Shown here in pieces: positions 1 to 64,000 of a DNA stretch of 64,000 bases. This DNA comes from Candidatus Krumholzibacteriota bacterium (GTDB taxonomy: Bacteria > Krumholzibacteriota > Krumholzibacteriia > Krumholzibacteriales > Krumholzibacteriaceae). Location: NCBI GenBank assembly GCA_016931295.1, contig JAFGEZ010000004.1:34745-98744 (forward strand). Direction: 5' to 3'. A model generated the notes under the pieces. That model saw only the letters and a program-made list of their open reading frames with translations, was not told the origin of the DNA and searched no databases. Both the position numbers and the translations under genes were made by a program. Each line of letters begins with the position of its first letter. The stretch's first letter is position 1.

Positions 1-98
1 AATACGGCCTGATTTTGCCCTCCGGGGGGGAACGGAAGTCAATTGAACGTTCGAAAGCCGTCGGCGAGCCCCGACGCCGGCTAACGCGGAACGGCAAT

Positions 99-1148
99 AT
101 GCGCTTTATCGATGCGACGAATTTCGAGAGACTGCTGAAGAAGCTCTCCGGCGACGGAGAGCTTTATGTTCCTGTGCGGAACGAGGAGACCGGCAAGCTC
201 CACCTCGAGCACGTCGAGGCATTTCCCCTGCCCGGGGAGATGACGCTCGAAGGCATCCGGACGGTCGAGCCGCTCAAGGGGATCGCGCAGCTGCTGCGGC
301 GCCCCGTGGCGGAGTACCCGTCCCCGGACGTCGACGAGATCGAGGCGGCGAACGGGCCCGTGACGATCGTCGTCGGCGCGCGCGCCTGCGACATCGCCGC
401 GCTCGAGCTCGTCGACAAGGTCCTCCTCGAGGGCGAGTTCGAGGATCCGTTCTATCGCGCGCGGCGCGAGAAAATGATCGTCATCGGCGCCGACTGCACC
501 GGGTGCGGGGATTCCTGCTTCTGCAACCTCCTCGGCGCCGGGCCCTGGCCGAAAAGCGGGTTCGACCTCGCCGTGTCGAAGGTCGGCGGCGGGTATCTCG
601 TCGAGAGCGGGTCCGATCGCGGAAAGACGATCGTCGAGGAGCACGGCGAGCTCTTCACCGAGCCGCGCGACGGGCAGAAGGAGGCGCGGGACGAGAAACG
701 GAACGAGGTCGTCCGCCTCCTCGAGGAGCAGAACGGCGGCTATCCCGCCGCGGAGGGGCTTCCCGAGAAATTGCGCGCATCGCTGGCAAGCGAGGTCTGG
801 AACGAGATCTCCGCGCGGTGCGTCGAGTGCGGCGCATGCACGAACATCTGCCCCACGTGCTATTGTTTCCTCCTCTACGACCAGAAATCCGGCGAGGAGA
901 CCGGCCAGCGGGTGATGACCTGGGATTCCTGCCAGGTCTCCGGGTACGCGCGCATGGCGGGGATGGGAACGCCGCGGCCGCGGCTGACCGATCGCGTCAA
1001 GCATCGCTTCTATCACAAGTACGACTATCTCGTGTTGAGTCACGGGGCGATCTACTGCACCGGATGCGGCCGGTGCATCGATACCTGCTCGGCCGGCATC
1101 GACATGCGCGATGCCTTCCGCCGGGTCGTCGCAACGGTCGCCGAGTAG
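99..1148 (+). CDS. 4Fe-4S cluster electron-transfer subunit, AsrA / sulfhydrogenase-beta (HydB)-like
   Basis: 349-aa product from internal ATG at 99 (same frame as track ORF 15..1148). Multiple Cys motifs (CTGCGDSCFC, CVECGACTNICPTCYC, CTGCGRCIDTC). Size and motif pattern match the AsrA/HydB family. The stop is 13 nt upstream of the AsrB-like gene. Confidence 0.6.
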   Translation: MRFIDATNFERLLKKLSGDGELYVPVRNEETGKLHLEHVEAFPLPGEMTLEGIRTVEPLKGIAQLLRRPVAEYPSPDVDEIEAANGPVTIVVGARACDIAALELVDKVLLEGEFEDPFYRARREKMIVIGADCTGCGDSCFCNLLGAGPWPKSGFDLAVSKVGGGYLVESGSDRGKTIVEEHGELFTEPRDGQKEARDEKRNEVVRLLEEQNGGYPAAEGLPEKLRASLASEVWNEISARCVECGACTNICPTCYCFLLYDQKSGEETGQRVMTWDSCQVSGYARMAGMGTPRPRLTDRVKHRFYHKYDYLVLSHGAIYCTGCGRCIDTCSAGIDMRDAFRRVVATVAE

Positions 1149-1160
1149 AGGGAGCGTGGG

Positions 1161-1979
1161 ATGAAGAACCCGTACTATCCCATCGACACCGTCGTCGAGG
1201 ACATCATCACCGAGACCCCGACCATCAAGACATTCTGCCTGAAACCGGTCCGCCCGATCGAGTTCCGCGCCGGCCAGTTCATGCAGCTCACGGTCCCCGG
1301 GGTCGGCGAGGCGCCGTTCACTCCCTCCTCGGATCCGAACGTCTCCGAGCGGATGGAGATCACGATCCTGAAGACCGGCAAGATCACCGACGCGCTCCAC
1401 GACCTCAAGCCCGGCGCCGCGGTCGGGCTCAGGGGGCCCTTCGGAAAGGGGTATCCCCTCGACCGGCTCGTCGGCAAGGAAGTGCTCGTCGTCGGCGGCG
1501 GCGTCGGGCTCGCGCCGTTGCGCGCGCTGATCTACGCCCTCTTCGACGACCCGTCGAGGTACGAGCGCATCTCGATCAAGTACGGGGCCCGCTGCCCCGA
1601 GGAGCTCTGCTTCCGACGCCAGTACGACGAGTGGTCCCGGATCGCGCCGAACGTCGATCTCACCGTCACGATCGACGTCCCCGCGCCCGCCTGGGACGGG
1701 CGCGTCGGCCTGGTGACGACCCTGCTCGACGACCTCGATATCAACCTCGACGAGAGCTACGCGCTGTCCTGCGGACCGGAGATCATGCTCAAGTTCGTCA
1801 CCCTCAAACTGCTCGAGGTCGGATACAAGCCGCCGCAGATCTATCTCTCGATGAACCGGAAGATGTCATGCGGCATGGGCAAGTGCGGACGGTGCAACGT
1901 CGGCCATTACTATCTCTGCGTCGACGGACCCGACATGTGCTACGACAAGATCAAACACGTTCCGAACGTATTCGGCTAA
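1161..1979 (+). CDS. FAD/NAD(P)-binding oxidoreductase subunit with C-terminal 2Fe-2S motif, AsrB / HydG / PyrK-like
   Basis: 272 aa. Flavodoxin-reductase-like fold signature (RAGQFMQL..., GGGVGLAPL). C-terminal CGMGKCGRCNV...C cluster motif. Tightly coupled to the upstream 4Fe-4S subunit. Confidence 0.65.
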   Translation: MKNPYYPIDTVVEDIITETPTIKTFCLKPVRPIEFRAGQFMQLTVPGVGEAPFTPSSDPNVSERMEITILKTGKITDALHDLKPGAAVGLRGPFGKGYPLDRLVGKEVLVVGGGVGLAPLRALIYALFDDPSRYERISIKYGARCPEELCFRRQYDEWSRIAPNVDLTVTIDVPAPAWDGRVGLVTTLLDDLDINLDESYALSCGPEIMLKFVTLKLLEVGYKPPQIYLSMNRKMSCGMGKCGRCNVGHYYLCVDGPDMCYDKIKHVPNVFG

Positions 1980-2010
1980 ACCAGGGCGAACGAGCCCGGG
2001 GACAGTACCC

Positions 2011-3798
2011 ATGAGCGACCTACGAAACAACTGCTCCTTCTGTTCGCTGGCCTGCCCCCTCGTGCTGCGCGGCGGCGGGCGCGGCCCCCTCTTCACCGCC
2101 GAGTCGCTCCTCTCGCTCGACTGGGACGAGCGGGAGGACTCGAAGTACGGCGGCAGCCTCTGCGCCCGCGGCAATGCGGCGGTGGAGTTCCTGTCGCACC
2201 CGGAACGGCTGGGCGATTCCTTCGTTCTCGGCGAACGGTCCACCCGGGACGCGGCCGTCACCGAGACGGCGAAAAATCTCGCCGCGGTGATCGAGGAGGG
2301 CGGCCCCGACGACATCGGTATCCTGCTGGGCGAGAATCTCACCGTGGAGGAGGCCTCCCTCGCCGCGGCCCTCGCCCGGGGGATCGGCACGAAGAACATC
2401 GCGCTCTTCGCACCGGACGACGCGCCGCTCTTCCGCGCCTGGCTCGCGTGCGATCTCTCCGGCGTCAAGCCGGCGGGGACGAAGCCTCCCGGCGAGCGCC
2501 AGGTCGCGCTGATCGTCGGCGATTCCTTCTCCGAGCACCCCTGCACGGCCAAGCGGGTGCTGCCGGGCAAGTACGGCGCGCGGGGAAGCGAGGTCATCGT
2601 CGTGAGCCCCGAGGTCAACCACGCCGCGTGGTTCGCCAACAGGCATCTCCGCTGCGCGCCCGGAGGCGAGGCCGCGGTCACGCTCGGCCTCGTCAAGGCG
2701 GCGGCCGCGGCGAGCGGCGCCGCGCTCCCCGACGGGCTGGCCTCCTTCGTCGCCGGCGTCGACTGGAACGAGATCGAGCGCCTCGGCGGCGTCAAGAAGG
2801 ACGACATCGAGGGAGCCGCCGCGGCGATGCTCGGCGCGGTGAGGGTGCGTTCCTTCGTCTCGAATATCTTCGGCAGGATGGGAGCCCCCGGGCTCGTCTC
2901 CCTCTTCACCGAGGCGGCCACGAGGCTCTGCCCGGGAACGGCCGTATTCGAGCCGCAGTTCGTCCAGCAGAACACGTGGGGGATCCACCGGGCGATCGCG
3001 GGCGCCGCCGCGCCGGACGTCATGAAGAAGCTCGGCGGGGCGGAGCTGAAGGCGCTCGTGCTGCTGGGGCTGGACCTCTTCTCGGTCTACCCGGCCGCGC
3101 CGGTGGAGAAGGCGCTCCGCGACAAGAAATTCACCGTCACGACGCAGCTCTTCTGGAACCAGACCGCGGCGCGCGCGACGGTGGTTCTGCCCGCCGCCGG
3201 TCTCATGGAGAAGACGGGGACGGTGCGGCCGACCTTCGATCCGAACGACGACTTCGTCCGCGGCGACGTGCTGCCCCCGCCGGGCGGCGCCGTCACCGAC
3301 GCCGAGTTCATCCGCCTTCTCGCGGGGGAGATGGACGTCGACCTGAACGAGGCGGCCGAGGCCCCGGCGGCGAGAGCCGCCTCCTTCGCCGTCGTCGCCA
3401 CGGACTGGAGCGCGTACACGAACCTGATGCGGGAGATCGATACGGCCGAGGTGGTGCTCATACCGTGGAGCGAGCCGGCGCACGCGGCCGACGGGTCGCT
3501 GAGCCGCCGGTTCCACTGGTCCACGGTCACCTGCCCCGGGCCCGTGCTGATGATATCCAACGAGTTCGCCGACGAGATGAAGCTGTCGTCTGGCGACAGC
3601 GTCACGGTTTCCTCGGAAGGCGGAGACGCGGTACTGCCGGTCGAAACGACGACCAAGCTCTGCGGCAAGGTCGTCGGCGCGACGATCCACTTTCCCTCCG
3701 TCCGCCGGCTGTTCCCGTGGCGGCTCGACGAGGGGAACGGGGAGATCCTCCTCGCGCCGGTGCCGGTGACCGTCGGACGCCAGGGTGAGAAGAGCTGA
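2011..3798 (+). CDS. molybdopterin-oxidoreductase (MopB) family subunit, FdhA/NuoG-like, 595 aa
   Basis: N-terminal CxxCxxxC...C motif (NNCSFCSLACP...SLCARG) of the Mo-bisPGD 4Fe-4S domain. No in-frame TGA, so no selenocysteine. Shorter than canonical FdhH. Lies between the AsrAB-like pair and the hydrogenase core. Confidence 0.55.
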   Translation: MSDLRNNCSFCSLACPLVLRGGGRGPLFTAESLLSLDWDEREDSKYGGSLCARGNAAVEFLSHPERLGDSFVLGERSTRDAAVTETAKNLAAVIEEGGPDDIGILLGENLTVEEASLAAALARGIGTKNIALFAPDDAPLFRAWLACDLSGVKPAGTKPPGERQVALIVGDSFSEHPCTAKRVLPGKYGARGSEVIVVSPEVNHAAWFANRHLRCAPGGEAAVTLGLVKAAAAASGAALPDGLASFVAGVDWNEIERLGGVKKDDIEGAAAAMLGAVRVRSFVSNIFGRMGAPGLVSLFTEAATRLCPGTAVFEPQFVQQNTWGIHRAIAGAAAPDVMKKLGGAELKALVLLGLDLFSVYPAAPVEKALRDKKFTVTTQLFWNQTAARATVVLPAAGLMEKTGTVRPTFDPNDDFVRGDVLPPPGGAVTDAEFIRLLAGEMDVDLNEAAEAPAARAASFAVVATDWSAYTNLMREIDTAEVVLIPWSEPAHAADGSLSRRFHWSTVTCPGPVLMISNEFADEMKLSSGDSVTVSSEGGDAVLPVETTTKLCGKVVGATIHFPSVRRLFPWRLDEGNGEILLAPVPVTVGRQGEKS

Positions 3799-3800
3799 GT

Positions 3801-4280
3801 ATGGAGAAGAGAGTCTACATCAATATGAACCTGTGCATCGGCTGCCGCGCCTGCGCCGCCGCCTGCGCGCAGGGGCATCACGACCAGGGGCTGCTCAAGC
3901 ACGGCCACGTCGAGGAAGAGGCCCTCCTGCCGATGCACTGCCGTCACTGCGACACGCCGCTGTGTCTCGAGGTCTGCCCGCAGGAGGCGATCAAGAAGAA
4001 GGAGGACGGCACGATCATCCGCATGAGCCATCTCTGCATCGGCTGCAAGTCGTGCATCATGTCCTGCCCCTTCGGCGTGATGTTCATGCATTCCACGTGG
4101 CACGTCTCGCCGAAGTGCGATCTCTGCCACGACCGCGTCGCCGACGGGAAAACGCCCCGCTGCGTCGCGACCTGCACGTCCGGCGCGCTGGTCTTCGAGG
4201 AACTCGCGACCCTCGAGAAGATGCAGAAACGCGCGGTCGAGGGCGGACGGTATTTCACCCGCTTCATGCTCAAGCGATAG
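3801..4280 (+). CDS. multi-cluster 4Fe-4S ferredoxin, HycB/HyfA-like
   Basis: 159 aa with four CxxCxxCxxxCP-type motifs (CIGCRACAAAC, CRHCDTPLCLEVCP, CIGCKSCIMSCP, CDLCHD...C). Confidence 0.7.
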   Translation: MEKRVYINMNLCIGCRACAAACAQGHHDQGLLKHGHVEEEALLPMHCRHCDTPLCLEVCPQEAIKKKEDGTIIRMSHLCIGCKSCIMSCPFGVMFMHSTWHVSPKCDLCHDRVADGKTPRCVATCTSGALVFEELATLEKMQKRAVEGGRYFTRFMLKR

Positions 4281-4292
4281 CGGAGAGGTCAC

Positions 4293-5225
4293 ATGGACGC
4301 TGCCAAGTACGTGCTCAACTACCTCGTGTTCCCGGGATTCCTCTTCTCGGCGATCGTCGGGCTGCTGACCACCTGGGTGGACCGGAAGGTCACGGCCCGC
4401 GTGCAGTGGCGGGTAGGCCCCCCGTGGTACCAGCCCTTCGCCGACACGGTGAAACTGATGGGCAAGGAGGTCGTCGTGCCCGCCGACGCGCGGCGCACGG
4501 GATTCCTCCTCATGCCCGTCGTCGGGCTCGCCGGCGCCACGCTCGCATCGACGATCCTGTGGATGGTCAATCTCTATCCCGGGGCCTCCTTCGTCGGCGA
4601 CACGATCGTCGTGATCTACGTCATGACGATCCCGGCGATCTCGATGATCCTCGGCGGCAGCGCCTCGGGCAACCCCCTCGGCGTCCTCGGGGCGAGCCGC
4701 GAGATGAAACTGCTCTTCGCCTACGAGCTGCCCCTCGTCCTCGCCGTGCTGACCACGGTGTACAAGGCGGGAAGCTTCTCCTTCCAGGATATCGTCGCCT
4801 ACCAGGACGCGAACGGGATCATGCTCGGATCCGTCTCGGGCGTCCTCGCCTTCATCGTGATGATCTTCTGCGCGCAGGCGAAGGCGACGATGCTCCCCTT
4901 CGACATCCCGGAGGCGGAGACCGAACTCGCCGGCGGCTCCCACATCGAGTATTCGGGAGCCCCGCTCGCGCTCGTTCGCCTGACGATGGCCATGATGCTC
5001 TTCGTGCTGCCGATATTCATCATCACCCTGTTCTGGGGCGGGATCGCCTTCGCCGGATGGCGCATCCTGACGTCGATCCTCAAGTACGTCGCGATCATCG
5101 TCATCATGGTGCTCATCAAGAACACGAACCCCCGCGTGAGGATCGACCAGGCGGTCCGGTTCTTCTGGGGTCCGATGTTCGTTTTGTCGGTCGTCGCCAT
5201 GATCCTGGCCGTGCTGGGATACTAG
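4293..5225 (+). CDS. membrane subunit NuoH/HycD/MbhM-like
   Basis: 310 aa, 8 predicted TM helices. N-terminus VLNYLVFPGF...WVDRKVTARVQWRVGPP is typical of the NuoH/HycD family. Confidence 0.8.
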   Translation: MDAAKYVLNYLVFPGFLFSAIVGLLTTWVDRKVTARVQWRVGPPWYQPFADTVKLMGKEVVVPADARRTGFLLMPVVGLAGATLASTILWMVNLYPGASFVGDTIVVIYVMTIPAISMILGGSASGNPLGVLGASREMKLLFAYELPLVLAVLTTVYKAGSFSFQDIVAYQDANGIMLGSVSGVLAFIVMIFCAQAKATMLPFDIPEAETELAGGSHIEYSGAPLALVRLTMAMMLFVLPIFIITLFWGGIAFAGWRILTSILKYVAIIVIMVLIKNTNPRVRIDQAVRFFWGPMFVLSVVAMILAVLGY

Positions 5226-5245
5226 GCCGCGGAGGAAATGCTGAT

Positions 5246-5659
5246 ATGTCCTTGGCGCTGAAAGCTCTCAAGAAATCGCCCTGGGTCTTCCACGTGAACA
5301 CGGGGGCGTGCAACAACTGCGACATCGAGGTGCTCGACGCCCTCACGCCGCGTTTCGACGTGGAGCGGTTCGGCATCGTGCTCGTCGGGAGCATCCGGCA
5401 CGCGGACGTGCTGCTGATCAGCGGCCCCGTCACCCGGAACGTGCTTCCGCGGCTGAAGCGCCTCTACGACCAGGCGCCGAGGCCGATCAAGGTGATCGTC
5501 ATCGGCGCGTGCGGCTGCCGCTGCGGGATCTTCCGCGACGGGTACAACATCGTCGGGCCCGTCGACAAGCATATTCCCGTCGACGCGTACATCCCGGGCT
5601 GCCCGCCGAAACCGGAGACGATCATCGCCGGCGTCGTGAAGGTACTGAACACGCTCTGA
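5246..5659 (+). CDS. [NiFe] hydrogenase small subunit (NuoB/HycG-like, proximal 4Fe-4S)
   Basis: 137 aa from ATG 5246 (RBS GGAGG at 5231). CNNCDIE, GACGCRCG and GCPP motifs of the NuoB-type N2/proximal cluster. Embedded in the 3' end of a longer artefactual ORF (3785..5659). Confidence 0.8.
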   Translation: MSLALKALKKSPWVFHVNTGACNNCDIEVLDALTPRFDVERFGIVLVGSIRHADVLLISGPVTRNVLPRLKRLYDQAPRPIKVIVIGACGCRCGIFRDGYNIVGPVDKHIPVDAYIPGCPPKPETIIAGVVKVLNTL

Positions 5660-5691
5660 ACGCGGATCGGCAAAGGACGGAAAGAGAAGCA

Positions 5692-6213
5692 ATGGAAAAA
5701 GAGGCACTGAAGAAGCGGATAGGCGACCGGTTCGGCGACAGCGTCCGGATCGAGGAGCGTTCGCCGGACCGCGTCTACGTCTGGGCGGAGAACGACATCT
5801 GGACCGATCTCGCCGGCTTCGTCTTCAACGACCTGGACTGCCGGTTCGACACGGGCGTGGCCGTCGACGACCGGGACGGCGTCGAGGTCATGTTCTTCTT
5901 CCCGGTCGACGCCGAGCACTACTATCTCACGGTCAAGACGTTCGCGCGCAAGCCGAAGCCCGAGCTCGAATCGATATCGAACCTGATACCGGGCGCGAAG
6001 TGGATCGAGCGGGAGATGTGGGAGATGTACGAGGTCTTCTTCCGGCATCACCCCGATCTCCGGCCGCTCCTGCGCGCCGACACCCGGCCCGACGATTTCT
6101 ATCCCGCGCGGCGCGAGACCAAGGAATCGCTCGAATGCACCCGCGTTCGGGACGACGGGAAGGAGCGCGCCGACGAGATCGCAGGGCGGCCGCTGAAGGG
6201 CAAGAACCCCTGA
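5692..6213 (+). CDS. NuoC/HycE-N-terminal-like 30 kDa subunit
   Basis: 173 aa from ATG 5692. Resembles the NuoC domain (hydrogenase large-subunit N-terminal domain encoded as a separate gene, as in MbhK). Confidence 0.7.
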   Translation: MEKEALKKRIGDRFGDSVRIEERSPDRVYVWAENDIWTDLAGFVFNDLDCRFDTGVAVDDRDGVEVMFFFPVDAEHYYLTVKTFARKPKPELESISNLIPGAKWIEREMWEMYEVFFRHHPDLRPLLRADTRPDDFYPARRETKESLECTRVRDDGKERADEIAGRPLKGKNP

Positions 6214-6238
6214 CACGCAGCAGAGAGGTGAGCTGGAC

Positions 6239-7459
6239 ATGGTGAAAAAGATCCCGATCGGCCCGTTCCATCCGATCCTCGAGGAACCGGAGTTCTTCGA
6301 GCTGCACGTGGACGGGGAGCGGGTCGTCGACATAGACATAACGATCGGATGGAGCCACCGCGGGATCGAGCTCCTCTCCGAGCACAAGACGTGGGACCAG
6401 GTGCCCTTCCTCGTCGAGCGCGTCTGCGGGATCTGCTCCTGCTCCCATCCCTACGCCTACGTCAAGGCGGTGGAGGACTGCGCCGGGATCGAGGTGCCGA
6501 TCCGCGCGCAGTACATCCGCGCGATCATCGCCGAGCTGGAGCGGCTCCACAGCCACCTGCTCTGGACCGGGTTGGCGGGGCATTTCCTCGGCTACAACAC
6601 GGTCTTCATGTGGACGTGGAAATACCGCGAGCCCCTCCTCGACATCCTCGAGGCGGTCACGGGCAACCGCAACCACTACGCGATGCTGCGGCCCGGCGGA
6701 GTGCGCCGCGACGTGCCGGCGGAGGAGATCCCGAACATCCTCACGATGCTGAACGAGCTCGAGAAGAAGAACGCGCTTCTCACCAACGCGATCGTCGACG
6801 ACCCGGTCATCCACGCGCGCACGAAGAACGTCGGCATCCTTCCGCTCGACAAGTGCCGCGAGTACGGTGCGCTCGGTCCGACGGCCCGCGCCGGCGGCTA
6901 CGACATCGATGCCCGGCGCGACCACCCGATCGACGTCTACGGCGAGCTGGATTTCGACGTCATCGTCTGCGAGAACGGGGACGTCTTCGACAAGGCCGTC
7001 GTCCGGCAGCGCGAGAATTTCGAGGCGATCAAGATCATCCGCCAGAGCCTGGAGAAGCTCAAGGCGCTGGGGGAGGGGCCGATCTGCACAGAGGTGCACG
7101 AGATCCCGCCCGGCGAGGGGATCGGCGTCTACGAGGCCCCGCGGGGCGAGGTGCTCCACTACGTCCGCTCGAACGGCGGGAACATGCCGATGCGGCACAA
7201 GATCCGGGCCCCGAGCTTCAACAACATCCTCACGAACGAGTACAGCGTCGTGGGGAACACCGTCGCGGACGCCGGGCTGATCACCGCCGCGGTCGATCCG
7301 TGCTACTCCTGCACCGAGCGGGTCGGCGTCGTCGACGCCTCCTCGGGCGACAGGAGCGTCCTGACCGAGGCCGATCTCATCCGGCTGTCGCAGGAGAAGA
7401 CCGAACAGATCAGGAAACGGCTGTCCAGGAACAGAACAGGTCGACCCTCGGCCGACTGA
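6239..7459 (+). CDS. group 4 [NiFe] hydrogenase large subunit (NuoD/MbhL/HycE-like)
   Basis: 406 aa. N-terminal L1 motif RVCGICSCSH and C-terminal L2 motif DPCYSCTER both carry Ni-Fe ligand cysteines. A 45-aa C-terminal extension follows the L2 Arg, consistent with endoprotease processing. Confidence 0.85.
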   Translation: MVKKIPIGPFHPILEEPEFFELHVDGERVVDIDITIGWSHRGIELLSEHKTWDQVPFLVERVCGICSCSHPYAYVKAVEDCAGIEVPIRAQYIRAIIAELERLHSHLLWTGLAGHFLGYNTVFMWTWKYREPLLDILEAVTGNRNHYAMLRPGGVRRDVPAEEIPNILTMLNELEKKNALLTNAIVDDPVIHARTKNVGILPLDKCREYGALGPTARAGGYDIDARRDHPIDVYGELDFDVIVCENGDVFDKAVVRQRENFEAIKIIRQSLEKLKALGEGPICTEVHEIPPGEGIGVYEAPRGEVLHYVRSNGGNMPMRHKIRAPSFNNILTNEYSVVGNTVADAGLITAAVDPCYSCTERVGVVDASSGDRSVLTEADLIRLSQEKTEQIRKRLSRNRTGRPSAD

Positions 7460-7472
7460 TGGAGCAGGATAC

Positions 7473-9326
7473 ATGAACGCACTTCTCTATCCCCTGGTTA
7501 TCCCGGCCCTCGCGGGGATCGTCCCCCTCTTCGTGCCGCGGAAAGGCAAGGTGGTGGCCGGCCTGGTCGCTCTCGCCGCCGCGGTCTGGACGTTCCTCCT
7601 CTCGATCCGGCTCTTCGGCGTCGGGACGGGCGAGTTCGGCTTCACCCTCTTCGACTTCGGCGGTGGGCTCGCGCTCGATTTCGGTCTCCGGCTCTACAGC
7701 TTCAGCGCCGTCATCCTGCTCTTCGTCTCGCTCTTCGCCGTGCTGATCGTCCTCTACTCGATCGGCTACCTGTGGAAGCGCGACACGTCGAGCGCCTACT
7801 ACTCCTTCATCCTCTGGACGCTCGCCGCCGCGGCGGGAGCCGTCCTCTCGGCGAACCTGCTGATGCTGCTGATCTTCTGGGAGATGCTCACGCTGCTCCT
7901 CTACCTGCTCGTCAACATGGGCGGCCCCGGGCACGAGGAAGCCGGGCTGAAGTGCTTCGCCGTCCTCGGCATCAGCGACGCCGCGCTCATGCTCGGCGTG
8001 CTGCTCGCCTGGTTCAACTACGGGACGCTCGACATGTCCCGGCTCGTCGTCTCCACGGCCACCCCGACCGGCGTCGCGATCTTCCTGCTCCTCTTCGCCG
8101 GCGCGATCGCCAAGGCCGGGGCGATGCCGCTGCACTCGTGGGTGCCCGCGATCGCGAAATCGACGCACGCCTCGGTGATGGCCTTCCTCCCGGCGGCCCT
8201 CGACAAACTCCTCGGCATCTACCTGCTGGCGAGGATCTCGCTCGACATCTGCCGCATCCAGGGCGGATCGGCGCTCTCGCTGGTGATGATGATCGTCGGC
8301 GCGGTCACGATCCTCTTCGCGGTCCTGATGGCCCTCGTCCAGCACGATCTCAAGAAGCTCCTCTCCTTCCACGCGGTGAGCCAGGTGGGCTACATGGTGC
8401 TCGGCGTGGGGAGCGGGATCCCCGTCGCGATCGTCGGCGGGCTCTTCCACATGCTGAACAACGCCGTCTACAAGAGCGGGCTCTTCCTCTCGGCGGGCGC
8501 GGTGGAGAAGCGCGCCGGAACGACCGAGCTGGACAAGCTCGGCGGCCTCGCCCGGCTGATGCCGGTGACCTTCGTCACCACGCTCGTCGCGGCCCTGTCG
8601 ATCTCCGGCGTGCCGCCCTTCAACGGCTTCGCCTCGAAATGGCTCGTCTACCAGGGGATGCTCGAGGGACGGCAGATCGTCTTCCTCGTCGTCGCCATAT
8701 TCGGTTCGGCCCTGACGCTCGCCTCCTTCGTCAAGGTCATCCACTCCCTCTTCCTCGGACGGCGACCGGAGCGGCTCGAGGGTGTGCGCGAGGTGGATTT
8801 CTCGATGCAGCTGCCGATGATCTTCCTCGCGATCCTCTGCGTCGCCTTCGGCGTGTTCGCCCGGTACCCGATCGAGCGCTTCATCGCGCCGGCCGTGGGA
8901 AGCACGGGGATCGTCTTCACCGGCGGGGAGATCGACGTCGCCGGCGGCCTCTGGAGCCCCGGCCCGGCCACGGTGATGATCGTGATCGGGGTCGTCGTCG
9001 GCCTCCTCCTCTACGCGTTGAGCAACATGCGCCACGTCCGCGTCGACGAGAATCCCTGGGTCGGCGGCAACATCATGGACCGGGAGGAGACGCGGATACC
9101 GGGAACGCATTTCTACAAGACCGTAACCGAGCTCAACCCCCTCTTCAGCGCGGGATTCCGCGACGGCGAGAAGGGGGCGCTCGATCCGTACAATGTCATC
9201 GGCAGGCTCGGGGGCGCCTTCGTCCAGGTGCTGCGGGGGCTTCACAACGGGATTCTCAGCACGTACCTGTCCTGGGCGATCATCGGGCTGGGAGTGATTG
9301 CGTTCATACTGATGTTCCACTTCTAG
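7473..9326 (+). CDS. NuoL/MrpA-like antiporter-type membrane subunit
   Basis: 617 aa polytopic membrane protein. NuoL/MrpA/HyfB family conserved segments (WEMLTLLLYLLV, HAVSQVGYMVLGVG, YKSGLFLSAGAV). Confidence 0.8.
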   Translation: MNALLYPLVIPALAGIVPLFVPRKGKVVAGLVALAAAVWTFLLSIRLFGVGTGEFGFTLFDFGGGLALDFGLRLYSFSAVILLFVSLFAVLIVLYSIGYLWKRDTSSAYYSFILWTLAAAAGAVLSANLLMLLIFWEMLTLLLYLLVNMGGPGHEEAGLKCFAVLGISDAALMLGVLLAWFNYGTLDMSRLVVSTATPTGVAIFLLLFAGAIAKAGAMPLHSWVPAIAKSTHASVMAFLPAALDKLLGIYLLARISLDICRIQGGSALSLVMMIVGAVTILFAVLMALVQHDLKKLLSFHAVSQVGYMVLGVGSGIPVAIVGGLFHMLNNAVYKSGLFLSAGAVEKRAGTTELDKLGGLARLMPVTFVTTLVAALSISGVPPFNGFASKWLVYQGMLEGRQIVFLVVAIFGSALTLASFVKVIHSLFLGRRPERLEGVREVDFSMQLPMIFLAILCVAFGVFARYPIERFIAPAVGSTGIVFTGGEIDVAGGLWSPGPATVMIVIGVVVGLLLYALSNMRHVRVDENPWVGGNIMDREETRIPGTHFYKTVTELNPLFSAGFRDGEKGALDPYNVIGRLGGAFVQVLRGLHNGILSTYLSWAIIGLGVIAFILMFHF

Positions 9327-9345
9327 GGCAGGGAAAGGCGGAAGG

Positions 9346-9939
9346 ATGGAGATCTTTCTCCTGTTATTGCTGGCGTTCATGATCATCGGGTCGCTCGTGG
9401 CGATCGAGACGAAGAACCTCCTTTCCTCGGTCATCTCGGTGGGCGTCGTCGGATTCAGTCTCAGCATCGCGTTCCTGATGCTCGGGGCCCCCGACATCGC
9501 GATCACGCAAGTGGTCGTCGAGATCCTGATCCTCGTGATCCTGATCCGCGCGACCATCACGACCGACAACACGGCGATCGAGGGCGGCAGGGACACCTTC
9601 CCCTTCGTCTCGAGCCTCATCTTCTTCGGGCTGTTTCTGATCTTCGCGTGGTTCGCCATCCAGGAGCTGCCCCGGTTCGGCGAGCCCCTCATGCGGGTCT
9701 CCGACCACTACCTCCGCACGGGGGCCGAGAAGACGGGCGCGACGAACATCGTGACGAGCGTCCTCCTCGATTTCCGGGGATACGACACGGTCGGCGAGGC
9801 GACGGTGCTCTTCACCTCGATCGTCGGCGCCTTCGTGATCCTGCGGCGGCGCGGGCGCAAGAAGGCCGGCGAGGAGGATCACGAGAAGTTCGGGATCCTC
9901 GAGGACGACGACATAAAGAAGACGTTCGAGGGCTTCTAG
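9346..9939 (+). CDS. MrpB-family membrane subunit, part 1 (MbhD/DUF4040-like)
   Basis: 197 aa hydrophobic protein. LLDFRGYDTVGEATVLF motif characteristic of MnhB/MrpB. Confidence 0.6.
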   Translation: MEIFLLLLLAFMIIGSLVAIETKNLLSSVISVGVVGFSLSIAFLMLGAPDIAITQVVVEILILVILIRATITTDNTAIEGGRDTFPFVSSLIFFGLFLIFAWFAIQELPRFGEPLMRVSDHYLRTGAEKTGATNIVTSVLLDFRGYDTVGEATVLFTSIVGAFVILRRRGRKKAGEEDHEKFGILEDDDIKKTFEGF

Positions 9940-9952
9940 GGGGGAGCCGGCG

Positions 9953-10441
9953 ATGGACAAGAACGAGCTGATCAACGACCAGACCAAGGGCATGACCCCC
10001 ATCGTGAAGACGATCGTCCGTTTCGCCATGGGCATCATCGTGATCTTCGGCGCATACATCGTCCTCTACGGGCACCTGACCCCGGGGGGCGGGTTCGCCG
10101 GCGGGGTGATACTCGCCTGCGGCTACATCATCCTGACCCTCGCATTCGGCAAGGAGCTCGCCTTGGGGAAGCTGAGCAACACGGGGGCGTCGATCCTCGA
10201 CAACTCCGGGGCCCTTCTCTTCGTCTCGATCGGGCTTCTCGGCTATCTCGGGGGCGTGTTCTTCCTGAACTTCCTCCCGAAGGGCAGGATGTTCGACCTG
10301 GTCAGCGCGGGGACGATCCCCCTGTGCAATATCGCCATCGGCCTGAAGGTGACCGCGTCGGTCTTCGCCGTGTTCATCGCGCTGTCGATCTTCGGCCGGT
10401 TCATCTACGAACAAATCGGGGAAGACCAGAACGAGGAGTGA
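9953..10441 (+). CDS. MrpB-family membrane subunit, part 2 (MbhE/F-like)
   Basis: 162 aa. HLTPGGGFAGGV motif typical of MnhB. Together with 9346..9939 forms a split MrpB as in Mbh complexes. Confidence 0.6.
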   Translation: MDKNELINDQTKGMTPIVKTIVRFAMGIIVIFGAYIVLYGHLTPGGGFAGGVILACGYIILTLAFGKELALGKLSNTGASILDNSGALLFVSIGLLGYLGGVFFLNFLPKGRMFDLVSAGTIPLCNIAIGLKVTASVFAVFIALSIFGRFIYEQIGEDQNEE

Positions 10442-10447
10442 CGACGG

Positions 10448-10798
10448 ATGATCCTGTACTTCCTTTCCCTGGTGTTGCTGGTGATGGGGCTCTACTGCCT
10501 CATCGCGAAGAAGAATATCGTGAAGAAGATCATCGGGATCACCATCACGGAGTACTCCATCAACCTCTTCCTCGTCCTGCTCGGGTACAGGCAGGGGGGC
10601 GTCGCGCCGATCCTGCTCAAGGGGATGAAGAGCGGCGAGATCGTCGAGCACGCGGTCGACCCGTTGCCGCAGGCGCTCGTGTTGACCTCCATCGTGATCG
10701 GGCTCGGCGTGCTCGCCCTGATGGTGTCGATGTGCCTGCGCATCTACGAGAAGTACAAGACGTTCGACATGTCAGAGATCAACAGGCTCAGGGGCTAG
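10448..10798 (+). CDS. MrpC/NuoK-like subunit
   Basis: 116 aa with 3 TM helices. Position and size fit MnhC. Confidence 0.7.
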   Translation: MILYFLSLVLLVMGLYCLIAKKNIVKKIIGITITEYSINLFLVLLGYRQGGVAPILLKGMKSGEIVEHAVDPLPQALVLTSIVIGLGVLALMVSMCLRIYEKYKTFDMSEINRLRG

Positions 10799-10814
10799 AC
10801 AAGCCGGGGTGCAC

Positions 10815-12308
10815 ATGCAGGGATATTATCCGTTATTCACGGCGTTACCGCTCGCGGCGGCGTTCTTCAACCTCCTCGTGACGAAGATCAACCAGAAGTT
10901 CGCCGACGTCATCGCCTTCGTCGTGACCGGGGCGCTGGCCGTCATGGCGGTCCTCATGCTCTTCGAGCCGTCCTTCGTCTACCACGTCGGTGGGCACGAC
11001 GCCCCCTGGGGCATCCTCCTCGTCAACGACGGCCTGAGCACGCTCATGCTGGTGGTGATCAACGTCATCGGCTTCCTCGCCATGATCTTCTCGCTCCGGT
11101 ACATGACCACCTACACGGCCAAGCCGAAGTATTTCACGCTCTACATGCTGATGATCGCGGGGATGAACGGCGTCGTCATCACGGGCGACCTGTTCAACCT
11201 CTACGTCTTCCTCGAGATCGCGTCGATCGCCTCCTACGCCCTCGTCGGGTTCGGCACGGGGCGGCGGGAGCTCGAGGCCTCCTTCAAGTACCTGATCCTC
11301 GGGAGCGTCGCCTCGACGGCCGTCCTCTTCGGGATCGCCTTCATGTACTCGATGACCGGCACGCTGAACATGCCGGACATGGCGCAGCAGCTCGCCCTCG
11401 TGGGGATGAACCGGGCCGTGGCCTTCGTCATCGCCCTCTTCATCATGGGCTTCGGTTTGAAGGCCTCCACGGTGCCCTTCCACGCCTGGCTGCCCGACGC
11501 CCACCCGAGCGCGCCGGCGCCGATCTCCGCGATGCTCTCCGGGGTGCTGATCAAGGCGCTCGGGATCTACACGATCATGCGCGTCATGTTCCACGTCATC
11601 GGGCGGAACGCCCTCGTGGCCTCGATACTGATGTTCCTCGGGGCCCTCTCGATGGTCGTCGCCGGGCTCATCGCGATCGGCCAGAGCGATTTCAAGCGGA
11701 TGCTCGCCTATTCGTCGATCAGCCAGATGGGATACGTGCTGATCGGCGTCGGCGTGGCGCTCAACCCCGCGGCGACGCCGGTCGTCGCCGCCTTCGGGCT
11801 CGTCGGCGGGCTCTTCCACCTCGTCAACCACGCCGTCTTCAAGTCGCTCCTCTTCCTCGCTTCCGGCGCCGTCGAATACTGCACCGGCACGAGAGACCTG
11901 CACAAGCTCGGCGGGCTCATCAGGAAGATGCCGGTCACCGGCGTCGCGACGGCCATCGGCTCGATGTCGATCGCCGGGCTGCCGCCCTTCAACGGGTTCG
12001 TCTCGAAACTCCTGATCTTCATCGCCCTTTTCAAGGGCGGATACATGATCTACGGCATCGTCGCCGTGGCCGTGGGGTTCGTGACCCTGTTCTACTTCCT
12101 CAAGCTGCAGCGCGACGTGCTCTTCGGCTCGTTGCCGGCCGCCCTCGCCTCGGTGCGGGAAGCGCCCTTCGCCATGACGCTGCCGCTCGTCATCCTCGCG
12201 CTTCTCTGCCTCGCGATGGGAGTGGGATACACGTTCGTCGACTCGCATATGCTCCAGGCGGCCAAGGACGCCCTCCTGGACCAGGTGGCGTACATCAACC
12301 TCTTGTAA
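10815..12308 (+). CDS. MrpD/NuoM-like antiporter-type membrane subunit
   Basis: About 497 aa from ATG 10815 (track ORF starts at GTG 10809). NuoM/MrpD family motifs (HAWLPDAHPSAPAPISA, HAVFKSLLFLASGAV). Confidence 0.8.
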   Translation: MQGYYPLFTALPLAAAFFNLLVTKINQKFADVIAFVVTGALAVMAVLMLFEPSFVYHVGGHDAPWGILLVNDGLSTLMLVVINVIGFLAMIFSLRYMTTYTAKPKYFTLYMLMIAGMNGVVITGDLFNLYVFLEIASIASYALVGFGTGRRELEASFKYLILGSVASTAVLFGIAFMYSMTGTLNMPDMAQQLALVGMNRAVAFVIALFIMGFGLKASTVPFHAWLPDAHPSAPAPISAMLSGVLIKALGIYTIMRVMFHVIGRNALVASILMFLGALSMVVAGLIAIGQSDFKRMLAYSSISQMGYVLIGVGVALNPAATPVVAAFGLVGGLFHLVNHAVFKSLLFLASGAVEYCTGTRDLHKLGGLIRKMPVTGVATAIGSMSIAGLPPFNGFVSKLLIFIALFKGGYMIYGIVAVAVGFVTLFYFLKLQRDVLFGSLPAALASVREAPFAMTLPLVILALLCLAMGVGYTFVDSHMLQAAKDALLDQVAYINLL

Positions 12309-12335
12309 GGGGCCGGAAAAGGGAAAAGGGAGAAG

Positions 12336-12821
12336 ATGAAACGCATCATTCACTTTATCATCCTGATGATCGTCTGGCTGCTGCTGACCTGGTCGCTCCA
12401 GTGGCAGGAAGTGCTCGTCGGCGTTGTCGTCTGCCTGCTCGCCGAGCTGCTGCTCGGTGACATCTTCCCCCACGGCGCGGTCTACATCTTCAGCCCCGTG
12501 CGGCTCTTCTGGATGATCGTCTACACCGTCGTCTTCATCGCCTTCGTCGTCAGGGCGAATTTCGACGTGGCCTACCGCGTGCTGAACATCTACATGCCGA
12601 TCCGGCCGGGCATCGTGAAGGTGCGGACGGCGCTCAAGACCGACATGGCGAGGACCTTCCTCGCCAACTCGATCACGCTCACGCCGGGAACGCTCAGCGT
12701 CGACATGATCGACGACCATCTCTACGTGCACTGGATCAACATCACATCCGAGGATCCCGAGAAGGAGACGGAGATCATCGTGCGGCGGTTCGAGAAGCTG
12801 CTAGAAAGGGTGTTCGAGTAG
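12336..12821 (+). CDS. MrpE-like subunit
   Basis: 161 aa small membrane protein following mrpD. RBS AAGGGAGAAG upstream. Confidence 0.55.
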   Translation: MKRIIHFIILMIVWLLLTWSLQWQEVLVGVVVCLLAELLLGDIFPHGAVYIFSPVRLFWMIVYTVVFIAFVVRANFDVAYRVLNIYMPIRPGIVKVRTALKTDMARTFLANSITLTPGTLSVDMIDDHLYVHWINITSEDPEKETEIIVRRFEKLLERVFE

Positions 12822-13075
12822 TGAACGCAATTATCGCGCTATTGATTCTGTGCATCTTCCTGTGCATGTACCGGGTCGGGAAGGGCCCGACCGCGCCGGA
12901 CCGGACGGTCGCGATCGACATTCTCGGCACGCTGGTGGTGGGGTTCTGCGCCCTCTACACCATCATCACGGGGAAGGACCTCTACATGAACATCGGCATC
13001 TCGTGGGCGCTGCTCAGCTTCATCGGCACCCTCGCCCTGGCCAAGTATCTCGAAGGGAGGGGTTTCGATGAGTGA
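12821..13075 (+). CDS. MrpF-like subunit
   Basis: 84 aa from a GTG start overlapping the upstream stop by 1 nt. MnhF-like hydrophobic mini-protein. Confidence 0.55.
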   Translation: MNAIIALLILCIFLCMYRVGKGPTAPDRTVAIDILGTLVVGFCALYTIITGKDLYMNIGISWALLSFIGTLALAKYLEGRGFDE

Positions 13076-13409
13076 GACGATCGGACTGATACTGCTCATC
13101 GTGGGCATCTCCTTCGACGTCGTCGGGTGCATCGGGCTGGTGCGGCTCCCCGACATCTACAACCGCCTCCAGGCGGCGACGAAATGCGTCACGCTCGGCA
13201 CCTGCATGATCCTGTTGAGCGTCCCCTTCTACACGGGATTCAACTCGATGGGCATGAAGGCGCTGCTGTGCATCTGGTTCGTGCTGCTGACATCGCCGAC
13301 GGGGGCGCACGCCATCGCGCGCGCCGCCCACCGCTCGGGGATCCGCCTCTGGGAGGGCAGCGTCATGGACAAGTACGCGGAGGACCGCGAGGGCGCCGAG
13401 GACAATTGA
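13068..13409 (+). CDS. MrpG-like subunit
   Basis: 113 aa. Start overlaps the upstream gene by 8 nt. MnhG-like. Confidence 0.6.
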   Translation: MSETIGLILLIVGISFDVVGCIGLVRLPDIYNRLQAATKCVTLGTCMILLSVPFYTGFNSMGMKALLCIWFVLLTSPTGAHAIARAAHRSGIRLWEGSVMDKYAEDREGAEDN

Positions 13410-13444
13410 CGATCACGTAACGACACCGGGGGTTCAGACCGGCC

Positions 13445-14071
13445 ATGCGGAAACCGAAACTCAGAGAGCTGAAGGAGGCCCTGAACGCACTGTTCACGGG
13501 CCCGTACACGAGCAAGTTCCCCAAGGTGGCGCCGACGGTCCCCGCTCATTTCCGGGGCACGCCCACGTACGTCCCCGACGAGTGCGTCGGCTGCGGCGCG
13601 TGCGGCCAGGTCTGCCCCGCCGGCGCGATCGAGATCGCCGACGAGTTCAGCGAGGAGAAGGGCCGGCTCGTCCGCCGGATCACGCGCGACTGGGGCAAGT
13701 GCATCTTCTGCTCCCAGTGCTTCGTCTACTGCATCACGAAGAAGGGGATCGAGCTCGATCCCGACTTCGAGAAGTCGACGCTCGACCCGGCGACCAACAT
13801 CAACGAGCACGAGAAGGAGCTTCTCTTCTGCGAGAAGTGCGGGGGCGTGATCACCGCTGTCGACCACGTGACGTGGATGGCGCGCAGGCTCGGCGAGCTC
13901 GCCTTCGCCAACCAGACCTTCATGGTGGCGAAGATGGGCGAGCTGAAGCTGGTCGAGGAGACGGCGCCCCGCGAGGCCGAACGCGGTCTCGAACGGCAGG
14001 ACTTCATCCGTATCCTCTGCCCGAACTGCCGCGCCTCCTACATCCTCACCGACGAGTGGGGACAGAGCTGA
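13445..14071 (+). CDS. NuoI/MbhN-like 2x[4Fe-4S] subunit
   Basis: 208 aa. CVGCGACGQVCP and CIFCSQCFVYC motifs. Confidence 0.75.
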   Translation: MRKPKLRELKEALNALFTGPYTSKFPKVAPTVPAHFRGTPTYVPDECVGCGACGQVCPAGAIEIADEFSEEKGRLVRRITRDWGKCIFCSQCFVYCITKKGIELDPDFEKSTLDPATNINEHEKELLFCEKCGGVITAVDHVTWMARRLGELAFANQTFMVAKMGELKLVEETAPREAERGLERQDFIRILCPNCRASYILTDEWGQS

Positions 14072-14096
14072 CGAGGGGAAGAGACGGACATGCGAC

Positions 14097-14124
14097 GGGG
14101 CCCCCGCCGGGGGGCCTTTTTTTT
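14097..14124 (+). terminator. putative Rho-independent terminator (GC stem + T8)
   Basis: GGCCCCC/GGGGGCC stem with 4-nt loop at 14099..14116 followed by TTTTTTTT 14117..14124. Located after the nuoI-like gene and before hycI. Confidence 0.45.
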
Positions 14125-14181
14125 CGGGACGCCGGCCAACCCCGACCGCGGGACGCCGGCCGGACGAAAGGGCGAGGATCG

Positions 14182-14661
14182 ATGACGGACGAGGCCGGAA
14201 AGATCGTCGAACGGCTCCGCGGCAGGCGCTTCGGCGTCGTCTGCGTGGGAAACGATTTCCGGGGTGACGACGGGGCCGGTCCGGCCCTCGCCGCCGTGCT
14301 GGCCGGGCGGAAGATCGCCGCGCCGGTCGTCGACGCGACGGAGGTCCCGGAGAACTACGGCGGCTGGCCGGCGAAGGAGGGGCTCGAGAGCGTCCTCTTC
14401 GTCGACGCCGTCGAGATGGGAGCCGAGCCGGGCGTCTTCCAAATCATCCCCCTCGGGAAGCTGATGGTCTCGGCGAGCAGCACCCACCGCCTCTCGCTCC
14501 ACTTCACGATCCGCTTTCTCGAGAACGACTGGGACGGCGACGCCTTCCTCGTGGGCGTGCAGCCGAAGTCGATCGAGCTGGACGCCGGCCTCTCCGACGA
14601 GGTCCGCGCCGGCGTCGAAGCCCTCGCCGACGCGATCGAGCGGGCGGCGGGGGCGCCCTGA
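14182..14661 (+). CDS. hycI: hydrogenase maturation endoprotease (HycI/HybD family)
   Basis: 160 aa from ATG 14182. VGNDFRGDDGAGPA motif of hydrogenase maturation proteases. Sits in the 3' part of artefactual ORF 13582..14661. Confidence 0.75.
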   Translation: MTDEAGKIVERLRGRRFGVVCVGNDFRGDDGAGPALAAVLAGRKIAAPVVDATEVPENYGGWPAKEGLESVLFVDAVEMGAEPGVFQIIPLGKLMVSASSTHRLSLHFTIRFLENDWDGDAFLVGVQPKSIELDAGLSDEVRAGVEALADAIERAAGAP

Positions 14662-14689
14662 GGCGCCCCCGAATTTCCGCAGAAACCTC

Positions 14690-17356
14690 CTAGCGCAAGA
14701 GAACCATCTTCCGTGACTGCTCGAAAAATGCCGTCTTGACGCGGTAGAAGTAGACACCGCTCGCGACGCGCGAGCCGCGATCGTCCGTGCCGTCCCAGAC
14801 GACCGAGTACCGCGCGGCGGGGCGATGCTCGTTTACGAGGGTGCGCACGAGTGCGCCGGTCACGTCGTAGACGGCGAGGACGACGCGCGCGTCCCGGTCG
14901 ATCGAGAAGGCGATGCAGGTCGTCGGGTTGAAGGGATTGGGGTAGGCGGCGCCGAGCGCGTTCCTTGCGGGCGGAACGTCGTCGACGACGCCGGCGACCT
15001 CGACGGACAGGATCGAGCCGTCGGCGGCGAGCGCCTCGCCGAAGAGGCACGCGACCCCGTCGGGATCGGCCGCGCCGACGACGTCGAAGACCATCGTGCC
15101 GAGCTCGATCTCGCCGCCCTCCGCGTTGTCGAGCGAGAAGGCGGAGAGGAGGATCAGGTCCCGTCCGTGGTTACGGACCGGCGTGGCCACTGAGGCCACG
15201 GCGCAGGACGGATTCGGCTCCCAGGCGGCGAAGCGGACGGCGCCGGTTGATCCGTCGAACCCAAGGGTCGCTACCGGGATCGCCGTACGCGGCGCGAGAC
15301 GCACGGTGACGCAGAGCCGGTCGCCGATGCGCCGCGTCGCGAGACGGGCCCCGGCGGCGGCGCGGCCGTTCGTCGCGAGATAGAGCGGCGCGGGAGCGTA
15401 AATCGGCAGGCCGTGGTAGTAGTGCTCTCCCATGAAGGAGTAGTCGGACAGGTTCGTCCTGTCGTCGCCGTTGAAGTCGAAGTAGTCGTTGTAGCCGGCG
15501 TCGCCCCGCTGCTTGTTGTAGGTTTCGCCGAAGAAGGAGATGTCGCTCAGGTTGACCGTGCCGTCCGCGTTGTAGTCGGGGCTCTTGACGACGATGCCGC
15601 CGGCGTGCCCGAGCACGAATTCCCGGAAGCGGACGAGGAGCGAATCGGCCGCGCAGTCGTCGCCCGGCCCGGGGGTGTCGACGCTGGAGCAGGAATCGGA
15701 GAGGGTCGTCTCCCAGCCGTTGCCGGACGTGGCCGTCGAATCGGCGTGGACCGGATCGAGCCAGAAGACGTAGCGGCCCCCGGCCGAGCATGTCGCCATC
15801 GTCAGGTCACCGGCGACCAGGGGGCCCTCCATGTCGCCGTCGAGGAGATCGACGCCCACGACGAAGCGGTCCCAGTCGCCGCCGGGGCACCCGCACATGA
15901 AGGTGTCGCCGTCTGCGGCGACGGTGCCGGCGTCGCGTTCGTATTCCGCCCACAGGTCGCAGGCGGGCACGTACTGCAGCGAGGGGTGGGCGAGGCGCTG
16001 TGCGTAGACGTCATAGTTGCCGTTCCGGAAGTCGTACCAGGCGACGATGCCCCCATCGGTGAGGATCGGATGATGCTGCTCGCCGTTCGAGGAGCAGATC
16101 GCAACGCCGTTCGCCGTCCATGCGGCCTGGCCGCAGCGATCGAGCCGCTGTGCATAGATGGCGTCGGTGCTCCGCCCGTCGCACCACGCGACGACGACGC
16201 CGCCGCGGCCATCGGGCGCGACGCAGGGATGCGGGCAATCGGATTCGTACGCGCAGACGACGACGCCGTTCGCGCCCCACGCGCGCGTGCCGTCGCAGCG
16301 CACGCGGCTCGCGAGGACCTCGCCGCCGTCCGGGACGGCGATGATGACGCCGCAGGAGTCGTCGGTCGACACCGAGTACTCGCTGTAGTAATCGAGGTCG
16401 GTGATGGCGAGGGTCGGCGTCGCCTCGACGCCGTTGCTCGCCCACAGCCGCGTGCCGTCAGCGTCGTAGCGCTGGGCGTAGATCTCCGCCTCGTCGGGAT
16501 TGGGGTCGTAGTCGTGGTTTCTCGCATCGTACCAGGTGACGATGCAACCGCCGGCGCCGTCGGCGATGATCCGGGGCTGGAACTGGAGGCTGTCCGCGTC
16601 GCAGACCGTCCGGGCGCCGCCGAACCACGAGCTGCCGCCGTCGCGGTCGAGCGCGTAGAGCATGATGTCGCCGTTCTGATTGGCGTACGCGATGAACGCG
16701 CCGCCCTCGCCATCGGCGACCATCTCGTAGTTGTAATCGCCCTCGTACGCGTTGCTGACCACCACGGCGTTTTCCCAGAGAGGTTCGCCGTCGGGGCCGA
16801 TCCGCTGCGCCAGGAGGTTCGCGTCCTGGAAGAGGACGATCGCGCCGCCGTTCCAGTCGGAGACGATGCGCGGAAAGAGAGGGCTCCCGTAGCTCTCGTA
16901 CACGAGCTCGCCCCCGCTCGTCCATACCTCGTTGCCGTCAGCATCGATCCGCTGGGCATAGACGTCGCATGGCGACTGGGTGTCCGCGTTCATCGTCCAG
17001 ACGACGATCACGCCGCCCTCGCCGTCGGCGGCGAGGCGCAGGTGGCCCCAGGCGAGCGTCGGCGCGTTGCCGCTCTTGACGGCGACGCCGTTCGAGGTCC
17101 ACTGGACCGCGCCCGACGAATCGATCTTCTGGACGTAGTACTCGGGGTAGTCGTACCCGGCGCGCTCGTCCATCCACCCGATGAACGCGCCCCCGCGACC
17201 GTCGCGCAGGACGTGCCGGCACAGCTGGCGGCCGGTCGACGTGCAGACGGCGACGCCGTTCACCGACCACTCGATCTCGCTCGCCACGGCCGCGGCCGCG
17301 GCGAGGATCGAGACGCCCAAAAAGAGGAGAAGACAGGATGCGGAAAAGGATCTCAT
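14690..17356 (-). CDS. secreted repeat (beta-propeller-like) protein with C-terminal T9SS-type sorting domain
   Basis: About 888 aa from ATG (complement 17356). N-terminal signal peptide MRSFSASCLLLFLGVSILAAAAA. At least five YAQR(I/L/Y)DxxG..W repeats. C-terminus YPNPFNPTTCIAFSI...VWDGTDDRGSRVASGVYFYRV matches the Por/T9SS C-terminal sorting domain. Confidence 0.7.
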   Translation of the reverse strand: MRSFSASCLLLFLGVSILAAAAAVASEIEWSVNGVAVCTSTGRQLCRHVLRDGRGGAFIGWMDERAGYDYPEYYVQKIDSSGAVQWTSNGVAVKSGNAPTLAWGHLRLAADGEGGVIVVWTMNADTQSPCDVYAQRIDADGNEVWTSGGELVYESYGSPLFPRIVSDWNGGAIVLFQDANLLAQRIGPDGEPLWENAVVVSNAYEGDYNYEMVADGEGGAFIAYANQNGDIMLYALDRDGGSSWFGGARTVCDADSLQFQPRIIADGAGGCIVTWYDARNHDYDPNPDEAEIYAQRYDADGTRLWASNGVEATPTLAITDLDYYSEYSVSTDDSCGVIIAVPDGGEVLASRVRCDGTRAWGANGVVVCAYESDCPHPCVAPDGRGGVVVAWCDGRSTDAIYAQRLDRCGQAAWTANGVAICSSNGEQHHPILTDGGIVAWYDFRNGNYDVYAQRLAHPSLQYVPACDLWAEYERDAGTVAADGDTFMCGCPGGDWDRFVVGVDLLDGDMEGPLVAGDLTMATCSAGGRYVFWLDPVHADSTATSGNGWETTLSDSCSSVDTPGPGDDCAADSLLVRFREFVLGHAGGIVVKSPDYNADGTVNLSDISFFGETYNKQRGDAGYNDYFDFNGDDRTNLSDYSFMGEHYYHGLPIYAPAPLYLATNGRAAAGARLATRRIGDRLCVTVRLAPRTAIPVATLGFDGSTGAVRFAAWEPNPSCAVASVATPVRNHGRDLILLSAFSLDNAEGGEIELGTMVFDVVGAADPDGVACLFGEALAADGSILSVEVAGVVDDVPPARNALGAAYPNPFNPTTCIAFSIDRDARVVLAVYDVTGALVRTLVNEHRPAARYSVVWDGTDDRGSRVASGVYFYRVKTAFFEQSRKMVLLR

Positions 17357-17738
17357 GAACAGACCTCCACGGTTGCGGCGCACTCGCGCCGATACCCTTC
17401 GCCCGGAATACGCTTTCGGGCGCGTACGCGTGCGGCCGACGAACCCCCATCGGGCCGCCTCGTGCGCGCTGGACACGTTCCCGCGCGCTCGTCGGCATGG
17501 CCGGCGGCCGCACCGCGATCGGATTGAAACGGAGTGCGATACTGGACGTTGCCCCTGAACCCGTCTTCCACTATACGTGCTTCGTCACGCGAGTCAATCT
17601 GTTTATTGTATTATGTCGCTCAAATATTTCTCGCGACCGATTTCATCGCTTGCGGCCAGCGCAGAAGTCGTATATCATCTCTGCTTGTAAATCGTTGTGT
17701 TCTCGCGCAAGGGGCGGCGTCATATTATCGCAAGAACG

Positions 17739-17775
17739 CGTAAACAATATGTGATAGTGTAAAATATTGTTTACG
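17739..17775. promoter_or_regulatory. 12-bp perfect inverted repeat (CGTAAACAATAT-N13-ATATTGTTTACG) in AT-rich promoter region
   Basis: Seen directly in the sequence. Lies about 100 bp upstream of ATG 17877 in a locally AT-rich intergenic segment (17560..17876). Candidate operator. Confidence 0.4.
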
Positions 17776-17876
17776 TCTTGGCGGCGTCCGGTTTCTGGCT
17801 GACGCCGGAGCCGGCCACACCCCGAACGGCCAGGGAGTCCGGGCGCGGGGCGCATCGCAACGGAAAGGAGGCGCGG

Positions 17877-18227
17877 ATGAGACGGAACCGGATGATCCTT
17901 GCCGCGGGCGTGCTCGTGTGCGCGGCGGCGGTGTTCGTCGTCTTCGCTCTCGCTTCGCGGGGAGCGAACGCCGGCTTCTACGACGACGGCGACGTCCTCG
18001 TGATCGAGATCGACGAGTGCATCGGGTGCGGGGCGTGCGAGGGGATCGCCGACTGCATCGCCGTGGAGGATCACGCGTACTTCGTCGAGGGAGCGGACGG
18101 CGAGCCGTGTCCAGACTCCGACCATTGCGGCATCGTCTACAATAGCGCGATCCGCAGGGAACTCGTCGCCACCTGTCCTTTCTGCTTCATCAGGGAGAAG
18201 GAGAGCACCGACGACTGCTGCAACTGA
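17877..18227 (+). CDS. small exported/membrane-anchored Cys-rich ferredoxin-motif protein (paralog 1)
   Basis: 116 aa. RBS AAAGGAGG. N-terminal hydrophobic anchor MRRNRMILAAGVLVCAAAVFVVFALA. CIGCGACEGIADC...ATCPF arrangement like single-cluster 4Fe-4S ferredoxins. Confidence 0.5.
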   Translation: MRRNRMILAAGVLVCAAAVFVVFALASRGANAGFYDDGDVLVIEIDECIGCGACEGIADCIAVEDHAYFVEGADGEPCPDSDHCGIVYNSAIRRELVATCPFCFIREKESTDDCCN

Positions 18228-18300
18228 CGGACGTTCCGCGGGACGCGGGCGGGCGTGTCGTCCGCGGCGGCCCCGGAGACGCCGGCGGCGGATTCGATGC

Positions 18301-18324
18301 GCGGGCGGCCGGTCGGCCGCCCGC
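18301..18324. terminator. GC-rich hairpin between convergent genes
   Basis: GCGGGCGGCC-GGTC-GGCCGCCCGC perfect 10-bp stem, seen directly. Confidence 0.35.
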
Positions 18325-18330
18325 GCCGTC

Positions 18331-19059
18331 TCATCTGGCCGGCGTGGCGGTTTCCGCCCCGGCGAGGCGCGGGTCGTCGGGGGCGAGCCGGCGGCATCGT
18401 TCGAGCTGGGCCGCCGCCGCCTCGCGGCGGCCGCACCCGCGCAGGATCCTCAGGCAGAGGAATTCGATGTCGGGCTGCACGGACCGGCGACCGGGATCGT
18501 CGAGATCGACGCCGGCGCACGAGAGCCCGCCGCGCAGCGTCTCGAGGGCGCCGGCGAAGTCGCCCGTCTCGCACTCGACGCGCGCGAGTGCGACGCGCGT
18601 GCCGGCGTCCGACGGCTTCAGCTCGATCGCCCGCCGGTATGCGGCGACGCACGCATCGTGCTGTCCGAGGCGCCTGTGGGCGAGCCCCTTTTTGTGCCAC
18701 GGGCAGGCCCACGCCGGTCGCTCGGCGACGAGTCCGTCGTAGAGGACGAGCGCCTCTCGCGCGCGCCCGAGGCGCAGGAGGATGTTGGCGTAACCGAAGC
18801 GGGCGCGCGGGGGCATCGAGGCGGCGGCGCCCTCGAGAAGGGCGAGGTCGCCCGAGAGGGCACGCTGGTGCAACTCGAGCAGCTCGGCGATGGCGGCGGC
18901 GCTGTCGGCCGGGGCGCAGCGATCGAGCCGCGCGTGGCATGCCGCGAAGGCGGCGCGGTCCGGCGCCGTTTCCGAACGCGTCGCCGGCGCGGCGGCGGGC
19001 GCGGCGACGGCGGCGGCTGCTGCGAGCGCCGCGATGACAAAGAGCCTTTTCTCCGACAT
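18331..19059 (-). CDS. TPR-repeat protein with signal peptide
   Basis: About 242 aa from ATG (complement 19059). Signal-like MSEKRLFVIAALAAAAAVAAPAAA. TPR-like helical repeats (ALVLYDGL..., AYRRAIEL...). Confidence 0.55.
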   Translation of the reverse strand: MSEKRLFVIAALAAAAAVAAPAAAPATRSETAPDRAAFAACHARLDRCAPADSAAAIAELLELHQRALSGDLALLEGAAASMPPRARFGYANILLRLGRAREALVLYDGLVAERPAWACPWHKKGLAHRRLGQHDACVAAYRRAIELKPSDAGTRVALARVECETGDFAGALETLRGGLSCAGVDLDDPGRRSVQPDIEFLCLRILRGCGRREAAAAQLERCRRLAPDDPRLAGAETATPAR

Positions 19060-19118
19060 GGTCTTGTTCACACTCCGTTCCGCGGGTTCAGCGGAAACCG
19101 GTCACGCGGACCGGTCGT

Positions 19119-19457
19119 TCATTCGCACGGGTATTCGATCCACGGCACGATCGCGTTGACCGGGCAGCACTCCACGGCCTCGTAGGCATCCTCGCACGGA
19201 TTGACGAGAACGCACGAATTGGAGACGTACCCGCAGGTCGTGGACGAATTGAAGCGGGCCGTGCAGGTGTACTCGTCCTGCATGTAGATGTCCGGCCACG
19301 CGTAGTAGCAGACGCCGCAATCGATGCACTCCTCCTGGAGGATGATCAGGTACGCGCCGCCGGAGGATCTCGCCGGTGCCGGCAACGCCGCGTAGAGTGC
19401 GGCGAGGGCGACGACAGCGATGAAGACGACGGTCGCTCGCTGGATGGCAGCTCTCAT
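19119..19457 (-). CDS. small exported Cys-rich ferredoxin-motif protein (paralog 2)
   Basis: 112 aa. RBS AAAGGAG. Signal/anchor then EECIDCGVC...VECCPVNAI. Confidence 0.5.
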   Translation of the reverse strand: MRAAIQRATVVFIAVVALAALYAALPAPARSSGGAYLIILQEECIDCGVCYYAWPDIYMQDEYTCTARFNSSTTCGYVSNSCVLVNPCEDAYEAVECCPVNAIVPWIEYPCE

Positions 19458-19499
19458 CCGGTCTCCTTTCGTTGCGTCGGAGAAAAGGCAATTGCACTA

Positions 19500-20340
19500 T
19501 CAGTTAGACGTCGAACGCACGCAATTTCCCGGCCCGAACATGTTGATAATACAAAATATCGGCAACGGCGGCGCGGGGTGCAAACAAACGGTTACACTTG
19601 TAAGATATTGGCGACAACCGCCCGGTTCCGTCCAGGGATGGAACGGGTCTCCGCGATCCGGTGTAAACGCGTTGCGGGCGTGGATTCGAAGGAATACGAG
19701 CCTCGCGCGCATCCTCATCGCACCGATAAAGCCCGCCTCGACGACACCCTGCTATTCCATGAAAGGAAGATGATCAATCGCTTTGAATAATGTCAAAGGG
19801 ACATTCATTCGCTGCGTTATCGAGTTTTTCAATCTCTTCCGTATTCGAGGTGCTGTAATAGACACTCCACGTTTTCTCGAACAACGGCATCCCCTCCTCG
19901 ATACAGATGAGGCCGGGCGCCTCGTCAACGCATCGGCCACATCCGGTACAAGCATCCCTGTTTTCAAGCCTGTAAGTCTTTGTCTCCTCTTGCGCAACGA
20001 CGGAGACGACCAGGACTATGGCAATCGACACCAGAAAAACAATTGCCGTTCGCTTTCGCATCGGCGGCTCCTTTGGCGAAGTGTATGTTGGCACGTTAGA
20101 GTATTATATATATTTTATGACGTCAAGCACAATTTATTATATTTATTGCATTAACGGGGCGCAAGCGACGTAAATATCCCTATACTATGTCACATATATA
20201 TTATACCTTATTTGTCTTGATGGGTGTGTGGCGTCTTTGCTAGGTTCCTATAGATGAAGAGGTGTTATATGTGCTGATGACAAGCGCTGGCCGTTTCATC
20301 CATGCCCTTCGGGACCATCCGAAGCAGCCCGTTGGATCCT
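19500..20340. other. low-GC island / AT-rich divergent promoter region
   Basis: Visible drop in GC, including long A/T runs at 20100..20230, against the roughly 68% GC background. Confidence 0.5.
19774..20061 (-). CDS. small exported Cys-rich ferredoxin-motif protein (paralog 3, low-GC)
   Basis: 95 aa from ATG (complement 20061). RBS AAAGGAG. MRKRTAIVFLVSIAIVLVVSVVA anchor then CTGCGRC...NECPFDII. Coding sequence visibly lower GC than its neighbours. Confidence 0.5.
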   Translation of the reverse strand: MRKRTAIVFLVSIAIVLVVSVVAQEETKTYRLENRDACTGCGRCVDEAPGLICIEEGMPLFEKTWSVYYSTSNTEEIEKLDNAANECPFDIIQSD

Positions 20341-20350
20341 CGGGGTTTCT

Positions 20351-23300
20351 GTGCTGAAAATTCTGATACGCTACGAATCGAAACTCGTTCTTCGGAGTCG
20401 CCTGTTTGTCGGCGTTGCGGGGACTCTCCTGTCGGTCGTCGCGGTCGTGCAGTCGATTCGGATTGCGGCGGTCGTCAGAGAGGATTTCGATTATTCGTGG
20501 AAGGCCGGCCGTTTTCTCTGGCTCGCGGCATCCCTTCTGCCGACGGGAATTCCGTTGGAAACGGTCATCATTTCGACAATTACGATGTCGATCGTCTCCG
20601 TCTTTCTTGTCGACGCGGCGATTGGGCGTGATGGGCTGTTCGATACGGAAGCGGCCGCATCGGCGCGAAGCGTGACGAATCCCGAACTGGTCGCGGGAAA
20701 GACCATCGCCGTTCTGCTGGCCTGTGCATCGATCGTTGCGGTCGCCGAACTGCCCGCGATGATCTACAATCTTGCCGATCCCGACATCGCCGTGGATGCC
20801 GCCGCGTACCTGTATCTGCCACTGCTCGTTTTCCTGCCGGCCTTCGTTTTCGCTGCGGGAATCGTTCACTTCCTCCATGCGGCGAATCGCCACCGACAGG
20901 TGTTGCCCCCGGCTCTCGTCGCTCCCGTCGCCGCGCTGGGGCTCCTCGCATTGATTTCACTGGCCGGCATCTTCGATATTTTCGCCGTTTCCTCACCGCT
21001 CGTTCTGTCGCCGCTCGCGGGTGCGGGCGGAATCGGCCGAATCATCGCCCGGCGGGCGGTCGTTTTCTCGGCCGGCATCGCTCTCTGCGGCGCGGCGACA
21101 CACCTGTCGCGTCGTCCCCGGCAGGCCAGAGCGGTATACGTCGCAGTCCGTGGCATCGCTGCACTCGGTGCGGCAGCGGCGGTCGTACTGAGTTTCGCGA
21201 TCGTCTCGTCGGAAGGACGGGGTATACGGATCCGAGAACGGATGAGGAAGACCGGGACGACGTACGGAGTCGGTTCGGCAATCGCCGTGACCGACTGCGA
21301 TCTTATCGTTCGACATGAAGGGCAAAGCATCGACTGCACGGCGAGGATGCGCATCGCGAACGGGGAAAGCAGGGAAGCAGACAGCTATGTTTTCAATCTG
21401 AATCCCGGCCTCGAGATAACAAGCGTCTCGAGTACGAGGGGGGGCTGTCGGCGAAAACGGGAAGCGCATGTTCTCGTCGTCACGCCACCTCGCCCCCTGT
21501 TGCCGGGGTCCGTCGATACCCTGGAGTTCGCTTATCGCGGCCGCATCGACGAGGAGGCGATGTATCAGTACGCCGCGGAAAAAGACAGAGAGGACACGAA
21601 GCGCGAAAATGCGTATACGTTCCTGCGGCATGCGAGACGGTACGCCTTCGTGGAGCCTGGTATGGTCCTTCTCGTACCGGCGGCAGGGTGGTACCCGCGG
21701 GCGGGCGCAGGATTCGATCCGGGGGATCCTTCTCGTCGGCACGTCGACTTTACGCGGTACTCGCTCGACGTGACCGTCGCGGAGAGTCTCGTGCCGTTGT
21801 CGCAGGGCGGGAACCGCGATGCTGGCGGAGGAAGGTGGCTATTCGCCCCGGAAACGCCGCTTGCCGGCATATCGCTCGTTGCCGCGCCGTTCCGGACGCG
21901 ATCCGTCAATGTCGATTCGGTCACGTACCGTTGCCATACCTGCCGCGGTCACGATATCGGAGATCGTATCTTCCCGGCGCTCGGGGATACGATCGGGCCG
22001 GTCGTCCGTGGAATCAGGGAGGATGTGGAACGGAAGTACGGTCTCGTCTACCCGTTCCGGCGGTTCGCTCTCGTCGAGGTTCCCGCAACCTTCTCGTGGA
22101 TCGACGATCCGTTCCTCGTGACCGGAGACGCCGGAACGCAACCGGAGATGGTTTTCGTGCCCGAGAGGAAGGTCGGCCGGTTCGGCGGGCGCCAGTTCTT
22201 CGGTTTGCGCGCGATCTCGACTGGATTGCGTGGCATGAATGACGAGGATCCCACGCCCGAGCGGACACAGGCCGAGGCCTTGCGCGAAGTCGCGAATCCG
22301 CATCTGTCCCATCGGCTCTTTCTCTCGGGCGTACGGCATATCGTCCACCCGGACGTGCCGATCCTGGAAGCGGCTTTCGACGCCTACATCGCCTCCCGGC
22401 CCCTCGGCGGCCTCGTCCGCGTTGCCGGAGACGCGATGCGGGGCGAGGGAAGGGCCCCCGCCCCCGGGAATCTCAGCGCCCTCGAGACGGTGAACATGTC
22501 GCTGACGAAGCAAAGCATCCGATCGTTGGCCGCCGATGCGGCTGTCGATCGTCAGAGTCGAGCCGGAGTTGTGGTGAAAGGAGCATGGCTGTTCCGTTGC
22601 CTGGAGGCGAGTGTTGGCGAGGAAGTCTTCGCCGGACTGCTCGACTCGGCACTGACCGCGACTGCGTTCGAGCGTCTCGACGGCGATGCTCTTCTCGATG
22701 AGATCGGCAGGCTCGCACGCATCGACGCCCAGGATTTTCTGGCCGATTGGTACGTGGATACGGAGTTGCCGGCATACGAGATCGGCCGGATCTCCGTCGC
22801 GAAAGCACTGCGGGGCGATCGCGAGTTGTACAATATCCGGATCTGCGCGGCCAACACGGGAGCCGTCGGTGGGATGATCGAGGTCGAGGTGCTCTCCGGT
22901 GGACGCGACCGTTTCGCTCGACGGTATTGTCTCGACGGCGGAGAGGCGAAGGAATTCGGCATGCTCGTCTCGCGCCGTCCCCGCCGCGTGCTCGTCCATA
23001 CGCTGGTTTCGCGCAACCTTCCCGAGACGATCGCCTGGTTTCCGCGTGACGGGACGGTCGAAGATCCGGAAGAGATCCTCGATGGGAGCCGTTCCGTCAG
23101 CCTGGAGGAAATCACGGGCGAGGAGGCAGGAATCATCGTCGATAACGAGGACGACGGATTCGAGATCAAACGCGCGGAGACCGGCCTGCCCGGTCGGTTG
23201 CTGCCGTGGAGACGCGACGAGGACACCGGGCGCGGATATGTCTGCCTGGCCCGGAACGACTCGCCGCGGCGCTGGACGTTCGTCGTCGACCGGGCCTTTT

Positions 23301-23668
23301 ACGGCGGGATCGTCAGGTCGGCATGCGTCATCCGGGCGGGGCGTGGCGAGCGCGGCGTTTCCTGGAACGCAACCCTCCCGCGTTCAGGACGCTATGACGT
23401 CTACTCGTATCTGCCTCGGATGCGGGCGGGAATCGGGATTTCCGACCCGTTCATGTACGACAAGCCCTACCGGTATCTCCTCGCGCACGGTGAAGGCACG
23501 ACCGAGGTCGAAATCGTGCCGTATCGACGCGACGACGGATGGATACTGCTCGGACGGTACTCCTTTTCCATGGGGCCTGCGCGTGTCGAACTGAGCGACG
23601 AGTCGACGCACGGGCCGATCATCGCCGACGCCGTCAAGTGGGTGCCGGTGGACGATGGGACGCGTTGA
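20351..23668 (+). CDS. ABC-2-type permease fused to large extracytoplasmic M1-aminopeptidase-like (catalytically degenerate) domain, paralog A
   Basis: 1105 aa from GTG 20351. About 290-aa N-terminal polytopic region, then about 800-aa domain. Segment YGLVYPFRRFALVEVPATF resembles the M1 peptidase region preceding GAMEN, but GAMEN and HEXXH are absent. Paralogous to 24874..28206 (shared GWYPRAG and ADAVKWV motifs). Confidence 0.6.
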   Translation: MLKILIRYESKLVLRSRLFVGVAGTLLSVVAVVQSIRIAAVVREDFDYSWKAGRFLWLAASLLPTGIPLETVIISTITMSIVSVFLVDAAIGRDGLFDTEAAASARSVTNPELVAGKTIAVLLACASIVAVAELPAMIYNLADPDIAVDAAAYLYLPLLVFLPAFVFAAGIVHFLHAANRHRQVLPPALVAPVAALGLLALISLAGIFDIFAVSSPLVLSPLAGAGGIGRIIARRAVVFSAGIALCGAATHLSRRPRQARAVYVAVRGIAALGAAAAVVLSFAIVSSEGRGIRIRERMRKTGTTYGVGSAIAVTDCDLIVRHEGQSIDCTARMRIANGESREADSYVFNLNPGLEITSVSSTRGGCRRKREAHVLVVTPPRPLLPGSVDTLEFAYRGRIDEEAMYQYAAEKDREDTKRENAYTFLRHARRYAFVEPGMVLLVPAAGWYPRAGAGFDPGDPSRRHVDFTRYSLDVTVAESLVPLSQGGNRDAGGGRWLFAPETPLAGISLVAAPFRTRSVNVDSVTYRCHTCRGHDIGDRIFPALGDTIGPVVRGIREDVERKYGLVYPFRRFALVEVPATFSWIDDPFLVTGDAGTQPEMVFVPERKVGRFGGRQFFGLRAISTGLRGMNDEDPTPERTQAEALREVANPHLSHRLFLSGVRHIVHPDVPILEAAFDAYIASRPLGGLVRVAGDAMRGEGRAPAPGNLSALETVNMSLTKQSIRSLAADAAVDRQSRAGVVVKGAWLFRCLEASVGEEVFAGLLDSALTATAFERLDGDALLDEIGRLARIDAQDFLADWYVDTELPAYEIGRISVAKALRGDRELYNIRICAANTGAVGGMIEVEVLSGGRDRFARRYCLDGGEAKEFGMLVSRRPRRVLVHTLVSRNLPETIAWFPRDGTVEDPEEILDGSRSVSLEEITGEEAGIIVDNEDDGFEIKRAETGLPGRLLPWRRDEDTGRGYVCLARNDSPRRWTFVVDRAFYGGIVRSACVIRAGRGERGVSWNATLPRSGRYDVYSYLPRMRAGIGISDPFMYDKPYRYLLAHGEGTTEVEIVPYRRDDGWILLGRYSFSMGPARVELSDESTHGPIIADAVKWVPVDDGTR

Positions 23669-23945
23669 CCGGCCTGCCGGCGTTCCGTCGCGGACATCCG
23701 GCCGGTCAGCCCTGGATGGGATCGTATCGATTCGCGGCGACCGATCGGACGGCATCCATCGCCAAGGCGCTTGTGTCCCTGGCCGCCAGGGAGTACAGTC
23801 GGGAAGACGCCGCCACGCGGTTGCCGGGCAACAAACGGGCGCCGGCTCCCGTACCGGTTGACAGGCGGACGTTGGCGCGGCCGGCCCGTGTAACCGGCCA
23901 GATCACCGGTCGACGAGGAGAAGGTCAGGCTCACCGGGAGGGCGT

Positions 23946-24830
23946 ATGGATATCCGTATCAGGGACCTGGAGATGGTCTACAAGGGGGGCACGCGCGCCC
24001 TCGCCGACGTCGACCTCGCGATCTCGAACGGGATGTTCGGGCTCCTCGGGCCGAACGGCGCCGGCAAGACGACTCTCATGCGCATCCTCGTCACCCTGAT
24101 GGAGCCCACCGCGGGCACGGTCGAGGTGGACGGGATGGACCTCGCCCGCAACCGAGGCGCCGTCCGCGCGATGACGGGCTACCTCCCGCAGGACTTCCGT
24201 TTCTTCCCGAAGATCCGCACGTGGGAGTTCCTCGACTACATCGCCGCCCTCGCCGGGTTGCGCGACGGGCGGAAGCGGCGCGAGGCCGTCGACGGGATGC
24301 TCCACCAGGTGGGGCTCTGGGAGGCGCGCGACCGTTTCGCCTCGAAGCTCTCCGGCGGGATGAAGCGGCGCCTCGGCATCGCCCAGGCCCTGATCGGCGA
24401 GCCGCGAATCGTCGTCGTCGACGAGCCGACGACCGGGCTCGATCCCGAGGAGCGCATCCGGTTCCGCAACCTTCTCTCCGGGCTGAGCGGCAAGGATATC
24501 GTCATCGTCCTCTCGACGCACATCGTCGGCGACATCTCGAGCACCTGCCGCGACATGGCTCTCCTCGACAGGGGGCGCGTCGTCTACAACGGCCCCCCCG
24601 ACGGACTCGTCGAGAAGGCGAAGGGGCACGCCTGGCGCGTGACGGCCATCGACAGCGAGCTCGAGGCGCTCAAGGAGCGCTACCCGGTGATCTCGACCGT
24701 CCCGGCCGCGGGGGGCTGGGAGGTCGACATCGTCGCGGAGAATCCTCCCGAGGGGGCGCCCGCCGAGCCGGTCGATCCGGACCTCGAGCACGCGTACGTC
24801 TATTTCATGGAATTCCTGACGCCGCAGTGA
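23946..24830 (+). CDS. ABC transporter ATP-binding protein
   Basis: 294 aa. Walker A GPNGAGKTT, signature LSGGMKRR, Walker B VVVDEPTTGLD. RBS GGGAGGG. Confidence 0.9.
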   Translation: MDIRIRDLEMVYKGGTRALADVDLAISNGMFGLLGPNGAGKTTLMRILVTLMEPTAGTVEVDGMDLARNRGAVRAMTGYLPQDFRFFPKIRTWEFLDYIAALAGLRDGRKRREAVDGMLHQVGLWEARDRFASKLSGGMKRRLGIAQALIGEPRIVVVDEPTTGLDPEERIRFRNLLSGLSGKDIVIVLSTHIVGDISSTCRDMALLDRGRVVYNGPPDGLVEKAKGHAWRVTAIDSELEALKERYPVISTVPAAGGWEVDIVAENPPEGAPAEPVDPDLEHAYVYFMEFLTPQ

Positions 24831-24873
24831 GCCGGGCCGGCTCCGGGGCGGGAACGAAAACGGGAGGCTTCAC

Positions 24874-27800
24874 GTGTATACCCTCCTCACCGTGGCGAAG
24901 GCCGAGATCAGGCTTCTCCTCAGGAGCTGGTTCTTCCGGATCCTCTCCCTCGCCGCCCTCGCGATCCTGGCCTTCATGAGCCTCGGGCTCTTCACCGGGT
25001 TCTGGGGGCAGCCGTGGGTCTTCCGCGGTCTCGGCACCACGATCCCCCTCATCAATATCCTCTACCTCAACGTGGTGCAGGCGATCGTGGCGGTCTTCCT
25101 CTCGGCCGACTTCCTGAAACGCGACCGCAAGCTCGACACCACCGAGGTCGTCTACATGCGGTCGATGCCGAACGTCACCTACGTCGCCGGCAAGACCCTC
25201 GGGATCCTCGTGGTCTTCGCCCTGCTCGATCTCGTCGTCCTCGTCATGTCGGCCGTCTTCAACATCGCCTTCTCCGGCGGGCCCTTCGTGGCCTCCGCGT
25301 ACATCGTCTACCCGCTCCTCGTGGCCCTTCCGACGATCGTCTTCACGCTGGGCTTCTCCTTTCTCCTCATGACGGTCGTCCGGAACCAGCCGGTCACATT
25401 CGTTCTCCTGCTCGGCGTGATCGGGATCTCCCTCTTCTGGCTCGGTCCCAAGCAGCACGGCCTCTTCGACCTGCTCGGCTTGCACCTGCCCCTCGTCAGG
25501 TCGGGGATCGCCGGCTTCGCCGATCCCTTCGGACTCGTCCTGCAGCGGGGCGTCTTCCTGCTGCTCGGCCTCGCCGGGATCGCGGCCACCTCCCTCAGGC
25601 TCCGCCGGCTCTCCCAGTCGCGCGCGGCGACGGTCGCATCGGGCGTCCTCGCGCTTTTCTTCCTCGCCGCGGCGGTCGCCGCCGCCGGGATGCACGACGC
25701 GCGGTTCCGCCGGGCCGCCGCGGCCCGCGAGGCGATGCGCGCCTTGACGGCGGAGCTCGCCGGCGAACCCGCGCCCGCAGTCGAGCGGTGCGATCTCTCC
25801 CTCGTCCACGAGGGGAACCGGATCGACTGCGAGGCGGCGATCCTGCTCGCCAACGACGGCGACCGGCCGATCGAGCGCTATCTCTTCACGCTCAACCCGG
25901 GGCTCGAGGTGCGCGGGGTCGAACGGGGCGGCCGCGAGGCGGCCTTCACGCGCGACCGTCACGTCCTCTCGGTGACGCCGCCGGCGGCCCTGCCGCCAGG
26001 CGCGCGCGACTCCCTCGTCGTCCAATACGGGGGCGCGATCGACGACGGCGCCTGCTATCTCGACACGGGCGAGGAGGGGCGGGAGCCCTGGTTCCGGATC
26101 GCGATGTTCGTCATCGGCGAGCGCCACGCCTGGGTGACCCCCTCCTGGGTGCTGTTGACCCCCGAGGCGGGGTGGTATCCGCGCGCGGGGATGCCGTACG
26201 ATCCGGCGCGGCCCGAGACGAGGATGGCCGGCTTCGCCCGCTACCGCCTCGACGTGACGACGAGGCCCGAACTCCTTTCCGTCTCGCAGGGCGCGAGGGA
26301 AAAGCGCGGGGAGGGGCGCTGGCTCTTCGAGCCGGAACGTCCGCTCGACGGCCTCACCCTCGCGATCGGCCGGTTCGAGGAGCGGGCGATCGAGGTCGAT
26401 TCCCTCCGGTACGCCCTCTGCATCCGGGAGGGGAACGACTGGTTCGACGAGTACATGGACGCCGTCGGCGACACCCTGCCCGAGCTCGTCCGGGAGGTCC
26501 GGGCCGATTACGAGCGGCTCCTCGGCCTCTCCTATCCCGACCGGCGGTACACGATCGTCGAGGTCCCCGTCACCTTCGTCGCCCGCGAGCGGCTCTGGTC
26601 GATGCAGCGCGAGACGATCCAGCCGGAGATCGTTTTGTTGCCCGAGCGGGGCCTCCTCGTGCAGGAGGCGGATTTCAACATGTTCAAGCGGCAGATGGGC
26701 CGCAGGCGCCGCGGACCGGCCGAGGAGCTGACCCCCGCCGAGGAGCAGAGCCGGCAGTTCACGCGGTTCGCCGGGCGGGTGCTCGCCGGGGAGCTGAGCG
26801 AGCGGGGCTTCATGAACGATCTGTACCAGAACAACCGCATCTTCAACGCCTTCCCGATGTACTACACGCACGTCACACACGTCGGCTCCGGGCGGTGGCC
26901 CGTTCTCGACGTGGCGCTCGAATCGTGGATCGCCGGGCGGATCGAGGGGGAGGCGAGCCCGTTCACGAGCTTCTTCGGCGGGTTGAGCAGCGAGGAGGAG
27001 ACCAACCTCGAACTCGCGAAGACGAGCCTCGCTGATCTCGTGGCCGATCCGGAAAAGCGCGCGGCAGCCCCGGACGCCCTTCGGGCGAAGGGGCGCCAGC
27101 TCTTTCTCCTTCTCCAGCGGCACGCCGGCGAGGAGGCCTTCGCCGCCCTCGTCGACGAAGCGATCGAGGCGGGGCGGTTCGGCGGCATCGATGCCGACCT
27201 GCTGTCCGACGAGATGGAAGGCCGCTTCGGCATCGATCTCGCCGCGACGATCGATCGGTGGTACGGGGGGCGCGACCTCCCCGGCTTCATCCTCGCGGGC
27301 GTCCGCTCCTATACCGTCGTCGACGAGAACGACCGGACGCGCTACGAGGTGCGTTTCGTCGTCGGCAACGACGAGCCGGCGGACGGCGCGGTCGTCGTGA
27401 CCTTCACCGCGCGCGGACGGGGGCGGGGCTTCTTCGGCCCGCCGGGAGGCGGCGACGAGGAGAGTGTCGAACGGACGATCTTCCTCGAGGGGGGACAGGC
27501 CCGGGAGGTGGGGTTCGTCCTCGATTTCCAGCCGCGGCGGATGACCGTCAACACCCTCGTCTCGAAGAATCTTCCCGCGGCGATGATCCGCAACTTCGAC
27601 GATTTCGAGGAGGGATCGGGCGGGATCTTCGACGGCGAGCGTGTCCTCGACGCCATGCCGGCGCTCGCCGAGCCCGGCGAGATCGTCGTCGACGACCTCG
27701 ATCCGGGATTCTCGATCACCGGCGAGCGGAGCGCCGGGCTGCTCCGGCGGCTTTTGCGCCGCGGGCGCGGCGAGGAGGAGAACGAGTACGAAGGGATCGG

Positions 27801-28206
27801 CTTCGGCGCGCCGGAGGTCTGGAAGAAGGGGATCAACACCACCTTCTACGGCAGGCACGTCCTCTCCGCCCATTTCGTCCGGGCGGGGGACGGGAGCAAC
27901 CGCGCCTCCTGGACGGGGACGATCGAGAAGAGCGGCGTCCACGGCGTCTGGGCCTGGGTCGGCTCGGTGGAGTCGCCCTTCGGCAGGGGCCGCCGCGCCA
28001 ACCGGACCCAGGCGGGGAGCTACAGCTATCTCGTGCACCACGACGACGGCATCGACGAGGTGTCCCTCGACGCGCAGAAGGCCGAGGAGGGCTGGAATTT
28101 CCTCGGCTCCTGGTACCTCTCGGCCGGCGAGGCCCGCGTCGAGCTGACCGACGAGACGGACGGCGGGCGCGTCTTCGCCGACGCCGTGAAATGGGTGAGG
28201 CAGTGA
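24874..28206 (+). CDS. ABC-2-type permease fused to large extracytoplasmic M1-aminopeptidase-like (degenerate) domain, paralog B
   Basis: 1110 aa from GTG 24874 (RBS GGGAGG). N-terminal 6-7 TM ABC-2-like region. LGLSYPDRRYTIVEVPVTF segment. No HEXXH. Confidence 0.65.
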   Translation: MYTLLTVAKAEIRLLLRSWFFRILSLAALAILAFMSLGLFTGFWGQPWVFRGLGTTIPLINILYLNVVQAIVAVFLSADFLKRDRKLDTTEVVYMRSMPNVTYVAGKTLGILVVFALLDLVVLVMSAVFNIAFSGGPFVASAYIVYPLLVALPTIVFTLGFSFLLMTVVRNQPVTFVLLLGVIGISLFWLGPKQHGLFDLLGLHLPLVRSGIAGFADPFGLVLQRGVFLLLGLAGIAATSLRLRRLSQSRAATVASGVLALFFLAAAVAAAGMHDARFRRAAAAREAMRALTAELAGEPAPAVERCDLSLVHEGNRIDCEAAILLANDGDRPIERYLFTLNPGLEVRGVERGGREAAFTRDRHVLSVTPPAALPPGARDSLVVQYGGAIDDGACYLDTGEEGREPWFRIAMFVIGERHAWVTPSWVLLTPEAGWYPRAGMPYDPARPETRMAGFARYRLDVTTRPELLSVSQGAREKRGEGRWLFEPERPLDGLTLAIGRFEERAIEVDSLRYALCIREGNDWFDEYMDAVGDTLPELVREVRADYERLLGLSYPDRRYTIVEVPVTFVARERLWSMQRETIQPEIVLLPERGLLVQEADFNMFKRQMGRRRRGPAEELTPAEEQSRQFTRFAGRVLAGELSERGFMNDLYQNNRIFNAFPMYYTHVTHVGSGRWPVLDVALESWIAGRIEGEASPFTSFFGGLSSEEETNLELAKTSLADLVADPEKRAAAPDALRAKGRQLFLLLQRHAGEEAFAALVDEAIEAGRFGGIDADLLSDEMEGRFGIDLAATIDRWYGGRDLPGFILAGVRSYTVVDENDRTRYEVRFVVGNDEPADGAVVVTFTARGRGRGFFGPPGGGDEESVERTIFLEGGQAREVGFVLDFQPRRMTVNTLVSKNLPAAMIRNFDDFEEGSGGIFDGERVLDAMPALAEPGEIVVDDLDPGFSITGERSAGLLRRLLRRGRGEEENEYEGIGFGAPEVWKKGINTTFYGRHVLSAHFVRAGDGSNRASWTGTIEKSGVHGVWAWVGSVESPFGRGRRANRTQAGSYSYLVHHDDGIDEVSLDAQKAEEGWNFLGSWYLSAGEARVELTDETDGGRVFADAVKWVRQ

Positions 28207-28243
28207 CGCCCGGCGCCCGCGTCGCCCGGCGGACACGAGACGG

Positions 28244-29752
28244 ATGCGAGGAGACATGAGACCGAACAGGCACACGATACGCCGCCGGCGGCGAGCCGCC
28301 GCGCTTCTTGCGATCGCGATCGCCGTCGCCGCCGCGCCGGGGGCGCGAGGGGCGGAGCAAATCGACCTCGCGCGGGCGCTCGAGATCGCCATGTCGAACA
28401 GTCCGACGATCAGGAGGCAGCAGAACGCCCTCGAGCGGAGCCAGGAGAATCTCAACCGGCAGCGTGCGCGCCTGCGCACGAGCTTCTCGCTCTCGGTGAC
28501 GCCGATCGACTACAGCGAGCGGACGAACTTCAACGAGCTCTTCTCGACCTTCTACGATACGCGGACGACAACGTCGTCGGGGACCTTCACGATCAGCCAG
28601 CCGATCAAGCTCACCGACGGCACCCTCTACCTCGCCGACAACCTCAGCTACCGCGATTCCTACAGCGGATTCACCGACGAGACGGACATCTCGTACAGCA
28701 ACAGCCTCAGCCTCAACTACCGCCAGCCCCTCTTCACCTACAACGCGACGAGGATGGATACGAGGCGGCTCGAGCTCGCCCTCGAGAACACCGAGCTCTC
28801 CTACGCGATCGCGGTGCTCCAGCTCGAGTCGAACGTGATGAACGATTTCTACGGGGTCTACAAGGCGGGCGAGGAGCTGGCGATCCAGGAGGAGCAGCTT
28901 GCCGCCAAGGAGGAGAGCTACGGGATCGCCCGGCAGAAGGCGGACGCGGGCCTGATGGCCCTCGAGGCCCTCTACCAGGAGGAGGTGGGGCTCGCCCAGA
29001 CCCGCTCGAGCATCGAGACGAGCCGGGTCACCTATCAGTCGCGCCTCGACGGCTTCAAGAGGCTGATCGGCCTCCCCATCGACGAGGAGATCGAGATCGC
29101 CGCCGATATCGGGTACGAGCCGGTCTCCGTCGATTACGAGCAGGCCCTCTCGTACGGGCTCTCCCATCGCATGGAGCTGCGCCAGCGGGCGATCGCCCTC
29201 CAAAGCGCGATGGACGACGTCGTCCAGGCGGGCGCGGACAACGAGTTCGAGGGCGCGCTCGAGCTCTCCTACGGCACCTTCGGAACGAGCGGCAAGCTGG
29301 CCGACGTCTACGACGAGCCGGAGAAAGACCGGGGCTTCGCGATCACCTTCGAGATCCCGATCTGGGACTGGGGGGCGAAGAAATCGGGGATCCGCGCCGC
29401 GGAGACGAGCCTGCGCGACGCCGAGATCGATCTCGAGGAGCTCAAGACGGACATCGTCATCGACATCCGCTCCGCCTGGCGCAACGTCGAGGCGGCGGCC
29501 CGCCAGATCGAGCTGAAGAAGATCGAGGTGCGCAACGCCCGGTTCACCTACGATATCGCCCTCGAGAACTACCGGAACGGCGACATATCGAGCTATGACC
29601 TCAGCCAGCAGCAGACGCAGTTCACGCAGGCGCGTCTCGACGAGACGCAGGCGCTCATCGACTACCGCCTCGCCCTGCTCGAGATGAAGATCACGTCCCT
29701 TTGGGATTTCGAGAAGGAACGCCCCGCCGTCGACGCGCGGGCGCTGCGTTGA
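28244..29752 (+). CDS. TolC-family outer membrane efflux protein
   Basis: 502 aa. Signal peptide, then paired coiled-coil/beta repeats typical of OMF proteins. Confidence 0.8.
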   Translation: MRGDMRPNRHTIRRRRRAAALLAIAIAVAAAPGARGAEQIDLARALEIAMSNSPTIRRQQNALERSQENLNRQRARLRTSFSLSVTPIDYSERTNFNELFSTFYDTRTTTSSGTFTISQPIKLTDGTLYLADNLSYRDSYSGFTDETDISYSNSLSLNYRQPLFTYNATRMDTRRLELALENTELSYAIAVLQLESNVMNDFYGVYKAGEELAIQEEQLAAKEESYGIARQKADAGLMALEALYQEEVGLAQTRSSIETSRVTYQSRLDGFKRLIGLPIDEEIEIAADIGYEPVSVDYEQALSYGLSHRMELRQRAIALQSAMDDVVQAGADNEFEGALELSYGTFGTSGKLADVYDEPEKDRGFAITFEIPIWDWGAKKSGIRAAETSLRDAEIDLEELKTDIVIDIRSAWRNVEAAARQIELKKIEVRNARFTYDIALENYRNGDISSYDLSQQQTQFTQARLDETQALIDYRLALLEMKITSLWDFEKERPAVDARALR

Positions 29753-29774
29753 ATCTCCGCGAAGAGAGGATGAG

Positions 29775-30848
29775 ATGACCCACAAAACCAGGACGTTGCA
29801 CGTGGCGGGGCTTCTCGCGGTCGCCGCGGCCCTTTTTCTCGCCTCCTGCGGCGGATCGGGGGATGAGGAGGCGACCGAGATCGCCGTATCCGTTTCCGTC
29901 GAGGAGATACGCCCCGGCTCGATAGAGACCTTCATCGAGGCGACCGGGACGGCGGCCGCGATCGGCGAGGCGCAGCTCCTCTCCGAGAAGGCGGGCAACT
30001 ACCGGCTGCTGAAGAACCCGGTTACCGGCCGGGCATGGGCGCCGGGGGACCGCGTGGAGGCGGGGGCGGCCCTCGTCCGGCTCGAGAATCCCGAGGAGGA
30101 GAACTCGATCGCGATCGACGCGAGGAAACTCGCGTTCGAGAACGCCGAGCGCGAGCTCGAGAAGCAGCGCTCCCTCTACGAGAAGGGGGGCGTGACCCTC
30201 ACCGAGCTCAACCAGGCGGAGGAGAACTGGCTCAACGCGAAGTACGCGTACGGGAACGCGCGGATCAATCTCGCCAAGCTCACCGTCACCTCGCCGATCG
30301 CCGGCGTGCTCACCTCCCTTCCGTACCGCACGCCCGGCGTGCGGGTCGACGCGGGGACGGAGATCGCGTCGGTCATGGACTTCCGGCGGCTCGTCCTCGA
30401 TGTCGCCCTGCCCGGGAAGGACCTGGATCGCGTGAAACGCGGGCTCGACGTTCGCGTGACGAGCTACGCCGTATCGGGGGACACGCTCGCCGGCACGGTC
30501 GAACGGGTGGGGCCGGCGATCGATCCGGCGACGAGGACCTTTGCCACGTCGATCGTCGTCGAGAACCCCGATCTCCGCTTCCGCCCGGGGATGTTCGTCC
30601 GGGCCGAGGTCGTCACGGCCCGCCGGGACAGCACGATCGTCATTCCGAAAAACATCATCCTCTCCCAGCGGGAAGGCAAGGTCGTCTACATCGTCGAGAA
30701 GGGGGCGGCGCGGAGACGCCGCCTCACGACGGGCCTCGAGAATCCCACCCACGTCGAGGTCGTCGACGGGCTCGCCGAGAACGAGCGGGTCGTCGTCAAG
30801 GGATTCGAGACGCTCCGCAACGGCGCCAAGGTGAAGATCGTCCGGTAA
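29775..30848 (+). CDS. efflux RND/ABC periplasmic adaptor (membrane fusion protein), lipoprotein
   Basis: 357 aa. Lipobox LFLASCGG. Biotinyl-lipoyl/beta-barrel MFP pattern (ITSPIAGVLTSL). Confidence 0.8.
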   Translation: MTHKTRTLHVAGLLAVAAALFLASCGGSGDEEATEIAVSVSVEEIRPGSIETFIEATGTAAAIGEAQLLSEKAGNYRLLKNPVTGRAWAPGDRVEAGAALVRLENPEEENSIAIDARKLAFENAERELEKQRSLYEKGGVTLTELNQAEENWLNAKYAYGNARINLAKLTVTSPIAGVLTSLPYRTPGVRVDAGTEIASVMDFRRLVLDVALPGKDLDRVKRGLDVRVTSYAVSGDTLAGTVERVGPAIDPATRTFATSIVVENPDLRFRPGMFVRAEVVTARRDSTIVIPKNIILSQREGKVVYIVEKGAARRRRLTTGLENPTHVEVVDGLAENERVVVKGFETLRNGAKVKIVR

Positions 30849-30873
30849 CCGGCCGGCGAGGGAAAGAACCCTG

Positions 30874-33800
30874 ATGAAAAGCATCGCGACATTCTCCGTG
30901 CGGCACCCGGTGGCGGTCGTCATGATCGCCCTCGGCATCCTTTTGCTCGGCTACATCTCCTTCACCCGTCTCGGGATCGACCTCTTTCCCGCCCTCGATT
31001 CCCCGCGGCTCTTCGTCGAGCTCGAGACGGCCGAGATGCCGCCGGGGGAGGTCGAGGAGCGCTTCGTCGAGGGGCTCGAGGCGGCGGCCTCCCAGCAGGC
31101 CGACGTCGTCCGGGTCACCTCGGTCACCCGCGTCGGCGCCTCGCGCGTCACCGTCGAGTACTCGTGGAGCGCCGACATGGACGAGGCGTTCCTCAACCTC
31201 CAGAAGGCGGTCACGCAGGTGTCGCGCATGGAGGACGTCGAGGAGCTCGTCATCACCCAGCACGATCCGAACGCCGAGCCGGTCGTCACCCTCGCCCTGC
31301 TGCACCCCGAGATCGACGACATGGACGTCCTTCGCCGCGCGGCCGAGTCGCACGTGCGCAGCGAGCTCGTCCGCATCGAGGGGATCGCCGAGGTGGAGAT
31401 CTCCGGCGACGAGGAGAGGGAGGTCGTCGTCGAGACCGATCCCTACCTCCTCGAGGCGTACGGACTGACGACGTCGGCGATCGCGAGCCGCATCGAGGCG
31501 ATGAACGCCGACGCGACGGGGGGCTCGATCGTCGAGCTGGGGCGCGAGTACGTGATCAGGGGCATGGGGACCTTCGAATCGATCGAGGACATCGAAAACG
31601 CCGTCGTGACCTACGTTTCGCCGGAGGCGGCCGCGGGAGGCGGCGCCCCGGCGGGGAATGCCGCGGCGGGGTCGACAGGCCGGGTGCCCGTCTACCTCGA
31701 GGACGTCGCACGGGTGAGTTTGCGCAACCGCGACCCGGAGAGCATCGTCCGCGTCGACGGCAGGCGCTGCGTGGGGCTCGACGTCTACAAGGAGACGCGG
31801 TTCAACACGGTGCAGGCGGCGCGGGCCGTGATCGGGGAGCTCGACGGCCTCCGCGCGGGCCTCCCCGGCTACGAGCTCGTCGTCGTCCGCGACCAGGGGG
31901 CCTACATCACGGGGGCGATCGACGAGGTCAAGCAGGCCCTCCTCTTCGGGATCCTTCTCGCCGTGGCCGTCCTCTACGTCTTCCTCCGCCGCATCGGCAC
32001 CACGGCGATCGTCTGCGTGGCGATACCGATATCGATCGTGGCCACCTTCAATCTCATGTACTTCACGGGCCTCACCCTCAACATCATGACGCTCGGCGGT
32101 CTCGCCCTCGGGGCGGGCATGCTCGTGGACAACGCGATCGTCGTCGTCGAGAACATCCTGCGCCGGCGGGAGGAAGGGAAGGGGGCCGGCGAGGCGGCGA
32201 TCGAGGGGACGAGCCAGGTGGCCGGGGCCATCACCGCCTCGACGATCACGACGATCGTCGTCTTCCTGCCGATCGTCTACCTGCACGGCGCGGCAGGCGC
32301 CCTCTTCCGCGAGCAGGCGTGGACGGTCGCCTTCGCCCTCGTCTCCTCCCTCGTCGTGGCGGTCCTCATCATCCCGATGCTCGCCGGCCGTTTTCTCCGG
32401 GGCGGCCCGGCGGCGGCGCCGCGATCGATCCGCTTCGGCGGCTACGGGCGCCTGCTCGGCGCGCTCCTCGACAGGCGCCGTCTCGTCATCGGCCTCGCGG
32501 CGCTCCTCGTGGCCGGCGCGGCGGCGCTGCTGCCTTTCGTCGGGAGCGAGTTCATCCCCGGCTCCGGGACGGGCGAGTACACCCTCGAGCTCACGCTTCC
32601 CGAGGGAACGACCCTCGCGCGGACGGCCGCGGCGGTCGAGACGGTCGAGGAAATGATCCGCGAGCGGTTCGGCGACGAGGTGACCTCGATCTACAGCCGG
32701 GTCGGTCCCGGAACGGGGATGATCCGCACCGAGACGTCGGTCTTCGAGGACGAGAACACCGCGGTGATCCGGATCGTTACGGCCGCCGGCGGCGAGGCGG
32801 CGAGCGGGATGACCGCGGCGATCGACGCGATGATCGGGGACATCCCCGAGGTGGATGGGCGGTTCGTCCAGGACCGCTCGGCCCTCCAGACGACGCTCGG
32901 CACGGAGTCCTCGCCCGTCGTCGTCGAGGTGCGGGGGCCCGATCTCGACGTTCTCGCCGATCTCGCCCGGTCGATCAAGGAGATCCTCGCGGCGATCCCC
33001 GGGCTCGCCAATGTCGCGACGAGCTTCGAGGAAGGGCGGCCCGAGGTGCGCGTGGCCGTCGACCGCCGCCGCGCGGGGCACTTCGACGTCGACGTGGGCT
33101 CGATCGCCTCGCAGCTGCGCAACCGCCTCGACGGCACCGACGCCGGCGAGTGGGAGAGCGGGGGCGAGGAGACGCCCATCGTCCTCCGCCAGCCCGACGT
33201 GGGGATCGACGGTCTCGGCGACATCGTCCTCGAGGGGGCGGGCGGCGGGGAGGTGCGCCTCGTCGAGGTCGCCGACATCGGTCTCGGGCAGGCGCCGCGC
33301 GAGATACGCAGGCGCGACCAGGAGCGCGTCGGGCGGGTCACGGCCGACCGGTCCGACGACCGCGCCTTCGACCGTCTCGTGGCGGGGGTGCGCGAGCGCA
33401 TCGCCGCGGACGTCGACCTGCCGCCGGGATACCGCCTCGAGATCACCGGCGAGGAGCTGCTGCGGCAGGAGAGCTTCCGGTCGCTCCGCTTCGCCCTCGT
33501 CCTCTCGGTCGTCCTCGTCTACATGGTCCTCGCAGCCCAGTTCGAATCGCTCCGCCACCCCTTCACGATCCTGCTGACGATCCCGCTCGCCGGCGTCGGG
33601 GCCGTCTTCGCCTTCCTCCTCCTCGGGCGGACGCTGGACGTGATGGCCTACATCGGGATCATCATGCTCGCGGGGATCGCCGTGAACGACTCGATCATCC
33701 TCGTCGACGCGATCGGCGGACTCCGGCGCGGCGGGATGTCGATACGGGACGCGATCGTCGAGGCGGGGGTCCGGCGGATCAGGCCGATCGTCATGACGAG

Positions 33801-33975
33801 CGTGACGACGATCCTCGCCCTCCTCCCCCTCACGCTGGGATTCGGGGAGGGCGCCTCGCTGCGCGCCCCGATGGCGGTGGCAGTCATCGGGGGGCTCGTC
33901 ACCTCGACCCTCCTGACCCTCGCCGTGATCCCCTGCGTCTACCACGTCATCGACGGCCTCGGAAGGGGTGAATAG
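30874..33975 (+). CDS. RND family efflux transporter (AcrB/CzcA-like)
   Basis: 1033 aa. 12-TM RND architecture with two large periplasmic loops. GGAITASTITTIVVFLPI and similar motifs. Confidence 0.9.
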   Translation: MKSIATFSVRHPVAVVMIALGILLLGYISFTRLGIDLFPALDSPRLFVELETAEMPPGEVEERFVEGLEAAASQQADVVRVTSVTRVGASRVTVEYSWSADMDEAFLNLQKAVTQVSRMEDVEELVITQHDPNAEPVVTLALLHPEIDDMDVLRRAAESHVRSELVRIEGIAEVEISGDEEREVVVETDPYLLEAYGLTTSAIASRIEAMNADATGGSIVELGREYVIRGMGTFESIEDIENAVVTYVSPEAAAGGGAPAGNAAAGSTGRVPVYLEDVARVSLRNRDPESIVRVDGRRCVGLDVYKETRFNTVQAARAVIGELDGLRAGLPGYELVVVRDQGAYITGAIDEVKQALLFGILLAVAVLYVFLRRIGTTAIVCVAIPISIVATFNLMYFTGLTLNIMTLGGLALGAGMLVDNAIVVVENILRRREEGKGAGEAAIEGTSQVAGAITASTITTIVVFLPIVYLHGAAGALFREQAWTVAFALVSSLVVAVLIIPMLAGRFLRGGPAAAPRSIRFGGYGRLLGALLDRRRLVIGLAALLVAGAAALLPFVGSEFIPGSGTGEYTLELTLPEGTTLARTAAAVETVEEMIRERFGDEVTSIYSRVGPGTGMIRTETSVFEDENTAVIRIVTAAGGEAASGMTAAIDAMIGDIPEVDGRFVQDRSALQTTLGTESSPVVVEVRGPDLDVLADLARSIKEILAAIPGLANVATSFEEGRPEVRVAVDRRRAGHFDVDVGSIASQLRNRLDGTDAGEWESGGEETPIVLRQPDVGIDGLGDIVLEGAGGGEVRLVEVADIGLGQAPREIRRRDQERVGRVTADRSDDRAFDRLVAGVRERIAADVDLPPGYRLEITGEELLRQESFRSLRFALVLSVVLVYMVLAAQFESLRHPFTILLTIPLAGVGAVFAFLLLGRTLDVMAYIGIIMLAGIAVNDSIILVDAIGGLRRGGMSIRDAIVEAGVRRIRPIVMTSVTTILALLPLTLGFGEGASLRAPMAVAVIGGLVTSTLLTLAVIPCVYHVIDGLGRGE

Positions 33976-34006
33976 ACCGGCCGCGCCCGCGGCGCGCCGC
34001 CAGCCG

Positions 34007-37000
34007 ATGAGCATCATCGAGGGCGCCATCCGGCGCAGGACACTCGTCGCCATGATCTTCACCGGGGCGGTTCTCCTCGGCGTCGTCTCGTGGCGGCAGC
34101 TCCCCGTCGAACTCATCCCGAGCATGGAACTGCCGATGCTCGTCGTGAGCGTCTCGAGCCGCGCCTCCGCCGACCCCGAGACGATCGAGCGCCAGGCCGT
34201 GCTCGCCGTCGAGGGGGCGATCGGCACCCTCGAGGGGATCGAGAGCATCGAGACGCGCATCCGGCAGCGGAGCGCCGGGATCATGATCTCCTACCTCCAG
34301 GGCACGGACATGAAGTACGCCTACCTCCGGCTCGAGGAGAAGGTGAACCTCGTCCGCGCCTCCCTGCCGGACGGCTACGACGTCGCCGTTTCCGCGCCGC
34401 TGGACTTCTCGATGGCCGACGAGCAGCTCATGACCCTCCAGGCGCTCGGCGAGGGGGGCGTCGACCGGGTGCGCAGCGTCGTCGAGCAGCGGGTCGTCTC
34501 CCGGATCGAGGGGGTCGACGGCGTGGCCGCGGTCGGCGTGGCCGGGGGGAGCGAGGAGGCGGTCGAGATCCTCCTCGACGAGACGGCCTGTCTCGCGGTC
34601 GGCGTGACCGCCGCCGACGTCGCCGCGATCGTCAACGGCGGCGGCCCGAGCGACGCATTCGTCGGGCTCGCCGTCGACGGGGCCGAGCGGTGGTTCGTGA
34701 CGGTCTCCTCGTCGTACGAAGACGTCCGCGACATCGAGGATCTCGTCGTCCGCGGCGAGGGGGACGTCCGCCTCGGGGACATCGCGGAGATCAGGCTCGG
34801 GGCGAAGGAGGAGACGAGCATCAGCCGGGTGAACGGCAAGGACGCCGTCACGATCACCGTCACCCGCGAGAGCCAGGTCAACATCATCGACCTGTCCGGG
34901 CGCGTCCAGAAGACGATCGGCGAGATCAACCGCGATCTCGCCTCCCTCGGCGTCGAGCTCGCCGTCGAGACGGACGCGGCCGAGGCGATGCGGGAGAACG
35001 TCGATCTCGTCGTCCAGCTCGCCGTCGTCGGGGGGCTCTTCGCCGTCCTCGTCCTCTGGATGTTCCTCGGCAACGTCCGGCTCGTCGCCACGATCGCGCT
35101 GGCGATCCCCGTGTCCATCCTCGCGGCCTTCAACTTCTTCTACGCCGCCGACATCTCGATCAACCTCTTCACCCTCGTCGGGCTCGCGCTCGTCGTGGGA
35201 ATGCTGCTCGACAACAGCATCGTCGTCCTCGAGAACATCTACCGGCACCTCTCGTTCAACCGCGGCGACGTGACGGCCGCCGTTGCCGGGGGCACCGGCG
35301 AGGTCTGGCGGTCGATCCTCGCCGCCACGCTCACGACCGTCACCGTCTTTCTCACCTTCGTCTTCTCGGAGAGGATGGAGATCCGCCTGCTCGGCACCCA
35401 CCTCTCCGTCTCGGTCGTCTCCACCCTCCTCGTCTCCCTCGTCGTGGCCCTGCTCCTCGTGCCCGTCGTGACCCACGGCTTCCTCTCGCGCCGCGGCGGC
35501 GTCGACCACGCCCGTTTCCGCATCGTCACCAGGCGGAACCGGCTGATGCAGGCCTACACGACGCTCCTCAAGACGGCGCTGCGCCACCCGGCGCGGACGA
35601 TCGTTCTCGCCGTCGTCGCCTTCTTCTTCTCGCTCGCCCTCGCCATCGGCATGACGGCGGCTTCGGCCCCGGAAGAGGAGCCGAACCAGATCGACGTCTA
35701 CGTGACGATGCCGGAGGGGACGACGCTCGAGGCCACCGACGCGGCCATCGCCGACGTCGAGCAACGCCTCTCCGATCTCCCCGAGCGGGAACAGCTCCTC
35801 ACGCGCGTCGAGGCGGGGAGCGCGATGCTGCAGATCGACCTGAAGGAAGGCTACTGGGAGGAGCGGCGCTACACCTACGCGGCCGTCAAGGAGGACGTCA
35901 AGAGCCGCACGGACGAGCTGCGGGGCGGCGATGTCTCTATCGGCGAGAATCCCTCGGCCACGGGCTATCACGTGGTCGGCGGGGGAGGCGGCGGCGCGGG
36001 GGGCGCCGGGGGTCTTTTGGGCGGAGCGGCGACAACGGAGGAGATCCACGTGGAGGGGGACGATTTCGGCGTGCTGATGAACGTCGCCGAGGATCTCGTC
36101 TCCTACCTCGAGGACCTCTCGACCGTCTCGTCTGCCTCGCACGACGCGAGCGAGAACAGCCCCGAGCTGCACCTCTTCTTCGACGACGCCGTCGCCGGCG
36201 ACCGGAACGTGGCCCTCTCCGGGATCAGGCGGGAGCTCGCGGCCTTCACCGACGAGTACGGCGCCTCGGCCGTCCTCCATCGCGCGGGGGAGCGCATACC
36301 GATCGTCATCCGCACGGACGAGGTGGCGGCCGAGGGGGGCTCGGCGGGCAAGACGATCGACGAACTCCGCAGTCTTTCCGTGGCGACCTCGGACGGCGGC
36401 ACGGTGGAGCTCGGACAGATCGCCCGCTTCGTCTACGCCTTCGGCACGCCGCGGATCAACCGCTTCAACCAGGAGAAGCGCGTCACCGTGCGCTACGACT
36501 TCGCCTCGGAGGTCATGCAGTCCCGATCACTCCTCGGCGCGGCTCGCGGCGAGGTGGACGAACTCGTCGCGGGGCTCCGCCTCCCCGACGGCGTCGCCCT
36601 CGACATCGTCCACGGCGATCCCGAGTACCGCGAGTTCCTCTTCCTGATTTTCGTCGCCTTCATCCTGATCTACATGATCCTCGCCGCCGTCTTCGAGTCG
36701 CTCACCGCCCCGCTCGTCATCCTCTTCACGATCCCCCTCGCCGGCGTCGGGGCCTTCGTCCTGCTCATCCTCACCGGAACCCCCCTCGTCTCGATGTACA
36801 CGATGACCGGGCTCCTCATCCTCCTCGGCGTCGTCGTCAACAACGGGATCATCCTCATCGACTATACGCGGATACTGCGCGGGCGGGGATACCGCCGCGC
36901 CCGCGCGCTCATGACGGCGGGGCAGGCGCGCCTCCGGCCGATCATGATCACGGCGGTGACGACGATCGTCGGCATGATCCCCCTCGCGATGGGGAAGATC

Positions 37001-38752
37001 GAGCAGGCGACGATCCTCGGCGCTCCCTTCGCGATCACGATCATCGGCGGGCTCGCCTTCGGGACGGTCTTCACGCTCGTCCTCATACCGGTCGCCTACT
37101 CGGGGCTCGAGAACACGCTCGAGTGGATGCATCGCCGGGACCGGCGGCTCGTTCTGCTGCAGGCCGTCCTCTTCGCCGGCGGCGTCTGGCTCGCCTGGGC
37201 GCGGATCGACTCGCTCCTCTGGCGGATCGCCGCGATCTTCTCCCTGCTCTTCCTCGTGCCGGGATGCACCTGGTTCGTTCTGGCGAGCCTGCGACGGGCG
37301 CGGGCCGAGCTCGTTCCCGCGGAAGACGAGGTGGTCGTCAGCGTGCGCAACCTCGCCAAGGATTACGAACGGCCCACGCGCTTCGTCCGCGAGTGGCGCA
37401 AGGGGGCGCGGATCGCCGGCGAGAACGGCGGCGGGACGTCCACGTCGCGCATCCCCGGCGGGCTTCGCTGGGAGGCGCCGCTGCTCGCGTTCGCCGCCTA
37501 CTTCGTCTACGTCTACCTCGTGTCGGGCTTCTGGATATTCCTCCTCTCCCACGCCGTCTGGGCACTGGCGTGGCGCGCCTGGCGGTCGATCGAAACCGGT
37601 CTCGCCGCCCGGAGCGCGAGCGGCGAACGGATCGACCGCCTCTTTCGCGAGCTCCTCCTCTGGGCGTTCCCGGCGGCGAACCTCGTTTTCTTCTGGACGC
37701 GTTGGGAATCGCGGGCCGCCGTCGTCTTCGCGGCCGTCCTCTGGTTCGGCGCCCTCGGCGTGTACGCGCTCGCCGGGCGGGTGCGATCGGGACGCGTCGA
37801 CTTCGATCTCATCGTCGGCCGTTTCGCCGGGATCCGGCTCGCCGTCTACCGAGCCGTCTGGGCGCTGCCCCTTCTCGGACGGCCGCGGCGGCCCTTCCGG
37901 GCGCTCGGCGGCGTCTCGATGGAGATCGGCCGGGGGATGTTCGGTCTGCTCGGCCCGAACGGCGCGGGGAAGACGACGCTCATGCGTGTCGTCTGCGGGA
38001 TTCTCGAGCAGAGCTACGGCAAGGTCTTCATCAACGGGATCGACACGGCGGAGCGTCGCGAGGAGCTCCAGGGTCTCATCGGCTATCTCCCGCAGGAGTT
38101 CGGCACCTACGAGAACATGACGGCGCGCGAGTTCCTCGACTACCAGGCGATCCTCCGCGGGCTCGTCGATCGCGACGCCCGCGACGCGCGGGTCGACTAC
38201 GTCCTCGGGGCGGTCCACATGGACGAGCACGCCAACCGGCGGATCGGCGCGTTCTCCGGGGGGATGAAGCAGCGGATCGGGATCGCCCAGACCCTGCTCC
38301 ACCTGCCGCGGATCCTCGTCGTCGACGAGCCCACCGCGGGGCTCGACCCGCGCGAGCGGATCCGTTTCCGCAACCTCCTCGTCGAGTTGAGCAGGGAGCG
38401 GGTGGTCATTTTCTCGACGCACATCATCGAGGACATCTCGAGCTCGTGCAGCCTGGTGGCCGTCCTGAGCGAGGGGCTTCTCCGCTACCTCGGCGAACCG
38501 GCACGGATGACGGAGAGGGCCGAGGGGCGCGTGTGGATGGTGACGGTGCCCCCCGCCGAGTTCGAGGCGCTCCTCGCCCGCCACCGCGTCGTGCATCACA
38601 TGCGCGACGGGGCGATGGTGCGCGCGCGGGTCCTCGCCGGGGAGAAGCCCCACGCCGCGGCGGAGCGGGCCCGGCCGAGCCTCGAGGACGCCTACATCTG
38701 GCTGCTTCGCGGGAGCGGCGCGGAAGGGAGTCTGCCCCATGCCGGCAGGTAA
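34007..38752 (+). CDS. RND efflux transporter fused in frame to a TM linker and ABC nucleotide-binding domain
   Basis: Single uninterrupted reading frame of about 1580 aa (track ORF 33968..38752; likely ATG 34007). Residues about 1-1050 form a complete RND pump. They are followed by about 6 hydrophobic helices, then a full ABC NBD (GPNGAGKTT, FSGGMKQRIGIAQ, VVDEPTAGLD, STHIIEDI) paralogous to 23946..24830. Overlaps the downstream permease gene by 14 nt. Confidence 0.7.
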   Translation: MSIIEGAIRRRTLVAMIFTGAVLLGVVSWRQLPVELIPSMELPMLVVSVSSRASADPETIERQAVLAVEGAIGTLEGIESIETRIRQRSAGIMISYLQGTDMKYAYLRLEEKVNLVRASLPDGYDVAVSAPLDFSMADEQLMTLQALGEGGVDRVRSVVEQRVVSRIEGVDGVAAVGVAGGSEEAVEILLDETACLAVGVTAADVAAIVNGGGPSDAFVGLAVDGAERWFVTVSSSYEDVRDIEDLVVRGEGDVRLGDIAEIRLGAKEETSISRVNGKDAVTITVTRESQVNIIDLSGRVQKTIGEINRDLASLGVELAVETDAAEAMRENVDLVVQLAVVGGLFAVLVLWMFLGNVRLVATIALAIPVSILAAFNFFYAADISINLFTLVGLALVVGMLLDNSIVVLENIYRHLSFNRGDVTAAVAGGTGEVWRSILAATLTTVTVFLTFVFSERMEIRLLGTHLSVSVVSTLLVSLVVALLLVPVVTHGFLSRRGGVDHARFRIVTRRNRLMQAYTTLLKTALRHPARTIVLAVVAFFFSLALAIGMTAASAPEEEPNQIDVYVTMPEGTTLEATDAAIADVEQRLSDLPEREQLLTRVEAGSAMLQIDLKEGYWEERRYTYAAVKEDVKSRTDELRGGDVSIGENPSATGYHVVGGGGGGAGGAGGLLGGAATTEEIHVEGDDFGVLMNVAEDLVSYLEDLSTVSSASHDASENSPELHLFFDDAVAGDRNVALSGIRRELAAFTDEYGASAVLHRAGERIPIVIRTDEVAAEGGSAGKTIDELRSLSVATSDGGTVELGQIARFVYAFGTPRINRFNQEKRVTVRYDFASEVMQSRSLLGAARGEVDELVAGLRLPDGVALDIVHGDPEYREFLFLIFVAFILIYMILAAVFESLTAPLVILFTIPLAGVGAFVLLILTGTPLVSMYTMTGLLILLGVVVNNGIILIDYTRILRGRGYRRARALMTAGQARLRPIMITAVTTIVGMIPLAMGKIEQATILGAPFAITIIGGLAFGTVFTLVLIPVAYSGLENTLEWMHRRDRRLVLLQAVLFAGGVWLAWARIDSLLWRIAAIFSLLFLVPGCTWFVLASLRRARAELVPAEDEVVVSVRNLAKDYERPTRFVREWRKGARIAGENGGGTSTSRIPGGLRWEAPLLAFAAYFVYVYLVSGFWIFLLSHAVWALAWRAWRSIETGLAARSASGERIDRLFRELLLWAFPAANLVFFWTRWESRAAVVFAAVLWFGALGVYALAGRVRSGRVDFDLIVGRFAGIRLAVYRAVWALPLLGRPRRPFRALGGVSMEIGRGMFGLLGPNGAGKTTLMRVVCGILEQSYGKVFINGIDTAERREELQGLIGYLPQEFGTYENMTAREFLDYQAILRGLVDRDARDARVDYVLGAVHMDEHANRRIGAFSGGMKQRIGIAQTLLHLPRILVVDEPTAGLDPRERIRFRNLLVELSRERVVIFSTHIIEDISSSCSLVAVLSEGLLRYLGEPARMTERAEGRVWMVTVPPAEFEALLARHRVVHHMRDGAMVRARVLAGEKPHAAAERARPSLEDAYIWLLRGSGAEGSLPHAGR

Positions 38753-39461
38753 ACGGATCGCGGACGCCATCGATCTCGTGCGGCGGATCGTCCGCCACAA
38801 CCTGAAGATCGTCTTCGCGGGGAAGTTCGTCTATTTCCTCGGCGGGGCCGTCCTCTTCTACCTCGGCGTGACCGCGATCAACATCTTCGGCGAGGAGGCC
38901 GTGCCGACGGCCGGCACGGTCTACGATCTCCTGCTCTTCCCCGGGCTGCTCCTCGTCTTCTATCCGACGGTCTTCGGCATCCAGCAGGACGTCGACACGC
39001 GGATGATCGAGATCCTCTTCGGCATCCCCGACTACCGGTACAAGGTGTGGCTCGTCCGCCTCGTTCTCATCTACGCCATCGTCTTCGCGCTCCTCGTGCC
39101 CCTCGCCCTCTTCGCCGAGCTCGCCCTCGCGCCGATCGACGTCGGGGCGATGGTTTGGGAGCTCATGTTCCCGATCTTCTTCCTCGGCGGCGTCGCATTC
39201 ATGCTCTCGACGGTCGTCCGGTCGGGGAACGGGACGGCGGTGATCATGATCGTCCTGGCCGCGGGCTTCCTCTTCGCCGCGGGCCAGATCGGGGCGAGCC
39301 GGTGGAACGTCTTCCTCAATCCCTTCCGGCTCCCCGACGGGATGAACGAGTCCGTCTGGGCCGACGTCATCCTCAAGAACCGGATCTTCCTCGCGGCGGG
39401 AGCGGTCGTCTCCTTCCTCGCCGGCCTCTTCAACCTGCAGAAGCGCGAGAAGTTCGTCTGA
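38739..39461 (+). CDS. ABC-2 family permease (6 TM)
   Basis: 240 aa hydrophobic protein. RBS GGAAGGGAG. Start overlaps the end of the RND::NBD gene. Confidence 0.7.
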   Translation: MPAGKRIADAIDLVRRIVRHNLKIVFAGKFVYFLGGAVLFYLGVTAINIFGEEAVPTAGTVYDLLLFPGLLLVFYPTVFGIQQDVDTRMIEILFGIPDYRYKVWLVRLVLIYAIVFALLVPLALFAELALAPIDVGAMVWELMFPIFFLGGVAFMLSTVVRSGNGTAVIMIVLAAGFLFAAGQIGASRWNVFLNPFRLPDGMNESVWADVILKNRIFLAAGAVVSFLAGLFNLQKREKFV

Positions 39462-39517
39462 TCGGCGCGCGGGCACGGATCCCCGACCGGCGAGGCGCGC
39501 CGGCGCAGGCGCGGCGC

Positions 39518-39548
39518 AAAAAAAAGAGCGCCGCGAGGCGGCGCTCCG
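39518..39548 (-). terminator. Rho-independent terminator for iorB (minus strand)
   Basis: On the minus strand, GAGCGCCGC-CTC-GCGGCGCTC hairpin followed by TTTTTTTT (complement of A8 at 39518..39525). Confidence 0.5.
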
Positions 39549-39571
39549 TGCGGTCGTTTCCCGGGCGGCTT

Positions 39572-40153
39572 CTACTCGACGGCGCGCCCTTCGAGAAAGG
39601 CCTTCTTGTTGATCTCTCCCGTTCCCTTCGGGGCCATCCGCTCGATCACGTCGAGCCACGTCGACTCCTCGATGTCGATCGAGCGCGAGAGGACGCCGAG
39701 AAGGATCGTGTTCACCATCCGAGAATTGCCGAGCTTCTCGGCGAGCGCGAAGGCGTCCACGACCGTCGCTTTCGGCACGCGCTTCTTCAGCGCTTCCTCG
39801 ATATGGTCGGGGTAGGAGAACGTGCCCGTCGAGACGATCGTCGGAACGATCCGCTGGCTGTTTGCGATCAAGGCGCCGCCGTCGGCGAGCTCGTGGATCC
39901 ACCGGAGGGCCTCGGCGATCTCGAAGGCGAGGATGACGTCCGCCGTCCCCGTCGGGATAAGGGGCGAGTGGATCTTCCTGCCGAAACGGACGTGGCTCGT
40001 GACGATGCCTCCCCGCTGGGACATCCCGTGGACCTCGCTCTTCTTGGCGTCGAGCCCCGTCACCTTCGCCACTTCGCAGAGGATCTCGCTCGCCAGAAGC
40101 ACTCCCTGTCCGCCGACTCCCACGATCAGCACGTTGGTGGTCTTGTCGCTCAT
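39572..40153 (-). CDS. iorB: indolepyruvate:ferredoxin oxidoreductase beta subunit
   Basis: 193 aa. VLIVGVGGQGVLLAS Rossmann-like start typical of IorB/ketoacid oxidoreductase gamma. Directly downstream of iorA. Confidence 0.75.
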   Translation of the reverse strand: MSDKTTNVLIVGVGGQGVLLASEILCEVAKVTGLDAKKSEVHGMSQRGGIVTSHVRFGRKIHSPLIPTGTADVILAFEIAEALRWIHELADGGALIANSQRIVPTIVSTGTFSYPDHIEEALKKRVPKATVVDAFALAEKLGNSRMVNTILLGVLSRSIDIEESTWLDVIERMAPKGTGEINKKAFLEGRAVE

Positions 40154-40194
40154 CGTCGTTTCCTTTCACCGTCGGTTCGTCTTGGGCCCGCCGC

Positions 40195-41967
40195 TCATTC
40201 CCCGGGGGGAACGATCGCGTCGGCGGGGCAGACCTGCGCGCAGATCGAGCAGCCCGTGCAGACGGCGGGATCGATCTTCGATTTCGGACGACCCTTGTCG
40301 TTCGTCTCTTCGCTCGCCGAGATCGCCGGGCAGCCCACCTTGAAGCAGGCGCCGCAGGCGATGCACGAGTCGGCGACGACGTGGAAGGCGACGCCCTTCA
40401 CCTTCTTCGGGAAGAGCATGCAGGGCCGGGTCGTGATGATGACGCTCGGTTCGTTTCGCGCGATCTCCTCGGCGAGGACCGCCTCCGTCCCGGCGAGGTC
40501 GTAGGGATCGACCTTGCGGACGTGCTCGACGCCGAGCGCGCGGCAGAGCTTCTCGAGGTCGATCGCCTTCGTCTCCTCCCCCATCAGCGTCCGTTCGTTG
40601 GCCGGGTTGAACTGCCCGCCCGTCATGGCGGTGATGCGGTTGTCGACGATGATCGTGGTGGTCGTGCCCCTGTTGTAGACGACGCTCGCCAGGGAGGTGA
40701 TCCCCGAGTGGAGGAAGGTGCTGTCGCCGAGGAGGGCGACCGTCTTCTTTTCGGTCTTGCCGGCCTTCTCGATCCCGAAGGCGTGGCCGATCGAGGCGCC
40801 CATGCAGAGGGTGGTGTCGATCTGCTCGAGCGGCGGCAGCGCGCCGAGGGTGTAGCAGCCGATGTCGCCCGTGGTGAAGACCTTCTGCTTGCGCAGGGCC
40901 ACCATCATGCCGCGGTGCGGGCAGCCGGGGCAGAGGACCGGCGGGCGGGGAAGGACCTCCGCGCGCTCCCTGCTGGCGGGGAGGTGCTCCGCGGAGAGGA
41001 CGCCCGCCTCGACGAGCCCCTCGCGGACGCGATCGACGTTCAGCTCGAGATAGTTCGAGAAGAACTTCTTCCCCTCGACGGGGATTCCCGCCGCGGCGAT
41101 CTGCTCCTCGTAGAAGCCCTCGAGCTCCTCGACGACGAGGAGGCGTCCCACCTCGGCGGCGAACTCGCGGATCTTCTTCATCGGCAGGGGATAGCCGAGG
41201 CCGAGCTTGAGGATGCTCGCCCCGGGCATCGCCTCGCGCGCGTACTGGTAGGCGACCGACCCCGTGATGATGCCCACCTTCTTGCCGTTCCACTCGATGC
41301 GGTTGAGTTCGGTCGCGTCGGCGTAGGCGGCGAGCCGCTCGAGCCGCTCGATGACGATCCTGTGCCGCTTGATCGCGTGGCCGGGAACCATGACGTACTT
41401 CGTGATGTTGCGTTCGAAGCCGCCGTGCTCGACCGTCTCGCGCTCGCCGATCGTGACGAGCCCCTTGGAGTGGGAGATCCGCGTCGTGAGGCGCAAAAGC
41501 ACCGGCGTGTCGAACTCCTCCGAGATCTCGAAGGCGTACTTGACGAAATCCTTCGCCTCCTGGCTGTCGGACGGCTCGAGGACGGGAATCGAGGCGAACT
41601 TGCCGTAGCACCGGTTGTCCTGCTCGTTCTGCGACGAGTGCAGGCTCGGATCGTCGGCGCTCACGATGATGAGCCCGGCGCCGACGCCGGTGTAGGAGAG
41701 GGTCATCAGCGGATCGGCTGCGACGTTCACGCCGACGTGCTTCATCGCGGCGAGCGACCTGGCGCCGCCGTAGCTCGCGCCGACGGCGTTCTCGAGCGCC
41801 ACCTTCTCGTTGATCGCCCACTCGGCGTAGATGTCGTCCTTGAAGAACCGGCCGATCGTCTCGAGGATCTCGGTGCTGGGCGTTCCCGGATAGGCCGAGG
41901 CGAACTCACCCCCGAACTCGTACATGCCACGGGCGAGCGCCTCGTTGCCGGACAGCATCATCTCCAT
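40195..41967 (-). CDS. iorA: indolepyruvate:ferredoxin oxidoreductase alpha subunit (TPP-binding, C-terminal 2x4Fe-4S)
   Basis: About 591 aa from ATG (complement 41967) with RBS GGAGG. C-terminal CIACGACFKVGCP...CTGCSICAQVCP. Confidence 0.8.
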   Translation of the reverse strand: MEMMLSGNEALARGMYEFGGEFASAYPGTPSTEILETIGRFFKDDIYAEWAINEKVALENAVGASYGGARSLAAMKHVGVNVAADPLMTLSYTGVGAGLIIVSADDPSLHSSQNEQDNRCYGKFASIPVLEPSDSQEAKDFVKYAFEISEEFDTPVLLRLTTRISHSKGLVTIGERETVEHGGFERNITKYVMVPGHAIKRHRIVIERLERLAAYADATELNRIEWNGKKVGIITGSVAYQYAREAMPGASILKLGLGYPLPMKKIREFAAEVGRLLVVEELEGFYEEQIAAAGIPVEGKKFFSNYLELNVDRVREGLVEAGVLSAEHLPASRERAEVLPRPPVLCPGCPHRGMMVALRKQKVFTTGDIGCYTLGALPPLEQIDTTLCMGASIGHAFGIEKAGKTEKKTVALLGDSTFLHSGITSLASVVYNRGTTTTIIVDNRITAMTGGQFNPANERTLMGEETKAIDLEKLCRALGVEHVRKVDPYDLAGTEAVLAEEIARNEPSVIITTRPCMLFPKKVKGVAFHVVADSCIACGACFKVGCPAISASEETNDKGRPKSKIDPAVCTGCSICAQVCPADAIVPPGE

Positions 41968-42179
41968 GTCAGGGTTCCTCCTGGTGGATGTGATGTATCG
42001 GTAAGACAGTATCGTCATCGTGAAGACAAGGCATCGTTCGTCAAAGGTACGAGAAAAACCGGAAAAATTCAACTAATAATTATACGGACGAAGGGCCGAA
42101 AACCGTGGCCCCGCGGGGCGGATTCCCATACAATGCAATGCATTATGGAATCATGCCTCGCTGCCGTCCGGGAGGAACG

Positions 42180-43361
42180 ATGACACGGCGCCCCACATAC
42201 GAAGAGGTCGGCGAGATCGCCCGCTTCGACGAGCGGGACACGGTCTTCTCGCGCGAGACGCTCGCTCCGGGGAGCGCCGGGGAACGCGAGTACCACGGGC
42301 GCCACCCCGAGAAGAAGGAGATCGACCGCGAGCTGGCCAGGTTCCTCGCCGGAAAGATGGAGGGGGGCGCCGGCGTCGACCGGGTGGCCCGGGCGATCTA
42401 CGAGGCGCATTTCGTGCCCGTCTCGGCCCTCGCCCTTCCCGATCGCGTCGACGGCGTGCCGGCCACCGAGCGGGTCGAATGGGACCCCGCCGACGCCGCC
42501 CGCCGGATCAAGGCGTTCGCGCGGCTGCTCGGCGCCGACGACGTCCGTATCGGGCCCCTGCGCAGCGAGTGGGTCTACTCGCATCGCGGCGCGCGGCCCT
42601 TCTTCGAGGGCGGCGGCTACGTCAATCCCCCCTACTTCGAGGGCATCCCCCCCGGCTACGCGGGCGGCCGCTACGGCGAGCCGGTCGAGTTGGCGCACCG
42701 CTACGCGATCTCGCTCGCCTTCGCGCAGGAGAAGGATCTCGTCGCGACCGGGGCGAGCCGGGCCGTCGACTTCGAGGTGGGCCGCGTCTACGCGAACAGC
42801 GTTCTCGCCTCCGTGCAGCTCGCCCGGTTCGTCCGCGCCCTCGGCTGGCCGGCGCGCGCCCATCACATGCGCAACTACCTCGTCCTCGCCGTTCCGGTCG
42901 CCGTCGACGCGGGGATCGGCGAGCTCGCCCGCTGCGGCTACGTCGTGAGCCGCTCGCTCGGCGCCGATTTCCGGCTGGCCACCGTGACGACCGATCTGCC
43001 CCTCGCGCTCGACGAGCCGGTCGACATCGGCATCCAGGATTTCTGCGAGAAGTGCAGGAAGTGCGCGACGAACTGTCCCTCGGGGGCGATCCCCGAGGGG
43101 GAGAAGACGATCGTCCGCGGGATCCGCAAGTGGAAGCTCGACGAGGAGAAATGCCTGCGTTACTGGGGGAAGGCCGGGTACACCTGCGGGATCTGCCAGG
43201 CGGTCTGCCCGTGGTCGAAGCCCCGCACCCCCTTCCACCGCCTCGTCGCGGCTCTCGCCGTCCACGCCCCCCCGCTGCGACGCGCCCTCGTCCTCGGCGA
43301 CGACGTCGTCTACGGCTCCCGCTTCAGGGCAAGGCCCCTCCCCGACTGGCTCCGGACGTAG
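42180..43361 (+). CDS. cytoplasmic RdhA/QueG-family Fe-S protein (reductive dehalogenase / epoxyqueuosine reductase-like)
   Basis: 393 aa from ATG 42180 (RBS GGAGG). C-terminal FCEKCRKCATNCP and CGICQAVCPW motifs. No signal peptide. Confidence 0.5.
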   Translation: MTRRPTYEEVGEIARFDERDTVFSRETLAPGSAGEREYHGRHPEKKEIDRELARFLAGKMEGGAGVDRVARAIYEAHFVPVSALALPDRVDGVPATERVEWDPADAARRIKAFARLLGADDVRIGPLRSEWVYSHRGARPFFEGGGYVNPPYFEGIPPGYAGGRYGEPVELAHRYAISLAFAQEKDLVATGASRAVDFEVGRVYANSVLASVQLARFVRALGWPARAHHMRNYLVLAVPVAVDAGIGELARCGYVVSRSLGADFRLATVTTDLPLALDEPVDIGIQDFCEKCRKCATNCPSGAIPEGEKTIVRGIRKWKLDEEKCLRYWGKAGYTCGICQAVCPWSKPRTPFHRLVAALAVHAPPLRRALVLGDDVVYGSRFRARPLPDWLRT

Positions 43362-43406
43362 CGGCCGCCGCGAGGAAAACGACCGCCAGGATCGCTGCCG
43401 CCCCTC

Positions 43407-43940
43407 TCATGGCGATCGAAGATCCTGCTCGCCGGCGATTCCCGCCGGCTCGTGGAAGTAGAGGGTCCAGAGATCCTCGCCGCCCTGGTTGAATTGCAGG
43501 AAGAAGACGCCGAACCGCGCGTCGGTCCCCTCGCGCGCCTCGAGCCCCGCGACGGTGCGGGCAAGGAGCGCCTGGCGGAGCGCCTCGCCGTCGTTCGCGA
43601 GCGTGTCGATCTCGGAGACGATCCCGTAGGGAGGCCAGCAGGGGCCGTTGTGATGGTAGAGCTCGGTGCGCGACCACGCGTCGATCCCGAGGCCGTCCAT
43701 CGTCTCGTCGAGATCCTGTATCGCCACGGAGACGACGCCGAGGTCGACCTCGGCGACGCTGTGGTACATCACCCGGGCGGTCTCGTCCGGTGCGGACGGT
43801 TCGGTGAAGGCGAGGCCGCTCGTGGCCGTCTCGGTGTCGCACCCCCCGATCGATTTCTCGTCGTCGCACCCGGCGAACGGGGCGATGGCGACGAGGACGG
43901 CGAGGATCGTCAACGCACGGCGGCAGATGAACAGGTACAT
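43407..43940 (-). CDS. hypothetical lipoprotein
   Basis: 177 aa from ATG (complement 43940). Lipobox-like ...APFAGCDDEK. Confidence 0.45.
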   Translation of the reverse strand: MYLFICRRALTILAVLVAIAPFAGCDDEKSIGGCDTETATSGLAFTEPSAPDETARVMYHSVAEVDLGVVSVAIQDLDETMDGLGIDAWSRTELYHHNGPCWPPYGIVSEIDTLANDGEALRQALLARTVAGLEAREGTDARFGVFFLQFNQGGEDLWTLYFHEPAGIAGEQDLRSP

Positions 43941-44001
43941 CACGATTCCCCCTCCATTGCGATGCGCGCTGCCGGCGCGCGATGCACCGGCAGCGGCGGG
44001 T

Positions 44002-44685
44002 TCAGAACTCCTCGGGCGGCGGCAGCCAGACGAGGATGCCAACCCGGAGTTCGAAGGCTGCGTAGCGGTCCTCGAGCGGCTCGCCGTCGGTGCGGAGGAC
44101 GGCGTCCTCGCCGGCGATGTTCTCGAGGAAGGGATTCTCGAAGGCGTCCTCCGCGAGTCCGTAACAGTAGGAGGCCTCGAGAAGAAAGGACAGGTTTTCC
44201 CGCATGGCGATCTCGAGCTGCGCGAGACCGAGCAGCTCGACGCCCTGCGTCTTGCCGCTGCCCGAGATGAGGTTGGTCACGCCCCAGCCGGCGCCCGCGC
44301 CGATCCAGGGGCGAAAGACGTCGCTTTCGGGAAGCAGGTTCTTCTTGGCGACGAGGGCGAAGGAGTAGTGCGTGAGATCGGCGGTGAAATCCTCGTACTC
44401 GTTGACGTAGGAGAACTCCGGGAGGAAGGAGACGCCGAAGTGCAGCTCGAAGGCCCAGGCGTGCTCGGCGAGGGTCCGGCCCAGGGCGATCGCGAAGGAG
44501 TAGCCGCCGCCGATCGATTCGTCTCCCTGCAGCCCCAGTTCGTCTGAGAGGTTCGGCATCGACGGCAGCCCGGCGCCGAGATCGGCCTTGAGAAAGAACT
44601 GGTCCCGTGTGTCCGTCTGCGCCCCGGCGGGGGCCGTGGCGGCGGCGAGCAGAAGCGCTGCCGCGGCGATGGCGATCGATCTCAC
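44002..44685 (-). CDS. putative outer-membrane beta-barrel protein
   Basis: About 227 aa from GTG (complement 44685) with RBS GGGAGG. Signal peptide. Alternating hydrophobic beta-strand pattern. Ends in ...WLPPPEEF. Confidence 0.45.
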   Translation of the reverse strand: MRSIAIAAAALLLAAATAPAGAQTDTRDQFFLKADLGAGLPSMPNLSDELGLQGDESIGGGYSFAIALGRTLAEHAWAFELHFGVSFLPEFSYVNEYEDFTADLTHYSFALVAKKNLLPESDVFRPWIGAGAGWGVTNLISGSGKTQGVELLGLAQLEIAMRENLSFLLEASYCYGLAEDAFENPFLENIAGEDAVLRTDGEPLEDRYAAFELRVGILVWLPPPEEF

Positions 44686-44747
44686 CGTCGAAACCTCCCT
44701 GGTTGCCCGGAGCGCCGCCGCCACGAGGTGTGCAGCGTCCGCTCCGG

Positions 44748-45143
44748 TCAGCGCGAGGCCGCTCCGTCCGCTTCACCCGTGGCGAGGGCGCGGTCGATCC
44801 ATCCCCTCAGATCGTCGAGGGGAACGAGGCCGACGAGGCGGTCGGCGACCGATCCGCCGCGGATGCAGAGGACCGTCGGCACGCCCGTCACGCCGTGCGC
44901 GGCCGCGGTGCGCGGATTCTTGGTGGCGTCGAGCTTGAAGAAAAGTGCCCGGCCGACGTAATCGGGGCCGATCTCGTTGAGCAGCCCTCCCATCACCTGG
45001 CACCCGGAGCACATCAGTGTGAAAACGTAAACGAAACAGGGGAGGTCGCTCGCCGGCACGAGCGCATCGTAGCTGGCGTCTGTCAGGGGGGCGGGCTCTC
45101 CCGGGATCGTCTCGAGCCCGAGGAGACGTTTCAGAAAACCCAT
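44748..45143 (-). CDS. thioredoxin-like protein (CSGC active site)
   Basis: 131 aa from ATG (complement 45143) with RBS AAGGAG. FVYVFTLMCSGCQ motif. Embedded in artefactual ORF 44748..45920. Confidence 0.6.
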   Translation of the reverse strand: MGFLKRLLGLETIPGEPAPLTDASYDALVPASDLPCFVYVFTLMCSGCQVMGGLLNEIGPDYVGRALFFKLDATKNPRTAAAHGVTGVPTVLCIRGGSVADRLVGLVPLDDLRGWIDRALATGEADGAASR

Positions 45144-45280
45144 TCGTCGCTCCTTATGAATACAGGGGTAATATAGCACGTGGGCGGGGACGGGGCACGC
45201 GGAAATCGCATCCGACGTGCCGAAACCGGTCGGGCGCTCCGCGGCCGGACGTTCGCGCCGCCCGGCACTGACGCGGCCGG

Positions 45281-46732
45281 TCACTCCTTCTTCAGCGCCG
45301 CGCCGAGAACGGACTGGAGGTCCTCCGCGCGATAGGGCTTGGGGATCGAGCCGCGGAAGCCGAAGGATTTCGGCGTCTGCATGATCGGGTCGGTCCCGTA
45401 CCCGCTCGTGACGATCGCCCGCACGCCGGGATCGATCCGCCGCAGCTCCTCGAGCGTCGAGCGGGCGCCCATGCCGCCGGCGACGGTGAGGTCGAGTATC
45501 GCGACATCGAACGGCGAGCCGGCCTCGATCGCCCGTCGCCAGAGTTCGACGGCGTCCTCCCCACGGCCGGCGAATTCGACGGCGTAGCCGAAGTTGTCGA
45601 GCAGTTTGCCGAGGACCTTGCGGATCAGGTCGTCGTCGTCCATGACGAGGATCTTCATGCGGCCGCCCGGAACCGGGGACGTCACGACCGGCGGACGCGC
45701 ATCGACGCCCGGCGAGGCCGGCAGGTAGATCGTCACCGCCGTTCCCTCCCCCGGCGTCGAGTCGACCTCGATGTGGCCGCCGTGCCGGCGGAGGATCGTC
45801 CACGCGGCGGGGAGCCCGAGGCCGCTTCCCTTCTCCTTCGTCGTGAAGTTCGGATCGAAGATCCGGACGATGTTTTCCCGCGGGATGCCGTGGCCGCGGT
45901 CGCGGACGACGATCCGGCACCAGTTCCCCTCGCCGACCGGGAGCCGACCCTGGAGGGCGACATGGAGGTTGTCGACGTCGATGTGGATGCGCCCTCCCTC
46001 GGGCGAGGACTCGCGCGCGTTCATCACGATATTGCTGAGGGCCTGCCGCATCAGCGATTCCTCAACCTCGACCGGCCAGAGCCCGTCGGAGACGCTGTAG
46101 TGGCAGGAGATGTTCGATCCGTGCAGCGCGAGCTCCGCCGAGTCGGTGACGAGGTTTCCCGCCGGCACCTTCCGCCTGGACGGCGGACCGTTTCCCGCGA
46201 GCGCCTGGAGCTGGCGCGTGAGCTTTCGCGCCTTGAGGGCCGCCTTCTCGAGATCGGCGAGAATCGGGGCGAGCTCGCCCTCGTCGTCGGCGTGGAGCTG
46301 GGCCAGGGAGACGTTCCCCATGATCGTCGCGAGGAGGTTGTTGAAATCGTGCGTGATGCCGCCGACGAGCGCGCCCGACGCCTCGAGCTTCTGCGTCTCG
46401 ATGATGATCTCCCCGGCGTCGGATTCCTTCCGCGTCTCGAGGATGGCGCGCGTCCTCGTGGAGGAGGGCTCCGGCGTGAGCGGAAGGACGGCCGCCGCGT
46501 CCGCGACCGCGGGGCGTGGCCGGCCCCAGAGATAGCCGAAGGCGGCGATGAGTCCGGCCGCCAGGGGACCCAGCCACACGGCGGGCGCGCTCGCGGCGAG
46601 AAAGCGCCCGGCGAGCGGACCGTCGGCGGCGAGGAAGGATTCGACGAGGCGGACGATCACCGCCGCCCCGAGGCCGACGGCGATCGCGCGCCAGGCGATC
46701 GAGCGCTCCGGCCGTCCATGTGCGTCGGTCAT
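45281..46732 (-). CDS. hybrid sensor histidine kinase / response regulator
   Basis: About 483 aa. Two N-terminal TM helices. H-box ITHDFNNLL, then HATPase, then C-terminal REC (MKILVMDDDD...). Confidence 0.8.
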   Translation of the reverse strand: MTDAHGRPERSIAWRAIAVGLGAAVIVRLVESFLAADGPLAGRFLAASAPAVWLGPLAAGLIAAFGYLWGRPRPAVADAAAVLPLTPEPSSTRTRAILETRKESDAGEIIIETQKLEASGALVGGITHDFNNLLATIMGNVSLAQLHADDEGELAPILADLEKAALKARKLTRQLQALAGNGPPSRRKVPAGNLVTDSAELALHGSNISCHYSVSDGLWPVEVEESLMRQALSNIVMNARESSPEGGRIHIDVDNLHVALQGRLPVGEGNWCRIVVRDRGHGIPRENIVRIFDPNFTTKEKGSGLGLPAAWTILRRHGGHIEVDSTPGEGTAVTIYLPASPGVDARPPVVTSPVPGGRMKILVMDDDDLIRKVLGKLLDNFGYAVEFAGRGEDAVELWRRAIEAGSPFDVAILDLTVAGGMGARSTLEELRRIDPGVRAIVTSGYGTDPIMQTPKSFGFRGSIPKPYRAEDLQSVLGAALKKE

Positions 46733-46912
46733 CCTCTCTCCTCGTCCAATGTCCGTCGTGATGTGACAGGCCGCTTCGTGAAGGAGCATACGGCCGTCCC
46801 GATGCGAAGACAAGACGAAAATCCGCCGTTTGTTGACCGGACAGAAAATGCGGGCGCCGCCGGCCGCCGATTCGTATAATCATCCGAGGGCGGACGACAG
46901 GAAGGAGTCGAC

Positions 46913-47827
46913 ATGAGACGGACGATAACGGCGGTGGCGATCTGCGCGGCTTTTTCGGCGGCCTCGCCGGCCCTGGCCGGATCCGGCCCCGGGGATCTTC
47001 TCCCGCAAGCGGGCGAGATCGCGGGCTGGGCGACGGACGGCGAACCACTCTTCTACGGGCCGGAGGACCTCTGGGAATACATCGACGGATCGGCGGAGAA
47101 TTTCCTTTCCTACGAGTTCGAGGCGGTCGCCGCGCAGGAATACCGCGACGACGCCGGCCGGAGCATCAAGGTGGAGATCTACCGTCACGCCTCGCCGCTC
47201 ATGGCCTACGGCATCTTCACGCAGTTCCGATCGCCCGATGCCGACGTCCTCGAAATCGGCGACGACGCGTTCGGCGACGCCTACTCCCTCCACCTTTTGC
47301 GGGGCCGGTGCTACGTGAAGATCGACGCCTACGACGGAAGCCCCGAATCGGCGGCGGGCATGCGGGCTTTCGCCGGGGCGATCGCGGCGAGGATCGACGG
47401 CGCGGGTGCGCCGCCGGCGGCCCTCGACGTTTTTCCCCCCGACGGGCTCGTCGCCTGGAGCGAGACCTTCATCAACGAGGGCGTCCTCGGCAGCGCGAAG
47501 TTCCCTCCGGCCTTCGTGGCCCTGTACGCCGCCGGCGAAAAGCGGGGGAAACTGTATCTCTTTCCCGGCGAGGACGACGAGGCGGCGCGAACGGTATTCG
47601 ACTGGTACACCGGCTCGATCGGGGCGGCGGTCGCCGGGCGCGAGGGCGCCGGCGGCTGGCTCGCCGCGGCGGGATCCGACCGGTACCGCGGCGACGTGCT
47701 CGTCTTTCTCCGCGGGGGATGGCTGGGGATCGTGACCGGGTTCGAGGGCGATCCGGCCGCCCGGGAGGACCTGGCGAGCCGCGCCGTGGAGCGGATCGCC
47801 GCCGCCGCGTGCGAAAAGGAGCCCTGA
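46913..47827 (+). CDS. secreted hypothetical protein
   Basis: 304 aa. Signal peptide MRRTITAVAICAAFSAASPALAG. No recognisable motif. Confidence 0.45.
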   Translation: MRRTITAVAICAAFSAASPALAGSGPGDLLPQAGEIAGWATDGEPLFYGPEDLWEYIDGSAENFLSYEFEAVAAQEYRDDAGRSIKVEIYRHASPLMAYGIFTQFRSPDADVLEIGDDAFGDAYSLHLLRGRCYVKIDAYDGSPESAAGMRAFAGAIAARIDGAGAPPAALDVFPPDGLVAWSETFINEGVLGSAKFPPAFVALYAAGEKRGKLYLFPGEDDEAARTVFDWYTGSIGAAVAGREGAGGWLAAAGSDRYRGDVLVFLRGGWLGIVTGFEGDPAAREDLASRAVERIAAAACEKEP

Positions 47828-47900
47828 CGTCCTCGAGGATCGGGCGGGAACCGGCGGGCGGCGATCCGGCAGCAGCGGAACCGGCCGGCACGGACGGGAA

Positions 47901-47926
47901 AACGGGGCGCCCCGCGGCGCCCCGTT
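47901..47926. terminator. perfect 11-bp-stem hairpin between convergent genes
   Basis: AACGGGGCGCC-CCGC-GGCGCCCCGTT, seen directly. TTTTCCC tract on the minus-strand side. Confidence 0.4.
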
Positions 47927-47955
47927 CATCGTTCCGGTCGGGATTGGTCTGCCGA

Positions 47956-48525
47956 TCATTCGAGCATGCGCTTGATCGCTCCCCAGCTCTTCGGCTCCAC
48001 GCCCGTCTGGTCGCACTCGACATCCGTTCCGCTCTCGGCGTTCACGTAGAGATTGGTGAAGACCGTGGCGAGGATCTCGGGAGCGCCCGCCGGACAGGGC
48101 GCCACCTGCACGACGCCCGAGGCGCCGTGCGGGACGATCTGGATCATCTTCTTGTCGGCCTCGTTCACGAAGAGCGCCTGCTGGAAGAGCCAGGTCCAGC
48201 CGTACTGGCAGGACTGGAAGCAGATGCTCATGCCCGTTCCGAGGTCGCCGAGGATGACCGAGTACTCGGGATTCGCCGTCGTCGTCGACGCGATGATCCC
48301 CGAGGCGGGATAGGAGACTGCGAACTCGGCGCAGAGCAGCGAGTCGTCGGTCGAGAGGGCCCACACCCACATCGTGACCTGGTAGAACGGCATCGCGCCG
48401 GTCGCGCACCACAGGCTGTGGCTGCCGTCGGCGTAGAGGCCGATGTAGGGCTTCGGGGGAAGCTGGGCGTTCGCCGATCCCGCGGCAAACACGAAAAGAA
48501 CGGCAACCAGTAAGAATCGTTTCAT
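47956..48525 (-). CDS. secreted hypothetical protein
   Basis: 189 aa from ATG (complement 48525). RBS AGGAGG 8 nt upstream. Signal peptide MKRFLLVAVLFVFAAGSANA. Confidence 0.45.
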   Translation of the reverse strand: MKRFLLVAVLFVFAAGSANAQLPPKPYIGLYADGSHSLWCATGAMPFYQVTMWVWALSTDDSLLCAEFAVSYPASGIIASTTTANPEYSVILGDLGTGMSICFQSCQYGWTWLFQQALFVNEADKKMIQIVPHGASGVVQVAPCPAGAPEILATVFTNLYVNAESGTDVECDQTGVEPKSWGAIKRMLE

Positions 48526-48928
48526 ACGCATTCCCTCCTGCATCGCGGGCGAAGAGCGCCCGCTCCGCCTTCATGTATGGTGTTGAGAAGAAACCGAGAT
48601 ATGCCTTCTCATCACCTCCTTCACCGCTCGTCCAAGAGGGCGTATGCCGGAGCGGCATGGCGGTCCGCCGGACCGCGCATTCGAAGGATTGCCCCGCACG
48701 GGGTCTTCGTCAACCCCCTCGAAAACAGCTTTTACCACCCGGGCGCGAGTGTCAACAGCTTTTTCAGGGGAGAATACAAGTTGCGTGCCAGCGGCGGGCA
48801 ACCTGCTCCGCGGCGAGCCGCCGCCGGCAAGGCCCTGCGGGCGAAAGCGTTCCGCGCGGCCGTCGCGTCGCGGGGCGACGGGCTCCCCCGCGCGGGGCGG
48901 CAGGTTTTCCACCCCGGCCGGCACGAGG

Positions 48929-49936
48929 CTAGACGACCGTCTTCGCCGCCCGCTCCATCAGCTCGGGGATCGGCAGCAGGTAGGGACACTTCTCCACGCA
49001 TGCCCCGCAGCCGGTGCAGTCGGCGTATCGCTTCTCGAGGCCGGCGAGCCGGGCGAGGGCCCAGTCGGTCAGCCCGTACCGGACGTAGTAGGCCTCGATG
49101 AGCAGGAGGAAGGGGATGTTGAGTTCGTTCGGACAGGGCATGCAATAGCCGCAGCGGCGGCAGAACTTCTCGCCCCACAGCGCGCGCTCGTCGGCGAGGG
49201 CGGCGAGCTCCTCCTCGTTCGGCTCCAGGAGCGGGTCGGCGGCGGCGCAGTTCTCGTCGACCTGTTCGACGGCGTCCATCCCGGGGATCGCGACGTCGAT
49301 GCCGCCGGAGAGGATGAACCGCAGCGAGGCGGCGACATTCCGCAGCGCTCCCCCGGCGACCGGCTTCATGCCGATCGTGCCGACGCGCCGGGCGGCGGCG
49401 GCGGGGAGGACGTCCTCGGACCATTCGGTCTCGATCGGGTTGAAGGGGAGCTGGACCGTGTCGAACCGGTCCGTCTCGACGGCCTCGAGGAGGACCGGAC
49501 GGGAATGGCCGGTCACGCCGATCCACCGGATCTTCCCCTCCTCGCGCGCCCGTTCGAGCGTCTCCAGGGCGCCGCCGGGCCCGAGGACCGTCTCGAGCAC
49601 CTCCAGCGAACCGACGGCGTGCAGCTGGTAGAGGTCGATCATGTCGGTGCGCAGACGGCGCAGGCTCGTCTCCAGTTCGCCGCGCATCGCCTCGGCCGTG
49701 CGCGACATCGCCTTGGTGGAGAGAAAGATCCGGTCGCGGTGCGGCGCTAGCGCGCGTCCCATCTTCTCCTCGCTGTCCGTGTAGCCGCGGGCCGTGTCGA
49801 AGAAGTTGACGCCCCGGTCGAGGGCGCGGAGCAGGACCGTCTCCGCCTCGTCCGCCGACAGCCCCTGGATGGGGATCCCGCCGAAGCCGACGACGGCGGC
49901 ATCGATGTCTGTTCGTCCCAGTCGTCTCGTCTTCAT
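48929..49936 (-). CDS. aldo/keto reductase fused to C-terminal ferredoxin-like Fe-S domain
   Basis: 335 aa. AKR N-terminal signature (GTMRFG-like GRTDIDAAVVGFG...FFDTARGY). C-terminal CRRCGYCMPCP and CTGCGACVEKCP. Confidence 0.7.
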   Translation of the reverse strand: MKTRRLGRTDIDAAVVGFGGIPIQGLSADEAETVLLRALDRGVNFFDTARGYTDSEEKMGRALAPHRDRIFLSTKAMSRTAEAMRGELETSLRRLRTDMIDLYQLHAVGSLEVLETVLGPGGALETLERAREEGKIRWIGVTGHSRPVLLEAVETDRFDTVQLPFNPIETEWSEDVLPAAAARRVGTIGMKPVAGGALRNVAASLRFILSGGIDVAIPGMDAVEQVDENCAAADPLLEPNEEELAALADERALWGEKFCRRCGYCMPCPNELNIPFLLLIEAYYVRYGLTDWALARLAGLEKRYADCTGCGACVEKCPYLLPIPELMERAAKTVV

Positions 49937-49960
49937 GTCGTCCTTCCCGGCCCGCGGGCC

Positions 49961-51076
49961 TCAGCCGGCGAGGAGCCGGTCGTAGAGTTCCTCGATCCGT
50001 TCGGTCATCAGCGCGGCCCCGAACCGCTCGCGAACCGCGGCCCGGCCGGCCCCGCCGAGCGCGGCGGCGCGGACGGGGTCGTCGAGGAGGGCGGCGATCG
50101 CCCCGGCGAGCGCCCCGGAGTCGCCCGGGGGCACGAGCATGCCCGTCCGGCCGTCCTCGATCACCTCCGGGACGCCGCCGACCGCCGTGGCGACGGCCGG
50201 CACGCCCGCGGCGAGGGCCTCGATCAGCGTCATCGGCATCCCCTCCGATCGCGAGGAGAGGACGAAGATGTCGAGTCCGCCGAGGAAGGTCGCCACGTCC
50301 GGCGTCGCCGGGATGATCGAGACGTTCTCGTTCAGGGAAAGCTCGGCGGCCCGGTCCTCGATCGCCCCGCGTTCCTCGCCCTCGCCCAGTATGGCGAGAT
50401 GGGCCGACGGGTGCGCCTCGTGCAGCGAGGCGAAGGCCTCGACAAGGAGACGGTGCTCCTTGACCGGCACGAGGCGGCCGACCGTGCCGACCACGGGGAC
50501 GCCCACGGGGAGGCGGAACCGTCTCCGGCACTCCTCGCGAGGCGGCAGGGCGCCGAAGGGCGCGAGTGCGACCCCGTTGGGGATCGTCACGAGACGCCCG
50601 GTCCGGCGGGGAAACCGGGCGGCGAAGGAGCGCCGCGCGTCCTCCGAGACGCAGACGATCCGCGCCGCACGGCCCAGGCCGACGGGAAAGAGGAGGCGGT
50701 AGGCGAGAGGCATCCCCGCCGGCGACCAGGGGTTGTGCATCGTCGCGACGACGGGGGCGCCGATCCCCGCCGCGATCGACGCCGCCGTGCCCCAGACGAG
50801 GCCGGGCGCGTTGTGCAGGTGGAGCAGCGCCGGCCGTTCGCGGCGCATCAGCGAGACGAGCGCCCGCATCGCGCCGAACTCGCCGCGGCGGCGTTTGCCG
50901 AGGATGACGACCGACGCGCCGATCGTGCGGAGGGCGTCGGCGAGGTCGCCGCCCCCGGCGAGCGCGCACACCGTGTAGTCGAAGTCGCCCCCCGAGGCGG
51001 ATGCCTGCGATTCGATGAGACGCTCGGCGCCGCCCCGGTAGAGGGAATAGATGACATGCAACACTCGCCGCTTCAC
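49961..51076 (-). CDS. GT4-family glycosyltransferase
   Basis: About 371 aa from GTG (complement 51076). GT-B fold motifs and an EX7E-like region. Confidence 0.65.
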   Translation of the reverse strand: MKRRVLHVIYSLYRGGAERLIESQASASGGDFDYTVCALAGGGDLADALRTIGASVVILGKRRRGEFGAMRALVSLMRRERPALLHLHNAPGLVWGTAASIAAGIGAPVVATMHNPWSPAGMPLAYRLLFPVGLGRAARIVCVSEDARRSFAARFPRRTGRLVTIPNGVALAPFGALPPREECRRRFRLPVGVPVVGTVGRLVPVKEHRLLVEAFASLHEAHPSAHLAILGEGEERGAIEDRAAELSLNENVSIIPATPDVATFLGGLDIFVLSSRSEGMPMTLIEALAAGVPAVATAVGGVPEVIEDGRTGMLVPPGDSGALAGAIAALLDDPVRAAALGGAGRAAVRERFGAALMTERIEELYDRLLAG

Positions 51077-51259
51077 CGCGCCTCCCCGTTTCCGCCGGCC
51101 CCGGTTGCGGGGCCGACCACCTATGAATAGCACATGGCGGCCGGCGATGCAAACGCCCCGCTTTCCGACGAAATGACTGTGCAGGCGGGCGCCGGGCGGG
51201 TACAATCAGGCGACGCGGCCGCCAGGGAGCCGCCTGCCGGAACGGGAGGAGAACGGACG

Positions 51260-52663
51260 GTGAGACGGGCGAAGATCGTCTGCACGATCGGGCCGGCCTC
51301 GAGCGACGAGAAGACGATCGGCCGTCTCGTCGAGGCGGGGATGGACGTGGCGAGGCTCAATTTCTCCCACGGCACATACGAGGAGCACCGCGCCGTTTAC
51401 GAGATCGTACGGCGCGTGGGCGACCGCGTGGCGATCATGCAGGATCTCAGCGGGCCGAAGATCCGCGTGGGCGACATCGGGCCGGAGCCTCTGCGCCTCG
51501 CGGAGGGGGACGAGGTGCGGCTCGTCGCGGGCGAGGGCGATACCGCGACGGGGCGCGTGCCGGTGAACTACCCGGATCTGTCGCGCGACGCCCGGCAGGG
51601 AAACGAGATCTTCCTGGCCGACGGGAGCATCCATCTCGTCGTGCGGGCGATCGAGCGGGGCGAGGTCCTCTGCGAGGTCGTGCACGGGGGCGTTCTCACC
51701 TCCCGCAAGGGGGTCAATCTTCCCGGCGTGCGCCTCGGTGTCGAGGCCCTCACCGAAAAGGACCGCCGCGACCTCGAGTTCGGCCTGTCGCTCGGAGTGG
51801 ATTACGTGGCCCTCTCCTTCGTCCGAGACGTCGCGGAGGTAAAGGAACTCCGGCAACTCGTCGGCCGACACGAATCGCACGCCGGCATCGTGGCGAAGAT
51901 CGAGAAGCGGGAGGCCCTCGAACGCCTCGACGGGATCATCGGGGCGTCGGATGCGCTCATGGTCGCCCGGGGGGATCTCGGCGTGGAGATCCCGCCGGAG
52001 GAGGTTCCCGTCGCCCAGAAGCGCATCATCGCCGCCTGCCTCGCCCGCGGCGTGCCCGTCATCACGGCCACGCAGATGCTCGAATCGATGATCGATCACG
52101 ACCGCCCCACGCGCGCCGAGGCGAGCGACGTCGCGAACGCCGTCCTCGACGGCACGGACGCCCTCATGCTCAGCGCCGAGACGGCGATGGGGAACCTGCC
52201 CGTCGAGTCGGTGGCGATGATGGACCGGATCGTCCGGCGGATCGAGGCCTTCGCCGCCGGGGCGGGAACGCGGCGGATCGAGAACGCCGCGTACGCGCCC
52301 GCCTCGCAGGGCGATCTCGACGGGGCCGTCTGCGCGGGGGCGGCCACGATCGCCGCGGAGACGGGCGCGTCGGCGATCGCCGTTCTCACCCACTCCGGCC
52401 GCACCGCCAGGCTCATGGCGGCACTGCGCCCCGGCGTACCCGTCGTGGCCATGACCGATTTTCTCCCCGTCGTCCGGCGGATGTCGCTCGTCTGGGGGGT
52501 CGAGGCGATCCCCGTGGGCAGCATCGAGGCCACCGAAACGGTCTTTCCCGTCGTCCGGGAAAAGATGCGCGAAGCGGGATTCGAGGGGACGATCGTCCTC
52601 ACCGCCGGGATCCCGACGCGCGAGCGGACACCGACGAACACCGTCCACGTCGTTCACATCTAG
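51260..52663 (+). CDS. pyk: pyruvate kinase
   Basis: About 467 aa from GTG 51260 (RBS GGGAGGAG). KIVCTIGPAS, MDVARLNFSHG and MVARGDLGVEIP hallmark motifs. Confidence 0.85.
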   Translation: MRRAKIVCTIGPASSDEKTIGRLVEAGMDVARLNFSHGTYEEHRAVYEIVRRVGDRVAIMQDLSGPKIRVGDIGPEPLRLAEGDEVRLVAGEGDTATGRVPVNYPDLSRDARQGNEIFLADGSIHLVVRAIERGEVLCEVVHGGVLTSRKGVNLPGVRLGVEALTEKDRRDLEFGLSLGVDYVALSFVRDVAEVKELRQLVGRHESHAGIVAKIEKREALERLDGIIGASDALMVARGDLGVEIPPEEVPVAQKRIIAACLARGVPVITATQMLESMIDHDRPTRAEASDVANAVLDGTDALMLSAETAMGNLPVESVAMMDRIVRRIEAFAAGAGTRRIENAAYAPASQGDLDGAVCAGAATIAAETGASAIAVLTHSGRTARLMAALRPGVPVVAMTDFLPVVRRMSLVWGVEAIPVGSIEATETVFPVVREKMREAGFEGTIVLTAGIPTRERTPTNTVHVVHI

Positions 52664-53281
52664 GGAAAGAATCTTTACGCTTGCAGGGAGTTTGTCAAGA
52701 TTCCTTATGGGCGGAGGTGTGGGACGACGATGCTAAGATCGCGCATCATGCGCGGTTACTGGAAAGCGTTCGGCGGCGGCCCATGCCGTAACATGCATCA
52801 TGGCAAGAGGCTGCGTGCATTTTCCACGGCTGTCCACGGGCTCGCTTGACGCATCGGGGCGCCGTCGACGCGAACGCCTCATTGGCACGATACTTGCGCT
52901 TATATGCGAAGCGCAAGAGCCATAACGAGCCCGCGGTTCCCCTCTGTATTTCCGACGCTGGGCGTTCCCCCCATCGTTAAGGGAATAGGCTCGAGAGTGG
53001 CCTGCCGAAGGTGGCCTGAGCAGCAAGATCCTTTGAACCTCCTTCGGAAAGAACGGGGCGGGTTTGCAGCGAGCCCGCCCCGGATTTTGTTTCCGGCACA
53101 CCGTTTCTCCGACAACACGATACGCCCCCGCATGTTGGCGCCGCCCCGCGCCGTGTTTCTTTGACACGGGGAGGCGAATTCATTACAGTAGGCTGGTGCC
53201 GCGGCGGCCGCCTGCCGTCGCGGGCGGCGGGCGGGTTCTCCCGCCGCGGTTTCGGGGGAAGATACAGACAGGAAGAGGGTC

Positions 53282-54493
53282 ATGAGCGAGACGAAAGCGG
53301 CCCGAACGGGCAGCGGGGAGAAGAAGGGCGACATTCTCGTCGTGCTCGAGAAGCAAACGAGCGGCGGCGTGTCGATCGAGGCGACGAGCACGGTCGAGGC
53401 GCTCTTCGGCGAGCAGATCCGCGAGCGAGCCGGGGAGACGCTGCGGGAACTCGGCATCGAGCACGCGCATCTCGTCGCCGAGGACAACGGCGCCTACGAT
53501 TACGTGATCATGGCGCGGATCGAGGCGGCGGCGAGGCGGTTGTGGGACGTGGCCGAACCGGGCTGCCCGCCCGCGCGGAAGGTGCCGGTGGCGTCGCCGG
53601 TGCGCGACCGGCTCCGCCGGACGCGCCTCTACATGCCGGGGAACGACCCGAACCTCATGTTCGGCGGAGGCCGCTACGGCGCCGACACGGTGATCCTCGA
53701 CCTCGAGGACTCCGTGGCGCCCGCCCAGAAGGACGCCGCGCGCGTTCTCGTGCGGAACACGCTCCTCTCCGTCGATTACGCCGGCGCCGAGCGGATCGTC
53801 CGCATCAATCCCCTCTCCACCGAGTACGGCGCGGCGGATATCCGGATGATCGTCCCCGCCGGCCCGGACACCATCCTGATCCCGAAGTGCGATTGCGCCG
53901 GGGACGTGGCCGCCGTCGAGGAGATCGTCGCGCGCGTCGAGGCGGAACACGGGATCGCCGAGCCGCGTCTCCTGATGCCGCTCATCGAGACGGCGCGGGG
54001 CGTGCTGAACGCCGCGGAGATCGCCGCCGCGAGCGACCGGGTCTGCGCCCTCTGCTTCGGGGCGGAGGACTTCACCGCCGATCTCGGCGTCGAGCGGACG
54101 CGGGAGGGGACGGAGAGCTTCGTCGCCCGCTCGCTCATCGTCCTCGGCGCGAAGGCGGCGGGCGTCCAGGCGATCGACACGGTCTACTCGGCCTTCAAGG
54201 ACACCGAGGGGCTCGTCGAGAGCACGCGCGAGGCGATGATGCTCGGCTTCGAGGGGAAGGGCGTCATCCATCCCTCGCAGATCGAGCCGATCCACGAGGT
54301 GTTCAGGCCGACCCCCGAGCGGATCGAGTACGCGAAATCGGTCGTCGCCGCCATCGAGGAGGCGCGCGCGAAGGGAAGCGGCGTGGCGACGATCAAGTCC
54401 AAGATGATCGACAGACCCATCGAGATGCGGGCGCGGAAGATCCTGCGTCTCGCCGGGGCCCTCGGCCTCCTCGACGAGGGGGACGCCGGCTGA
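53282..54493 (+). CDS. citrate lyase acyl-carrier (CitD)-like domain fused to citryl-CoA lyase beta subunit (CitE)
   Basis: 403 aa. N-terminal about 95 aa resemble CitD (ALFGEQIR..., NGAYDYVIMARIEAA). Remainder is HpcH/CitE family (LYMPGNDPNLM, DLEDSVAP). Confidence 0.7.
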   Translation: MSETKAARTGSGEKKGDILVVLEKQTSGGVSIEATSTVEALFGEQIRERAGETLRELGIEHAHLVAEDNGAYDYVIMARIEAAARRLWDVAEPGCPPARKVPVASPVRDRLRRTRLYMPGNDPNLMFGGGRYGADTVILDLEDSVAPAQKDAARVLVRNTLLSVDYAGAERIVRINPLSTEYGAADIRMIVPAGPDTILIPKCDCAGDVAAVEEIVARVEAEHGIAEPRLLMPLIETARGVLNAAEIAAASDRVCALCFGAEDFTADLGVERTREGTESFVARSLIVLGAKAAGVQAIDTVYSAFKDTEGLVESTREAMMLGFEGKGVIHPSQIEPIHEVFRPTPERIEYAKSVVAAIEEARAKGSGVATIKSKMIDRPIEMRARKILRLAGALGLLDEGDAG

Positions 54494-54517
54494 GCGCGGG
54501 GATTCGACGACCAAAGG

Positions 54518-56071
54518 ATGTCAGCGATGAAGATGGTCAGGAACGCGGCGGGGCGGATGATCCCCGAGGAGATCGACGGGCGCCGTCTTCGCCCCTTCGC
54601 GGGGGCGCACGCGGATCGCGGCGGCGGGCGGAAGGCCGCCCCGCCGGTGCGGGCGGTCGCCGATTACGGGAACAAGCTGCGGGCGTCCCTCGACGAGGCG
54701 ATCGAGGCGTGCAATTTGGCCGACGGCGCGACCGTCTCCTTCCACCACCACCTCAGGAACGGCGACGGCCTGGTCAACATGGTGGTCGACCGTCTCGCCG
54801 CACGCGGCCTCCGGAACCTGACCCTCGCCCCCTCGGCCCTCTTCCCCGTGCACGAGCCGCTCGTGGGCCACGTCGAGAGCGGCGTGATCTCGCATATCGA
54901 GGGGTCGATGAACGGACCGGTCGGCGAGGCCTGCTCGCTCGGGAAGATGTCCCGCTGCTGCATCCTCCGCTCGCACGGCGGCCGCTACCGCGCGATCCAG
55001 GACGGCGACATCCACGTCGACGCCGCGTTCATCGCCGCCCCGCAGGCCGACGAGCACGGCAACGTCAACGGCCTCGACGGGCCCTCGGCGTGCGGCGTGG
55101 TCTCCTACGGGCTCGCCGACTCCCTCTACGCGGAGAACGTCGTCGTCGTGACGGACAACCTCGTGCCCTTCCCCAACTACCCGTGGCCGATCATGGGGGG
55201 CAACGTCGATCACGTCTGCACGGTCGACCGGCTCGGCGACCCGGAGCAGATCATCTCGGGGACGACGCGCATCACCCGGTCGCCCACGAGGCTGATGATC
55301 GCGAAGTACGCGGCCGCCTTCGTCGACGCGATCGGCATCATGGAGGAGCCGGCCTTCTCCTTCCAGGCCGGCGCGGGCGGGATATCGCTCGCCTTCATCA
55401 AGTACCTCGCCGACATCATGCGCCGCAAGGGGCTTCGCGCCGACTTCGCCCGCGGCGGTTCCAACAAGTACATGGTCGAGATGCTCGAGGAGGGCCTCAT
55501 CGGGTGGATTCTCGACGGGCAGTGCTTCGACCTCGACGGCGTGCGGTCGCTGCGTGAGAACCCGCGCCACGTCGAGACCAGCCCCTTCACCTCCTACTGC
55601 TACCACACGAAGGGCTGCTTCGCGACGCGCGTGAAGGCGGCGGTCCTCGGGGCCACCGAGATCGACGTCGATTTCAACGTCAACGTCAACACCCATTCCG
55701 ACGGGTGGCTGCTGCACGGCATCGGCGGCTTCCAGGACGTCTGCGACGCCGGCATCACGATCGTCACCGCGCCGGTCGTACGCGGCCGCGTGCCGACGAT
55801 CGTCGACGAGGTCGTCTCGATCACGACGCCCGGCGAGACGATCGACGTGGTCGTCACCGAGTACGGGATCGCGGTGAACCCGGCCCGGGGGGACATCCTC
55901 GACCGCCTGAAGGGGAGCGCGCTGCCGCTCAAAACGATCGGCGAGCTGCACGAGATAGCGATCGGTATCACGGGGAAGCCGCGGAAGCCGACCTTCGGCG
56001 ACCGGGTCGTCTGCCTCGTCGAGTATCGCGACGGCACCGTGATCGACGCCGTCCGCCAGCTCGTTCCCTAG
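54518..56071 (+). CDS. citF: citrate lyase alpha subunit (citrate CoA-transferase)
   Basis: 517 aa. CitF family-wide similarity. 24 nt downstream of citDE. Confidence 0.8.
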   Translation: MSAMKMVRNAAGRMIPEEIDGRRLRPFAGAHADRGGGRKAAPPVRAVADYGNKLRASLDEAIEACNLADGATVSFHHHLRNGDGLVNMVVDRLAARGLRNLTLAPSALFPVHEPLVGHVESGVISHIEGSMNGPVGEACSLGKMSRCCILRSHGGRYRAIQDGDIHVDAAFIAAPQADEHGNVNGLDGPSACGVVSYGLADSLYAENVVVVTDNLVPFPNYPWPIMGGNVDHVCTVDRLGDPEQIISGTTRITRSPTRLMIAKYAAAFVDAIGIMEEPAFSFQAGAGGISLAFIKYLADIMRRKGLRADFARGGSNKYMVEMLEEGLIGWILDGQCFDLDGVRSLRENPRHVETSPFTSYCYHTKGCFATRVKAAVLGATEIDVDFNVNVNTHSDGWLLHGIGGFQDVCDAGITIVTAPVVRGRVPTIVDEVVSITTPGETIDVVVTEYGIAVNPARGDILDRLKGSALPLKTIGELHEIAIGITGKPRKPTFGDRVVCLVEYRDGTVIDAVRQLVP

Positions 56072-59052
56072 AAGAGGCTGTCGATCCCGACGGTCCAGCG
56101 CAGGTCCCACTCGTTTGATTCCCCGTTCAGCACGGGATTGCTCACCCAGACGGGCAGCTCCACGGTGATGCGCCAGATCCTGATGCCCACGCCCGCGTCG
56201 GCGAGGAAGCCGTCGAAGATCGTCTCGTCGAATCCCGCCCGCATCGCCGGGGGCAGCGCCTCGAGGGGCCGGGCGTCGAGGACCGACCCGGCGTCGCCGA
56301 AGAGGTAGAGCCGCCGGTCGCCAAGCGGGCGCCAGCGGCGCGCGCCGGGCAGCGGGAAGGGAATGGAGAGCTCGGCATTGGCGGCGACGATGCGCTTGAA
56401 GCTGAAGTCGCCGGCGTAGTAGCCGCGCAGGTTCGCGTCCCCCGGCACGTGGAAGCGGCCGTAGTCGTCCTTCGGGAAGCCGCCGACGCTCCTGAGCCAG
56501 AAATAGCGCTCCTTGTCGAGCGGGCCCGCGCCGGCGAGGTTGAAGCGCTCCTGCAGCGGCGGGTCGATCGAGCTGTGGCCGAACCAGAGCCGCAGCGAGG
56601 GATCGACGGGGCCGGGGAAGCGGCGGGTCGGCACGAGCGTCGCCTCGAAGACGGCCTGCTCCCACGAGTCGTCGCTCCCCCAGGTGGAGCGCGAGAGGTC
56701 GAGGCGGACGGCGCCGTCGGCGATGTCGGTGCGCGGGTAGAGGGCGAAGGTCAGCCCCGCCTCGATGAATTGTCCCTCGTCGTAGGTCCACGGGAAGACG
56801 TAGGCCGAATCGGTCAGCTCGTGGTAGCGGAGGTAGACGGAGATGTGCTTCGCCAGCGGCTCGGCGAGCGAGGACCGGCGGATCGTCGAGATCCGGGCCG
56901 TCGCGCCCCGGCGGCCTTCGCGGACGAACACGTCCGCACCGAACCGCGATTCCTTTCCCAGGTAGCCGAAGGGGGTTTCCCAGGCGGCGTAGACGCCGGC
57001 CTTTCCGCTCTCGAAGCCGTACGTGCCCTGCAGCGTCAGGTTGTTGTACGACCCGTCGTAGGAGCCGCGGAGCCGAAGACCGGCGACGCCCCCGTCGACG
57101 TCGTTGTAGAAGCCGAAGGGCAGCACGCGGTACTCGTAGGCGTCGTGCGGCCAGGGCGCGCCGGGGCGAAGGTCGAGCGCGAGGGACCGGCGCCGCGGCA
57201 GGCGGTTGTCGAGCTCGTAGGTGTCGAGGATCTCGTTGTCCGGATCGATCTCGCACGAGAGGGGCCTGATCTGGAAATCGAAGGTCCGGTCGATCGTCCG
57301 CGGCATCCCGTCGATCCGCTCGACGACGGTGTTGCCGTCCTCGAGCCGGAAGGCGAGCGAGAGGGGCATGATCATCTCGCCCTTCCGCTCGATCAGCACG
57401 CGCGTCTTCCATCCCCCGGCCGTCTTCTCTCGGGTGAAGCGCGCGAGACGGTAGTCGCAGGTCTTCGTCGTGTGCAGCCATTCCTTGAAGAAGAGGCCGA
57501 GGCTCTCGCCGCACACCTCCTCGCAGACGGAGCGGAAGGCCTCCTCGTCGACGTGCTTGTACTTCCAGCGATCCACGTAGAGGCGGAGGGCCTCGTCGAA
57601 GGCCTCCCCACCCATCCTGTAGCGGAGGGCCCGGAGGAAGAGGGCCGATTTCAGGTAGACGGTGGTGTGCGCGCCGTTGACGAGCTCGTGGTGCGGCGTC
57701 GCGGTCCGCTCGGCGAAGCCGTCGCGGTGCTGCTCTATGACGGGCCGCGAGATCCCCTCCCACATGGAGGCGCCGTGACCGCCTCCGGTTCCGCGCTCGC
57801 CGGCGCGGCGGAACATCAGGTACTGCACGAATCCCTCGTCGAGCCACGCCTCGTCGCGCTCGTCGTTGGCGAGGGCGCCGTAGAACCAGTTGTGCGCAAC
57901 CTCGTGCAGGACGAGCGACTCGTCGACGTACCCGTTCATGCAGAGCATCGGGTACTCCATCCCCCCGTGCCCGGGGGAGTCGGCGACGGTGATCTGCGGC
58001 CAGGGGCAGGGCCCCGCCGTCTTCTCGAGCCACGCGAGGGCGCGCAGCGTGTGGGCGAGGGTCGTGTCGGCCCAGGCCGCGTTCCACGAGCGGAAGATGC
58101 TCATCACGCGGATCCCGTGCCAGAGGGTGTCCTGCACGGCGAAGGTCGGGTCGGTCACCCAGGCGAAATCGTGCACCCGCTCGGCGGTGAACCGCACCGT
58201 CTTCGGCGGGCCCGCGGATGCCGCGGCCTCGGTCGGCGCGGCTCCGCCGGGCCGTGCCCCGGGATGGCCCCCGGGATGCCCGCCGGGGTGGCCGCCCCGG
58301 GCCGGCTTGCCGGCCCGCGCGCGCGGCGGCGCGTTGCGGTCCCAGCCGGGATCCCCCTCCACCGGGAGCCCCGTCGCCGCGACGACCCAGGGTTCGGGAA
58401 GGGTGATCCGGACGTCGTAGTCGCCGAATTCCCCGTAGAACTCGCCGAGCCTGAACTGGTCGGGATGCCAGCCGTCCGTGTCGTAGACGACCATCTTCGG
58501 GTACCACTGCGCGAGGGCGAAGTTCGAGCCTGACCATCCGGCCCGACCGGTGCGCCGCCGGATCTTCTCCCGGAAGGCGGCGTCGATCGTCACGGTCGCG
58601 CCCGGGGGAAGCGGGCGGGTGAACGCGCACTCGAGGATCGTTCCGTCCACCGTGAAGGCGGCGGCCACGCCGTCGACCGCGAGGGAATCGATCTCGATCC
58701 ACCCGCGCCGGCTCTCGTCGATCCCGCGGAAGAAGTAAAGGATCCCGGGATGGAAATCGCGCCACAGCGGGGTCACCTTGTCGCGATAGGCGTTCGCGTA
58801 GAGGTGCAGGTAGAAGCGCTCGAGCGTGTCGGGCGAGTTGTTCTTGTAGCGGATACGCTCCCGGCCCGCGAGAATCTTCGCCGCGGGGTCGAGGGAGACG
58901 TCGATCTCGTAATCGGCCCGCTGCTGCCAGTATTCCTCGTCGATACCGGGAATGCGGCTCGTCTCGCGGATCCCCGGCTCGACGGCCGGGGCGCCCGCGG
59001 CGATACAGAGGATCGCGGCAAGCAGTATGATGGCTGTTCCGGCGCGTCGCAT
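56068..59052 (-). CDS. secreted M1-family zinc metallopeptidase with C-terminal outer-membrane-like domain ending in Phe
   Basis: About 994 aa from ATG (complement 59052). Signal peptide. GGMEYP (GAMEN variant) and HEVAHNWFYG...E(18)...WLDEGF zinc motif. C-terminal about 400 aa rich in aromatic/Gly beta-strand pattern, ending ...DLRWTVGIDSLF. Confidence 0.75.
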   Translation of the reverse strand: MRRAGTAIILLAAILCIAAGAPAVEPGIRETSRIPGIDEEYWQQRADYEIDVSLDPAAKILAGRERIRYKNNSPDTLERFYLHLYANAYRDKVTPLWRDFHPGILYFFRGIDESRRGWIEIDSLAVDGVAAAFTVDGTILECAFTRPLPPGATVTIDAAFREKIRRRTGRAGWSGSNFALAQWYPKMVVYDTDGWHPDQFRLGEFYGEFGDYDVRITLPEPWVVAATGLPVEGDPGWDRNAPPRARAGKPARGGHPGGHPGGHPGARPGGAAPTEAAASAGPPKTVRFTAERVHDFAWVTDPTFAVQDTLWHGIRVMSIFRSWNAAWADTTLAHTLRALAWLEKTAGPCPWPQITVADSPGHGGMEYPMLCMNGYVDESLVLHEVAHNWFYGALANDERDEAWLDEGFVQYLMFRRAGERGTGGGHGASMWEGISRPVIEQHRDGFAERTATPHHELVNGAHTTVYLKSALFLRALRYRMGGEAFDEALRLYVDRWKYKHVDEEAFRSVCEEVCGESLGLFFKEWLHTTKTCDYRLARFTREKTAGGWKTRVLIERKGEMIMPLSLAFRLEDGNTVVERIDGMPRTIDRTFDFQIRPLSCEIDPDNEILDTYELDNRLPRRRSLALDLRPGAPWPHDAYEYRVLPFGFYNDVDGGVAGLRLRGSYDGSYNNLTLQGTYGFESGKAGVYAAWETPFGYLGKESRFGADVFVREGRRGATARISTIRRSSLAEPLAKHISVYLRYHELTDSAYVFPWTYDEGQFIEAGLTFALYPRTDIADGAVRLDLSRSTWGSDDSWEQAVFEATLVPTRRFPGPVDPSLRLWFGHSSIDPPLQERFNLAGAGPLDKERYFWLRSVGGFPKDDYGRFHVPGDANLRGYYAGDFSFKRIVAANAELSIPFPLPGARRWRPLGDRRLYLFGDAGSVLDARPLEALPPAMRAGFDETIFDGFLADAGVGIRIWRITVELPVWVSNPVLNGESNEWDLRWTVGIDSLF

Positions 59053-59368
59053 CGGTTTCCCTTCCTCCCCGGCCGGATGCCGATCCGGCTCGTCGGTTCC
59101 GAGAGCGTAGCACAGGCCCGCGAAGAGGCGCAAGGCAGATGCCGCCCGCGCCAGGCGGGGCGTCCGTACGTATACAACCGGCGCCGCGGAAACGTTTCAT
59201 CGCAATGAATCCGGTTGCCCGGAGCGGGCGGTGCTGCTAGGATATCCGTTCCCGCCGCGCCCTGGAGGCGGCGTTCTTCGCACCGCGCCGCGGCGTCCCC
59301 GCGGGGGGCGCCGGCGGCGTCGACGCCGCCGCGTTCGCCGCGGCGCACGGCTTCCGAAAGGAGGAGGC

Positions 59369-61291
59369 ATGTCTGGATCGAGAAGGGGCCGTTTCGTCCC
59401 GGTTCTCGTCGCGCTGGTCGCGCTCGTTCTCGCGGGGACGGCCGCGACCGCCGACACCCTGGTCGAGAAGGTCAAGGAGTTCGAGCTGGACAACGGGATG
59501 AAATTCCTCGTCGTCGAGCGGCCGGAGGCCCCGGTGGTCTTCTGCGCGGTCGTCTTCAACGTCGGTTCGGCGAACGAGTGGCCGAACGTCACGGGGATAT
59601 CCCACCTGCTCGAGCACATGATGTTCAAGGGCACGAAGATGATCGGAACGACCGACTACGACAGCGAGATCCCCTACATCGAGAAGACCGACGAGCTCGG
59701 CGAGCGGACGATCGAGCTCCGCAAGCAGCTCGGCGAATGGCGCTTCGGCGTCTTCAAGGGCTTCTCGCGGGATGTCCTCGCCACCTTCACCGACGAGGAG
59801 AACGAGGCGCTCGGCGCGTCGAAGGCCGCCCAGAACGCCCTGCTCGTCGAGAAGGTGCGCGCGATGGAGCGCATGCCCGACTCCCTCGCCGCGATGAAGT
59901 ATCTGCTCGCCGACGGCGACACCGACTACCTCGCCCTCTACCTCGAGTACGAGGAGGCGTGGGGCGAGATCCACCGCCTGCTCGACGAGCAGCGCCGGTT
60001 CATGGTGAAGGACGAGCTGTGGGAGACCTACATGAACAACGGCGCCCGCTTCCTCAACGCGGGCACCTCGTACGACTTCACCGTCTACTTCGCCTACCTG
60101 CCGGCCAACCGGCTCGAGCTCTGGCTCGATCTCGAGAGCGACCGCATGGCCGAGCCGGTCTTCCGCGAGTTCTGGTCCGAGCGGGACGTCGTCATGGAGG
60201 AGCGCAGGCTCAGCGAGAACGACCCCGACGAGATGCTCGAGGAGGCCTTCTACTCGGTCGCCTTCACCGCCTGTCCCTACAAGTGGCCCGTCGTCGGCTG
60301 GATGAGCGACCTGCTCACGATCGACCGCAAGGAGCTGACCGCATACAACCGCCGCTTCTACGCGCCGAACAACGCCACGGTGGTTCTCGTCGGCGACATC
60401 GACTACAAGCGGGCGAAAAAGCTCGCCAGGCGGTACTTCGGCCCCATCCCGGCCCAGGAGCCCACGACCCCGGTCGAGACGCGCGAGCCGGAACAGCAGG
60501 GCGAGCGCCGCGTGGTCATCGAGCACACGGCCAACCCGCGGCTGATGCTCGCGTGGCACAAGCCGAGCCACCCCGATCCCGACGAGGTCGTCTTCGACGT
60601 CATCACCGAGATCCTCGCCAGCGGCCGGACGAGCCGCCTGTACACCTCGATCTACGAAAAGCAGGAGCTCACCGCCGACCCGCCGAACTGCTCCACGGGT
60701 CCCGGCAACCGCTACGACAACCTCGTGATCGTCTCGGCCGAGCCGCGGGCGCCGCACACCATCGAGGAGGTCGAGGCGGCGATCGTCGCCGAGATCGACC
60801 GGCTGAAGACCGAGCCGGTGACAGAACGCGAGCTGCAGCGGATCAAGAACCAGATCGACGCCCAGACGATCCGGCAGCTCGGCTCCAACCTGGGGATCGC
60901 CTTCCAGGTGCTCTTCGGCGAGCTCTATCTCGGCGATTACCGGAAGATCTTCGACCGGTACGAGCGGATCAAGGAGGTCACCGCCGAGGATGTCATGCGC
61001 GTCGCCGGCACGTATTTCACCGAGCGCAACCGCACCGTCGGCTGGCGGGTCAAGGTGGAGGAGGACGCCGACGCCGCCGGAGGCGGGGAGCCCGAGGTGG
61101 ACATGCAGGCGATCCAGGCCTACGTGATGAGCCTCGACCAGGCGGAGCGAATGGAGATCATGCAGCGGTTCCAGAGCCTGCGGTCGGACGAGGAGCGGCA
61201 GGCGCTCGGGCTCGAGCTCTACGAGCGAGCGAAGGCCGCCGGCTTCGTCCAGGACGATGACGGCGGGGCGGAGAAGGGAGAATCGAAATGA
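59369..61291 (+). CDS. M16 (pitrilysin) family zinc peptidase, active subunit
   Basis: 640 aa from ATG 59369 (RBS AGGAGGAGG). Signal peptide. Inverted zinc motif HLLEHMMFKGT. Confidence 0.8.
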   Translation: MSGSRRGRFVPVLVALVALVLAGTAATADTLVEKVKEFELDNGMKFLVVERPEAPVVFCAVVFNVGSANEWPNVTGISHLLEHMMFKGTKMIGTTDYDSEIPYIEKTDELGERTIELRKQLGEWRFGVFKGFSRDVLATFTDEENEALGASKAAQNALLVEKVRAMERMPDSLAAMKYLLADGDTDYLALYLEYEEAWGEIHRLLDEQRRFMVKDELWETYMNNGARFLNAGTSYDFTVYFAYLPANRLELWLDLESDRMAEPVFREFWSERDVVMEERRLSENDPDEMLEEAFYSVAFTACPYKWPVVGWMSDLLTIDRKELTAYNRRFYAPNNATVVLVGDIDYKRAKKLARRYFGPIPAQEPTTPVETREPEQQGERRVVIEHTANPRLMLAWHKPSHPDPDEVVFDVITEILASGRTSRLYTSIYEKQELTADPPNCSTGPGNRYDNLVIVSAEPRAPHTIEEVEAAIVAEIDRLKTEPVTERELQRIKNQIDAQTIRQLGSNLGIAFQVLFGELYLGDYRKIFDRYERIKEVTAEDVMRVAGTYFTERNRTVGWRVKVEEDADAAGGGEPEVDMQAIQAYVMSLDQAERMEIMQRFQSLRSDEERQALGLELYERAKAAGFVQDDDGGAEKGESK

Positions 61292-62712
61292 CGAAAAGAC
61301 TCCTCTTCACGATCCTGGCGGCGGCCGCGGTGCTCGCACTCGCGACGCCGGCGCCCGCCGGGAAGGACACGCGCCCCCATCCGGGCGATCTCGAGTACGA
61401 ACCGCTCGACATCAAGACCCCCGAGGTGGCCGAGATCACGCTCGACAACGGCCTCGCGGGCTTCCTCGTGGAGGATCACGAGATCCCCGTCGTCGACGTC
61501 GTCATCCAGGTGAAGACGTGGTTCCCCGCGCCGGAGAAGACGGGGCTGAACGACATGGCCGTCTGGACGATGCGCAACGGCGGGAGCGAGGCGTGGCCCT
61601 CCGACCGACTCAACGACGAGCTGGAGTTCCGCGCCGCCCGGATCGAGTTCGAGGGAGGCGCCCTCGGCGCCACCTTCTCCTTCAACTGCCTGAAGAAGGA
61701 TCTCGACGCGATCCTCGGGATCTTCGCCGACCTGCTCATCCACCCGGCCTTCCCCGAAGAGAAGGTCGAGATGAAGCGGAAGACGATGCTCGAGGAGATC
61801 CTGCGGCGCAACGACCAGCCGCGCCGCATCGTGAGCCGCGAGTTCAACCGGCTGATCTACGGCGACCACCCCTACGCCCGCGAGGCGACCGCGGCGAGCG
61901 TGTCGGCGATCTCCCGCGACGACCTCGCCGCCTTCCACGAGGCATACGTCAGGCCGGGGAGCGCGGTCATCGGGATCAGCGGGGACGTCACGCGCGACGA
62001 GATCGTCCTCGCCCTGAACGGCGCCTTCGCCGACTGGGCGCCGGGCGCCGCCGAGATCCCCGAGGTCCCGCCCCTTCGGTTGCTTCCGCCCGCATCGTGG
62101 CACTACGCCTACAAGGACATCAACCAGGCCTACATGGCGATCGGACACGAGGGGATCAACGCGAACAACGAGGACCGCTGCGCCGTCGACATCATGAACT
62201 ACATCCTCGGCGGGGGCAGCTTCACCTCGTGGATCACCGAGAAGGTCCGCTCCGACGCGGGGCTCGCCTACTCGACCGGCTCGCGGTACTCGGCCGATCC
62301 CTGGACCGTCGGCGTCTTCCGCGCCTACGCGCAGACGAAGGCCGACGAGTACAGCCGGGCGATGCAGCTGATCATCGAGCAGATCGAGCGCATGCGCGAC
62401 GAGGGGCCGACCGAGGAGGAGGTCCGCAAGGCGGTCGACTCCTACGTCAACAGCCAGGTTTTCGACTACGAGTCGAAGGCGCAGGTCGTCAGGCGACTCG
62501 TCCAACTGCGTTTCCAGGGGCGCCCGCTCGATACGCCGGAGCGCGATATGGCCGCCTACGCGGCCATGACCGTCGAGGACATCCGCCGGGTGGCGAGGAC
62601 CTACCTGCACCCCGACCGGCTCACCATCCTCGTCGTGGGCGACCGCGATCAGTTCGACCGGCCACTCGAGGAGTTCGGCGAGGTCGACACGATCGATCTC
62701 GAGGCCGAGTAG
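61288..62712 (+). CDS. M16-family peptidase, non-catalytic partner (no HxxEH)
   Basis: 474 aa. M16 fold without the zinc motif. 4-nt overlap with the upstream M16 gene. Confidence 0.65.
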   Translation: MTKRLLFTILAAAAVLALATPAPAGKDTRPHPGDLEYEPLDIKTPEVAEITLDNGLAGFLVEDHEIPVVDVVIQVKTWFPAPEKTGLNDMAVWTMRNGGSEAWPSDRLNDELEFRAARIEFEGGALGATFSFNCLKKDLDAILGIFADLLIHPAFPEEKVEMKRKTMLEEILRRNDQPRRIVSREFNRLIYGDHPYAREATAASVSAISRDDLAAFHEAYVRPGSAVIGISGDVTRDEIVLALNGAFADWAPGAAEIPEVPPLRLLPPASWHYAYKDINQAYMAIGHEGINANNEDRCAVDIMNYILGGGSFTSWITEKVRSDAGLAYSTGSRYSADPWTVGVFRAYAQTKADEYSRAMQLIIEQIERMRDEGPTEEEVRKAVDSYVNSQVFDYESKAQVVRRLVQLRFQGRPLDTPERDMAAYAAMTVEDIRRVARTYLHPDRLTILVVGDRDQFDRPLEEFGEVDTIDLEAE

Positions 62713-62733
62713 CGCCGCCGGAACACGCCAGTC

Positions 62734-62772
62734 GCGGGGATGCCGGCGGATGCCGGCGTCCCCGCTTTTTTT
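62734..62772 (+). terminator. Rho-independent terminator
   Basis: GCGGGGA...TCCCCGC stem enclosing a GCCGGC repeat, followed by TTTTTTT (62766..62772). Confidence 0.55.
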
Positions 62773-62844
62773 GGTTGGAACGGGTGGCGCCCCGCGTTCG
62801 TTCCGGGTAGAATGGCGGGGAGACATCAACGGGAGGCGATCGGG

Positions 62845-64000
62845 ATGGAATCGACGACGGCGGTGGTGCTCGGCGGGGGGCGCGGCACGCGGCTCTTCCC
62901 CCTCACGAAGACGCGGTCGAAACCGGCCGTGCCGGTGGCGGGCAATTACCGGCTGATCGACGTCACGGTGAGCAACTGCATCAACTCGGGGATCGACCGG
63001 ATCTACATCCTCACGCAGTTCAACTCCGCCTCGCTGAACCGGCACGTCTCGTCCACCTACCGCTTCGACAACTTCAGCCACGGCTTCGTGGAGATCCTCG
63101 CCGCCGAGCAGACGCACGCCTCGCGCGACTGGTTCCAGGGGACGGCCGACGCGGCGCGCAAGGCGCTGCCACACCTCGACGACTATCCCTGCCGCGACGT
63201 CGTCATCCTCTCCGGCGACCACCTCTACCGGATGGATTTCCGCGAGTTCCTCAGGCACCACCGGGAGAGCGGCGCCGACATCACGATCGCCGTCAAACCG
63301 GTCTCCGCGTCGCGCGCCGGGGAGTTCGGCATTTTGCGCGCCGACCGCTCGGGGCGGATCGTCGAGTTCCGCGAGAAGCCAAAACGGAGCGTCCTCAGCC
63401 GGATGAAGACCGACACGCGCGTTCTCGGGCTCACCGCCGGCGAGGCCCGCCGCCGGCCCTACCTCGGCTCGATGGGGATCTACGTCTTCCGGTCCGAGGC
63501 GCTCCGCGAGACGCTCGATCGCGAGCCGACGGTGGTCGATTTCGCCAGGGAGCTCATCCCCCAGGCCCTCGAGCGGCTCCGCGTGAACGCGTGGCTCTAC
63601 GACGGGTACTGGGAGGACATCGGGACGATCCGCTCGTTCTACCGTGCGCACATGGACCTGCTCGCGCCCGATCCGGCGTTCAACCTCTTCGATCCGCGCT
63701 CGCCCCTCTTCACTCATCCGCGCTTTCTCGCGGGCTCGAAGCTGGAGAAGGCGACGATCGAGCGATCGATCATCAACAACGGCTGCCAGATCGGCCGCGC
63801 CAGGATCGTCCGCTCGATCGTCGGCGTGCGCTCCCGGATCGGCCCCGGCGCCGTCGTCGCCGATTCGCTCGTGATGGGGGCGGACCATTACGAGGGGGCG
63901 GAGGACTGCGGCGCCGAGCAGCCTCGGGCGGGGATCGGCCCGAACGCGCGCATCCGCCGGGCGATCGTCGACAAGAACGTCCTCATCGGCCGCGACGTCG
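62845..64000 (+). CDS. glgC: glucose-1-phosphate adenylyltransferase (5' portion, runs off window)
   Basis: Open frame from ATG 62845 (RBS GGGAGG). [34 protein letters not shown]-terminus diagnostic of GlgC. No stop before the window end. Confidence 0.8.

Follow-up and report, generated by a model that had tools for sequence, protein, structure and literature searches.

The operon at positions 99-14071 of the window (the whole stretch of 64,000 nucleotides that was analysed), which comprises 17 genes on the plus strand, encodes what we consider, at slightly better than even probability, to be a reversible, ion-coupled NAD(P)H:H+ oxidoreductase with a dead MopB protein as its Fe-S adaptor. Its gene content suggests that NAD(P)H may be linked to H2 gas via an ion-pumping membrane hydrogenase. 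The arrangement as such is already in the literature and not new (Matheus Carnevali et al. 2019, Nat Commun 10:463; PMC6349859, Supplementary Note 5); what goes beyond that study, which did not report them, are the family-wide loss of the MopB active site, the loss of domain IV and the relative evolutionary rates of the subunits. The operon starts with the genes for an AsrA/HydB-like, an AsrB/HydG-like and a 595-aa MopB protein, continues with HycB-like, NuoH/B/C-like and [NiFe] large subunits, and ends, after a full Mrp set, with a HycF-type NuoI gene:

99-1148, plus strand: AsrA/HydB-like Fe-S subunit, 349 aa (PF17179 Fer4_22, 101.7 bits)
1161-1979, plus strand: AsrB/HydG/PyrK-like flavoprotein, 272 aa (PF00970 FAD_binding_6, PF00175 NAD_binding_1, PF10418 DHODB_Fe-S_bind)
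2011-3798, plus strand: degenerate FdhF/FdhA-type MopB, 595 aa (weak matches to Molybdopterin and Molydop_binding)
3801-4280, plus strand: HycB/CooF-like ferredoxin (PF13247 Fer4_11)
4293-5225, plus strand: NuoH/HycD-like membrane anchor (PF00146, 229.8 bits; 30% identity to HycD)
5246-5659, plus strand: NuoB/HycG-like hydrogenase small subunit (PF01058; 48% identity to HycG)
5692-6213, plus strand: NuoC-like subunit (PF00329, 67.5 bits)
6239-7459, plus strand: group-4 [NiFe]-hydrogenase large subunit, 406 aa (L1 CGICSCSH at 63, L2 DPCYSCTER at 353)
7473-9326, plus strand: NuoL/MrpA/HycC-like antiporter-type subunit (PF00361, 170 bits; 30% identity to HycC)
9346-9939, plus strand: MbhD/MbhE-like (NuoJ-like) membrane subunit (PF13244, PF20501)
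9953-10441, plus strand: MnhB-like subunit (PF04039)
10448-10798, plus strand: MrpC/NuoK-like subunit (PF00420)
10809-12308, plus strand: MrpD-like antiporter subunit (PF00361, 229.7 bits)
12336-12821, plus strand: MrpE (PF01899, 139 bits)
12821-13075, plus strand: MrpF (PF04066)
13068-13409, plus strand: MrpG (PF03334)
13445-14071, plus strand: HycF-type NuoI-like subunit (best NCBIfam match PRK12387, formate hydrogenlyase Fe-S subunit)
14097-14128, plus strand: intrinsic terminator at the end of the operon (9-bp stem, 7 of the pairs being GC, then TTTTTT)

Where neighbouring genes do not overlap, they are spaced by about 2-31 nt. The preliminary description had placed the first three genes correctly and in the same direction, while its gaps up to the HycB-like gene (13, 32 and 3 nt) were each one too large and are in fact 12, 31 and 2 nt. 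The terminator is the top-scoring site in the scan and the sole strong one, located 3' of the last gene; the scan found no comparable site between operon genes and none between the AsrAB pair and the remaining operon. Short gaps and overlaps together with a single strong terminator after the last gene argue for one transcription unit. Accordingly, the AsrAB pair does not lie on a separate transcript with its own terminator, an outcome that the preliminary description had named as speaking against its reading. Its hycB/nuoH/nuoB/nuoC/nuoD-like core was recovered at 3801-7459, followed by the Mrp-type set and the NuoI/HycF-like gene, and the proposed co-transcription of the input module with an Mrp-linked group-4 hydrogenase is supported by the gene content and the lack of an internal terminator. 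The products would form a single membrane complex with two arms, although their physical assembly is likewise a prediction. A comparison of related genomes, which had been suggested as a check, revealed the order AsrA-AsrB-MopB-HycB-hydrogenase in each of 32 genome loci, to the extent covered by the respective contig, and in seven further, much more divergent loci. The trio and HycB are thus found upstream of a group-4 hydrogenase in all of the approximately 40 loci examined, which belong to at least four candidate phyla and include Latescibacteria, Margulisbacteria and Omnitrophota. This arrangement is far from chance.

Judged by its motifs, the hydrogenase core is a true group-4 [NiFe] enzyme. 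In the large subunit, neither of the Ni-Fe CxxC motifs has been lost, and a 45-aa C-terminal extension follows the L2 motif; the best solved relatives of this subunit are MbhL (6cfw_L, 309 bits) and HycE (7z0s_E, 268 bits). The NuoB/HycG-like subunit has cysteine residues at positions 22, 25, 89/91/93 and 119. By the same measure the soluble arm is of the FHL type and not of the Mbh type, as it combines the HycB-like protein (16 Cys, four predicted [4Fe-4S] clusters, 28% identity to E. coli HycB, E 1e-17) with a HycF-type subunit that has two [4Fe-4S] sites and a CxxC...CPxC quartet, Cys129/132/192/195, aligning with Cys117/120/155/158 of E. coli HycF. In the structure of E. coli FHL, this quartet of HycF is located at the contact patch with FdhF (PMC9474812). 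The membrane arm is, by its predicted subunits, of the Mbh/Mrp type, with NuoH, two antiporter-like subunits and MrpB/C/E/F/G-like proteins.

It might be argued that the operon encodes an ordinary ferredoxin-dependent Mbh-type hydrogenase, in which AsrAB-MopB, rather than being the main partner, would be an accessory or alternative entry or exit for electrons, such as a side route equilibrating NADP(H) with the Fe-S chain. HycB/CooF-type proteins are able to take electrons from several partners, and the closest solved relative of the large subunit, MbhL, belongs to a ferredoxin-dependent enzyme. The organism also produces reduced ferredoxin, a possible donor, since a 2-oxoacid:ferredoxin oxidoreductase (IOR-type) and a ferredoxin gene are present within the window, and the authors of the 2019 study also guessed 'similar to Mbh' (PMC6349859). 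However, an FHL-type soluble arm differs from the bare MbhN arm where ferredoxin docks in Mbh, and four extra genes occur in strict order at every locus across phyla. In addition, the AsrB-like protein is among the most conserved subunits (mean identity of 83% to close and 52-70% to deep relatives), which argues for a core rather than an accessory role. We regard this alternative as unlikely, but as one to be reckoned with.

The MopB protein is, as far as alignments indicate, a derivative of FdhF/FdhA, yet not a formate dehydrogenase. It is homologous to E. coli FdhF from end to end (hhalign probability 99.5 over 564 columns), and its AF2 model, which is poor at residues 1-76 and in several loops, resembles the FDH/Nap fold at a TM of 0.6-0.67. 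As had been noticed earlier, the protein retains only an N-terminal cluster signature, Cys8-x2-Cys11-x3-Cys15...Cys51, corresponding to the FS0 [4Fe-4S] site, of which C8, C11 and C51 are conserved in 100% and C15 in 90% of the family. In the alignment to FdhH and NuoG that the preliminary description had called for, MopB matches FdhF over its full length but is without the active-site Sec/Cys, His and Arg, and so differs from the catalytic FdhA that would have spoken against the reading: among 42 diverse relatives, the position of FdhF Sec140 is variable (Asp136 here; D, E, N, T, S, A, V, Q or G are found), His141 is replaced by an invariant Asp137, and the position of Arg333 is again variable (Phe317 here). 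Nor is there a cysteine at the ligand position, which refutes the earlier suggestion that the complex is a formate-linked variant whose MopB has no selenocysteine. A consensus of 92 positions, each shared by at least seven of eight genuine Mo/W enzymes, is retained at 39 positions in the MopB family and at 37 in the cofactor-less E. coli NuoG. MopB is also the fastest-evolving of the 16 subunits compared, with a mean identity of 59% to close and 26-31% to deep relatives. The orthologs of Margulisiibacteriota and Omnitrophota comprise only 466-499 aa and stop at query residue ~503-510, and therefore are without the whole pterin-capping domain IV; these lineages still keep the gene order described above. 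Most likely, MopB has lost the Mo/W-bis-pterin cofactor. The designation 'NuoG-like' in the preliminary description fits the protein in function but not in phylogeny, as the family profile matches FdhF/FdhA better than NuoG (hhalign, 305-401 vs 151) and the N-terminal 2Fe-2S/4Fe-4S domains of NuoG are absent.

A number of residues, Asp137, Gly170-Asp171, Pro177, Glu220, Asn321, Gly324, Asp355, Glu400 and Trp503, are strongly conserved throughout the family, so that MopB is constrained beyond the needs of a mere spacer, and the 595-aa form may show residual cofactor binding. Thus, it might be speculated that MopB is still catalytic, having a Mo/W-pterin or other metal site that uses the invariant Asp and a substrate, neither formate nor nitrate, that is coupled to H2, while AsrAB would provide a second port for electrons. 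In NarG-type enzymes Mo is ligated by Asp, Asp137 adjoins the former ligand site, further residues are invariant family-wide, and many MopB motifs persist in modified form. Against this, the ligand-equivalent position itself is variable, ~58% of the Mo-enzyme consensus positions are lost as in NuoG, no other subunit evolves as fast, and sister clades keep the same operon without domain IV; to our knowledge, no bis-pterin enzyme holds its cofactor without this domain. A catalytic MopB appears improbable to us.

The first two proteins support the pyridine-nucleotide/flavin module of the AsrA/HydB and AsrB/HydG type that had been proposed, by their Pfam and NCBIfam domains as well as by essentially full-length matches to the subunits of P. 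furiosus sulfhydrogenase I (SHI). The AsrA-like protein matches SHI beta (9nez_B, 146 bits) with its Cys motifs kept and scores 170.6, 157 and 140 bits with ShyB, HydB and AsrA of NCBIfam, in each case under the curated cut-off. The AsrB-like protein matches SHI gamma (9nez_C, 166 bits) and has predicted FAD, NAD(P)H and [2Fe-2S] sites. All expected features of the pair are present, namely the Cys ligands, the FAD motif (PFT at residue 52), GGVGLAP at residue 113 and the PyrK-type 2Fe-2S cysteines C237-x4-C242-x2-C245-x7-C253. Homology to SHI beta/gamma and AsrAB would make NAD(P)H the partner of the complex. In the Omnitrophota locus, and only there, a gene for a Rex-type (NADH/NAD+-sensing) regulator is located directly upstream of asrA; a Rex operator was not found in the 98 nt upstream of the operon within the window. 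The same homology could be taken to mean that the pair, as has been proposed for beta/gamma of the 'sulfhydrogenase', uses electrons from H2 to reduce polysulfide, S0 or some other sulfur compound, resulting in an H2:sulfur oxidoreductase of a logic related to MBS, and group 3b enzymes 'may have sulfhydrogenase activity' according to the HydDB table. However, neither AsrC nor a siroheme subunit is among the operon genes, the scores stay under the AsrA/AsrB equivalog cut-offs, and the NAD-binding domain, besides being intact, is highly conserved. Moreover, none of the four Ni-Fe cysteines of the large subunit is missing, unlike in MBS/Mbx-type complexes, and we attribute little probability to a sulfur-linked enzyme. 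The reading as an ordinary group 4a/4b formate hydrogenlyase, in which the formate dehydrogenase would be of the cysteine type and which might be based on the full-length FdhF homology, HycB, the HycF-type subunit, the HycE-like extension and the formate dehydrogenase label given by HMM annotation pipelines, was rejected at the sequence level and has a negligible probability, since Sec/Cys140, His141 and Arg333 are missing here and throughout the family and MopB scores 96 with TIGR01591 against a cut-off of 666.

In the NAD(P)H:H+ oxidoreductase that we favour, MopB would take the position of FdhF as an adaptor retaining FS0, and the AsrAB-like pair, homologous to the NADPH-oxidising beta/gamma subunits of the group-3b sulfhydrogenase, would dock on it, the soluble arm then running from MopB via HycB, the HycF-type NuoI and the NuoB-type small subunit to the large subunit. 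Electrons might pass from NAD(P)H to FAD, [2Fe-2S] (AsrB-like), the [4Fe-4S] clusters of the AsrA-like protein and FS0, and from there through four HycB clusters, two HycF-like clusters and the proximal cluster to Ni-Fe, a path that would be reversible. Evolving H2 at the expense of NAD(P)H costs ~18 kJ/mol under standard conditions, and therefore the Mrp-type arm would either use a gradient for H2 evolution or pump ions. Ion coupling of the complex is predicted and, because of this endergonic step, coupling and direction are speculative: in a fermenter, NAD(P)H-dependent H2 production could be driven by an H+/Na+ gradient; alternatively, ions could be pumped during NAD(P)+ reduction by H2 or at a very low pH2. 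At the sequence level, the NAD(P)H-coupled ion-translocating hydrogenase suggested in the preliminary description is hence supported, with NAD(P)H coupling as its conditional part.

Among known systems, the cluster of Saganbacteria RX5A has the same gene content, with orthology suggested by gene content alone. This 'enigmatic' group-4 [NiFe] hydrogenase cluster comprises asrA-like, asrB-like, MopB and cooF/hycB-like genes, NuoB/C/D/H/I homologues and Mrp-type subunits; its MopB has a single 4Fe-4S domain and was not placeable as FDH, and the authors proposed one oxidoreductase module, leaving its function open (PMC6349859). The Margulisbacteria and Omnitrophota relatives found here represent lineages close to those named there, while the present operon derives from a Krumholzibacteriota-type genome and carries a full MrpA-G-like membrane set. 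Similarly, E. coli FHL-1 (FdhF-HycBCDEFG; 7Z0S/7Z0T) shares the soluble-arm order of MopB, HycB (4 clusters), HycF (2 clusters and a Cys4 metal site), HycG and HycE; identities are 38% between the present large subunit and HycE, which have similar C-terminal extensions, and 48% between the small subunit and HycG. FHL-1 differs from the present complex in several respects: here, the active-site Sec/Cys, His and Arg are missing from MopB, NuoC is encoded by a gene of its own, two antiporter-like subunits are part of an Mrp-type membrane arm, and the AsrAB-like pair comes in addition. Compared by description and gene order only, the formate-respiring, Mrp-linked Fdh2-Mfh2-Mnh2 system of Thermococcus onnurineus (HydDB group 4b) has the same MopB and HycB-like input on a group-4 hydrogenase fused to a multi-subunit Mrp Na+/H+ module; however, its MopB functions as a formate dehydrogenase, and a flavoprotein pair is absent. 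P. furiosus MBH (6CFW; group 4d), which contains the best solved large-subunit relative, also shares MbhD/E-, MnhB- and Mrp-like small subunits, but takes ferredoxin electrons directly at MbhN and is without HycB, MopB and flavoprotein subunits. In the soluble SHI of the same organism (9NEZ; group 3b, NADP-coupled), the beta/gamma pair resides on a cytoplasmic group-3 alpha/delta dimer, whereas here it would reside on a membrane group-4 enzyme via MopB and HycB.

The logic of the operon is that of complex I without NuoEF, as had been proposed: neither NuoE nor NuoF is present, and the flavoprotein is of the FAD/PyrK type and not of the FMN/NuoF type. NuoG/Nqo3 is, as most likely is the MopB here, a cofactor-less MopB relic of the FDH type with one [4Fe-4S] cluster (N7, equivalent to FS0), which connects a flavoprotein that oxidises NAD(P)H with a core of the NuoB/C/D/H/I/L type, and both NuoG and the MopB family show K44 to R and N176 to D along with a similar number of retained consensus positions. 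The electron acceptor would be H+ at the Ni-Fe site instead of the quinone of complex I. Since the MopB family has FdhF and not NuoG as its closer relative, the alignments suggest that its degeneration occurred independently of that of NuoG.

It may be tentatively proposed, with somewhat less than even confidence, that the 17-gene operon at positions 99-14071 of the window encodes the first [NiFe] hydrogenase to be both NAD(P)H-coupled and ion-translocating ('energy-converting'): a machine of the formate hydrogenlyase (FHL)/Mbh type in which the formate dehydrogenase would have become a cofactor-less Fe-S adaptor and a sulfhydrogenase-type NADPH flavoprotein would have been recruited. The genes are close-packed on the + strand, with spacings of 2-31 nt or slight overlaps and GC3 values of 0.87-0.97. 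For the first three genes, the preliminary description had the coordinates, lengths and cysteine signature right, its gap sizes being off by one.

Genes of the operon as assigned by Pfam and NCBIfam
99-1148, +, AsrA/HydB-like Fe-S protein
1161-1979, +, AsrB/HydG/PyrK-like FAD/NAD/[2Fe-2S] flavoprotein
2011-3798, +, molybdopterin-oxidoreductase-family protein (MopB), 595 aa, weak score
3801-4280, +, HycB/CooF-like ferredoxin with 16 Cys
4293-5225, +, NuoH
5246-5659, +, NuoB
5692-6213, +, NuoC
6239-7459, +, [NiFe] large subunit
7473-9326, +, NuoL/MrpA-like subunit
9346-13409, +, MbhD/E-like, MnhB, MrpC, MrpD, MrpE, MrpF and MrpG
13445-14071, +, NuoI-like subunit

The sole strong intrinsic terminator, a 9-bp stem with seven GC pairs followed by T6, is located just past the last gene (14097-14128), and the terminator scan revealed none of like strength between the first three genes and the remaining operon, so that a separate transcript of the AsrA/AsrB-like genes is not indicated. 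A scan of positions 1-15000 yielded no sigma-70-type promoter, such a scan being uninformative for this phylum and 98 nt lying upstream of the asrA-like gene; matches to the Rex operator TTGTGAN6TCACAA with up to three mismatches occurred at chance level, none of them in these 98 nt. In an Omnitrophota locus (L045, GCA_035506255.1) a gene of Rex architecture (Put_DNA-bind_N and CoA_binding; 996-1628) immediately precedes asrA on the same strand, which hints that the operon may respond to NADH/NAD+ in this lineage. A sigma-54-dependent two-component system together with a single-domain response regulator is found just upstream of asrA in two metagenomic loci (L037, 3721-7190; L040, 679-4028).

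The large subunit is matched by both PF00374 and PF00346 and carries the group-4 L1 and L2 motifs, CGICSCSH at residue 63 and DPCYSCTER at residue 353 (patterns C[GS][ILV]C[AGNS]xxH and [DE][PL]CxxCxx[HR], respectively). Among solved structures it is closest to P. furiosus MbhL (309 bits) and then to E. coli HycE (268 bits, 38% identity), bit scores that place it between groups 4d and 4a, and its 45-residue C-terminal tail resembles the one that HycI removes from E. coli HycE. According to Pfam and NCBIfam, the group-4 subunit set is complete, comprising a NuoB-type small subunit, NuoC, a NuoH-type membrane anchor, a NuoI-type protein with two [4Fe-4S] clusters and two antiporter-like subunits. 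The NuoI-like protein belongs to the HycF type, with two ferredoxin motifs and a CxxC...CPxC quartet (C129/C132/C192/C195) which aligns with C117/C120/C155/C158 of HycF; in the E. coli FHL structure, the quartet cysteines bind a metal ion in a patch facing FdhF (PMC9474812). The quartet spacer of the protein at 13445-14071 is far longer than in E. coli HycF (CxxC-x59-CPxC versus x34), with an insert at about residues 133-165. Two marks of the FHL type are present, a HycB-type 16-Cys ferredoxin of the four-cluster type and the HycF-type metal-site quartet. The hydrogenase core is real and a hybrid: its soluble arm (MopB, HycB, HycF, small and large subunit) is accordingly FHL-like, and its membrane arm is Mbh/Mrp-like.

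The first two proteins of the operon match, over nearly their full length, the beta (9nez_B, 146 bits) and gamma (9nez_C, 166 bits) subunits of P. furiosus sulfhydrogenase I (SHI). The AsrA-like protein has kept all Cys groups of SHI beta in the alignment to 9nez_B, and the AsrB-like protein carries the FAD motif, GGVGLAP and C237-x4-C242-x2-C245-x7-C253, strongly indicating that the two form a putative diaphorase pair of the sulfhydrogenase type. Since their scores fall below the NCBIfam equivalog cut-offs (140 versus 323 for the AsrA-like and 189 versus 288.6 for the AsrB-like protein), and those for HydB/G and ShyB/C are likewise not reached, they are to be regarded as homologues in a new context rather than as orthologues. 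In SHI, a group 3b enzyme, beta and gamma go with group-3 alpha and delta subunits, whereas here the pair precedes MopB, HycB and a group-4 core in every locus.

What the sequence shows is the gene order and the motifs for cofactor binding; inferred from them is a single complex, in which electrons would pass from NAD(P)H via the FAD and [2Fe-2S] cluster of the AsrB-like protein to the clusters of the AsrA-like protein and to FS0, the N-terminal [4Fe-4S] site of MopB, and onward through four HycB clusters, two HycF-type clusters and the proximal cluster to the Ni-Fe site. At textbook potentials of -320 versus -414 mV, the formation of H2 from NAD(P)H costs about +18 kJ/mol in the standard state and is more or less neutral at about 10 Pa H2. 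For the Mrp-type arm, two ways of working can then be envisaged: an ion gradient could be spent to drive H2 formation from NAD(P)H, so that the enzyme would serve as a redox valve in fermentation, or energy could be conserved when the reaction runs backwards or when the H2 pressure is very low. The strongest rival explanation is an Mbh driven by ferredoxin, to which the NADP port would be an accessory, and it is favored by the presence of an IOR-type oxidoreductase and a ferredoxin in the window. The main reading of the preliminary description, an NAD(P)H-type input module on a group-4 hydrogenase, is the best supported one, its function being predicted from sequence.

The MopB family profile aligns end to end with E. 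coli FdhF (probability 99.5, 564 columns), and in hhalign comparisons the family is nearer FdhF/FdhA (scores of 305-401) than NuoG (151). The AF2 model of MopB (pLDDT 74; residues 1-76 poor, the FS0 domain and the loops facing the cofactor modelled with low confidence) retrieved formate dehydrogenase and Nap structures in Foldseek (TM 0.6-0.67, E 1e-24 to 1e-20). The TIGR01591 score, however, is 96 bits versus a cut-off of 666. Among 42 family members, ranging from near-identical sequences to ones with a profile score of about 125 bits, the position equivalent to FdhF Sec140 varies (D, E, N, T, S, A, V, Q or G; Asp136 in the window), that of His141 is an invariant Asp (Asp137) and that of Arg333 varies again (Phe317), while Lys44 is replaced by Arg across the family. 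The FS0 cysteines are conserved across the family, the motif beginning at residue 8 of the window protein. In one subclade (4 of 41 members, including L035 1944-3785, P0122 and P0123) the third FS0 ligand, Cys15 in the window, is changed to Asp (CPFCSLQD...), which suggests an Asp-ligated or a 3Fe cluster in these proteins. Of 92 positions conserved in at least seven of eight genuine Mo/W-bis-pterin enzymes (FdhF, FdnG, NapA and five FDH-like proteins containing Cys-His), the MopB family has retained 39 and the cofactor-less E. coli NuoG 37. MopB is also the least conserved of 16 subunits in about 28 related genomes (mean identity 59%, whereas AsrB averages 83%, the large subunit 82% and NuoB 89%), and again in six deeply diverged loci (26-31% versus 52-70% for AsrB). 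Domain IV, the C-terminal Molydop_binding domain, is present in the window protein; orthologues from Margulisiibacteriota and Omnitrophota, of 466-499 aa (L044, 10001-11401; L045, 3565-5064), end at query position 503-510 or thereabouts and are without it, the operon being otherwise kept.

Thus, MopB is predicted to be a dead formate dehydrogenase. The loss of the active site, the NuoG-like loss of consensus positions, the fast divergence and the loss of domain IV indicate that its conserved role would not be catalysis at a pterin site; more likely, it might carry FS0 and hold its partners together. The 595-aa form may likewise be devoid of the pterin cofactor. A MopB still catalytic by means of the invariant Asp can be conceived; the variability of the ligand position, the rapid evolution and the lost domain IV make this explanation less likely.

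MopB homologues of 50-66% identity stem almost entirely from Candidatus Krumholzibacteriota and Latescibacteria MAGs, so that the window itself most probably belongs to this lineage. When related MAGs were checked, as proposed in the preliminary description, the order AsrA-AsrB-MopB-HycB-NuoH-B-C-D-L-Mrp...-NuoI was found in 32 of 32 genome loci as far as the contigs extend. Of 1.84 billion representatives searched with the profile, 150 matched below 1e-30, and all five of the distant single-domain matches that were checked (about 560-615 aa) share the neighborhood, strongly suggesting that the association of AsrA, AsrB, MopB, HycB and hydrogenase is old and strict. Some lineages (L036, L044 and L045) have no MrpEFG, their operons ending with hycI or hypA, and the input module is hence more constant than the membrane arm. 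In some lineages an extra gene of 225-229 aa without Pfam match is inserted between the hycB-like and nuoH-like genes (L038, 5136-5825; L045, 5599-6276), which does not occur in the window. A sulfur-reducing role of the beta/gamma-like pair, as its kinship might imply, is weakened by an NAD domain that is intact and highly conserved and by an intact Ni-Fe site. An AsrABC sulfite reductase was rejected, the operon having no siroheme subunit AsrC and AsrA and AsrB scoring below cut-off. The formate-linked alternative of the preliminary description, and with it a formate hydrogenlyase (4a/4b), is refuted by the absence of the Sec/Cys, His and Arg of formate dehydrogenase.

Elsewhere in the window, an indolepyruvate/2-oxoacid:ferredoxin oxidoreductase pair (39572-42072, -), a small ferredoxin (19119-19457, -) and pyruvate kinase and citrate lyase (51134-56071, +) point to an organism that lives anaerobically by fermentation; the window ORFs scanned include no hyp, hycI, moa/moe or focA genes. 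Downstream of OEP (28244-29752), HlyD (29775-30848) and second AcrB (30874-33975) genes, a 1594-aa ORF (33968-38752, +) joins a full AcrB/RND domain (17-1045, 541 bits) to an ABC-transporter ATPase domain (1315-1457, 95 bits); it is an unusual RND-ABC fusion or else the result of a read-through. Two proteins of about 1100 aa (20351-23668 and 24874-28206, +) have a C-terminal Golvesin_C as their sole Pfam match; the first lies in a patch of lower GC (59% versus about 68%; GC3 0.73 versus above 0.87 elsewhere) and may be of foreign origin.

The cluster has a wide distribution among uncultured phyla (Krumholzibacteriota, Latescibacteria, Margulisbacteria, Omnitrophota and Poribacteria). The labels 'formate dehydrogenase', 'NuoG' and 'anaerobic sulfite reductase' that annotation pipelines routinely give it are wrong and skew metabolic reconstructions of these MAGs. 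This uncharacterized enzyme class bears on both the energetics of H2 formation from NAD(P)H and the evolution of complex I. If the proposal holds true, fermenters could dispose of NAD(P)H by making H2 at the cost of an ion gradient, or they could conserve energy when H2 reduces NAD(P)+, in either case without flavin-based electron bifurcation. It would be a second solution, besides the electron-confurcating hydrogenases, to the thermodynamic problem of H2 formation from NAD(P)H, which is central to fermentation and syntrophy.

In the HydDB scheme, the known donors of the described group-4 subgroups are ferredoxin, formate and CO, and none of these subgroups is NAD(P)-coupled. An 'enigmatic' group-4 hydrogenase region has been described in the Saganbacteria genome RX5A (Matheus Carnevali et al. 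2019, PMC6349859), with asrA, asrB, a cooF-like gene, a single-cluster MopB unclassifiable as formate dehydrogenase, homologues of NuoBCDHI, and subunits of the Mrp type. Zixibacteria and Omnitrophica contained the nearest relatives of this region, and the authors suggested that the extra subunits make up an oxidoreductase module of an Mbh-like enzyme (PMC6349859). By the description in that paper, the gene content of the RX5A region agrees with that of the window operon, and homologous clusters were confirmed here in Margulisiibacteriota and Omnitrophota. Beyond PMC6349859, neither an NAD(P)H-dependent group-4 hydrogenase nor the same gene arrangement was found in the searchable literature, the Nautilia genome paper and a chernozem preprint having no bearing on the subject. 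The window locus thus adds another phylum and a fuller Mrp arm to a cluster type already on record but biochemically untouched. Compared with complex I, the operon has no NuoE or NuoF, and MopB, which TIGR01973 matches in its C-terminal part only (41 bits), lacks the N-terminal [2Fe-2S]/[4Fe-4S] domains of NuoG (N1b, N4 and N5). If the proposal is correct, the operon would be an independent repeat of the step by which complex I gained NuoG and its NADH module, and a present-day counterpart to the proposed scenario in which complex I arose from an FHL-like ancestor whose inactive formate dehydrogenase domain persisted as NuoG, with intermediates across phyla that range from full-length dead MopB to forms without domain IV.

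Follow-up and report, generated by a model that had tools for sequence, protein, structure and literature searches.

Small ferredoxin-type proteins with Sec/SRP-like leaders, predicted to face the periplasm, in an uncultured Candidatus Krumholzibacteriota anaerobe

Periplasmic Fe-S proteins are taken to arrive only in folded form, through the Tat pathway, because their clusters are built in the cytoplasm. To our knowledge no machinery inserts Fe-S clusters outside the cytoplasm, and we know of no route by which such clusters could be loaded there. Three small genes of an uncultured anaerobe of the Candidatus Krumholzibacteriota, here called A, B and C, raise the question of where a ferredoxin-type domain behind a hydrophobic leader is placed and whether it would hold a cluster. 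A first-pass annotation had called an exported domain of this type unexpected, and this was borne out for a Sec-type leader, since exported Fe-S proteins are known to use Tat as their characteristic route (PMC10924467). The architecture of A, B and C was not described in the open-access literature on exported, periplasmic, extracellular, membrane-anchored or Sec-dependent ferredoxins. We searched the whole 64 kb stretch of DNA under analysis (the window) and every fetched locus for CxxCxxC...CP behind a hydrophobic leader; in the window only A, B and C carried the combination, all within 2.2 kb.

The genes, their domains and their leaders

Gene A (17877..18227, + strand, 116 aa) is deposited as a 'hypothetical protein' (GenBank MBN1884248.1), and B (19119..19457, - strand, 112 aa; MBN1884250.1) and C (19774..20061, - strand, 95 aa; MBN1884251.1) are each deposited as 'ferredoxin'. 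We confirmed the coordinates and the translations that match them, as well as the proposal that the three reading frames share an identical Shine-Dalgarno heptamer: AAAGGAG lies at 17864..17870 (+ strand) for A, 19463..19469 (- strand) for B and 20068..20074 (- strand) for C, which is 6, 5 and 6 nt before the respective ATG. The heptamer occurs ten times in the window, where 3.7 +/- 1.8 are expected from shuffles. No Shine-Dalgarno sequence was found at downstream in-frame starts of the three genes, and the GC3 of the leader codons (0.88 in A, 0.81 in B) was as in the remainder of each gene. The strong Shine-Dalgarno sequences at the full-length starts, the coding-type leader GC3 and the lack of an alternative start with such a sequence indicate that the leaders are translated; shorter starts giving ordinary soluble ferredoxins were rejected on the same grounds. 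Overall GC3 is about 0.87 in A and B and 0.57 in C, the genome value being about 0.9, and C, with a GC content of 0.50, sits within a low-GC island and looks compositionally foreign.

The four-ligand set, CxxCxxC plus a distal C-P, is complete in all three proteins: C48-x2-C51-x2-C54 ... C100-P in A (DECIGCGAC...TCPF), C44-x2-C47-x2-C50 ... C98-P in B (EECIDCGVC...ECCPV) and C38-x2-C41-x2-C44 ... C87-P in C (DACTGCGRC...ECPF). The core given in the first-pass annotation, [DE]xC[IT][GD]CGxC, stood, and the following ECP[FV] was slightly off for A and B, since A has TCP and B has CCP. The extra cysteines were also found, with ten Cys in the mature part of both A and B, six beyond the ligands, and five in C. 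Overall, leader-bearing members have 5-10 Cys and leaderless relatives 4-6. B passes the Pfam cut-off for Fer4_13 (score 26.5 vs 24.5), and C passes those for Fer4_15 (33.6 vs 22.4) and Fer4_13 (26.3 vs 24.5). A fell below the Pfam cut-offs, with best matches to sub-threshold Fer4_2 and Fer4_4; hhalign of A against a ferredoxin family alignment gave a probability of 96.4% (E 1e-9). Searched against the PDB, a sequence profile of the group matched monocluster ferredoxins (1IQZ, 2Z8Q, 1DWL, 1ROF) with E-values of 4e-9 to 1e-7. The Pfam, hhalign and PDB profile results agree with the single-cluster ferredoxin core claimed at first, and by sequence all three domains belong to the monocluster ferredoxins of bacterial type (Fer4_13/Fer4_15), with cluster binding as a prediction. 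AlphaFold modelled residues 2-24 of B as a helix (pLDDT 83-95). The domain of B had a pLDDT of about 35 in the single-sequence model (mean 48), and a shallow 7-sequence alignment gave a mean pLDDT of 58 and a secondary-structure order that fits a ferredoxin. The best Foldseek PDB matches of the low-confidence B model were the ferredoxins 1IQZ, 4OV1 and 4ID8 (E 0.03-0.13, TM about 0.3-0.5), and the RNF chain 8RB9_B was a non-significant fold match.

To describe A, B and C as three paralogues was an overstatement. Identity is at most 31% over 55 aa (A-B, E 7e-4), the A-C similarity has an E of 3e-3, the B-C pairwise similarity was not significant, and C has the foreign-looking composition given above. 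A and B have in common an inserted CG[IY]V[YS]NS segment. All ten Cys of B were kept in three strain variants in which seven other positions vary; between strains, B shows six nonsynonymous and no synonymous differences, and the dS of a neighboring gene is 0.107. One strain variant of A carries C51G, a change in a ligand of the cluster motif, and in one strain scaffold codon 2 of C is a stop. With its Pfam scores under the cut-offs and C51G in one strain, A may be the furthest drifted of the three.

Each N-terminus has 2-3 basic residues and then 17-20 hydrophobic residues. The leader of A is MRRNRM followed by ILAAGVLVCAAAVFVVFALA, with possible cleavage at ALA↓S or ANA↓G; that of B is MRAAIQR followed by TVVFIAVVALAALYAAL, with candidate cleavage at APA↓R; and that of C is MRKR followed by TAIVFLVSIAIVLVVSVVA, with QEE next after candidate cleavage at VVA↓Q. 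The best 19-residue Kyte-Doolittle means of the leaders are 2.3-3.0. We judged topology by charge bias and by rules of thumb for -3/-1 cleavage motifs. The N-flank charges of A, B and C are +3, +2 and +3 and those of the 15 residues past the hydrophobic core are -2, +1 and -1, for a delta(C-N) bias of -5, -1 and -4. This points to an N-in/C-out orientation, and the charge bias together with the -3/-1 motifs predicts that the ferredoxin domain lies outside the cytoplasm. The leaders look like Sec/SRP-type signals or signal anchors; by these rules, the signal/anchor helix proposed earlier agrees with the basic n-region, the hydrophobic h-region, the small -3/-1 residues and the N-in bias. Arg occurs at +1 (B) and +2 (A) of candidate cleavage sites, which is unfavorable for Sec substrates. 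A lipoprotein signal was rejected for want of a lipobox, since VLVC in A does not fit.

Relatives and surroundings of the genes

Word-indexed searches with A, B and C in 5.8 billion clusters returned self or strain variants only. A HMMER profile search of 1.84 billion representative proteins gave five non-self matches, two of which (P0004 and P0005) combine a leader with Fer4_13. Both analogues also show the N-in bias, the N-flanks ranging from +2 to +5 when A, B and C are included, and their mature parts have eight (P0004) and six (P0005) Cys. P0004 is encoded directly upstream of the gene for a DsbD_2 (CcdA-like) thiol-reductant transporter. The gene for P0005 belongs to a tight operon that also encodes a 152-aa exported protein and an outer-membrane beta-barrel of 915 aa. 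B, C, P0004 and P0005 all keep the ligand set and its flanking residues (PDIY/APxxF, a helix before CP, a hydrophobic strand after it). Relatives without a leader, at 28-40% identity, came from Paenibacillus, Synergistaceae and others. A GTDB genome scan with B alone gave no match, and a GTDB degenerate-pattern scan gave leaderless ferredoxins only, among the matches listed. Metagenome synteny via a 1105-aa neighbor found relatives of that neighbor at 24-27% identity with no leader-ferredoxin genes nearby, and scans of plasmid and phage collections with C gave no match. The sole viral match was rejected as an ordinary 7Fe-type FdxA. The new family suggested by the first-pass annotation is, on these searches, not a well-populated one, with only strain variants and two distant analogues found, and no recurrent link to T9SS or transporter genes appeared in the profile-search matches or fetched loci.

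A group-4 [NiFe] hydrogenase/Mrp-type operon (HycE-like, NADHdh, MbhD/E, MnhB/E, HycI) ends at 14661, about 3.2 kb upstream of the A start, and strain contig L002 shows the same adjacency. The divergent gene for a 928-aa secreted protein separates this operon from A, B and C. A 2-oxoacid:ferredoxin oxidoreductase is encoded 20 kb from the three genes, inside the window. Downstream, an ABC ATPase is paired with two Golvesin_C-domain membrane proteins of 1105 and 1128 aa, which is not a C39 peptidase-ABC architecture. Neither Rnf nor Tat genes turned up when the larger ORFs of the window were scanned against Pfam.

Directly downstream of B, on the same strand and after a gap of 47-59 nt, lies the gene for a TPR protein (18331..19071, - strand) of about 242-246 aa with nine Cys and a Sec-type signal (MSEKRLFVIAALAAAAAVAAPAAAPA). 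No terminator was predicted between the two genes, and with this spacing on one strand the co-transcription of B and the TPR gene claimed earlier is plausible. TPR_2, TPR_8 and TPR_19 pass the Pfam cut-offs in this protein and TPR_CcmH_CycH is sub-threshold (E 0.021); assignment to a specific chaperone family was rejected, the PDB matches being generic or designed TPR only. A and the TPR gene converge, and between their stops stands a perfect 13-bp, GC-rich hairpin with a 2-nt loop (18299..18326), likely a bidirectional terminator, missed by the consensus scan because it has no T-run. That scan predicted no terminators, and its two promoter-like sites are about the number that shuffles give. 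An Rfam scan of 17300-20500 found no RNA family. A perfect 14-nt long-range complementarity joins a 5' arm within the 5'UTR of B (19476..19489, - strand) to a 3' arm over the TPR start region (19044..19057, - strand), which begins with the last base of the ATG at 19059, covers codons 2 to 5 and ends on the first base of codon 6 (MSEKRL). Folding of the 471-nt mRNA segment gives this helix in the MFE structure and in the centroid alike (z = -2.1), and both arms read identically in L001, the 50-bp bins 19450-19499 and 19050-19099 being without L001 differences. Upstream of A, an AT-rich region contains the palindrome GTAAACAATAT-N13-ATATTGTTTAC (17740..17774), unique in the window and a candidate operator.

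Where the domains may lie and whether they hold a cluster

We favor, at roughly an even chance, the interpretation that A, B and C are periplasm-facing monocluster ferredoxin domains on Sec/SRP-type leaders in which the cluster is probably held. By the positive-inside rule each leader would insert N-in/C-out in the inner membrane and then be cut at an AxA/VxA site or be retained as a type II anchor; in either case the acidic, Cys-rich ferredoxin domain would face the periplasm. The four CxxCxxC...CP ligands most likely still hold a cubane Fe-S cluster, as the ligand set and flanking residues are retained in A, B, C and the two leader-bearing analogues. The six cysteines that A and B have beyond the ligands would probably pair in disulfides and so brace the small fold. 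Outside the cytoplasm the proteins would likely serve as small carriers of single electrons or as modules that bind Fe-S, and B would act with the TPR protein of the next gene downstream, which is exported and Cys-rich. That both leader-plus-Fer4_13 analogues also occur in envelope contexts speaks for the periplasm-facing placement. Against it, a holo-ferredoxin delivered by Sec would be unprecedented; the neighboring hydrogenase and the 2-oxoacid:ferredoxin oxidoreductase both need cytoplasmic ferredoxin; and a strain variant of A has C51G, C has a codon-2 stop in one strain scaffold, homologues are extremely sparse and the domain models are of low confidence.

The main rival, which we consider unlikely, makes A, B and C membrane-tethered cytoplasmic [4Fe-4S] ferredoxins that would carry electrons from an oxidoreductase to the adjacent group-4 hydrogenase/formate hydrogenlyase-like complex. 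The hydrogenase operon before A, conserved in L002, and the oxidoreductase in the window are consistent with this arrangement, which needs no unknown cluster-loading pathway, and B and C are canonical enough for the NCBI name 'ferredoxin'. The positive-inside rule, however, opposes a cytoplasmic domain in A, B, C, P0004 and P0005, whose N-flanks are positive and C-flanks acidic, and all have AxA/VxA motifs at signal-peptide-like distances. The partners are exported or envelope proteins (the signal-bearing TPR protein, DsbD_2, the outer-membrane barrel), and A, B and C stand outside the hydrogenase operon, behind the divergent 928-aa secreted protein and with promoter regions of their own. Ten Cys per 84-90 residues is also atypical of cytoplasmic ferredoxins. 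If our topology call is wrong, the proteins would be membrane-tethered electron donors for the neighboring hydrogenase, a useful but ordinary annotation.

It is likewise doubtful that the domains are exported but cluster-less, with the ferredoxin scaffold serving as a disulfide-rich or metal-binding mini-protein in a structural, binding or antagonistic role and not in electron transfer. Sec delivers unfolded apo-protein, and periplasmic Fe-S assembly is not known to us. Even mature Cys counts (A 10, B 10, P0004 8, P0005 6), the Pfam scores of A and its tolerance of C51G in a strain variant, and the DsbD_2 gene beside P0004 would all fit such a protein, as would the excess of nonsynonymous changes in B, a pattern common among surface or secreted proteins. 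These points are countered by the full CxxCxxC...CP and typical flanks, which are kept across the very distant lineages of B, C, P0004 and P0005, and by the odd Cys number (five) in C; a DsbD_2/CcdA-type reductant, moreover, suits reduced ligand thiols at least as well as disulfide isomerization. Cluster-less proteins would be a case of a ferredoxin scaffold turned to new use in the envelope, as a disulfide-rich protein.

We regard as improbable the bolder proposal that A, B and C are genuine Sec-exported ferredoxins that gain their cubane Fe-S cluster outside the cytoplasm, independently of Tat. Loading could be spontaneous in an Fe(II)- and sulfide-rich anoxic habitat, or could be helped by envelope factors such as the Cys-rich TPR protein or the CcdA-like DsbD_2 at the locus of the analogue. 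The proteins might then be periplasmic electron carriers, or scavengers that take environmental FeS for uptake, a role hinted at by the outer-membrane barrel operon of P0005.

No route but Tat is established for the export of Fe-S proteins (PMC10924467), and Tat substrates with degenerate signals would receive the cluster in the cytoplasm and be exported folded. The combination of the twin-arginine motif, S/T-R-R-x-F-L-K as defined in PMC10924467, with moderate h-region hydrophobicity was not found in A, B or C, and we think Tat export very unlikely. A does have R2-R3, the N-R-R-I-V-L of P0005 resembles RRxFL, and the Arg in or just past the c-region of A and B resembles a Sec-avoidance feature. 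The MRRNRM of A, however, has an Arg two positions after RR, where the motif should have a hydrophobic residue; B has no paired Arg or other paired basic residues, C has RKR (MRKR) and P0004 has RKK. The h-regions (Kyte-Doolittle 2.3-3.0) and very short n-regions are Sec/SRP-like, and the window, the only part of the genome covered, has no Tat genes.

It is scarcely credible that the three genes encode precursors of Sec-dependent bacteriocin-like or modified Cys-rich peptides, even though they are small, Cys-rich, leader-bearing, strain-variable, poorly conserved and clustered, with an ABC ATPase and large permease-like proteins downstream: the domain is a recognizable ferredoxin, no plasmid or phage collection matched C, the larger ORFs of the window gave no Pfam match to a RiPP modification enzyme, a C39-type ABC exporter or an immunity gene, and within about 20 kb there is neither a radical-SAM, lanthipeptide or other modification enzyme nor a double-glycine leader, an immunity gene or an exporter of the C39 peptidase-ABC type. 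The bacteriocin-like product suggested earlier found no support.

We return to the interpretation that A, B and C are periplasm-facing ferredoxin domains that probably hold a cluster. The case rests on three orphan genes of one metagenome-assembled genome and two distant analogues. If the proteins are truly exported and hold a cluster, the Tat-only rule would be challenged and cluster acquisition outside the cytoplasm in anaerobes would be implied.

Comparison with known systems

Like the monocluster ferredoxins of Bacillus thermoproteolyticus (1IQZ), Pyrococcus furiosus (2Z8Q/1SIZ) and Thermotoga maritima (1ROF/1VJW) and Desulfovibrio Fd I, A, B and C have CxxCxxC...CP in an acidic domain of about 60-70 residues, and the low-confidence model of B shows a fitting secondary-structure order. 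Ferredoxins known from this group are soluble and cytoplasmic, lack a leader and have 4-6 Cys; A, B and C instead bear a basic/hydrophobic leader of 23-32 residues, and A and B have six extra Cys and the CG[IY]V[YS]NS insertion.

The Tat-exported NapG, NrfC, HybA, DsrO and tail-anchored ferredoxins (PMC10924467) place ferredoxin-type Fe-S domains on the periplasmic side, often membrane-anchored, as is predicted for A, B and C. They are four-cluster proteins of the CooF/HybA type with clear twin-arginine signals, often C-terminal anchors, and quinol dehydrogenase or reductase partners, whereas A, B and C are single-cluster, without a consistent RR or such partners, and have very hydrophobic Sec/SRP-like leaders. 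The NCBIfam matches to NrfC (E 0.035) and HydN (E 0.06) were far below cut-offs, and A, B and C have one motif per protein where such ferredoxins have four CxxCxxCxxxCP motifs. RnfB/RsxB resembles the three proteins in having an N-terminal hydrophobic helix followed by Fe-S ferredoxin domain(s). The N-terminus of RnfB is uncharged and its helix is followed by basic residues, which puts the Fe-S domains in the cytoplasm; the protein is part of a six-subunit Rnf operon. The charge bias of A, B and C is the opposite, and no Rnf genes lie nearby.

The c-type cytochromes, with their CcmI/NrfG TPR chaperones and CcdA/DsbD reductant, are analogous in logic only: a Cys-motif protein is exported unfolded and matured in the periplasm. 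A, B and C have no CxxCH heme motif, Ccm genes are absent and the TPR similarity is generic, but the TPR gene beside B and the CcdA-like DsbD_2 next to P0004 are parallels to c-type cytochrome maturation.

Genes A, B and C and their ferredoxin-type domain

The first-pass annotation had described three paralogous mini-proteins with an export-type leader and a ferredoxin-type motif, and we confirmed the three reading frames with these features in this Candidatus Krumholzibacteriota metagenome-assembled genome: gene A (17877-18227, plus strand; 116 aa, GenBank MBN1884248.1, ‘hypothetical protein’), gene B (19119-19457, minus strand; 112 aa, MBN1884250.1, ‘ferredoxin’) and gene C (19774-20061, minus strand; 95 aa, MBN1884251.1, ‘ferredoxin’). 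Each carries AAAGGAG 5-6 nt ahead of its ATG, an N-terminus with 2-3 basic residues before 17-20 strongly hydrophobic ones (best 19-residue Kyte-Doolittle mean 2.3-3.0), and a complete CxxCxxC...CP set. Shuffled sequences would be expected to contain 3.7 +/- 1.8 copies of AAAGGAG, whereas the 64-kb window has 10; the ribosome-binding sites of A, B and C account for three of these. When the window and every fetched locus were scanned for CxxCxxC...CP behind a hydrophobic leader, these three genes, all inside 2.2 kb, were the only ones recovered in the window. Judged by composition and start signals, the leaders are translated, because leader-codon GC3 (0.88 in A, 0.81 in B) is the same as in the remainder of each gene and none of the in-frame downstream starts of A, B and C has a Shine-Dalgarno sequence.

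The proposed ferredoxin core was borne out by several comparisons. B scored above the Pfam cut-off for Fer4_13 (26.5 vs 24.5), and C above those for Fer4_15 (33.6 vs 22.4) and Fer4_13 (26.3 vs 24.5). Pfam matches of A were sub-threshold only; against a monocluster ferredoxin alignment with B and C among its members, A gave an hhalign probability of 96.4% (E 1e-9). The group profile matched monocluster ferredoxins in the PDB at E 4e-9 to 1e-7 (B. thermoproteolyticus 1IQZ, P. furiosus 2Z8Q/1SIZ, Desulfovibrio Fd I and T. maritima 1ROF). AlphaFold models of B were poor over the domain (mean pLDDT 48 and 58), with a ferredoxin-like order of secondary-structure elements, and the best PDB matches of the low-confidence model in Foldseek were ferredoxins with non-significant E-values.

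Relatedness, strain variation and distant analogues

A and B are 31% identical over 55 aa (E 7e-4) and A resembles C at E 3e-3; pairwise comparison of B and C gave no significant similarity. On these comparisons the three are related only loosely. Common to A and B are a native composition (GC3 ~0.87), 10 cysteines in each mature domain and an inserted CG[IY]V[YS]NS segment. C has a GC of 0.50 and a GC3 of 0.57, against a genome GC3 of ~0.9, and forms with its flanks a low-GC island (~19500-20300) in which the intergenic sequence at 20090-20280 is very AT-rich. Because of this composition and position, C looks separately acquired.

We compared the genes with their counterparts in two strain contigs. 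A differs from L002 8244-8594 (98.5-99.5% nucleotide identity) by three synonymous changes and C51G (window codon 18027-18029, TGC → GGC), which affects the second ligand cysteine of CxxCxxC. [3Fe-4S] ferredoxins typically lack this ligand, and the position is non-Cys in the aligned P. furiosus ferredoxin (CIGDAIC); alternatively, the change in A may stem from relaxed constraint or be a sequencing error. B differs from L001 5563-5901 (~93% nucleotide identity) by six nonsynonymous and no synonymous changes (dN 0.024, dS 0), compared to dS 0.107 and dN 0.019 for the neighbouring ABC ATPase. Two of the changes in B (YY → AD) directly follow the third ligand cysteine; all 10 cysteines are kept in three variants, and seven other positions vary. 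Such a pattern suggests a recent sweep together with diversifying change, unless it is an artefact of the metagenome consensus. C and its L001 counterpart gave a dN/dS of ~0.35; in L001, a low-quality scaffold, the gene has TGA at codon 2 and is broken by a scaffold gap with foreign MoaB-like sequence.

For the three proteins, word-indexed searches across 5.8 billion clusters yielded nothing beyond self or strain variants, and plasmid, phage and viral collections contained nothing relevant. The matches listed from scans of GTDB species representatives were all ferredoxins without a leader, at 28-40% identity. Five non-self matches at E <= 1e-3 came from a full HMMER profile search of 1.84 billion representatives, and two of them (P0004, 165 aa, and P0005, 99 aa) combine a basic and hydrophobic leader with a Fer4_13 domain (37.6 and 46.8 bits, respectively) and extra cysteines. 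The gene directly downstream of P0004 encodes a membrane protein of the DsbD_2 (CcdA-like) type; P0005 overlaps the start of a gene for an exported protein of 152-161 aa, followed by one for a 915-aa outer-membrane beta-barrel. The leader-ferredoxin architecture recurs, in envelope-type contexts, and is very rare at detectable similarity; strain variants and two distant analogues do not make up the coherent new family that had been suggested. P0004 and its DsbD_2 neighbour lie in a low-GC segment (L006 6000-8283, GC 0.48-0.55; rest of the contig ~0.58-0.68), and since C also lies in such a segment, this hints at horizontal movement of leader-ferredoxin cassettes. At L024 5211-6546, a further protein, P0007 (181 aa), has two dicluster ferredoxin domains behind a hydrophobic N-terminal anchor, and its gene overlaps that of the neighbouring 266-aa NapH-like (Fer4_5) protein at the latter's end. 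The two resemble a NapGH pair, with no twin-arginine signal on the NapG-like partner.

Gene neighbourhood

Upstream of A, a large gene cluster at window positions 1-14661 encodes a group-4 [NiFe] hydrogenase of the formate hydrogenlyase/Mbh-like type; it includes a molybdopterin oxidoreductase, a Fer4_11 protein, NADHdh (HycD-like), Complex1_49kDa/NiFeSe large subunit, MbhD/E, MnhB/E, Mrp-type antiporter subunits, a dicluster Fe-S protein and a HycI protease. Between this cluster and A is a divergent gene for a 928-aa secreted protein with a C-terminal FlgD_ig domain. The AT-rich region separating it from A contains a perfect 11-bp palindrome, GTAAACAATAT-N13-ATATTGTTTAC (17740-17774), unique in the window and a candidate operator.

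A and a TPR gene (18331-19071, minus strand) converge, and between their stops lies a perfect 13-bp GC hairpin (18299-18326; loop of 2 nt), probably a bidirectional terminator without a T-run, which the consensus terminator scan missed. The TPR gene lies downstream of B on the same strand; its product carries a Sec-type signal of its own and nine cysteines, and its similarity is to TPR proteins generically. C is located upstream of B with a gap of 316 nt. On the minus-strand mRNA, GCCUUUUCUCCGAC (19476-19489, in the B 5’UTR just upstream of the ribosome-binding site) is perfectly complementary over 14 nt to GUCGGAGAAAAGGC (19044-19057, from the third base of the TPR ATG at 19059 into codon 6), enclosing the entire B reading frame. 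This helix is the closing stem of the 471-nt segment in its MFE fold and in its centroid fold (z = -2.1). The 50-bp bins holding either arm show no differences between L001 and the window; the adjacent C-B intergenic region is ~12% diverged. The helix may couple or gate TPR translation.

Downstream of the locus are two paralogous ~1100-aa multi-pass membrane proteins with C-terminal Golvesin_C (20351-23668, 1105 aa; 24820-28206, 1128 aa), whose metagenome relatives are only 24-27% identical, and between them the ABC ATPase (23946-24830). Further along, one 1607-codon stop-to-stop frame (33929-38752) combines a complete AcrB-type RND domain (residues 30-1058) with an ABC ATPase domain (residues 1328-1470), and is either an unusual fusion or two same-frame genes without a stop between; a second RND pump, an OEP and a HlyD gene precede it. 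The large ORFs of the window included no radical-SAM, peptidase-ABC, Tat, Dsb or Ccm genes, and the suggested linkage to T9SS or transporters did not emerge as a recurrent one.

Predicted topology and export route

The N-terminal flanks of A, B and C carry charges of +3, +2 and +3, and the 15 residues past the hydrophobic core -2, +1 and -1, giving delta(C-N) of -5, -1 and -4; the values for P0004 and P0005 are -6 and -5. With net charges of -10 to -15, the mature domains are highly acidic. Under the positive-inside rule, the charge bias of A, B and C predicts an N-in/C-out orientation, which would place the ferredoxin domain outside. Small-residue -3/-1 motifs occur at typical signal-peptide distances (ALA before S or ANA before G in A, APA before R in B, VVA before Q in C), and these rule-based features agree with the export-type leader first proposed. 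The leaders could be cleaved signals or uncleaved type II anchors, as the hydrophobic regions are long.

In the best-supported reading, to which we give about an even chance, A, B and C are monocluster ferredoxin domains which Sec/SRP-type leaders deliver to, or anchor at, the periplasmic face of the inner membrane. Because the ligands and typical flanking residues survive in the distant analogues, these domains most likely still bind a cluster; in A and B, the additional cysteines would lend the fold stability. The adjoining hydrogenase cluster makes cytoplasmic, membrane-tethered ferredoxins serving that enzyme attractive, but the charge bias and the exported partners contradict this, and we regard it as unlikely. 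Similarly doubtful is the proposal that the proteins are exported as cluster-less, disulfide-rich derivatives; it is most plausible for A, but the ligand set and its flanks are kept across distant lineages. Tat export via degenerate signals would use the sole established export route of Fe-S proteins (PMC10924467); it is very unlikely, since compared with the described Tat motif (PMC10924467) no twin-arginine motif is consistent across the three (RR then N-R-M in A, none in B, RKR in C), and their hydrophobic regions are far above typical Tat-signal hydrophobicity. The bacteriocin suggestion suits small, Cys-rich, strain-variable proteins, but it has no supporting neighbours and is highly improbable.

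That an Fe-S domain follows a Sec-type leader is a prediction, drawn from a very small number of poorly conserved genes, and we found no description of Sec-dependent ferredoxins in the open-access literature. Periplasmic export of A, B and C would leave cluster loading as its unexplained step, as known exported Fe-S proteins use Tat (PMC10924467). By sequence, the three proteins belong to an already known type, the monocluster ferredoxin, and the surprising element would be the Sec-type leader placed ahead of it.

What the first reader, a model, noticed from the sequence alone, without database searches (positions are those of the whole stretch)
23946..39461. 15.5-kb single-strand operon combining ABC, RND, adaptor and TolC components into one composite export system
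Seven genes are read in the same direction, separated by gaps of 43 nt or less or by overlaps: ABC ATPase, permease-M1-like fusion, TolC-like OMP, MFP adaptor lipoprotein, RND pump, RND::TM::NBD fusion, ABC-2 permease. Known tripartite pumps are either ABC-based (MacAB-TolC) or RND-based (AcrAB-TolC). Here both transporter classes appear as tandem-duplicated paralog pairs (two NBDs, two RNDs, three ABC-2 permeases counting 20351) around one MFP and one OMP. This implies a hybrid or co-assembled envelope-spanning machine, possibly exporting a large substrate recognised by the M1-like ectodomains.
Basis: partly seen in the sequence, partly recalled or inferred. Interest (0 to 1): 0.75.

Follow-up and report, generated by a model that had tools for sequence, protein, structure and literature searches.

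The report
Conserved hybrid ABC–RND envelope export system
Seven adjacent genes encode a widely conserved but undescribed exporter in which a proton-driven RND pump subunit is fused to an ATP-driven ABC motor domain and always travels with the remaining ABC, adaptor and outer-channel parts, so two pump classes thought to work separately appear to be built into one machine.

Summary
Positions 23946-39461 (+) hold seven tightly packed genes: ABC ATPase; a 1110-aa permease (type V ABC membrane domain, inactive M1-aminopeptidase-like domain, CBM35-like domain); a TolC-like channel; a lipoprotein adaptor; an RND permease; a 1594-aa RND::6-TM::ABC-ATPase fusion; and a 240-aa ABC-2 permease.

The fusion is real. 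At least 120 full-length homologues (47-54% identity, gap-free linker) occur in Krumholzibacteriota, KSB1, Calditrichota, Zixibacteria, Latescibacterota, Gemmatimonadota and cultured Bacteroidota (Parabacteroides, Marivirga, Prolixibacter, Draconibacterium, Mangrovibacterium).

Where the flank was long enough, the same gene order recurs (28 of 37 loci complete; 6 cut by contig ends). Genes on either side are not conserved.

A second, deep-branching version (Omnitrophota, Sumerlaeota/BRC1) has the same seven parts in a different order, with a short-linker fusion. Fused ATPases of both versions group together (73% bootstrap).

Best reading: one composite exporter, an MdtBC-like RND pair tethered to a heterodimeric ABC-2 transporter, sharing one adaptor and one channel. 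It probably relays an amphipathic substrate across both membranes. Physical assembly, energy coupling and substrate are inferred.

No paper on such a fusion was found. The ORF at 20351 is a divergent extra paralogue outside the conserved set.

The parts
23946..24830 (+). p2: free ABC ATPase (294 aa), DrrA/GldA/NosF-like, all catalytic motifs intact
   Evidence: The protein matches PF00005 at E 2.2e-30 and TIGR01188/TIGR03522 below their cut-offs. The sequence shows GPNGAGKT, LSGGMK, VVVDEP and STH. It is 46% identical to the fused ATPase. Orthologues are about 60% identical and sit first in the cluster.
24874..28206 (+). p3: 1110-aa permease made of seven TM helices (type V ABC exporter fold), an inactive M1-aminopeptidase-like ectodomain, a beta-sandwich and a CBM35-like (Golvesin_C) domain
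28244..29752 (+). p4: TolC-like outer-membrane channel (502 aa) with a signal peptide
   Evidence: The protein matches PF02321 OEP in two stretches at E 1.5e-40 and TIGR01844 at 101.7 bits, below its cut-off. The N-terminal signal sequence is visible.
29775..30848 (+). p5: periplasmic adaptor (MFP) lipoprotein (357 aa)
   Evidence: TIGR01730 scores 187.6 bits against a cut-off of 94.9. HlyD_D23 and HlyD_3 also match. The lipobox is LFLASC.
30874..33975 (+). p6: unfused RND permease (1033 aa)
   Evidence: ACR_tran matches model positions 1-1020 of 1021 at E 2.7e-214. TM4 reads MLVDNAIV and TM10 reads IAVNDSII; across 35 orthologues the TM4 Asp is invariant and N replaces K940 in 34 of 35. It is the clear orthologue of the unfused RND in the second cluster type, 40-42% identical.
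33968..37114 (+). p7, RND module of the fusion (likely start ATG 34007; about residues 14-1049)
   Evidence: ACR_tran matches residues 17-1045 at E 5.5e-162. The best solved relative is MdtB, 9lyq. TM4 LLDN and TM10 VVNN are at least 90% conserved in 120 homologues.
37115..37891 (+). p7, linker module (residues 1050-1308): two TM helices, the first beta-strand of the ATPase (VVVSVRNLAK, residues 1122-1131, nt 37331-37360), then four more TM helices
37892..38752 (+). p7, fused ABC ATPase domain (residues about 1309-1594)
38739..39461 (+). p8: 240-aa six-TM permease, distant ABC-2 (NosY-like) family, overlapping the fusion's stop codon by 14 nt
   Evidence: Hydropathy shows six TM helices. It is always the last gene of the cluster, 42-57% identical in all but the most divergent locus (27% in L035). 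hhalign gives E 5.9e-6 to the 283-aa PF12679 permease of the second cluster type and a weak colinear match to the p3 membrane domain at E 0.047.
20351..23668 (+). p1: extra, divergent paralogue of p3 (1105 aa); accessory, not part of the conserved seven-gene set
   Evidence: It is 33% identical to p3 over its full length and at most 31% identical to any of 120 p3 homologues. Its GC3 is 0.73, against 0.91-0.95 for the seven genes. A 277-nt gap separates it from p2, and it has its own AT-rich upstream region. It is absent upstream of p2 in Mangrovibacterium.

Best explanation
**Claim.** The seven genes encode one composite, envelope-spanning exporter.

**RND side.** Two paralogous RND permeases (p6 and the RND module of p7), one lipoprotein adaptor (p5) and one TolC-like channel (p4) form an MdtABC-TolC-like tripartite pump.

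**ABC side.** The C-terminus of p7 continues into six extra membrane helices and an ABC ATPase domain. That fused ATPase, together with the free ATPase p2, powers a heterodimeric type V (ABC-2) transporter. Its membrane halves are the small permease p8 and the large permease p3. The periplasmic part of p3 is a catalytically dead M1-aminopeptidase-like clamshell plus a CBM35-like module.

**Most likely mechanism: a two-step relay.**
1. The ABC part uses ATP to lift an amphipathic, membrane-associated substrate (lipid-, peptide- or glycan-bearing) out of the cytoplasm or inner leaflet to the periplasmic face.
2. The p3 ectodomain holds the substrate there.
3. The RND/adaptor/channel part, held next to the ABC part by the fusion, expels it across the outer membrane.

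**Shown.**
- The domain identities.
- That the fusion is real and conserved.
- That the seven-part set is strictly co-inherited in two different gene orders.
- Intact ATPase motifs in both ATPases.
- The type V fold of the p3 membrane domain.
- Loss of the M1 zinc site.

**Inferred.**
- Physical assembly.
- The 2 ATPase + 2 membrane-domain heterodimer.
- The RND subunit ratio.
- The direction and order of transport.
- The substrate class.
For: **The fusion is real and under selection.**
- The 120 best-scoring hits are all full-length fusions of 1538-1651 aa carrying PF00873 plus PF00005, 47-54% identical.
- The linker has no gaps and the ATPase is nearly invariant.
- The linker profile hits only fusion proteins among 1.84e9 representatives. 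One apparent stand-alone hit is a contig-end truncation.

**The set is co-inherited.**
- The order p2-p3-p4-p5-p6-p7-p8 is found in 28 of 37 loci that carry the fusion. Six of the rest are cut by contig ends.
- These loci include cultured Prolixibacter, Draconibacterium, Marivirga, Parabacteroides, Bacteroides sp. 224, Maribellus and Mangrovibacterium.
- Downstream genes are not shared among 34 loci. In the two loci where the upstream side was read, it holds unrelated genes.
- Distance matrices of all parts correlate at 0.73-0.92.

**A second cluster type keeps the same parts in another order.**
- The order is MFP, NBD, small ABC-2 permease, RND, large M1-like permease, RND::NBD, with an OMP last in two of the three loci.
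- Homology to p8 and p3 is confirmed.
- Which ATPase sits next to which permease is swapped between the two types. This fits all four forming one unit.
- Fused ATPases of both types are monophyletic (73 of 100 bootstraps). Free plus fused of one type never group together.

**Ancestry of the ABC part.** The closest stand-alone ATPases are followed by double-length ABC-2 permeases. This fits a 2+2 architecture.

**Precedents in the literature.**
- MdtB2C1 is a heterotrimeric RND with one adaptor (PMC7015380).
- YbhGFSR combines an adaptor with two ATPase domains and two different six-TM permeases (PMC7190983).
- Inner-membrane pumps feed tripartite pumps through the periplasm (PMC4338810).

**Fold of p3.** The p3 membrane domain matches NosY, PmtD, ABCG and Wzm exporters.
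Against: - No experiment, transcript data or multimer model was available, so assembly and stoichiometry are unproven.
- The six-helix linker has no recognisable fold and no assigned role. It is absent from the second cluster type.
- The p7 C-terminal model is only moderate in quality (pLDDT 74, pTM 0.49).
- The ABC-2 identity of p8 rests on weak, transitive profile matches.
- Both RND modules lack K940 and D408 of the AcrB proton relay, so proton coupling cannot be assumed.
- Some lineages carry two large permeases (window p1; L084). This complicates a simple p3+p8 heterodimer.
- The outer-channel gene is missing from the cluster in L035 and L086.
- Nothing identifies the substrate.
Confidence: 0.5

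Rival explanations
1. Mechanotransmission or loader model. The ABC part does not carry substrate across the inner membrane. ATP hydrolysis instead moves the large M1-like/CBM35-like ectodomain of p3, as MacB, LolCDE, FtsEX or NosDFY use ATP to do periplasmic work. The ectodomain captures a periplasmic or outer-leaflet substrate and loads it into, or gates, the neighbouring RND pump.
Against: Type V exporters with this fold (PmtCD, ABCG, Wzm/Wzt, KpsMT) are true translocators. The second cluster type lacks the CBM-like module. No test available here separates this model from the relay model.
Confidence: 0.25
2. ATP-driven or dual-energised RND. The fused ATPase, dimerising with p2, mechanically drives or primes the conformational cycle of the RND trimer, replacing or supplementing the proton motive force. 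The small and large permeases act as coupling elements.
For: Both RND modules have lost K940 and D408 of the canonical relay in all orthologues checked. The ATPase is attached directly after TM12, with only about 120 residues of linker in the second type. This window's organism and many other hosts look anaerobic (2-oxoacid:ferredoxin oxidoreductase genes next to the cluster), and fermenters are said to rely more on primary transporters (PMC4338810).
Against: The TM4 Asp (D407 equivalent) and the TM11 Arg (R971 equivalent) are conserved, the Asp invariant in the sets checked, which suggests a working if reduced proton path. Two dedicated ABC-2 permeases are always present and are the natural partners of the ATPases. 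No known RND is ATP-coupled.
Confidence: 0.12
3. Two functionally independent pumps, an ABC-2 exporter and an RND tripartite pump, are merely co-expressed and co-localised. The fusion serves only to fix stoichiometry or membrane location, and there is no hand-over of substrate.
For: Each half has all the parts of a known transporter type. In E. coli different pump classes share TolC without forming one machine (general knowledge).
Against: A fusion kept end to end across many phyla with a gap-free, aromatic-rich linker argues against this. So does the strict co-inheritance of all seven parts in two gene orders with one adaptor only. Neither is expected for unrelated functions.
Confidence: 0.08
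4. Artefact. The 1594-aa ORF results from a lost stop codon, a frameshift or a misassembly in one metagenome-assembled genome.
For: High-GC DNA yields long spurious ORFs.
Against: The 120 best-scoring hits are all independent full-length fusions, including ones on complete chromosomes of 4-7 Mb and from cultured strains. GC3 in the frame is 0.94.
Confidence: 0.01

Closest known systems
MdtABC-TolC / MuxABC-OpmB (RND tripartite pumps with two different RND subunits)
   Same: Two paralogous RND permease genes sit in tandem with a single adaptor and an outer channel. MdtB is the best solved relative of the fused RND module. MdtBC works as a B2C heterotrimer (PMC7015380).
   Different: Here the second RND subunit continues into six TM helices and an ABC ATPase. 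ABC genes are obligatory members of the cluster. K940 and D408 of the proton relay are replaced. NCBIfam equivalogue scores fall far below the MdtB/MdtC cut-offs.
YbhGFSR of E. coli (and the RbbA/YhiI type): ABC-2 exporter with an adaptor
   Same: The system combines an adaptor protein, two ATPase domains and two different six-TM ABC-2 permeases, forming a (TMD)2(NBD)2 unit (PMC7190983). The ATPases here also match the RbbA model region.
   Different: YbhGFSR has no RND partner and no fusion to an RND. Its permeases lack an M1-like/CBM ectodomain, and its two ATPase domains are fused to each other rather than one being fused to an RND.
MacAB-TolC (ABC-type tripartite efflux pump)
   Same: It is an ATP-driven inner-membrane component with a periplasmic domain, working with an adaptor and a TolC-like channel.
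   Different: MacB is a four-TM FtsX-type (type VII) transporter with an N-terminal ATPase. Here the membrane domains have the NosY/ABCG (type V) fold, there is no FtsX or MacB_PCD match, and the MacA model scores 27.6 against a cut-off of 342.
NosDFY and GldAFG (NosY/GldF-type ABC-2 systems with periplasmic partners)
   Different: In those systems the periplasmic partner is a separate protein (NosD, GldG) of unrelated fold, and no RND, adaptor or outer channel is involved. Scores here are below the equivalogue cut-offs.
Second type of RND::NBD clusters (Omnitrophota, Sumerlaeota/BRC1, Hinthialibacter; uncharacterised)
   Same: The same seven parts are present, and the fused ATPases are monophyletic with those of the window's type.
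   Different: The gene order is MFP, NBD, small permease, RND, large permease, RND::NBD, with an OMP last in two of the three loci. The fusion has a short linker without extra TM helices. The large permease lacks the Golvesin_C/CBM module.
TAF2 and other inactive M1-aminopeptidase homologues
   Different: TAF2 is a nuclear eukaryotic protein with an unrelated context. Here the domain is periplasmic and fused to an ABC membrane domain.

Membership tests
RND tripartite efflux pump (AcrAB-TolC / MdtABC-TolC kind) | 12-TM RND permease matching the AcrB family model end to end | tested here: met
   PF00873 matches positions 1-1020 of 1021 in p6 and 2-1018 of 1021 in the p7 RND module.
RND tripartite efflux pump (AcrAB-TolC / MdtABC-TolC kind) | Cognate periplasmic adaptor and outer-membrane factor encoded with the pump | tested here: met
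   TIGR01730 scores 187.6 against a cut-off of 94.9, and p5 has a lipobox. OEP matches in two stretches at 139 bits, and p4 has a signal peptide.
RND tripartite efflux pump (AcrAB-TolC / MdtABC-TolC kind) | Canonical proton-relay residues (AcrB D407, D408, K940, R971) | tested here: not met
   D407 and R971 are kept. D408 is replaced by N and K940 by N in both RND modules across the orthologues checked (one exception each in p6).
RND tripartite efflux pump (AcrAB-TolC / MdtABC-TolC kind) | MdtB/MdtC equivalogue score | tested here: not met
   NF007798 scores 355.7 (p6) and 274.9 (p7) against a cut-off of 1584. NF007905 scores 344 and 265 against a cut-off of 1774.
RND tripartite efflux pump (AcrAB-TolC / MdtABC-TolC kind) | Trimeric (here heterotrimeric) assembly with six adaptors and a channel trimer | not testable with these tools
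   This needs a multimer prediction or biochemistry.
MacAB-TolC kind (type VII ABC tripartite pump) | FtsX-type four-TM permease with a MacB periplasmic core domain and an N-terminal ATPase | tested here: not met
   No FtsX or MacB_PCD hit appears even at E up to 10. The p3 membrane domain has the NosY/ABCG fold. The MacA model scores 27.6 against a cut-off of 342.
Type V (ABC-2) ABC exporters | ATPase with intact Walker A, Q-loop, signature, Walker B and H-loop motifs | tested here: met
   All motifs can be read in p2 and in p7. They are invariant in 38 aligned fusions.
Type V (ABC-2) ABC exporters | Membrane domain with the NosY/Wzm/ABCG-type helix bundle | tested here: met
Type V (ABC-2) ABC exporters | Second membrane half (p8) of the same fold | tested here: inconclusive
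   p8 has six TM helices. hhalign gives E 5.9e-6 to a PF12679 permease and E 0.047 to the p3 membrane domain.
M1 zinc aminopeptidases | M1 fold (N-terminal beta domain plus thermolysin-like domain) | tested here: met
M1 zinc aminopeptidases | HEXXH-(18)-E zinc site and GXMEN substrate-anchoring motif | tested here: not met
   The motifs are absent from p3, from p1 and, at the homologous position, from all 120 homologues; there are only five scattered, non-homologous pattern matches. The alignment has no conserved His in the region. The domain is therefore not a peptidase.
CBM6/CBM35-like carbohydrate-binding modules (Golvesin_C) | Beta-sandwich matching the family model | tested here: met

The most novel reading that the evidence does not exclude
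The system is the first example of an RND pump that is mechanically coupled to ATP hydrolysis. In this reading it is a dual-energised (ATP plus proton motive force) or fully ATP-driven tripartite machine. The fused ATPase and its ABC-2 partners form one supercomplex with the RND trimer and carry a substrate from the cytoplasm or inner leaflet to the cell exterior in a single coupled cycle. This would be a further class of tripartite envelope transporter alongside the ABC, RND and MFS classes, with an ancient single origin shared by the FCB group, Omnitrophota and Sumerlaeota.
Probability: 0.15. Interest if true: 0.95.

Novelty: new variant of a known kind. Interest (0 to 1): 0.78.

Why it matters
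**Why it is surprising.** Tripartite envelope pumps are classified by a single inner-membrane motor: ABC, RND or MFS. A 2021 review of the field holds no mention of an RND-ABC fusion in the 300,000 of 747,799 characters that could be searched. No searchable paper describes one either. A conserved, covalent ABC-RND hybrid with its own obligatory partner set challenges that classification.

**What it makes testable.** A long-standing question is how transport across the inner membrane is coupled to expulsion across the outer membrane, and whether two energy sources can drive one conduit. This system offers a direct handle on it.

**Why it can be tested.** The system occurs in cultured, partly genetically tractable bacteria (Parabacteroides, Bacteroides sp., Marivirga, Draconibacterium, Prolixibacter, Mangrovibacterium).

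**Possible wider relevance.** It could bear on intrinsic drug tolerance, on outer-membrane lipid or glycolipid export, or on peptide secretion in gut and sediment Bacteroidota and in many uncultured phyla.

Tried and rejected
**Searches that found nothing.**
- Literature: five searches for an RND-ABC fusion or its domain pair and for a permease/M1 fusion, plus a term search of the held part of a comprehensive review. None found a description.
- Rfam over 18900-24100: no hit.
- Plasmid collection: no full-length fusion.

**Attempts to place p8, p3 and the linker by sequence or fold.**
- Pfam and NCBIfam gave nothing for p8 or for the membrane part of p3 in the window copy.
- A PDB profile search for p8 found nothing.
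- hhalign of p8 against the fusion linker showed no relation.

**A stand-alone version of the linker plus ATPase.** The one candidate, P0267, turned out to start 65 nt from a contig end.

**Conserved neighbours that might hint at a substrate.** Downstream genes are not shared among 34 loci. Upstream genes differ between the loci examined.

**Mirror-tree analysis to see which parts co-evolve most.** All parts correlate strongly. After removing the common signal, the residuals are small. They point the expected way (ATPase with p8 and the p3 membrane domain; p3 ectodomain with p6) but are not interpretable.

**Orthology of the fused RND module between the two cluster types.** BLAST alone could not resolve it: 28-31% identity to both p6 and p7.

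**Rejected readings.**
- An active peptidase: no zinc site.
- A MacB-type ABC pump: wrong fold.
- Frameshift or assembly artefact.
- p1 as a member of the conserved set.

Full report
**Source and observation**

The window comes from a Candidatus Krumholzibacteriota metagenome-assembled genome. The 1594-aa protein is 100% identical to an NCBI record on a 164,762-bp contig.

- p2: 23946-24830
- p3: 24874-28206
- p4: 28244-29752
- p5: 29775-30848
- p6: 30874-33975
- p7: 33968-38752
- p8: 38739-39461

The gaps are 43, 37, 22 and 25 nt, followed by overlaps of 8 and 14 nt. Homologue N-termini suggest that p7 really starts at ATG 34007, 31 nt after the p6 stop.

All seven ORFs have GC3 of 0.91-0.95 in the called frame. 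The consensus scan found no excess of terminator-like or promoter-like sites and none in the intergenic gaps. A strong hairpin at 39525-39547 belongs to the convergent downstream gene.

**Identity of the parts**

*p2* is a DrrA/GldA/NosF-like ABC ATPase with all motifs intact.

*p4* is a TolC-like protein with two OEP repeats and a signal peptide.

*p5* passes the RND adaptor model: TIGR01730 scores 187.6 against a cut-off of 94.9. It has the lipobox LASC.

*p6* matches the AcrB family model end to end.

*p7* has three sections:
- An end-to-end RND module (residues 17-1045), whose best solved relative is MdtB.
- A 260-residue linker.
- An ABC ATPase.

An AlphaFold model of residues 1041-1594 (pLDDT 74, pTM 0.49) shows this order:
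- two TM helices;
- a beta-strand (VVVSVRNLAK, residues 1122-1131) that corresponds to the first strand of the ATPase;
- a short helix;
- four long TM helices;
- the rest of the ATPase.

Foldseek and a profile search of PDB sequences agree. Pfam calls the last module Golvesin_C. [quoted passage not shown]

The HEXXH and GXMEN motifs that define M1 peptidases are absent from p3, from p1 and, at the homologous position, from all 120 homologues; only five scattered pattern matches occur. The domain can bind but not cleave.

*p8* has six TM helices and no Pfam hit of its own. Its family profile matches a permease that hits PF12679 at E 5.9e-6.

**The fusion is real and is a family**

A search of 5.8 billion proteins returned, as its 120 best hits, only full-length proteins of 1538-1651 aa. 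All carry both PF00873 and PF00005, at 47-54% identity. They come from Krumholzibacteriota, KSB1, Calditrichota, Bacteroidota, Gemmatimonadota and others.

In their alignment the linker has no gaps and many invariant aromatic and proline residues. The ATPase is almost invariant.

A profile of the linker alone, run against 1.84 billion representative proteins, found only 139 clusters. In every full-length hit the match lies at about residues 1030-1290 of a protein of about 1570 aa. The remaining hits are fragments. The one apparent stand-alone copy begins 65 nt from a contig end.

**Synteny**

A scan of one genome per species recovered 37 loci with the fusion. They include these cultured strains:
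- Prolixibacter bellariivorans
- Draconibacterium mangrovi
- Marivirga sericea and M. tractuosa
- Parabacteroides massiliensis
- Bacteroides sp. 224
- Maribellus maritimus

tblastn with the window's proteins gave the following:
- The order p3-p4-p5-p6-p7-p8 occurs in 28 loci.
- p2 lies in front in 22 of them. The rest are cut by the 10-kb flank limit.

The nine exceptions are:
- six contig-end truncations;
- one frameshift-ridden assembly (L022);
- one Latescibacterota chromosome whose cluster lacks the channel gene (L035);
- one locus of a different type (L038).

Independent look-ups in a 4.27-Mb genome, a Calditrichota genome and Mangrovibacterium diazotrophicum show the same seven genes with matching Pfam content.

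Genes downstream of p8 are not shared among 34 loci. In the two loci where the region upstream of p2 was read, the genes there are unrelated to each other. The module therefore has sharp, conserved borders. Distance matrices of all parts correlate at 0.73-0.92, as expected for a block inherited together.

**A second cluster type**

L038 led to a second family of RND::NBD fusions, 1410-1470 aa long. It occurs in Omnitrophota, Hinthialibacter and Sumerlaeota/BRC1.

Three loci share this order:
1. adaptor
2. free ATPase
3. small ABC-2 permease (231-283 aa)
4. RND
5. large permease (882-920 aa, M1-like, without the CBM module)
6. RND::NBD
7. channel (absent in one locus)

The small and large permeases are homologous to p8 and p3. 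The unfused RND is the clear orthologue of p6, at 40-42% against 28% identity. The fusion has a short cytoplasmic linker without extra TM helices, but it keeps an insertion after the first ATPase strand.

A neighbour-joining tree of 91 ATPase domains gave these groupings over 100 bootstraps:
- Fused ATPases of both types group together in 73 replicates.
- Free plus fused of one type group together in 0 replicates (type 1) and 7 replicates (type 2).

The fusion probably arose once, before the two types diverged.

The same seven parts in two gene orders is strong comparative evidence that they work together. Which ATPase lies next to which permease is swapped between the two types. This fits all four forming a single 2+2 ABC unit.

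**Origin of the ABC half**

The closest stand-alone relatives of the ATPases are 40-49% identical. They come from Chloroflexota, Acidobacteriota, Firmicutes, Verrucomicrobiota and others. Each is followed directly by an ABC-2 permease of 510-740 aa that matches the p3 membrane core, in some cases twice. One Myxococcota locus has an 1190-aa permease with an M1-like part. The ancestor was probably an ordinary two-gene ABC-2 exporter.

**Energy coupling of the RND half**

Aligned to MdtB/AcrB, both RND modules keep the TM4 Asp (D407) and the TM11 Arg (R971). Both have Asn in place of D408 and K940.

The pattern across orthologues is:

| Module | TM4 | TM10 | Conservation |
|---|---|---|---|
| p7 RND module | LLDN | VVNN | at least 90% in 120 homologues |
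| p6 | D invariant; next residue N in 34 of 35 | N in 34 of 35, then D (16 orthologues) or N (19) | 35 orthologues |

The relay is reduced but not obviously dead. Whether these modules use protons cannot be decided from sequence.

**Mechanism**

The best-supported reading is one composite exporter.
- p6 and p7 form an MdtBC-like RND assembly with p5 and p4. MdtBC is a B2C heterotrimer with one adaptor (PMC7015380).
- The fused ATPase pairs with p2.
- p3 and p8 are the two membrane halves, as in YbhGFSR. There an adaptor accompanies two ATPase domains and two different six-TM permeases (PMC7190983).

RND pumps take substrate from the periplasmic side, and inner-membrane pumps are known to feed them (PMC4338810). 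The fusion would therefore hard-wire a two-step relay:
1. ATP-driven extraction to the periplasmic face.
2. Capture by the M1-like/CBM ectodomain.
3. Expulsion through the RND/adaptor/channel part.

The type V fold of p3 points to an amphipathic, membrane-associated substrate. Its relatives are lipid, sterol, phenol-soluble-modulin and lipid-linked-glycan exporters. The substrate itself is unknown.

The steps beyond domain identity and co-inheritance are inference. I give this reading about 0.5.

The rivals are:
- A mechanotransmission or loader model (0.25).
- An ATP-driven or dual-energised RND (0.12).
- Two independent pumps that are only co-localised (0.08).
- An artefact (refuted).

**The extra paralogue**

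The ORF at 20351-23668 (p1) is a full-length but divergent copy of p3.
- It is 33% identical to p3 and at most 31% identical to any of 120 homologues.
- Its GC3 is lower, 0.73.
- It has its own AT-rich upstream region containing the only promoter-like hit in the 20-kb region scanned.
- A 277-nt gap separates it from p2.

It is not part of the conserved set, although a Gemmatimonadota genome also carries two large permeases in tandem.

**Novelty**

Databases label these proteins generically. Examples are 'efflux RND transporter permease subunit', 'golvesin C-terminal-like domain-containing protein', and the JGI label 'AcrB/ABC-type ... ATPase subunit'.

Five full-text searches found no description of an RND-ABC fusion or of this cluster. 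A term search of the held part of a comprehensive 2021 review (the first 300,000 of 747,799 characters) found none either. I could not check TCDB or subscription journals.

All parts are of known kinds, but their obligatory combination and covalent linkage are not. I rate it a new variant of a known kind. There is a minority chance (about 0.15) that it is a truly new, dual-energised class.

Noticed in passing
window 20351-23668 (+) and 20090-20260: An extra full-length paralogue of the large permease has clearly lower third-position GC (0.73 against 0.91-0.95 in the seven genes). An AT-rich stretch precedes it and holds the only sigma-70-like hit in the 20-kb region scanned (20001-40000). It could be a recently acquired or fast-evolving accessory copy.
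   Followed up: partly
window 19119-19457 (-) and 19774-20094 (-): Two small ORFs (112 and 106 aa) each have an N-terminal hydrophobic segment and ferredoxin-like CxxCxxC motifs. They lie in a lower-GC stretch just upstream of the extra permease. No family search was run on them.
   Followed up: no
L038 638-15949; L085 406-16032; L086 1094-14314: A second, deep-branching type of the same system occurs in Omnitrophota, Sumerlaeota/BRC1 and Hinthialibacter. It has the same seven parts in a different gene order, a short-linker RND::NBD fusion of 1410-1470 aa, and a large permease without the CBM-like module.
   Followed up: yes
L084 9010-22900 (Gemmatimonadota MAG): Two large M1-like permeases lie in tandem between the free ATPase and the channel gene. 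Duplication of this component therefore recurs in more than one lineage.
   Followed up: partly
L035 1430-15407 (Latescibacterota chromosome OZ244847.1); L086: The cluster lacks an outer-channel gene, leaving six genes. In these lineages the channel must be encoded elsewhere or shared.
   Followed up: partly
window 37115-37891 (p7 residues 1050-1308): The first beta-strand of the ATPase is separated from the rest of the domain by an insertion. In this family the insertion holds four TM helices. In the second type it is only about 45 residues. This is an unusual split of an ABC ATPase fold, and its role is unknown.
   Followed up: partly
window 14690-17476 (-): A 928-aa protein has a dockerin-like repeat and a C-terminal FlgD_ig/CHU_C (type IX secretion signal-like) domain. 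It is unrelated to the cluster.
   Followed up: no
window 39572-42072 (-) and 39525-39547: Convergent 2-oxoacid:ferredoxin oxidoreductase genes (POR gamma; TPP/POR_N/4Fe-4S) end at a strong GC-rich hairpin with a T-run, 64 nt after the p8 stop codon. The genes suggest an anaerobic host.
   Followed up: no
L001 22558-24728: A type II CRISPR-Cas locus (Cas2, Cas1 and an HNH/RuvC protein) lies about 8 kb downstream of the orthologous cluster in a 4.27-Mb genome. It is probably unrelated.
   Followed up: no
L075 3296-7740 (Archangiaceae MAG): A simple two-gene ABC system has an 1190-aa permease that weakly matches the profile of the M1-like large-permease family (p3 homologues). It shows that this permease architecture also exists outside the composite system, without any RND partner.
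   Followed up: partly
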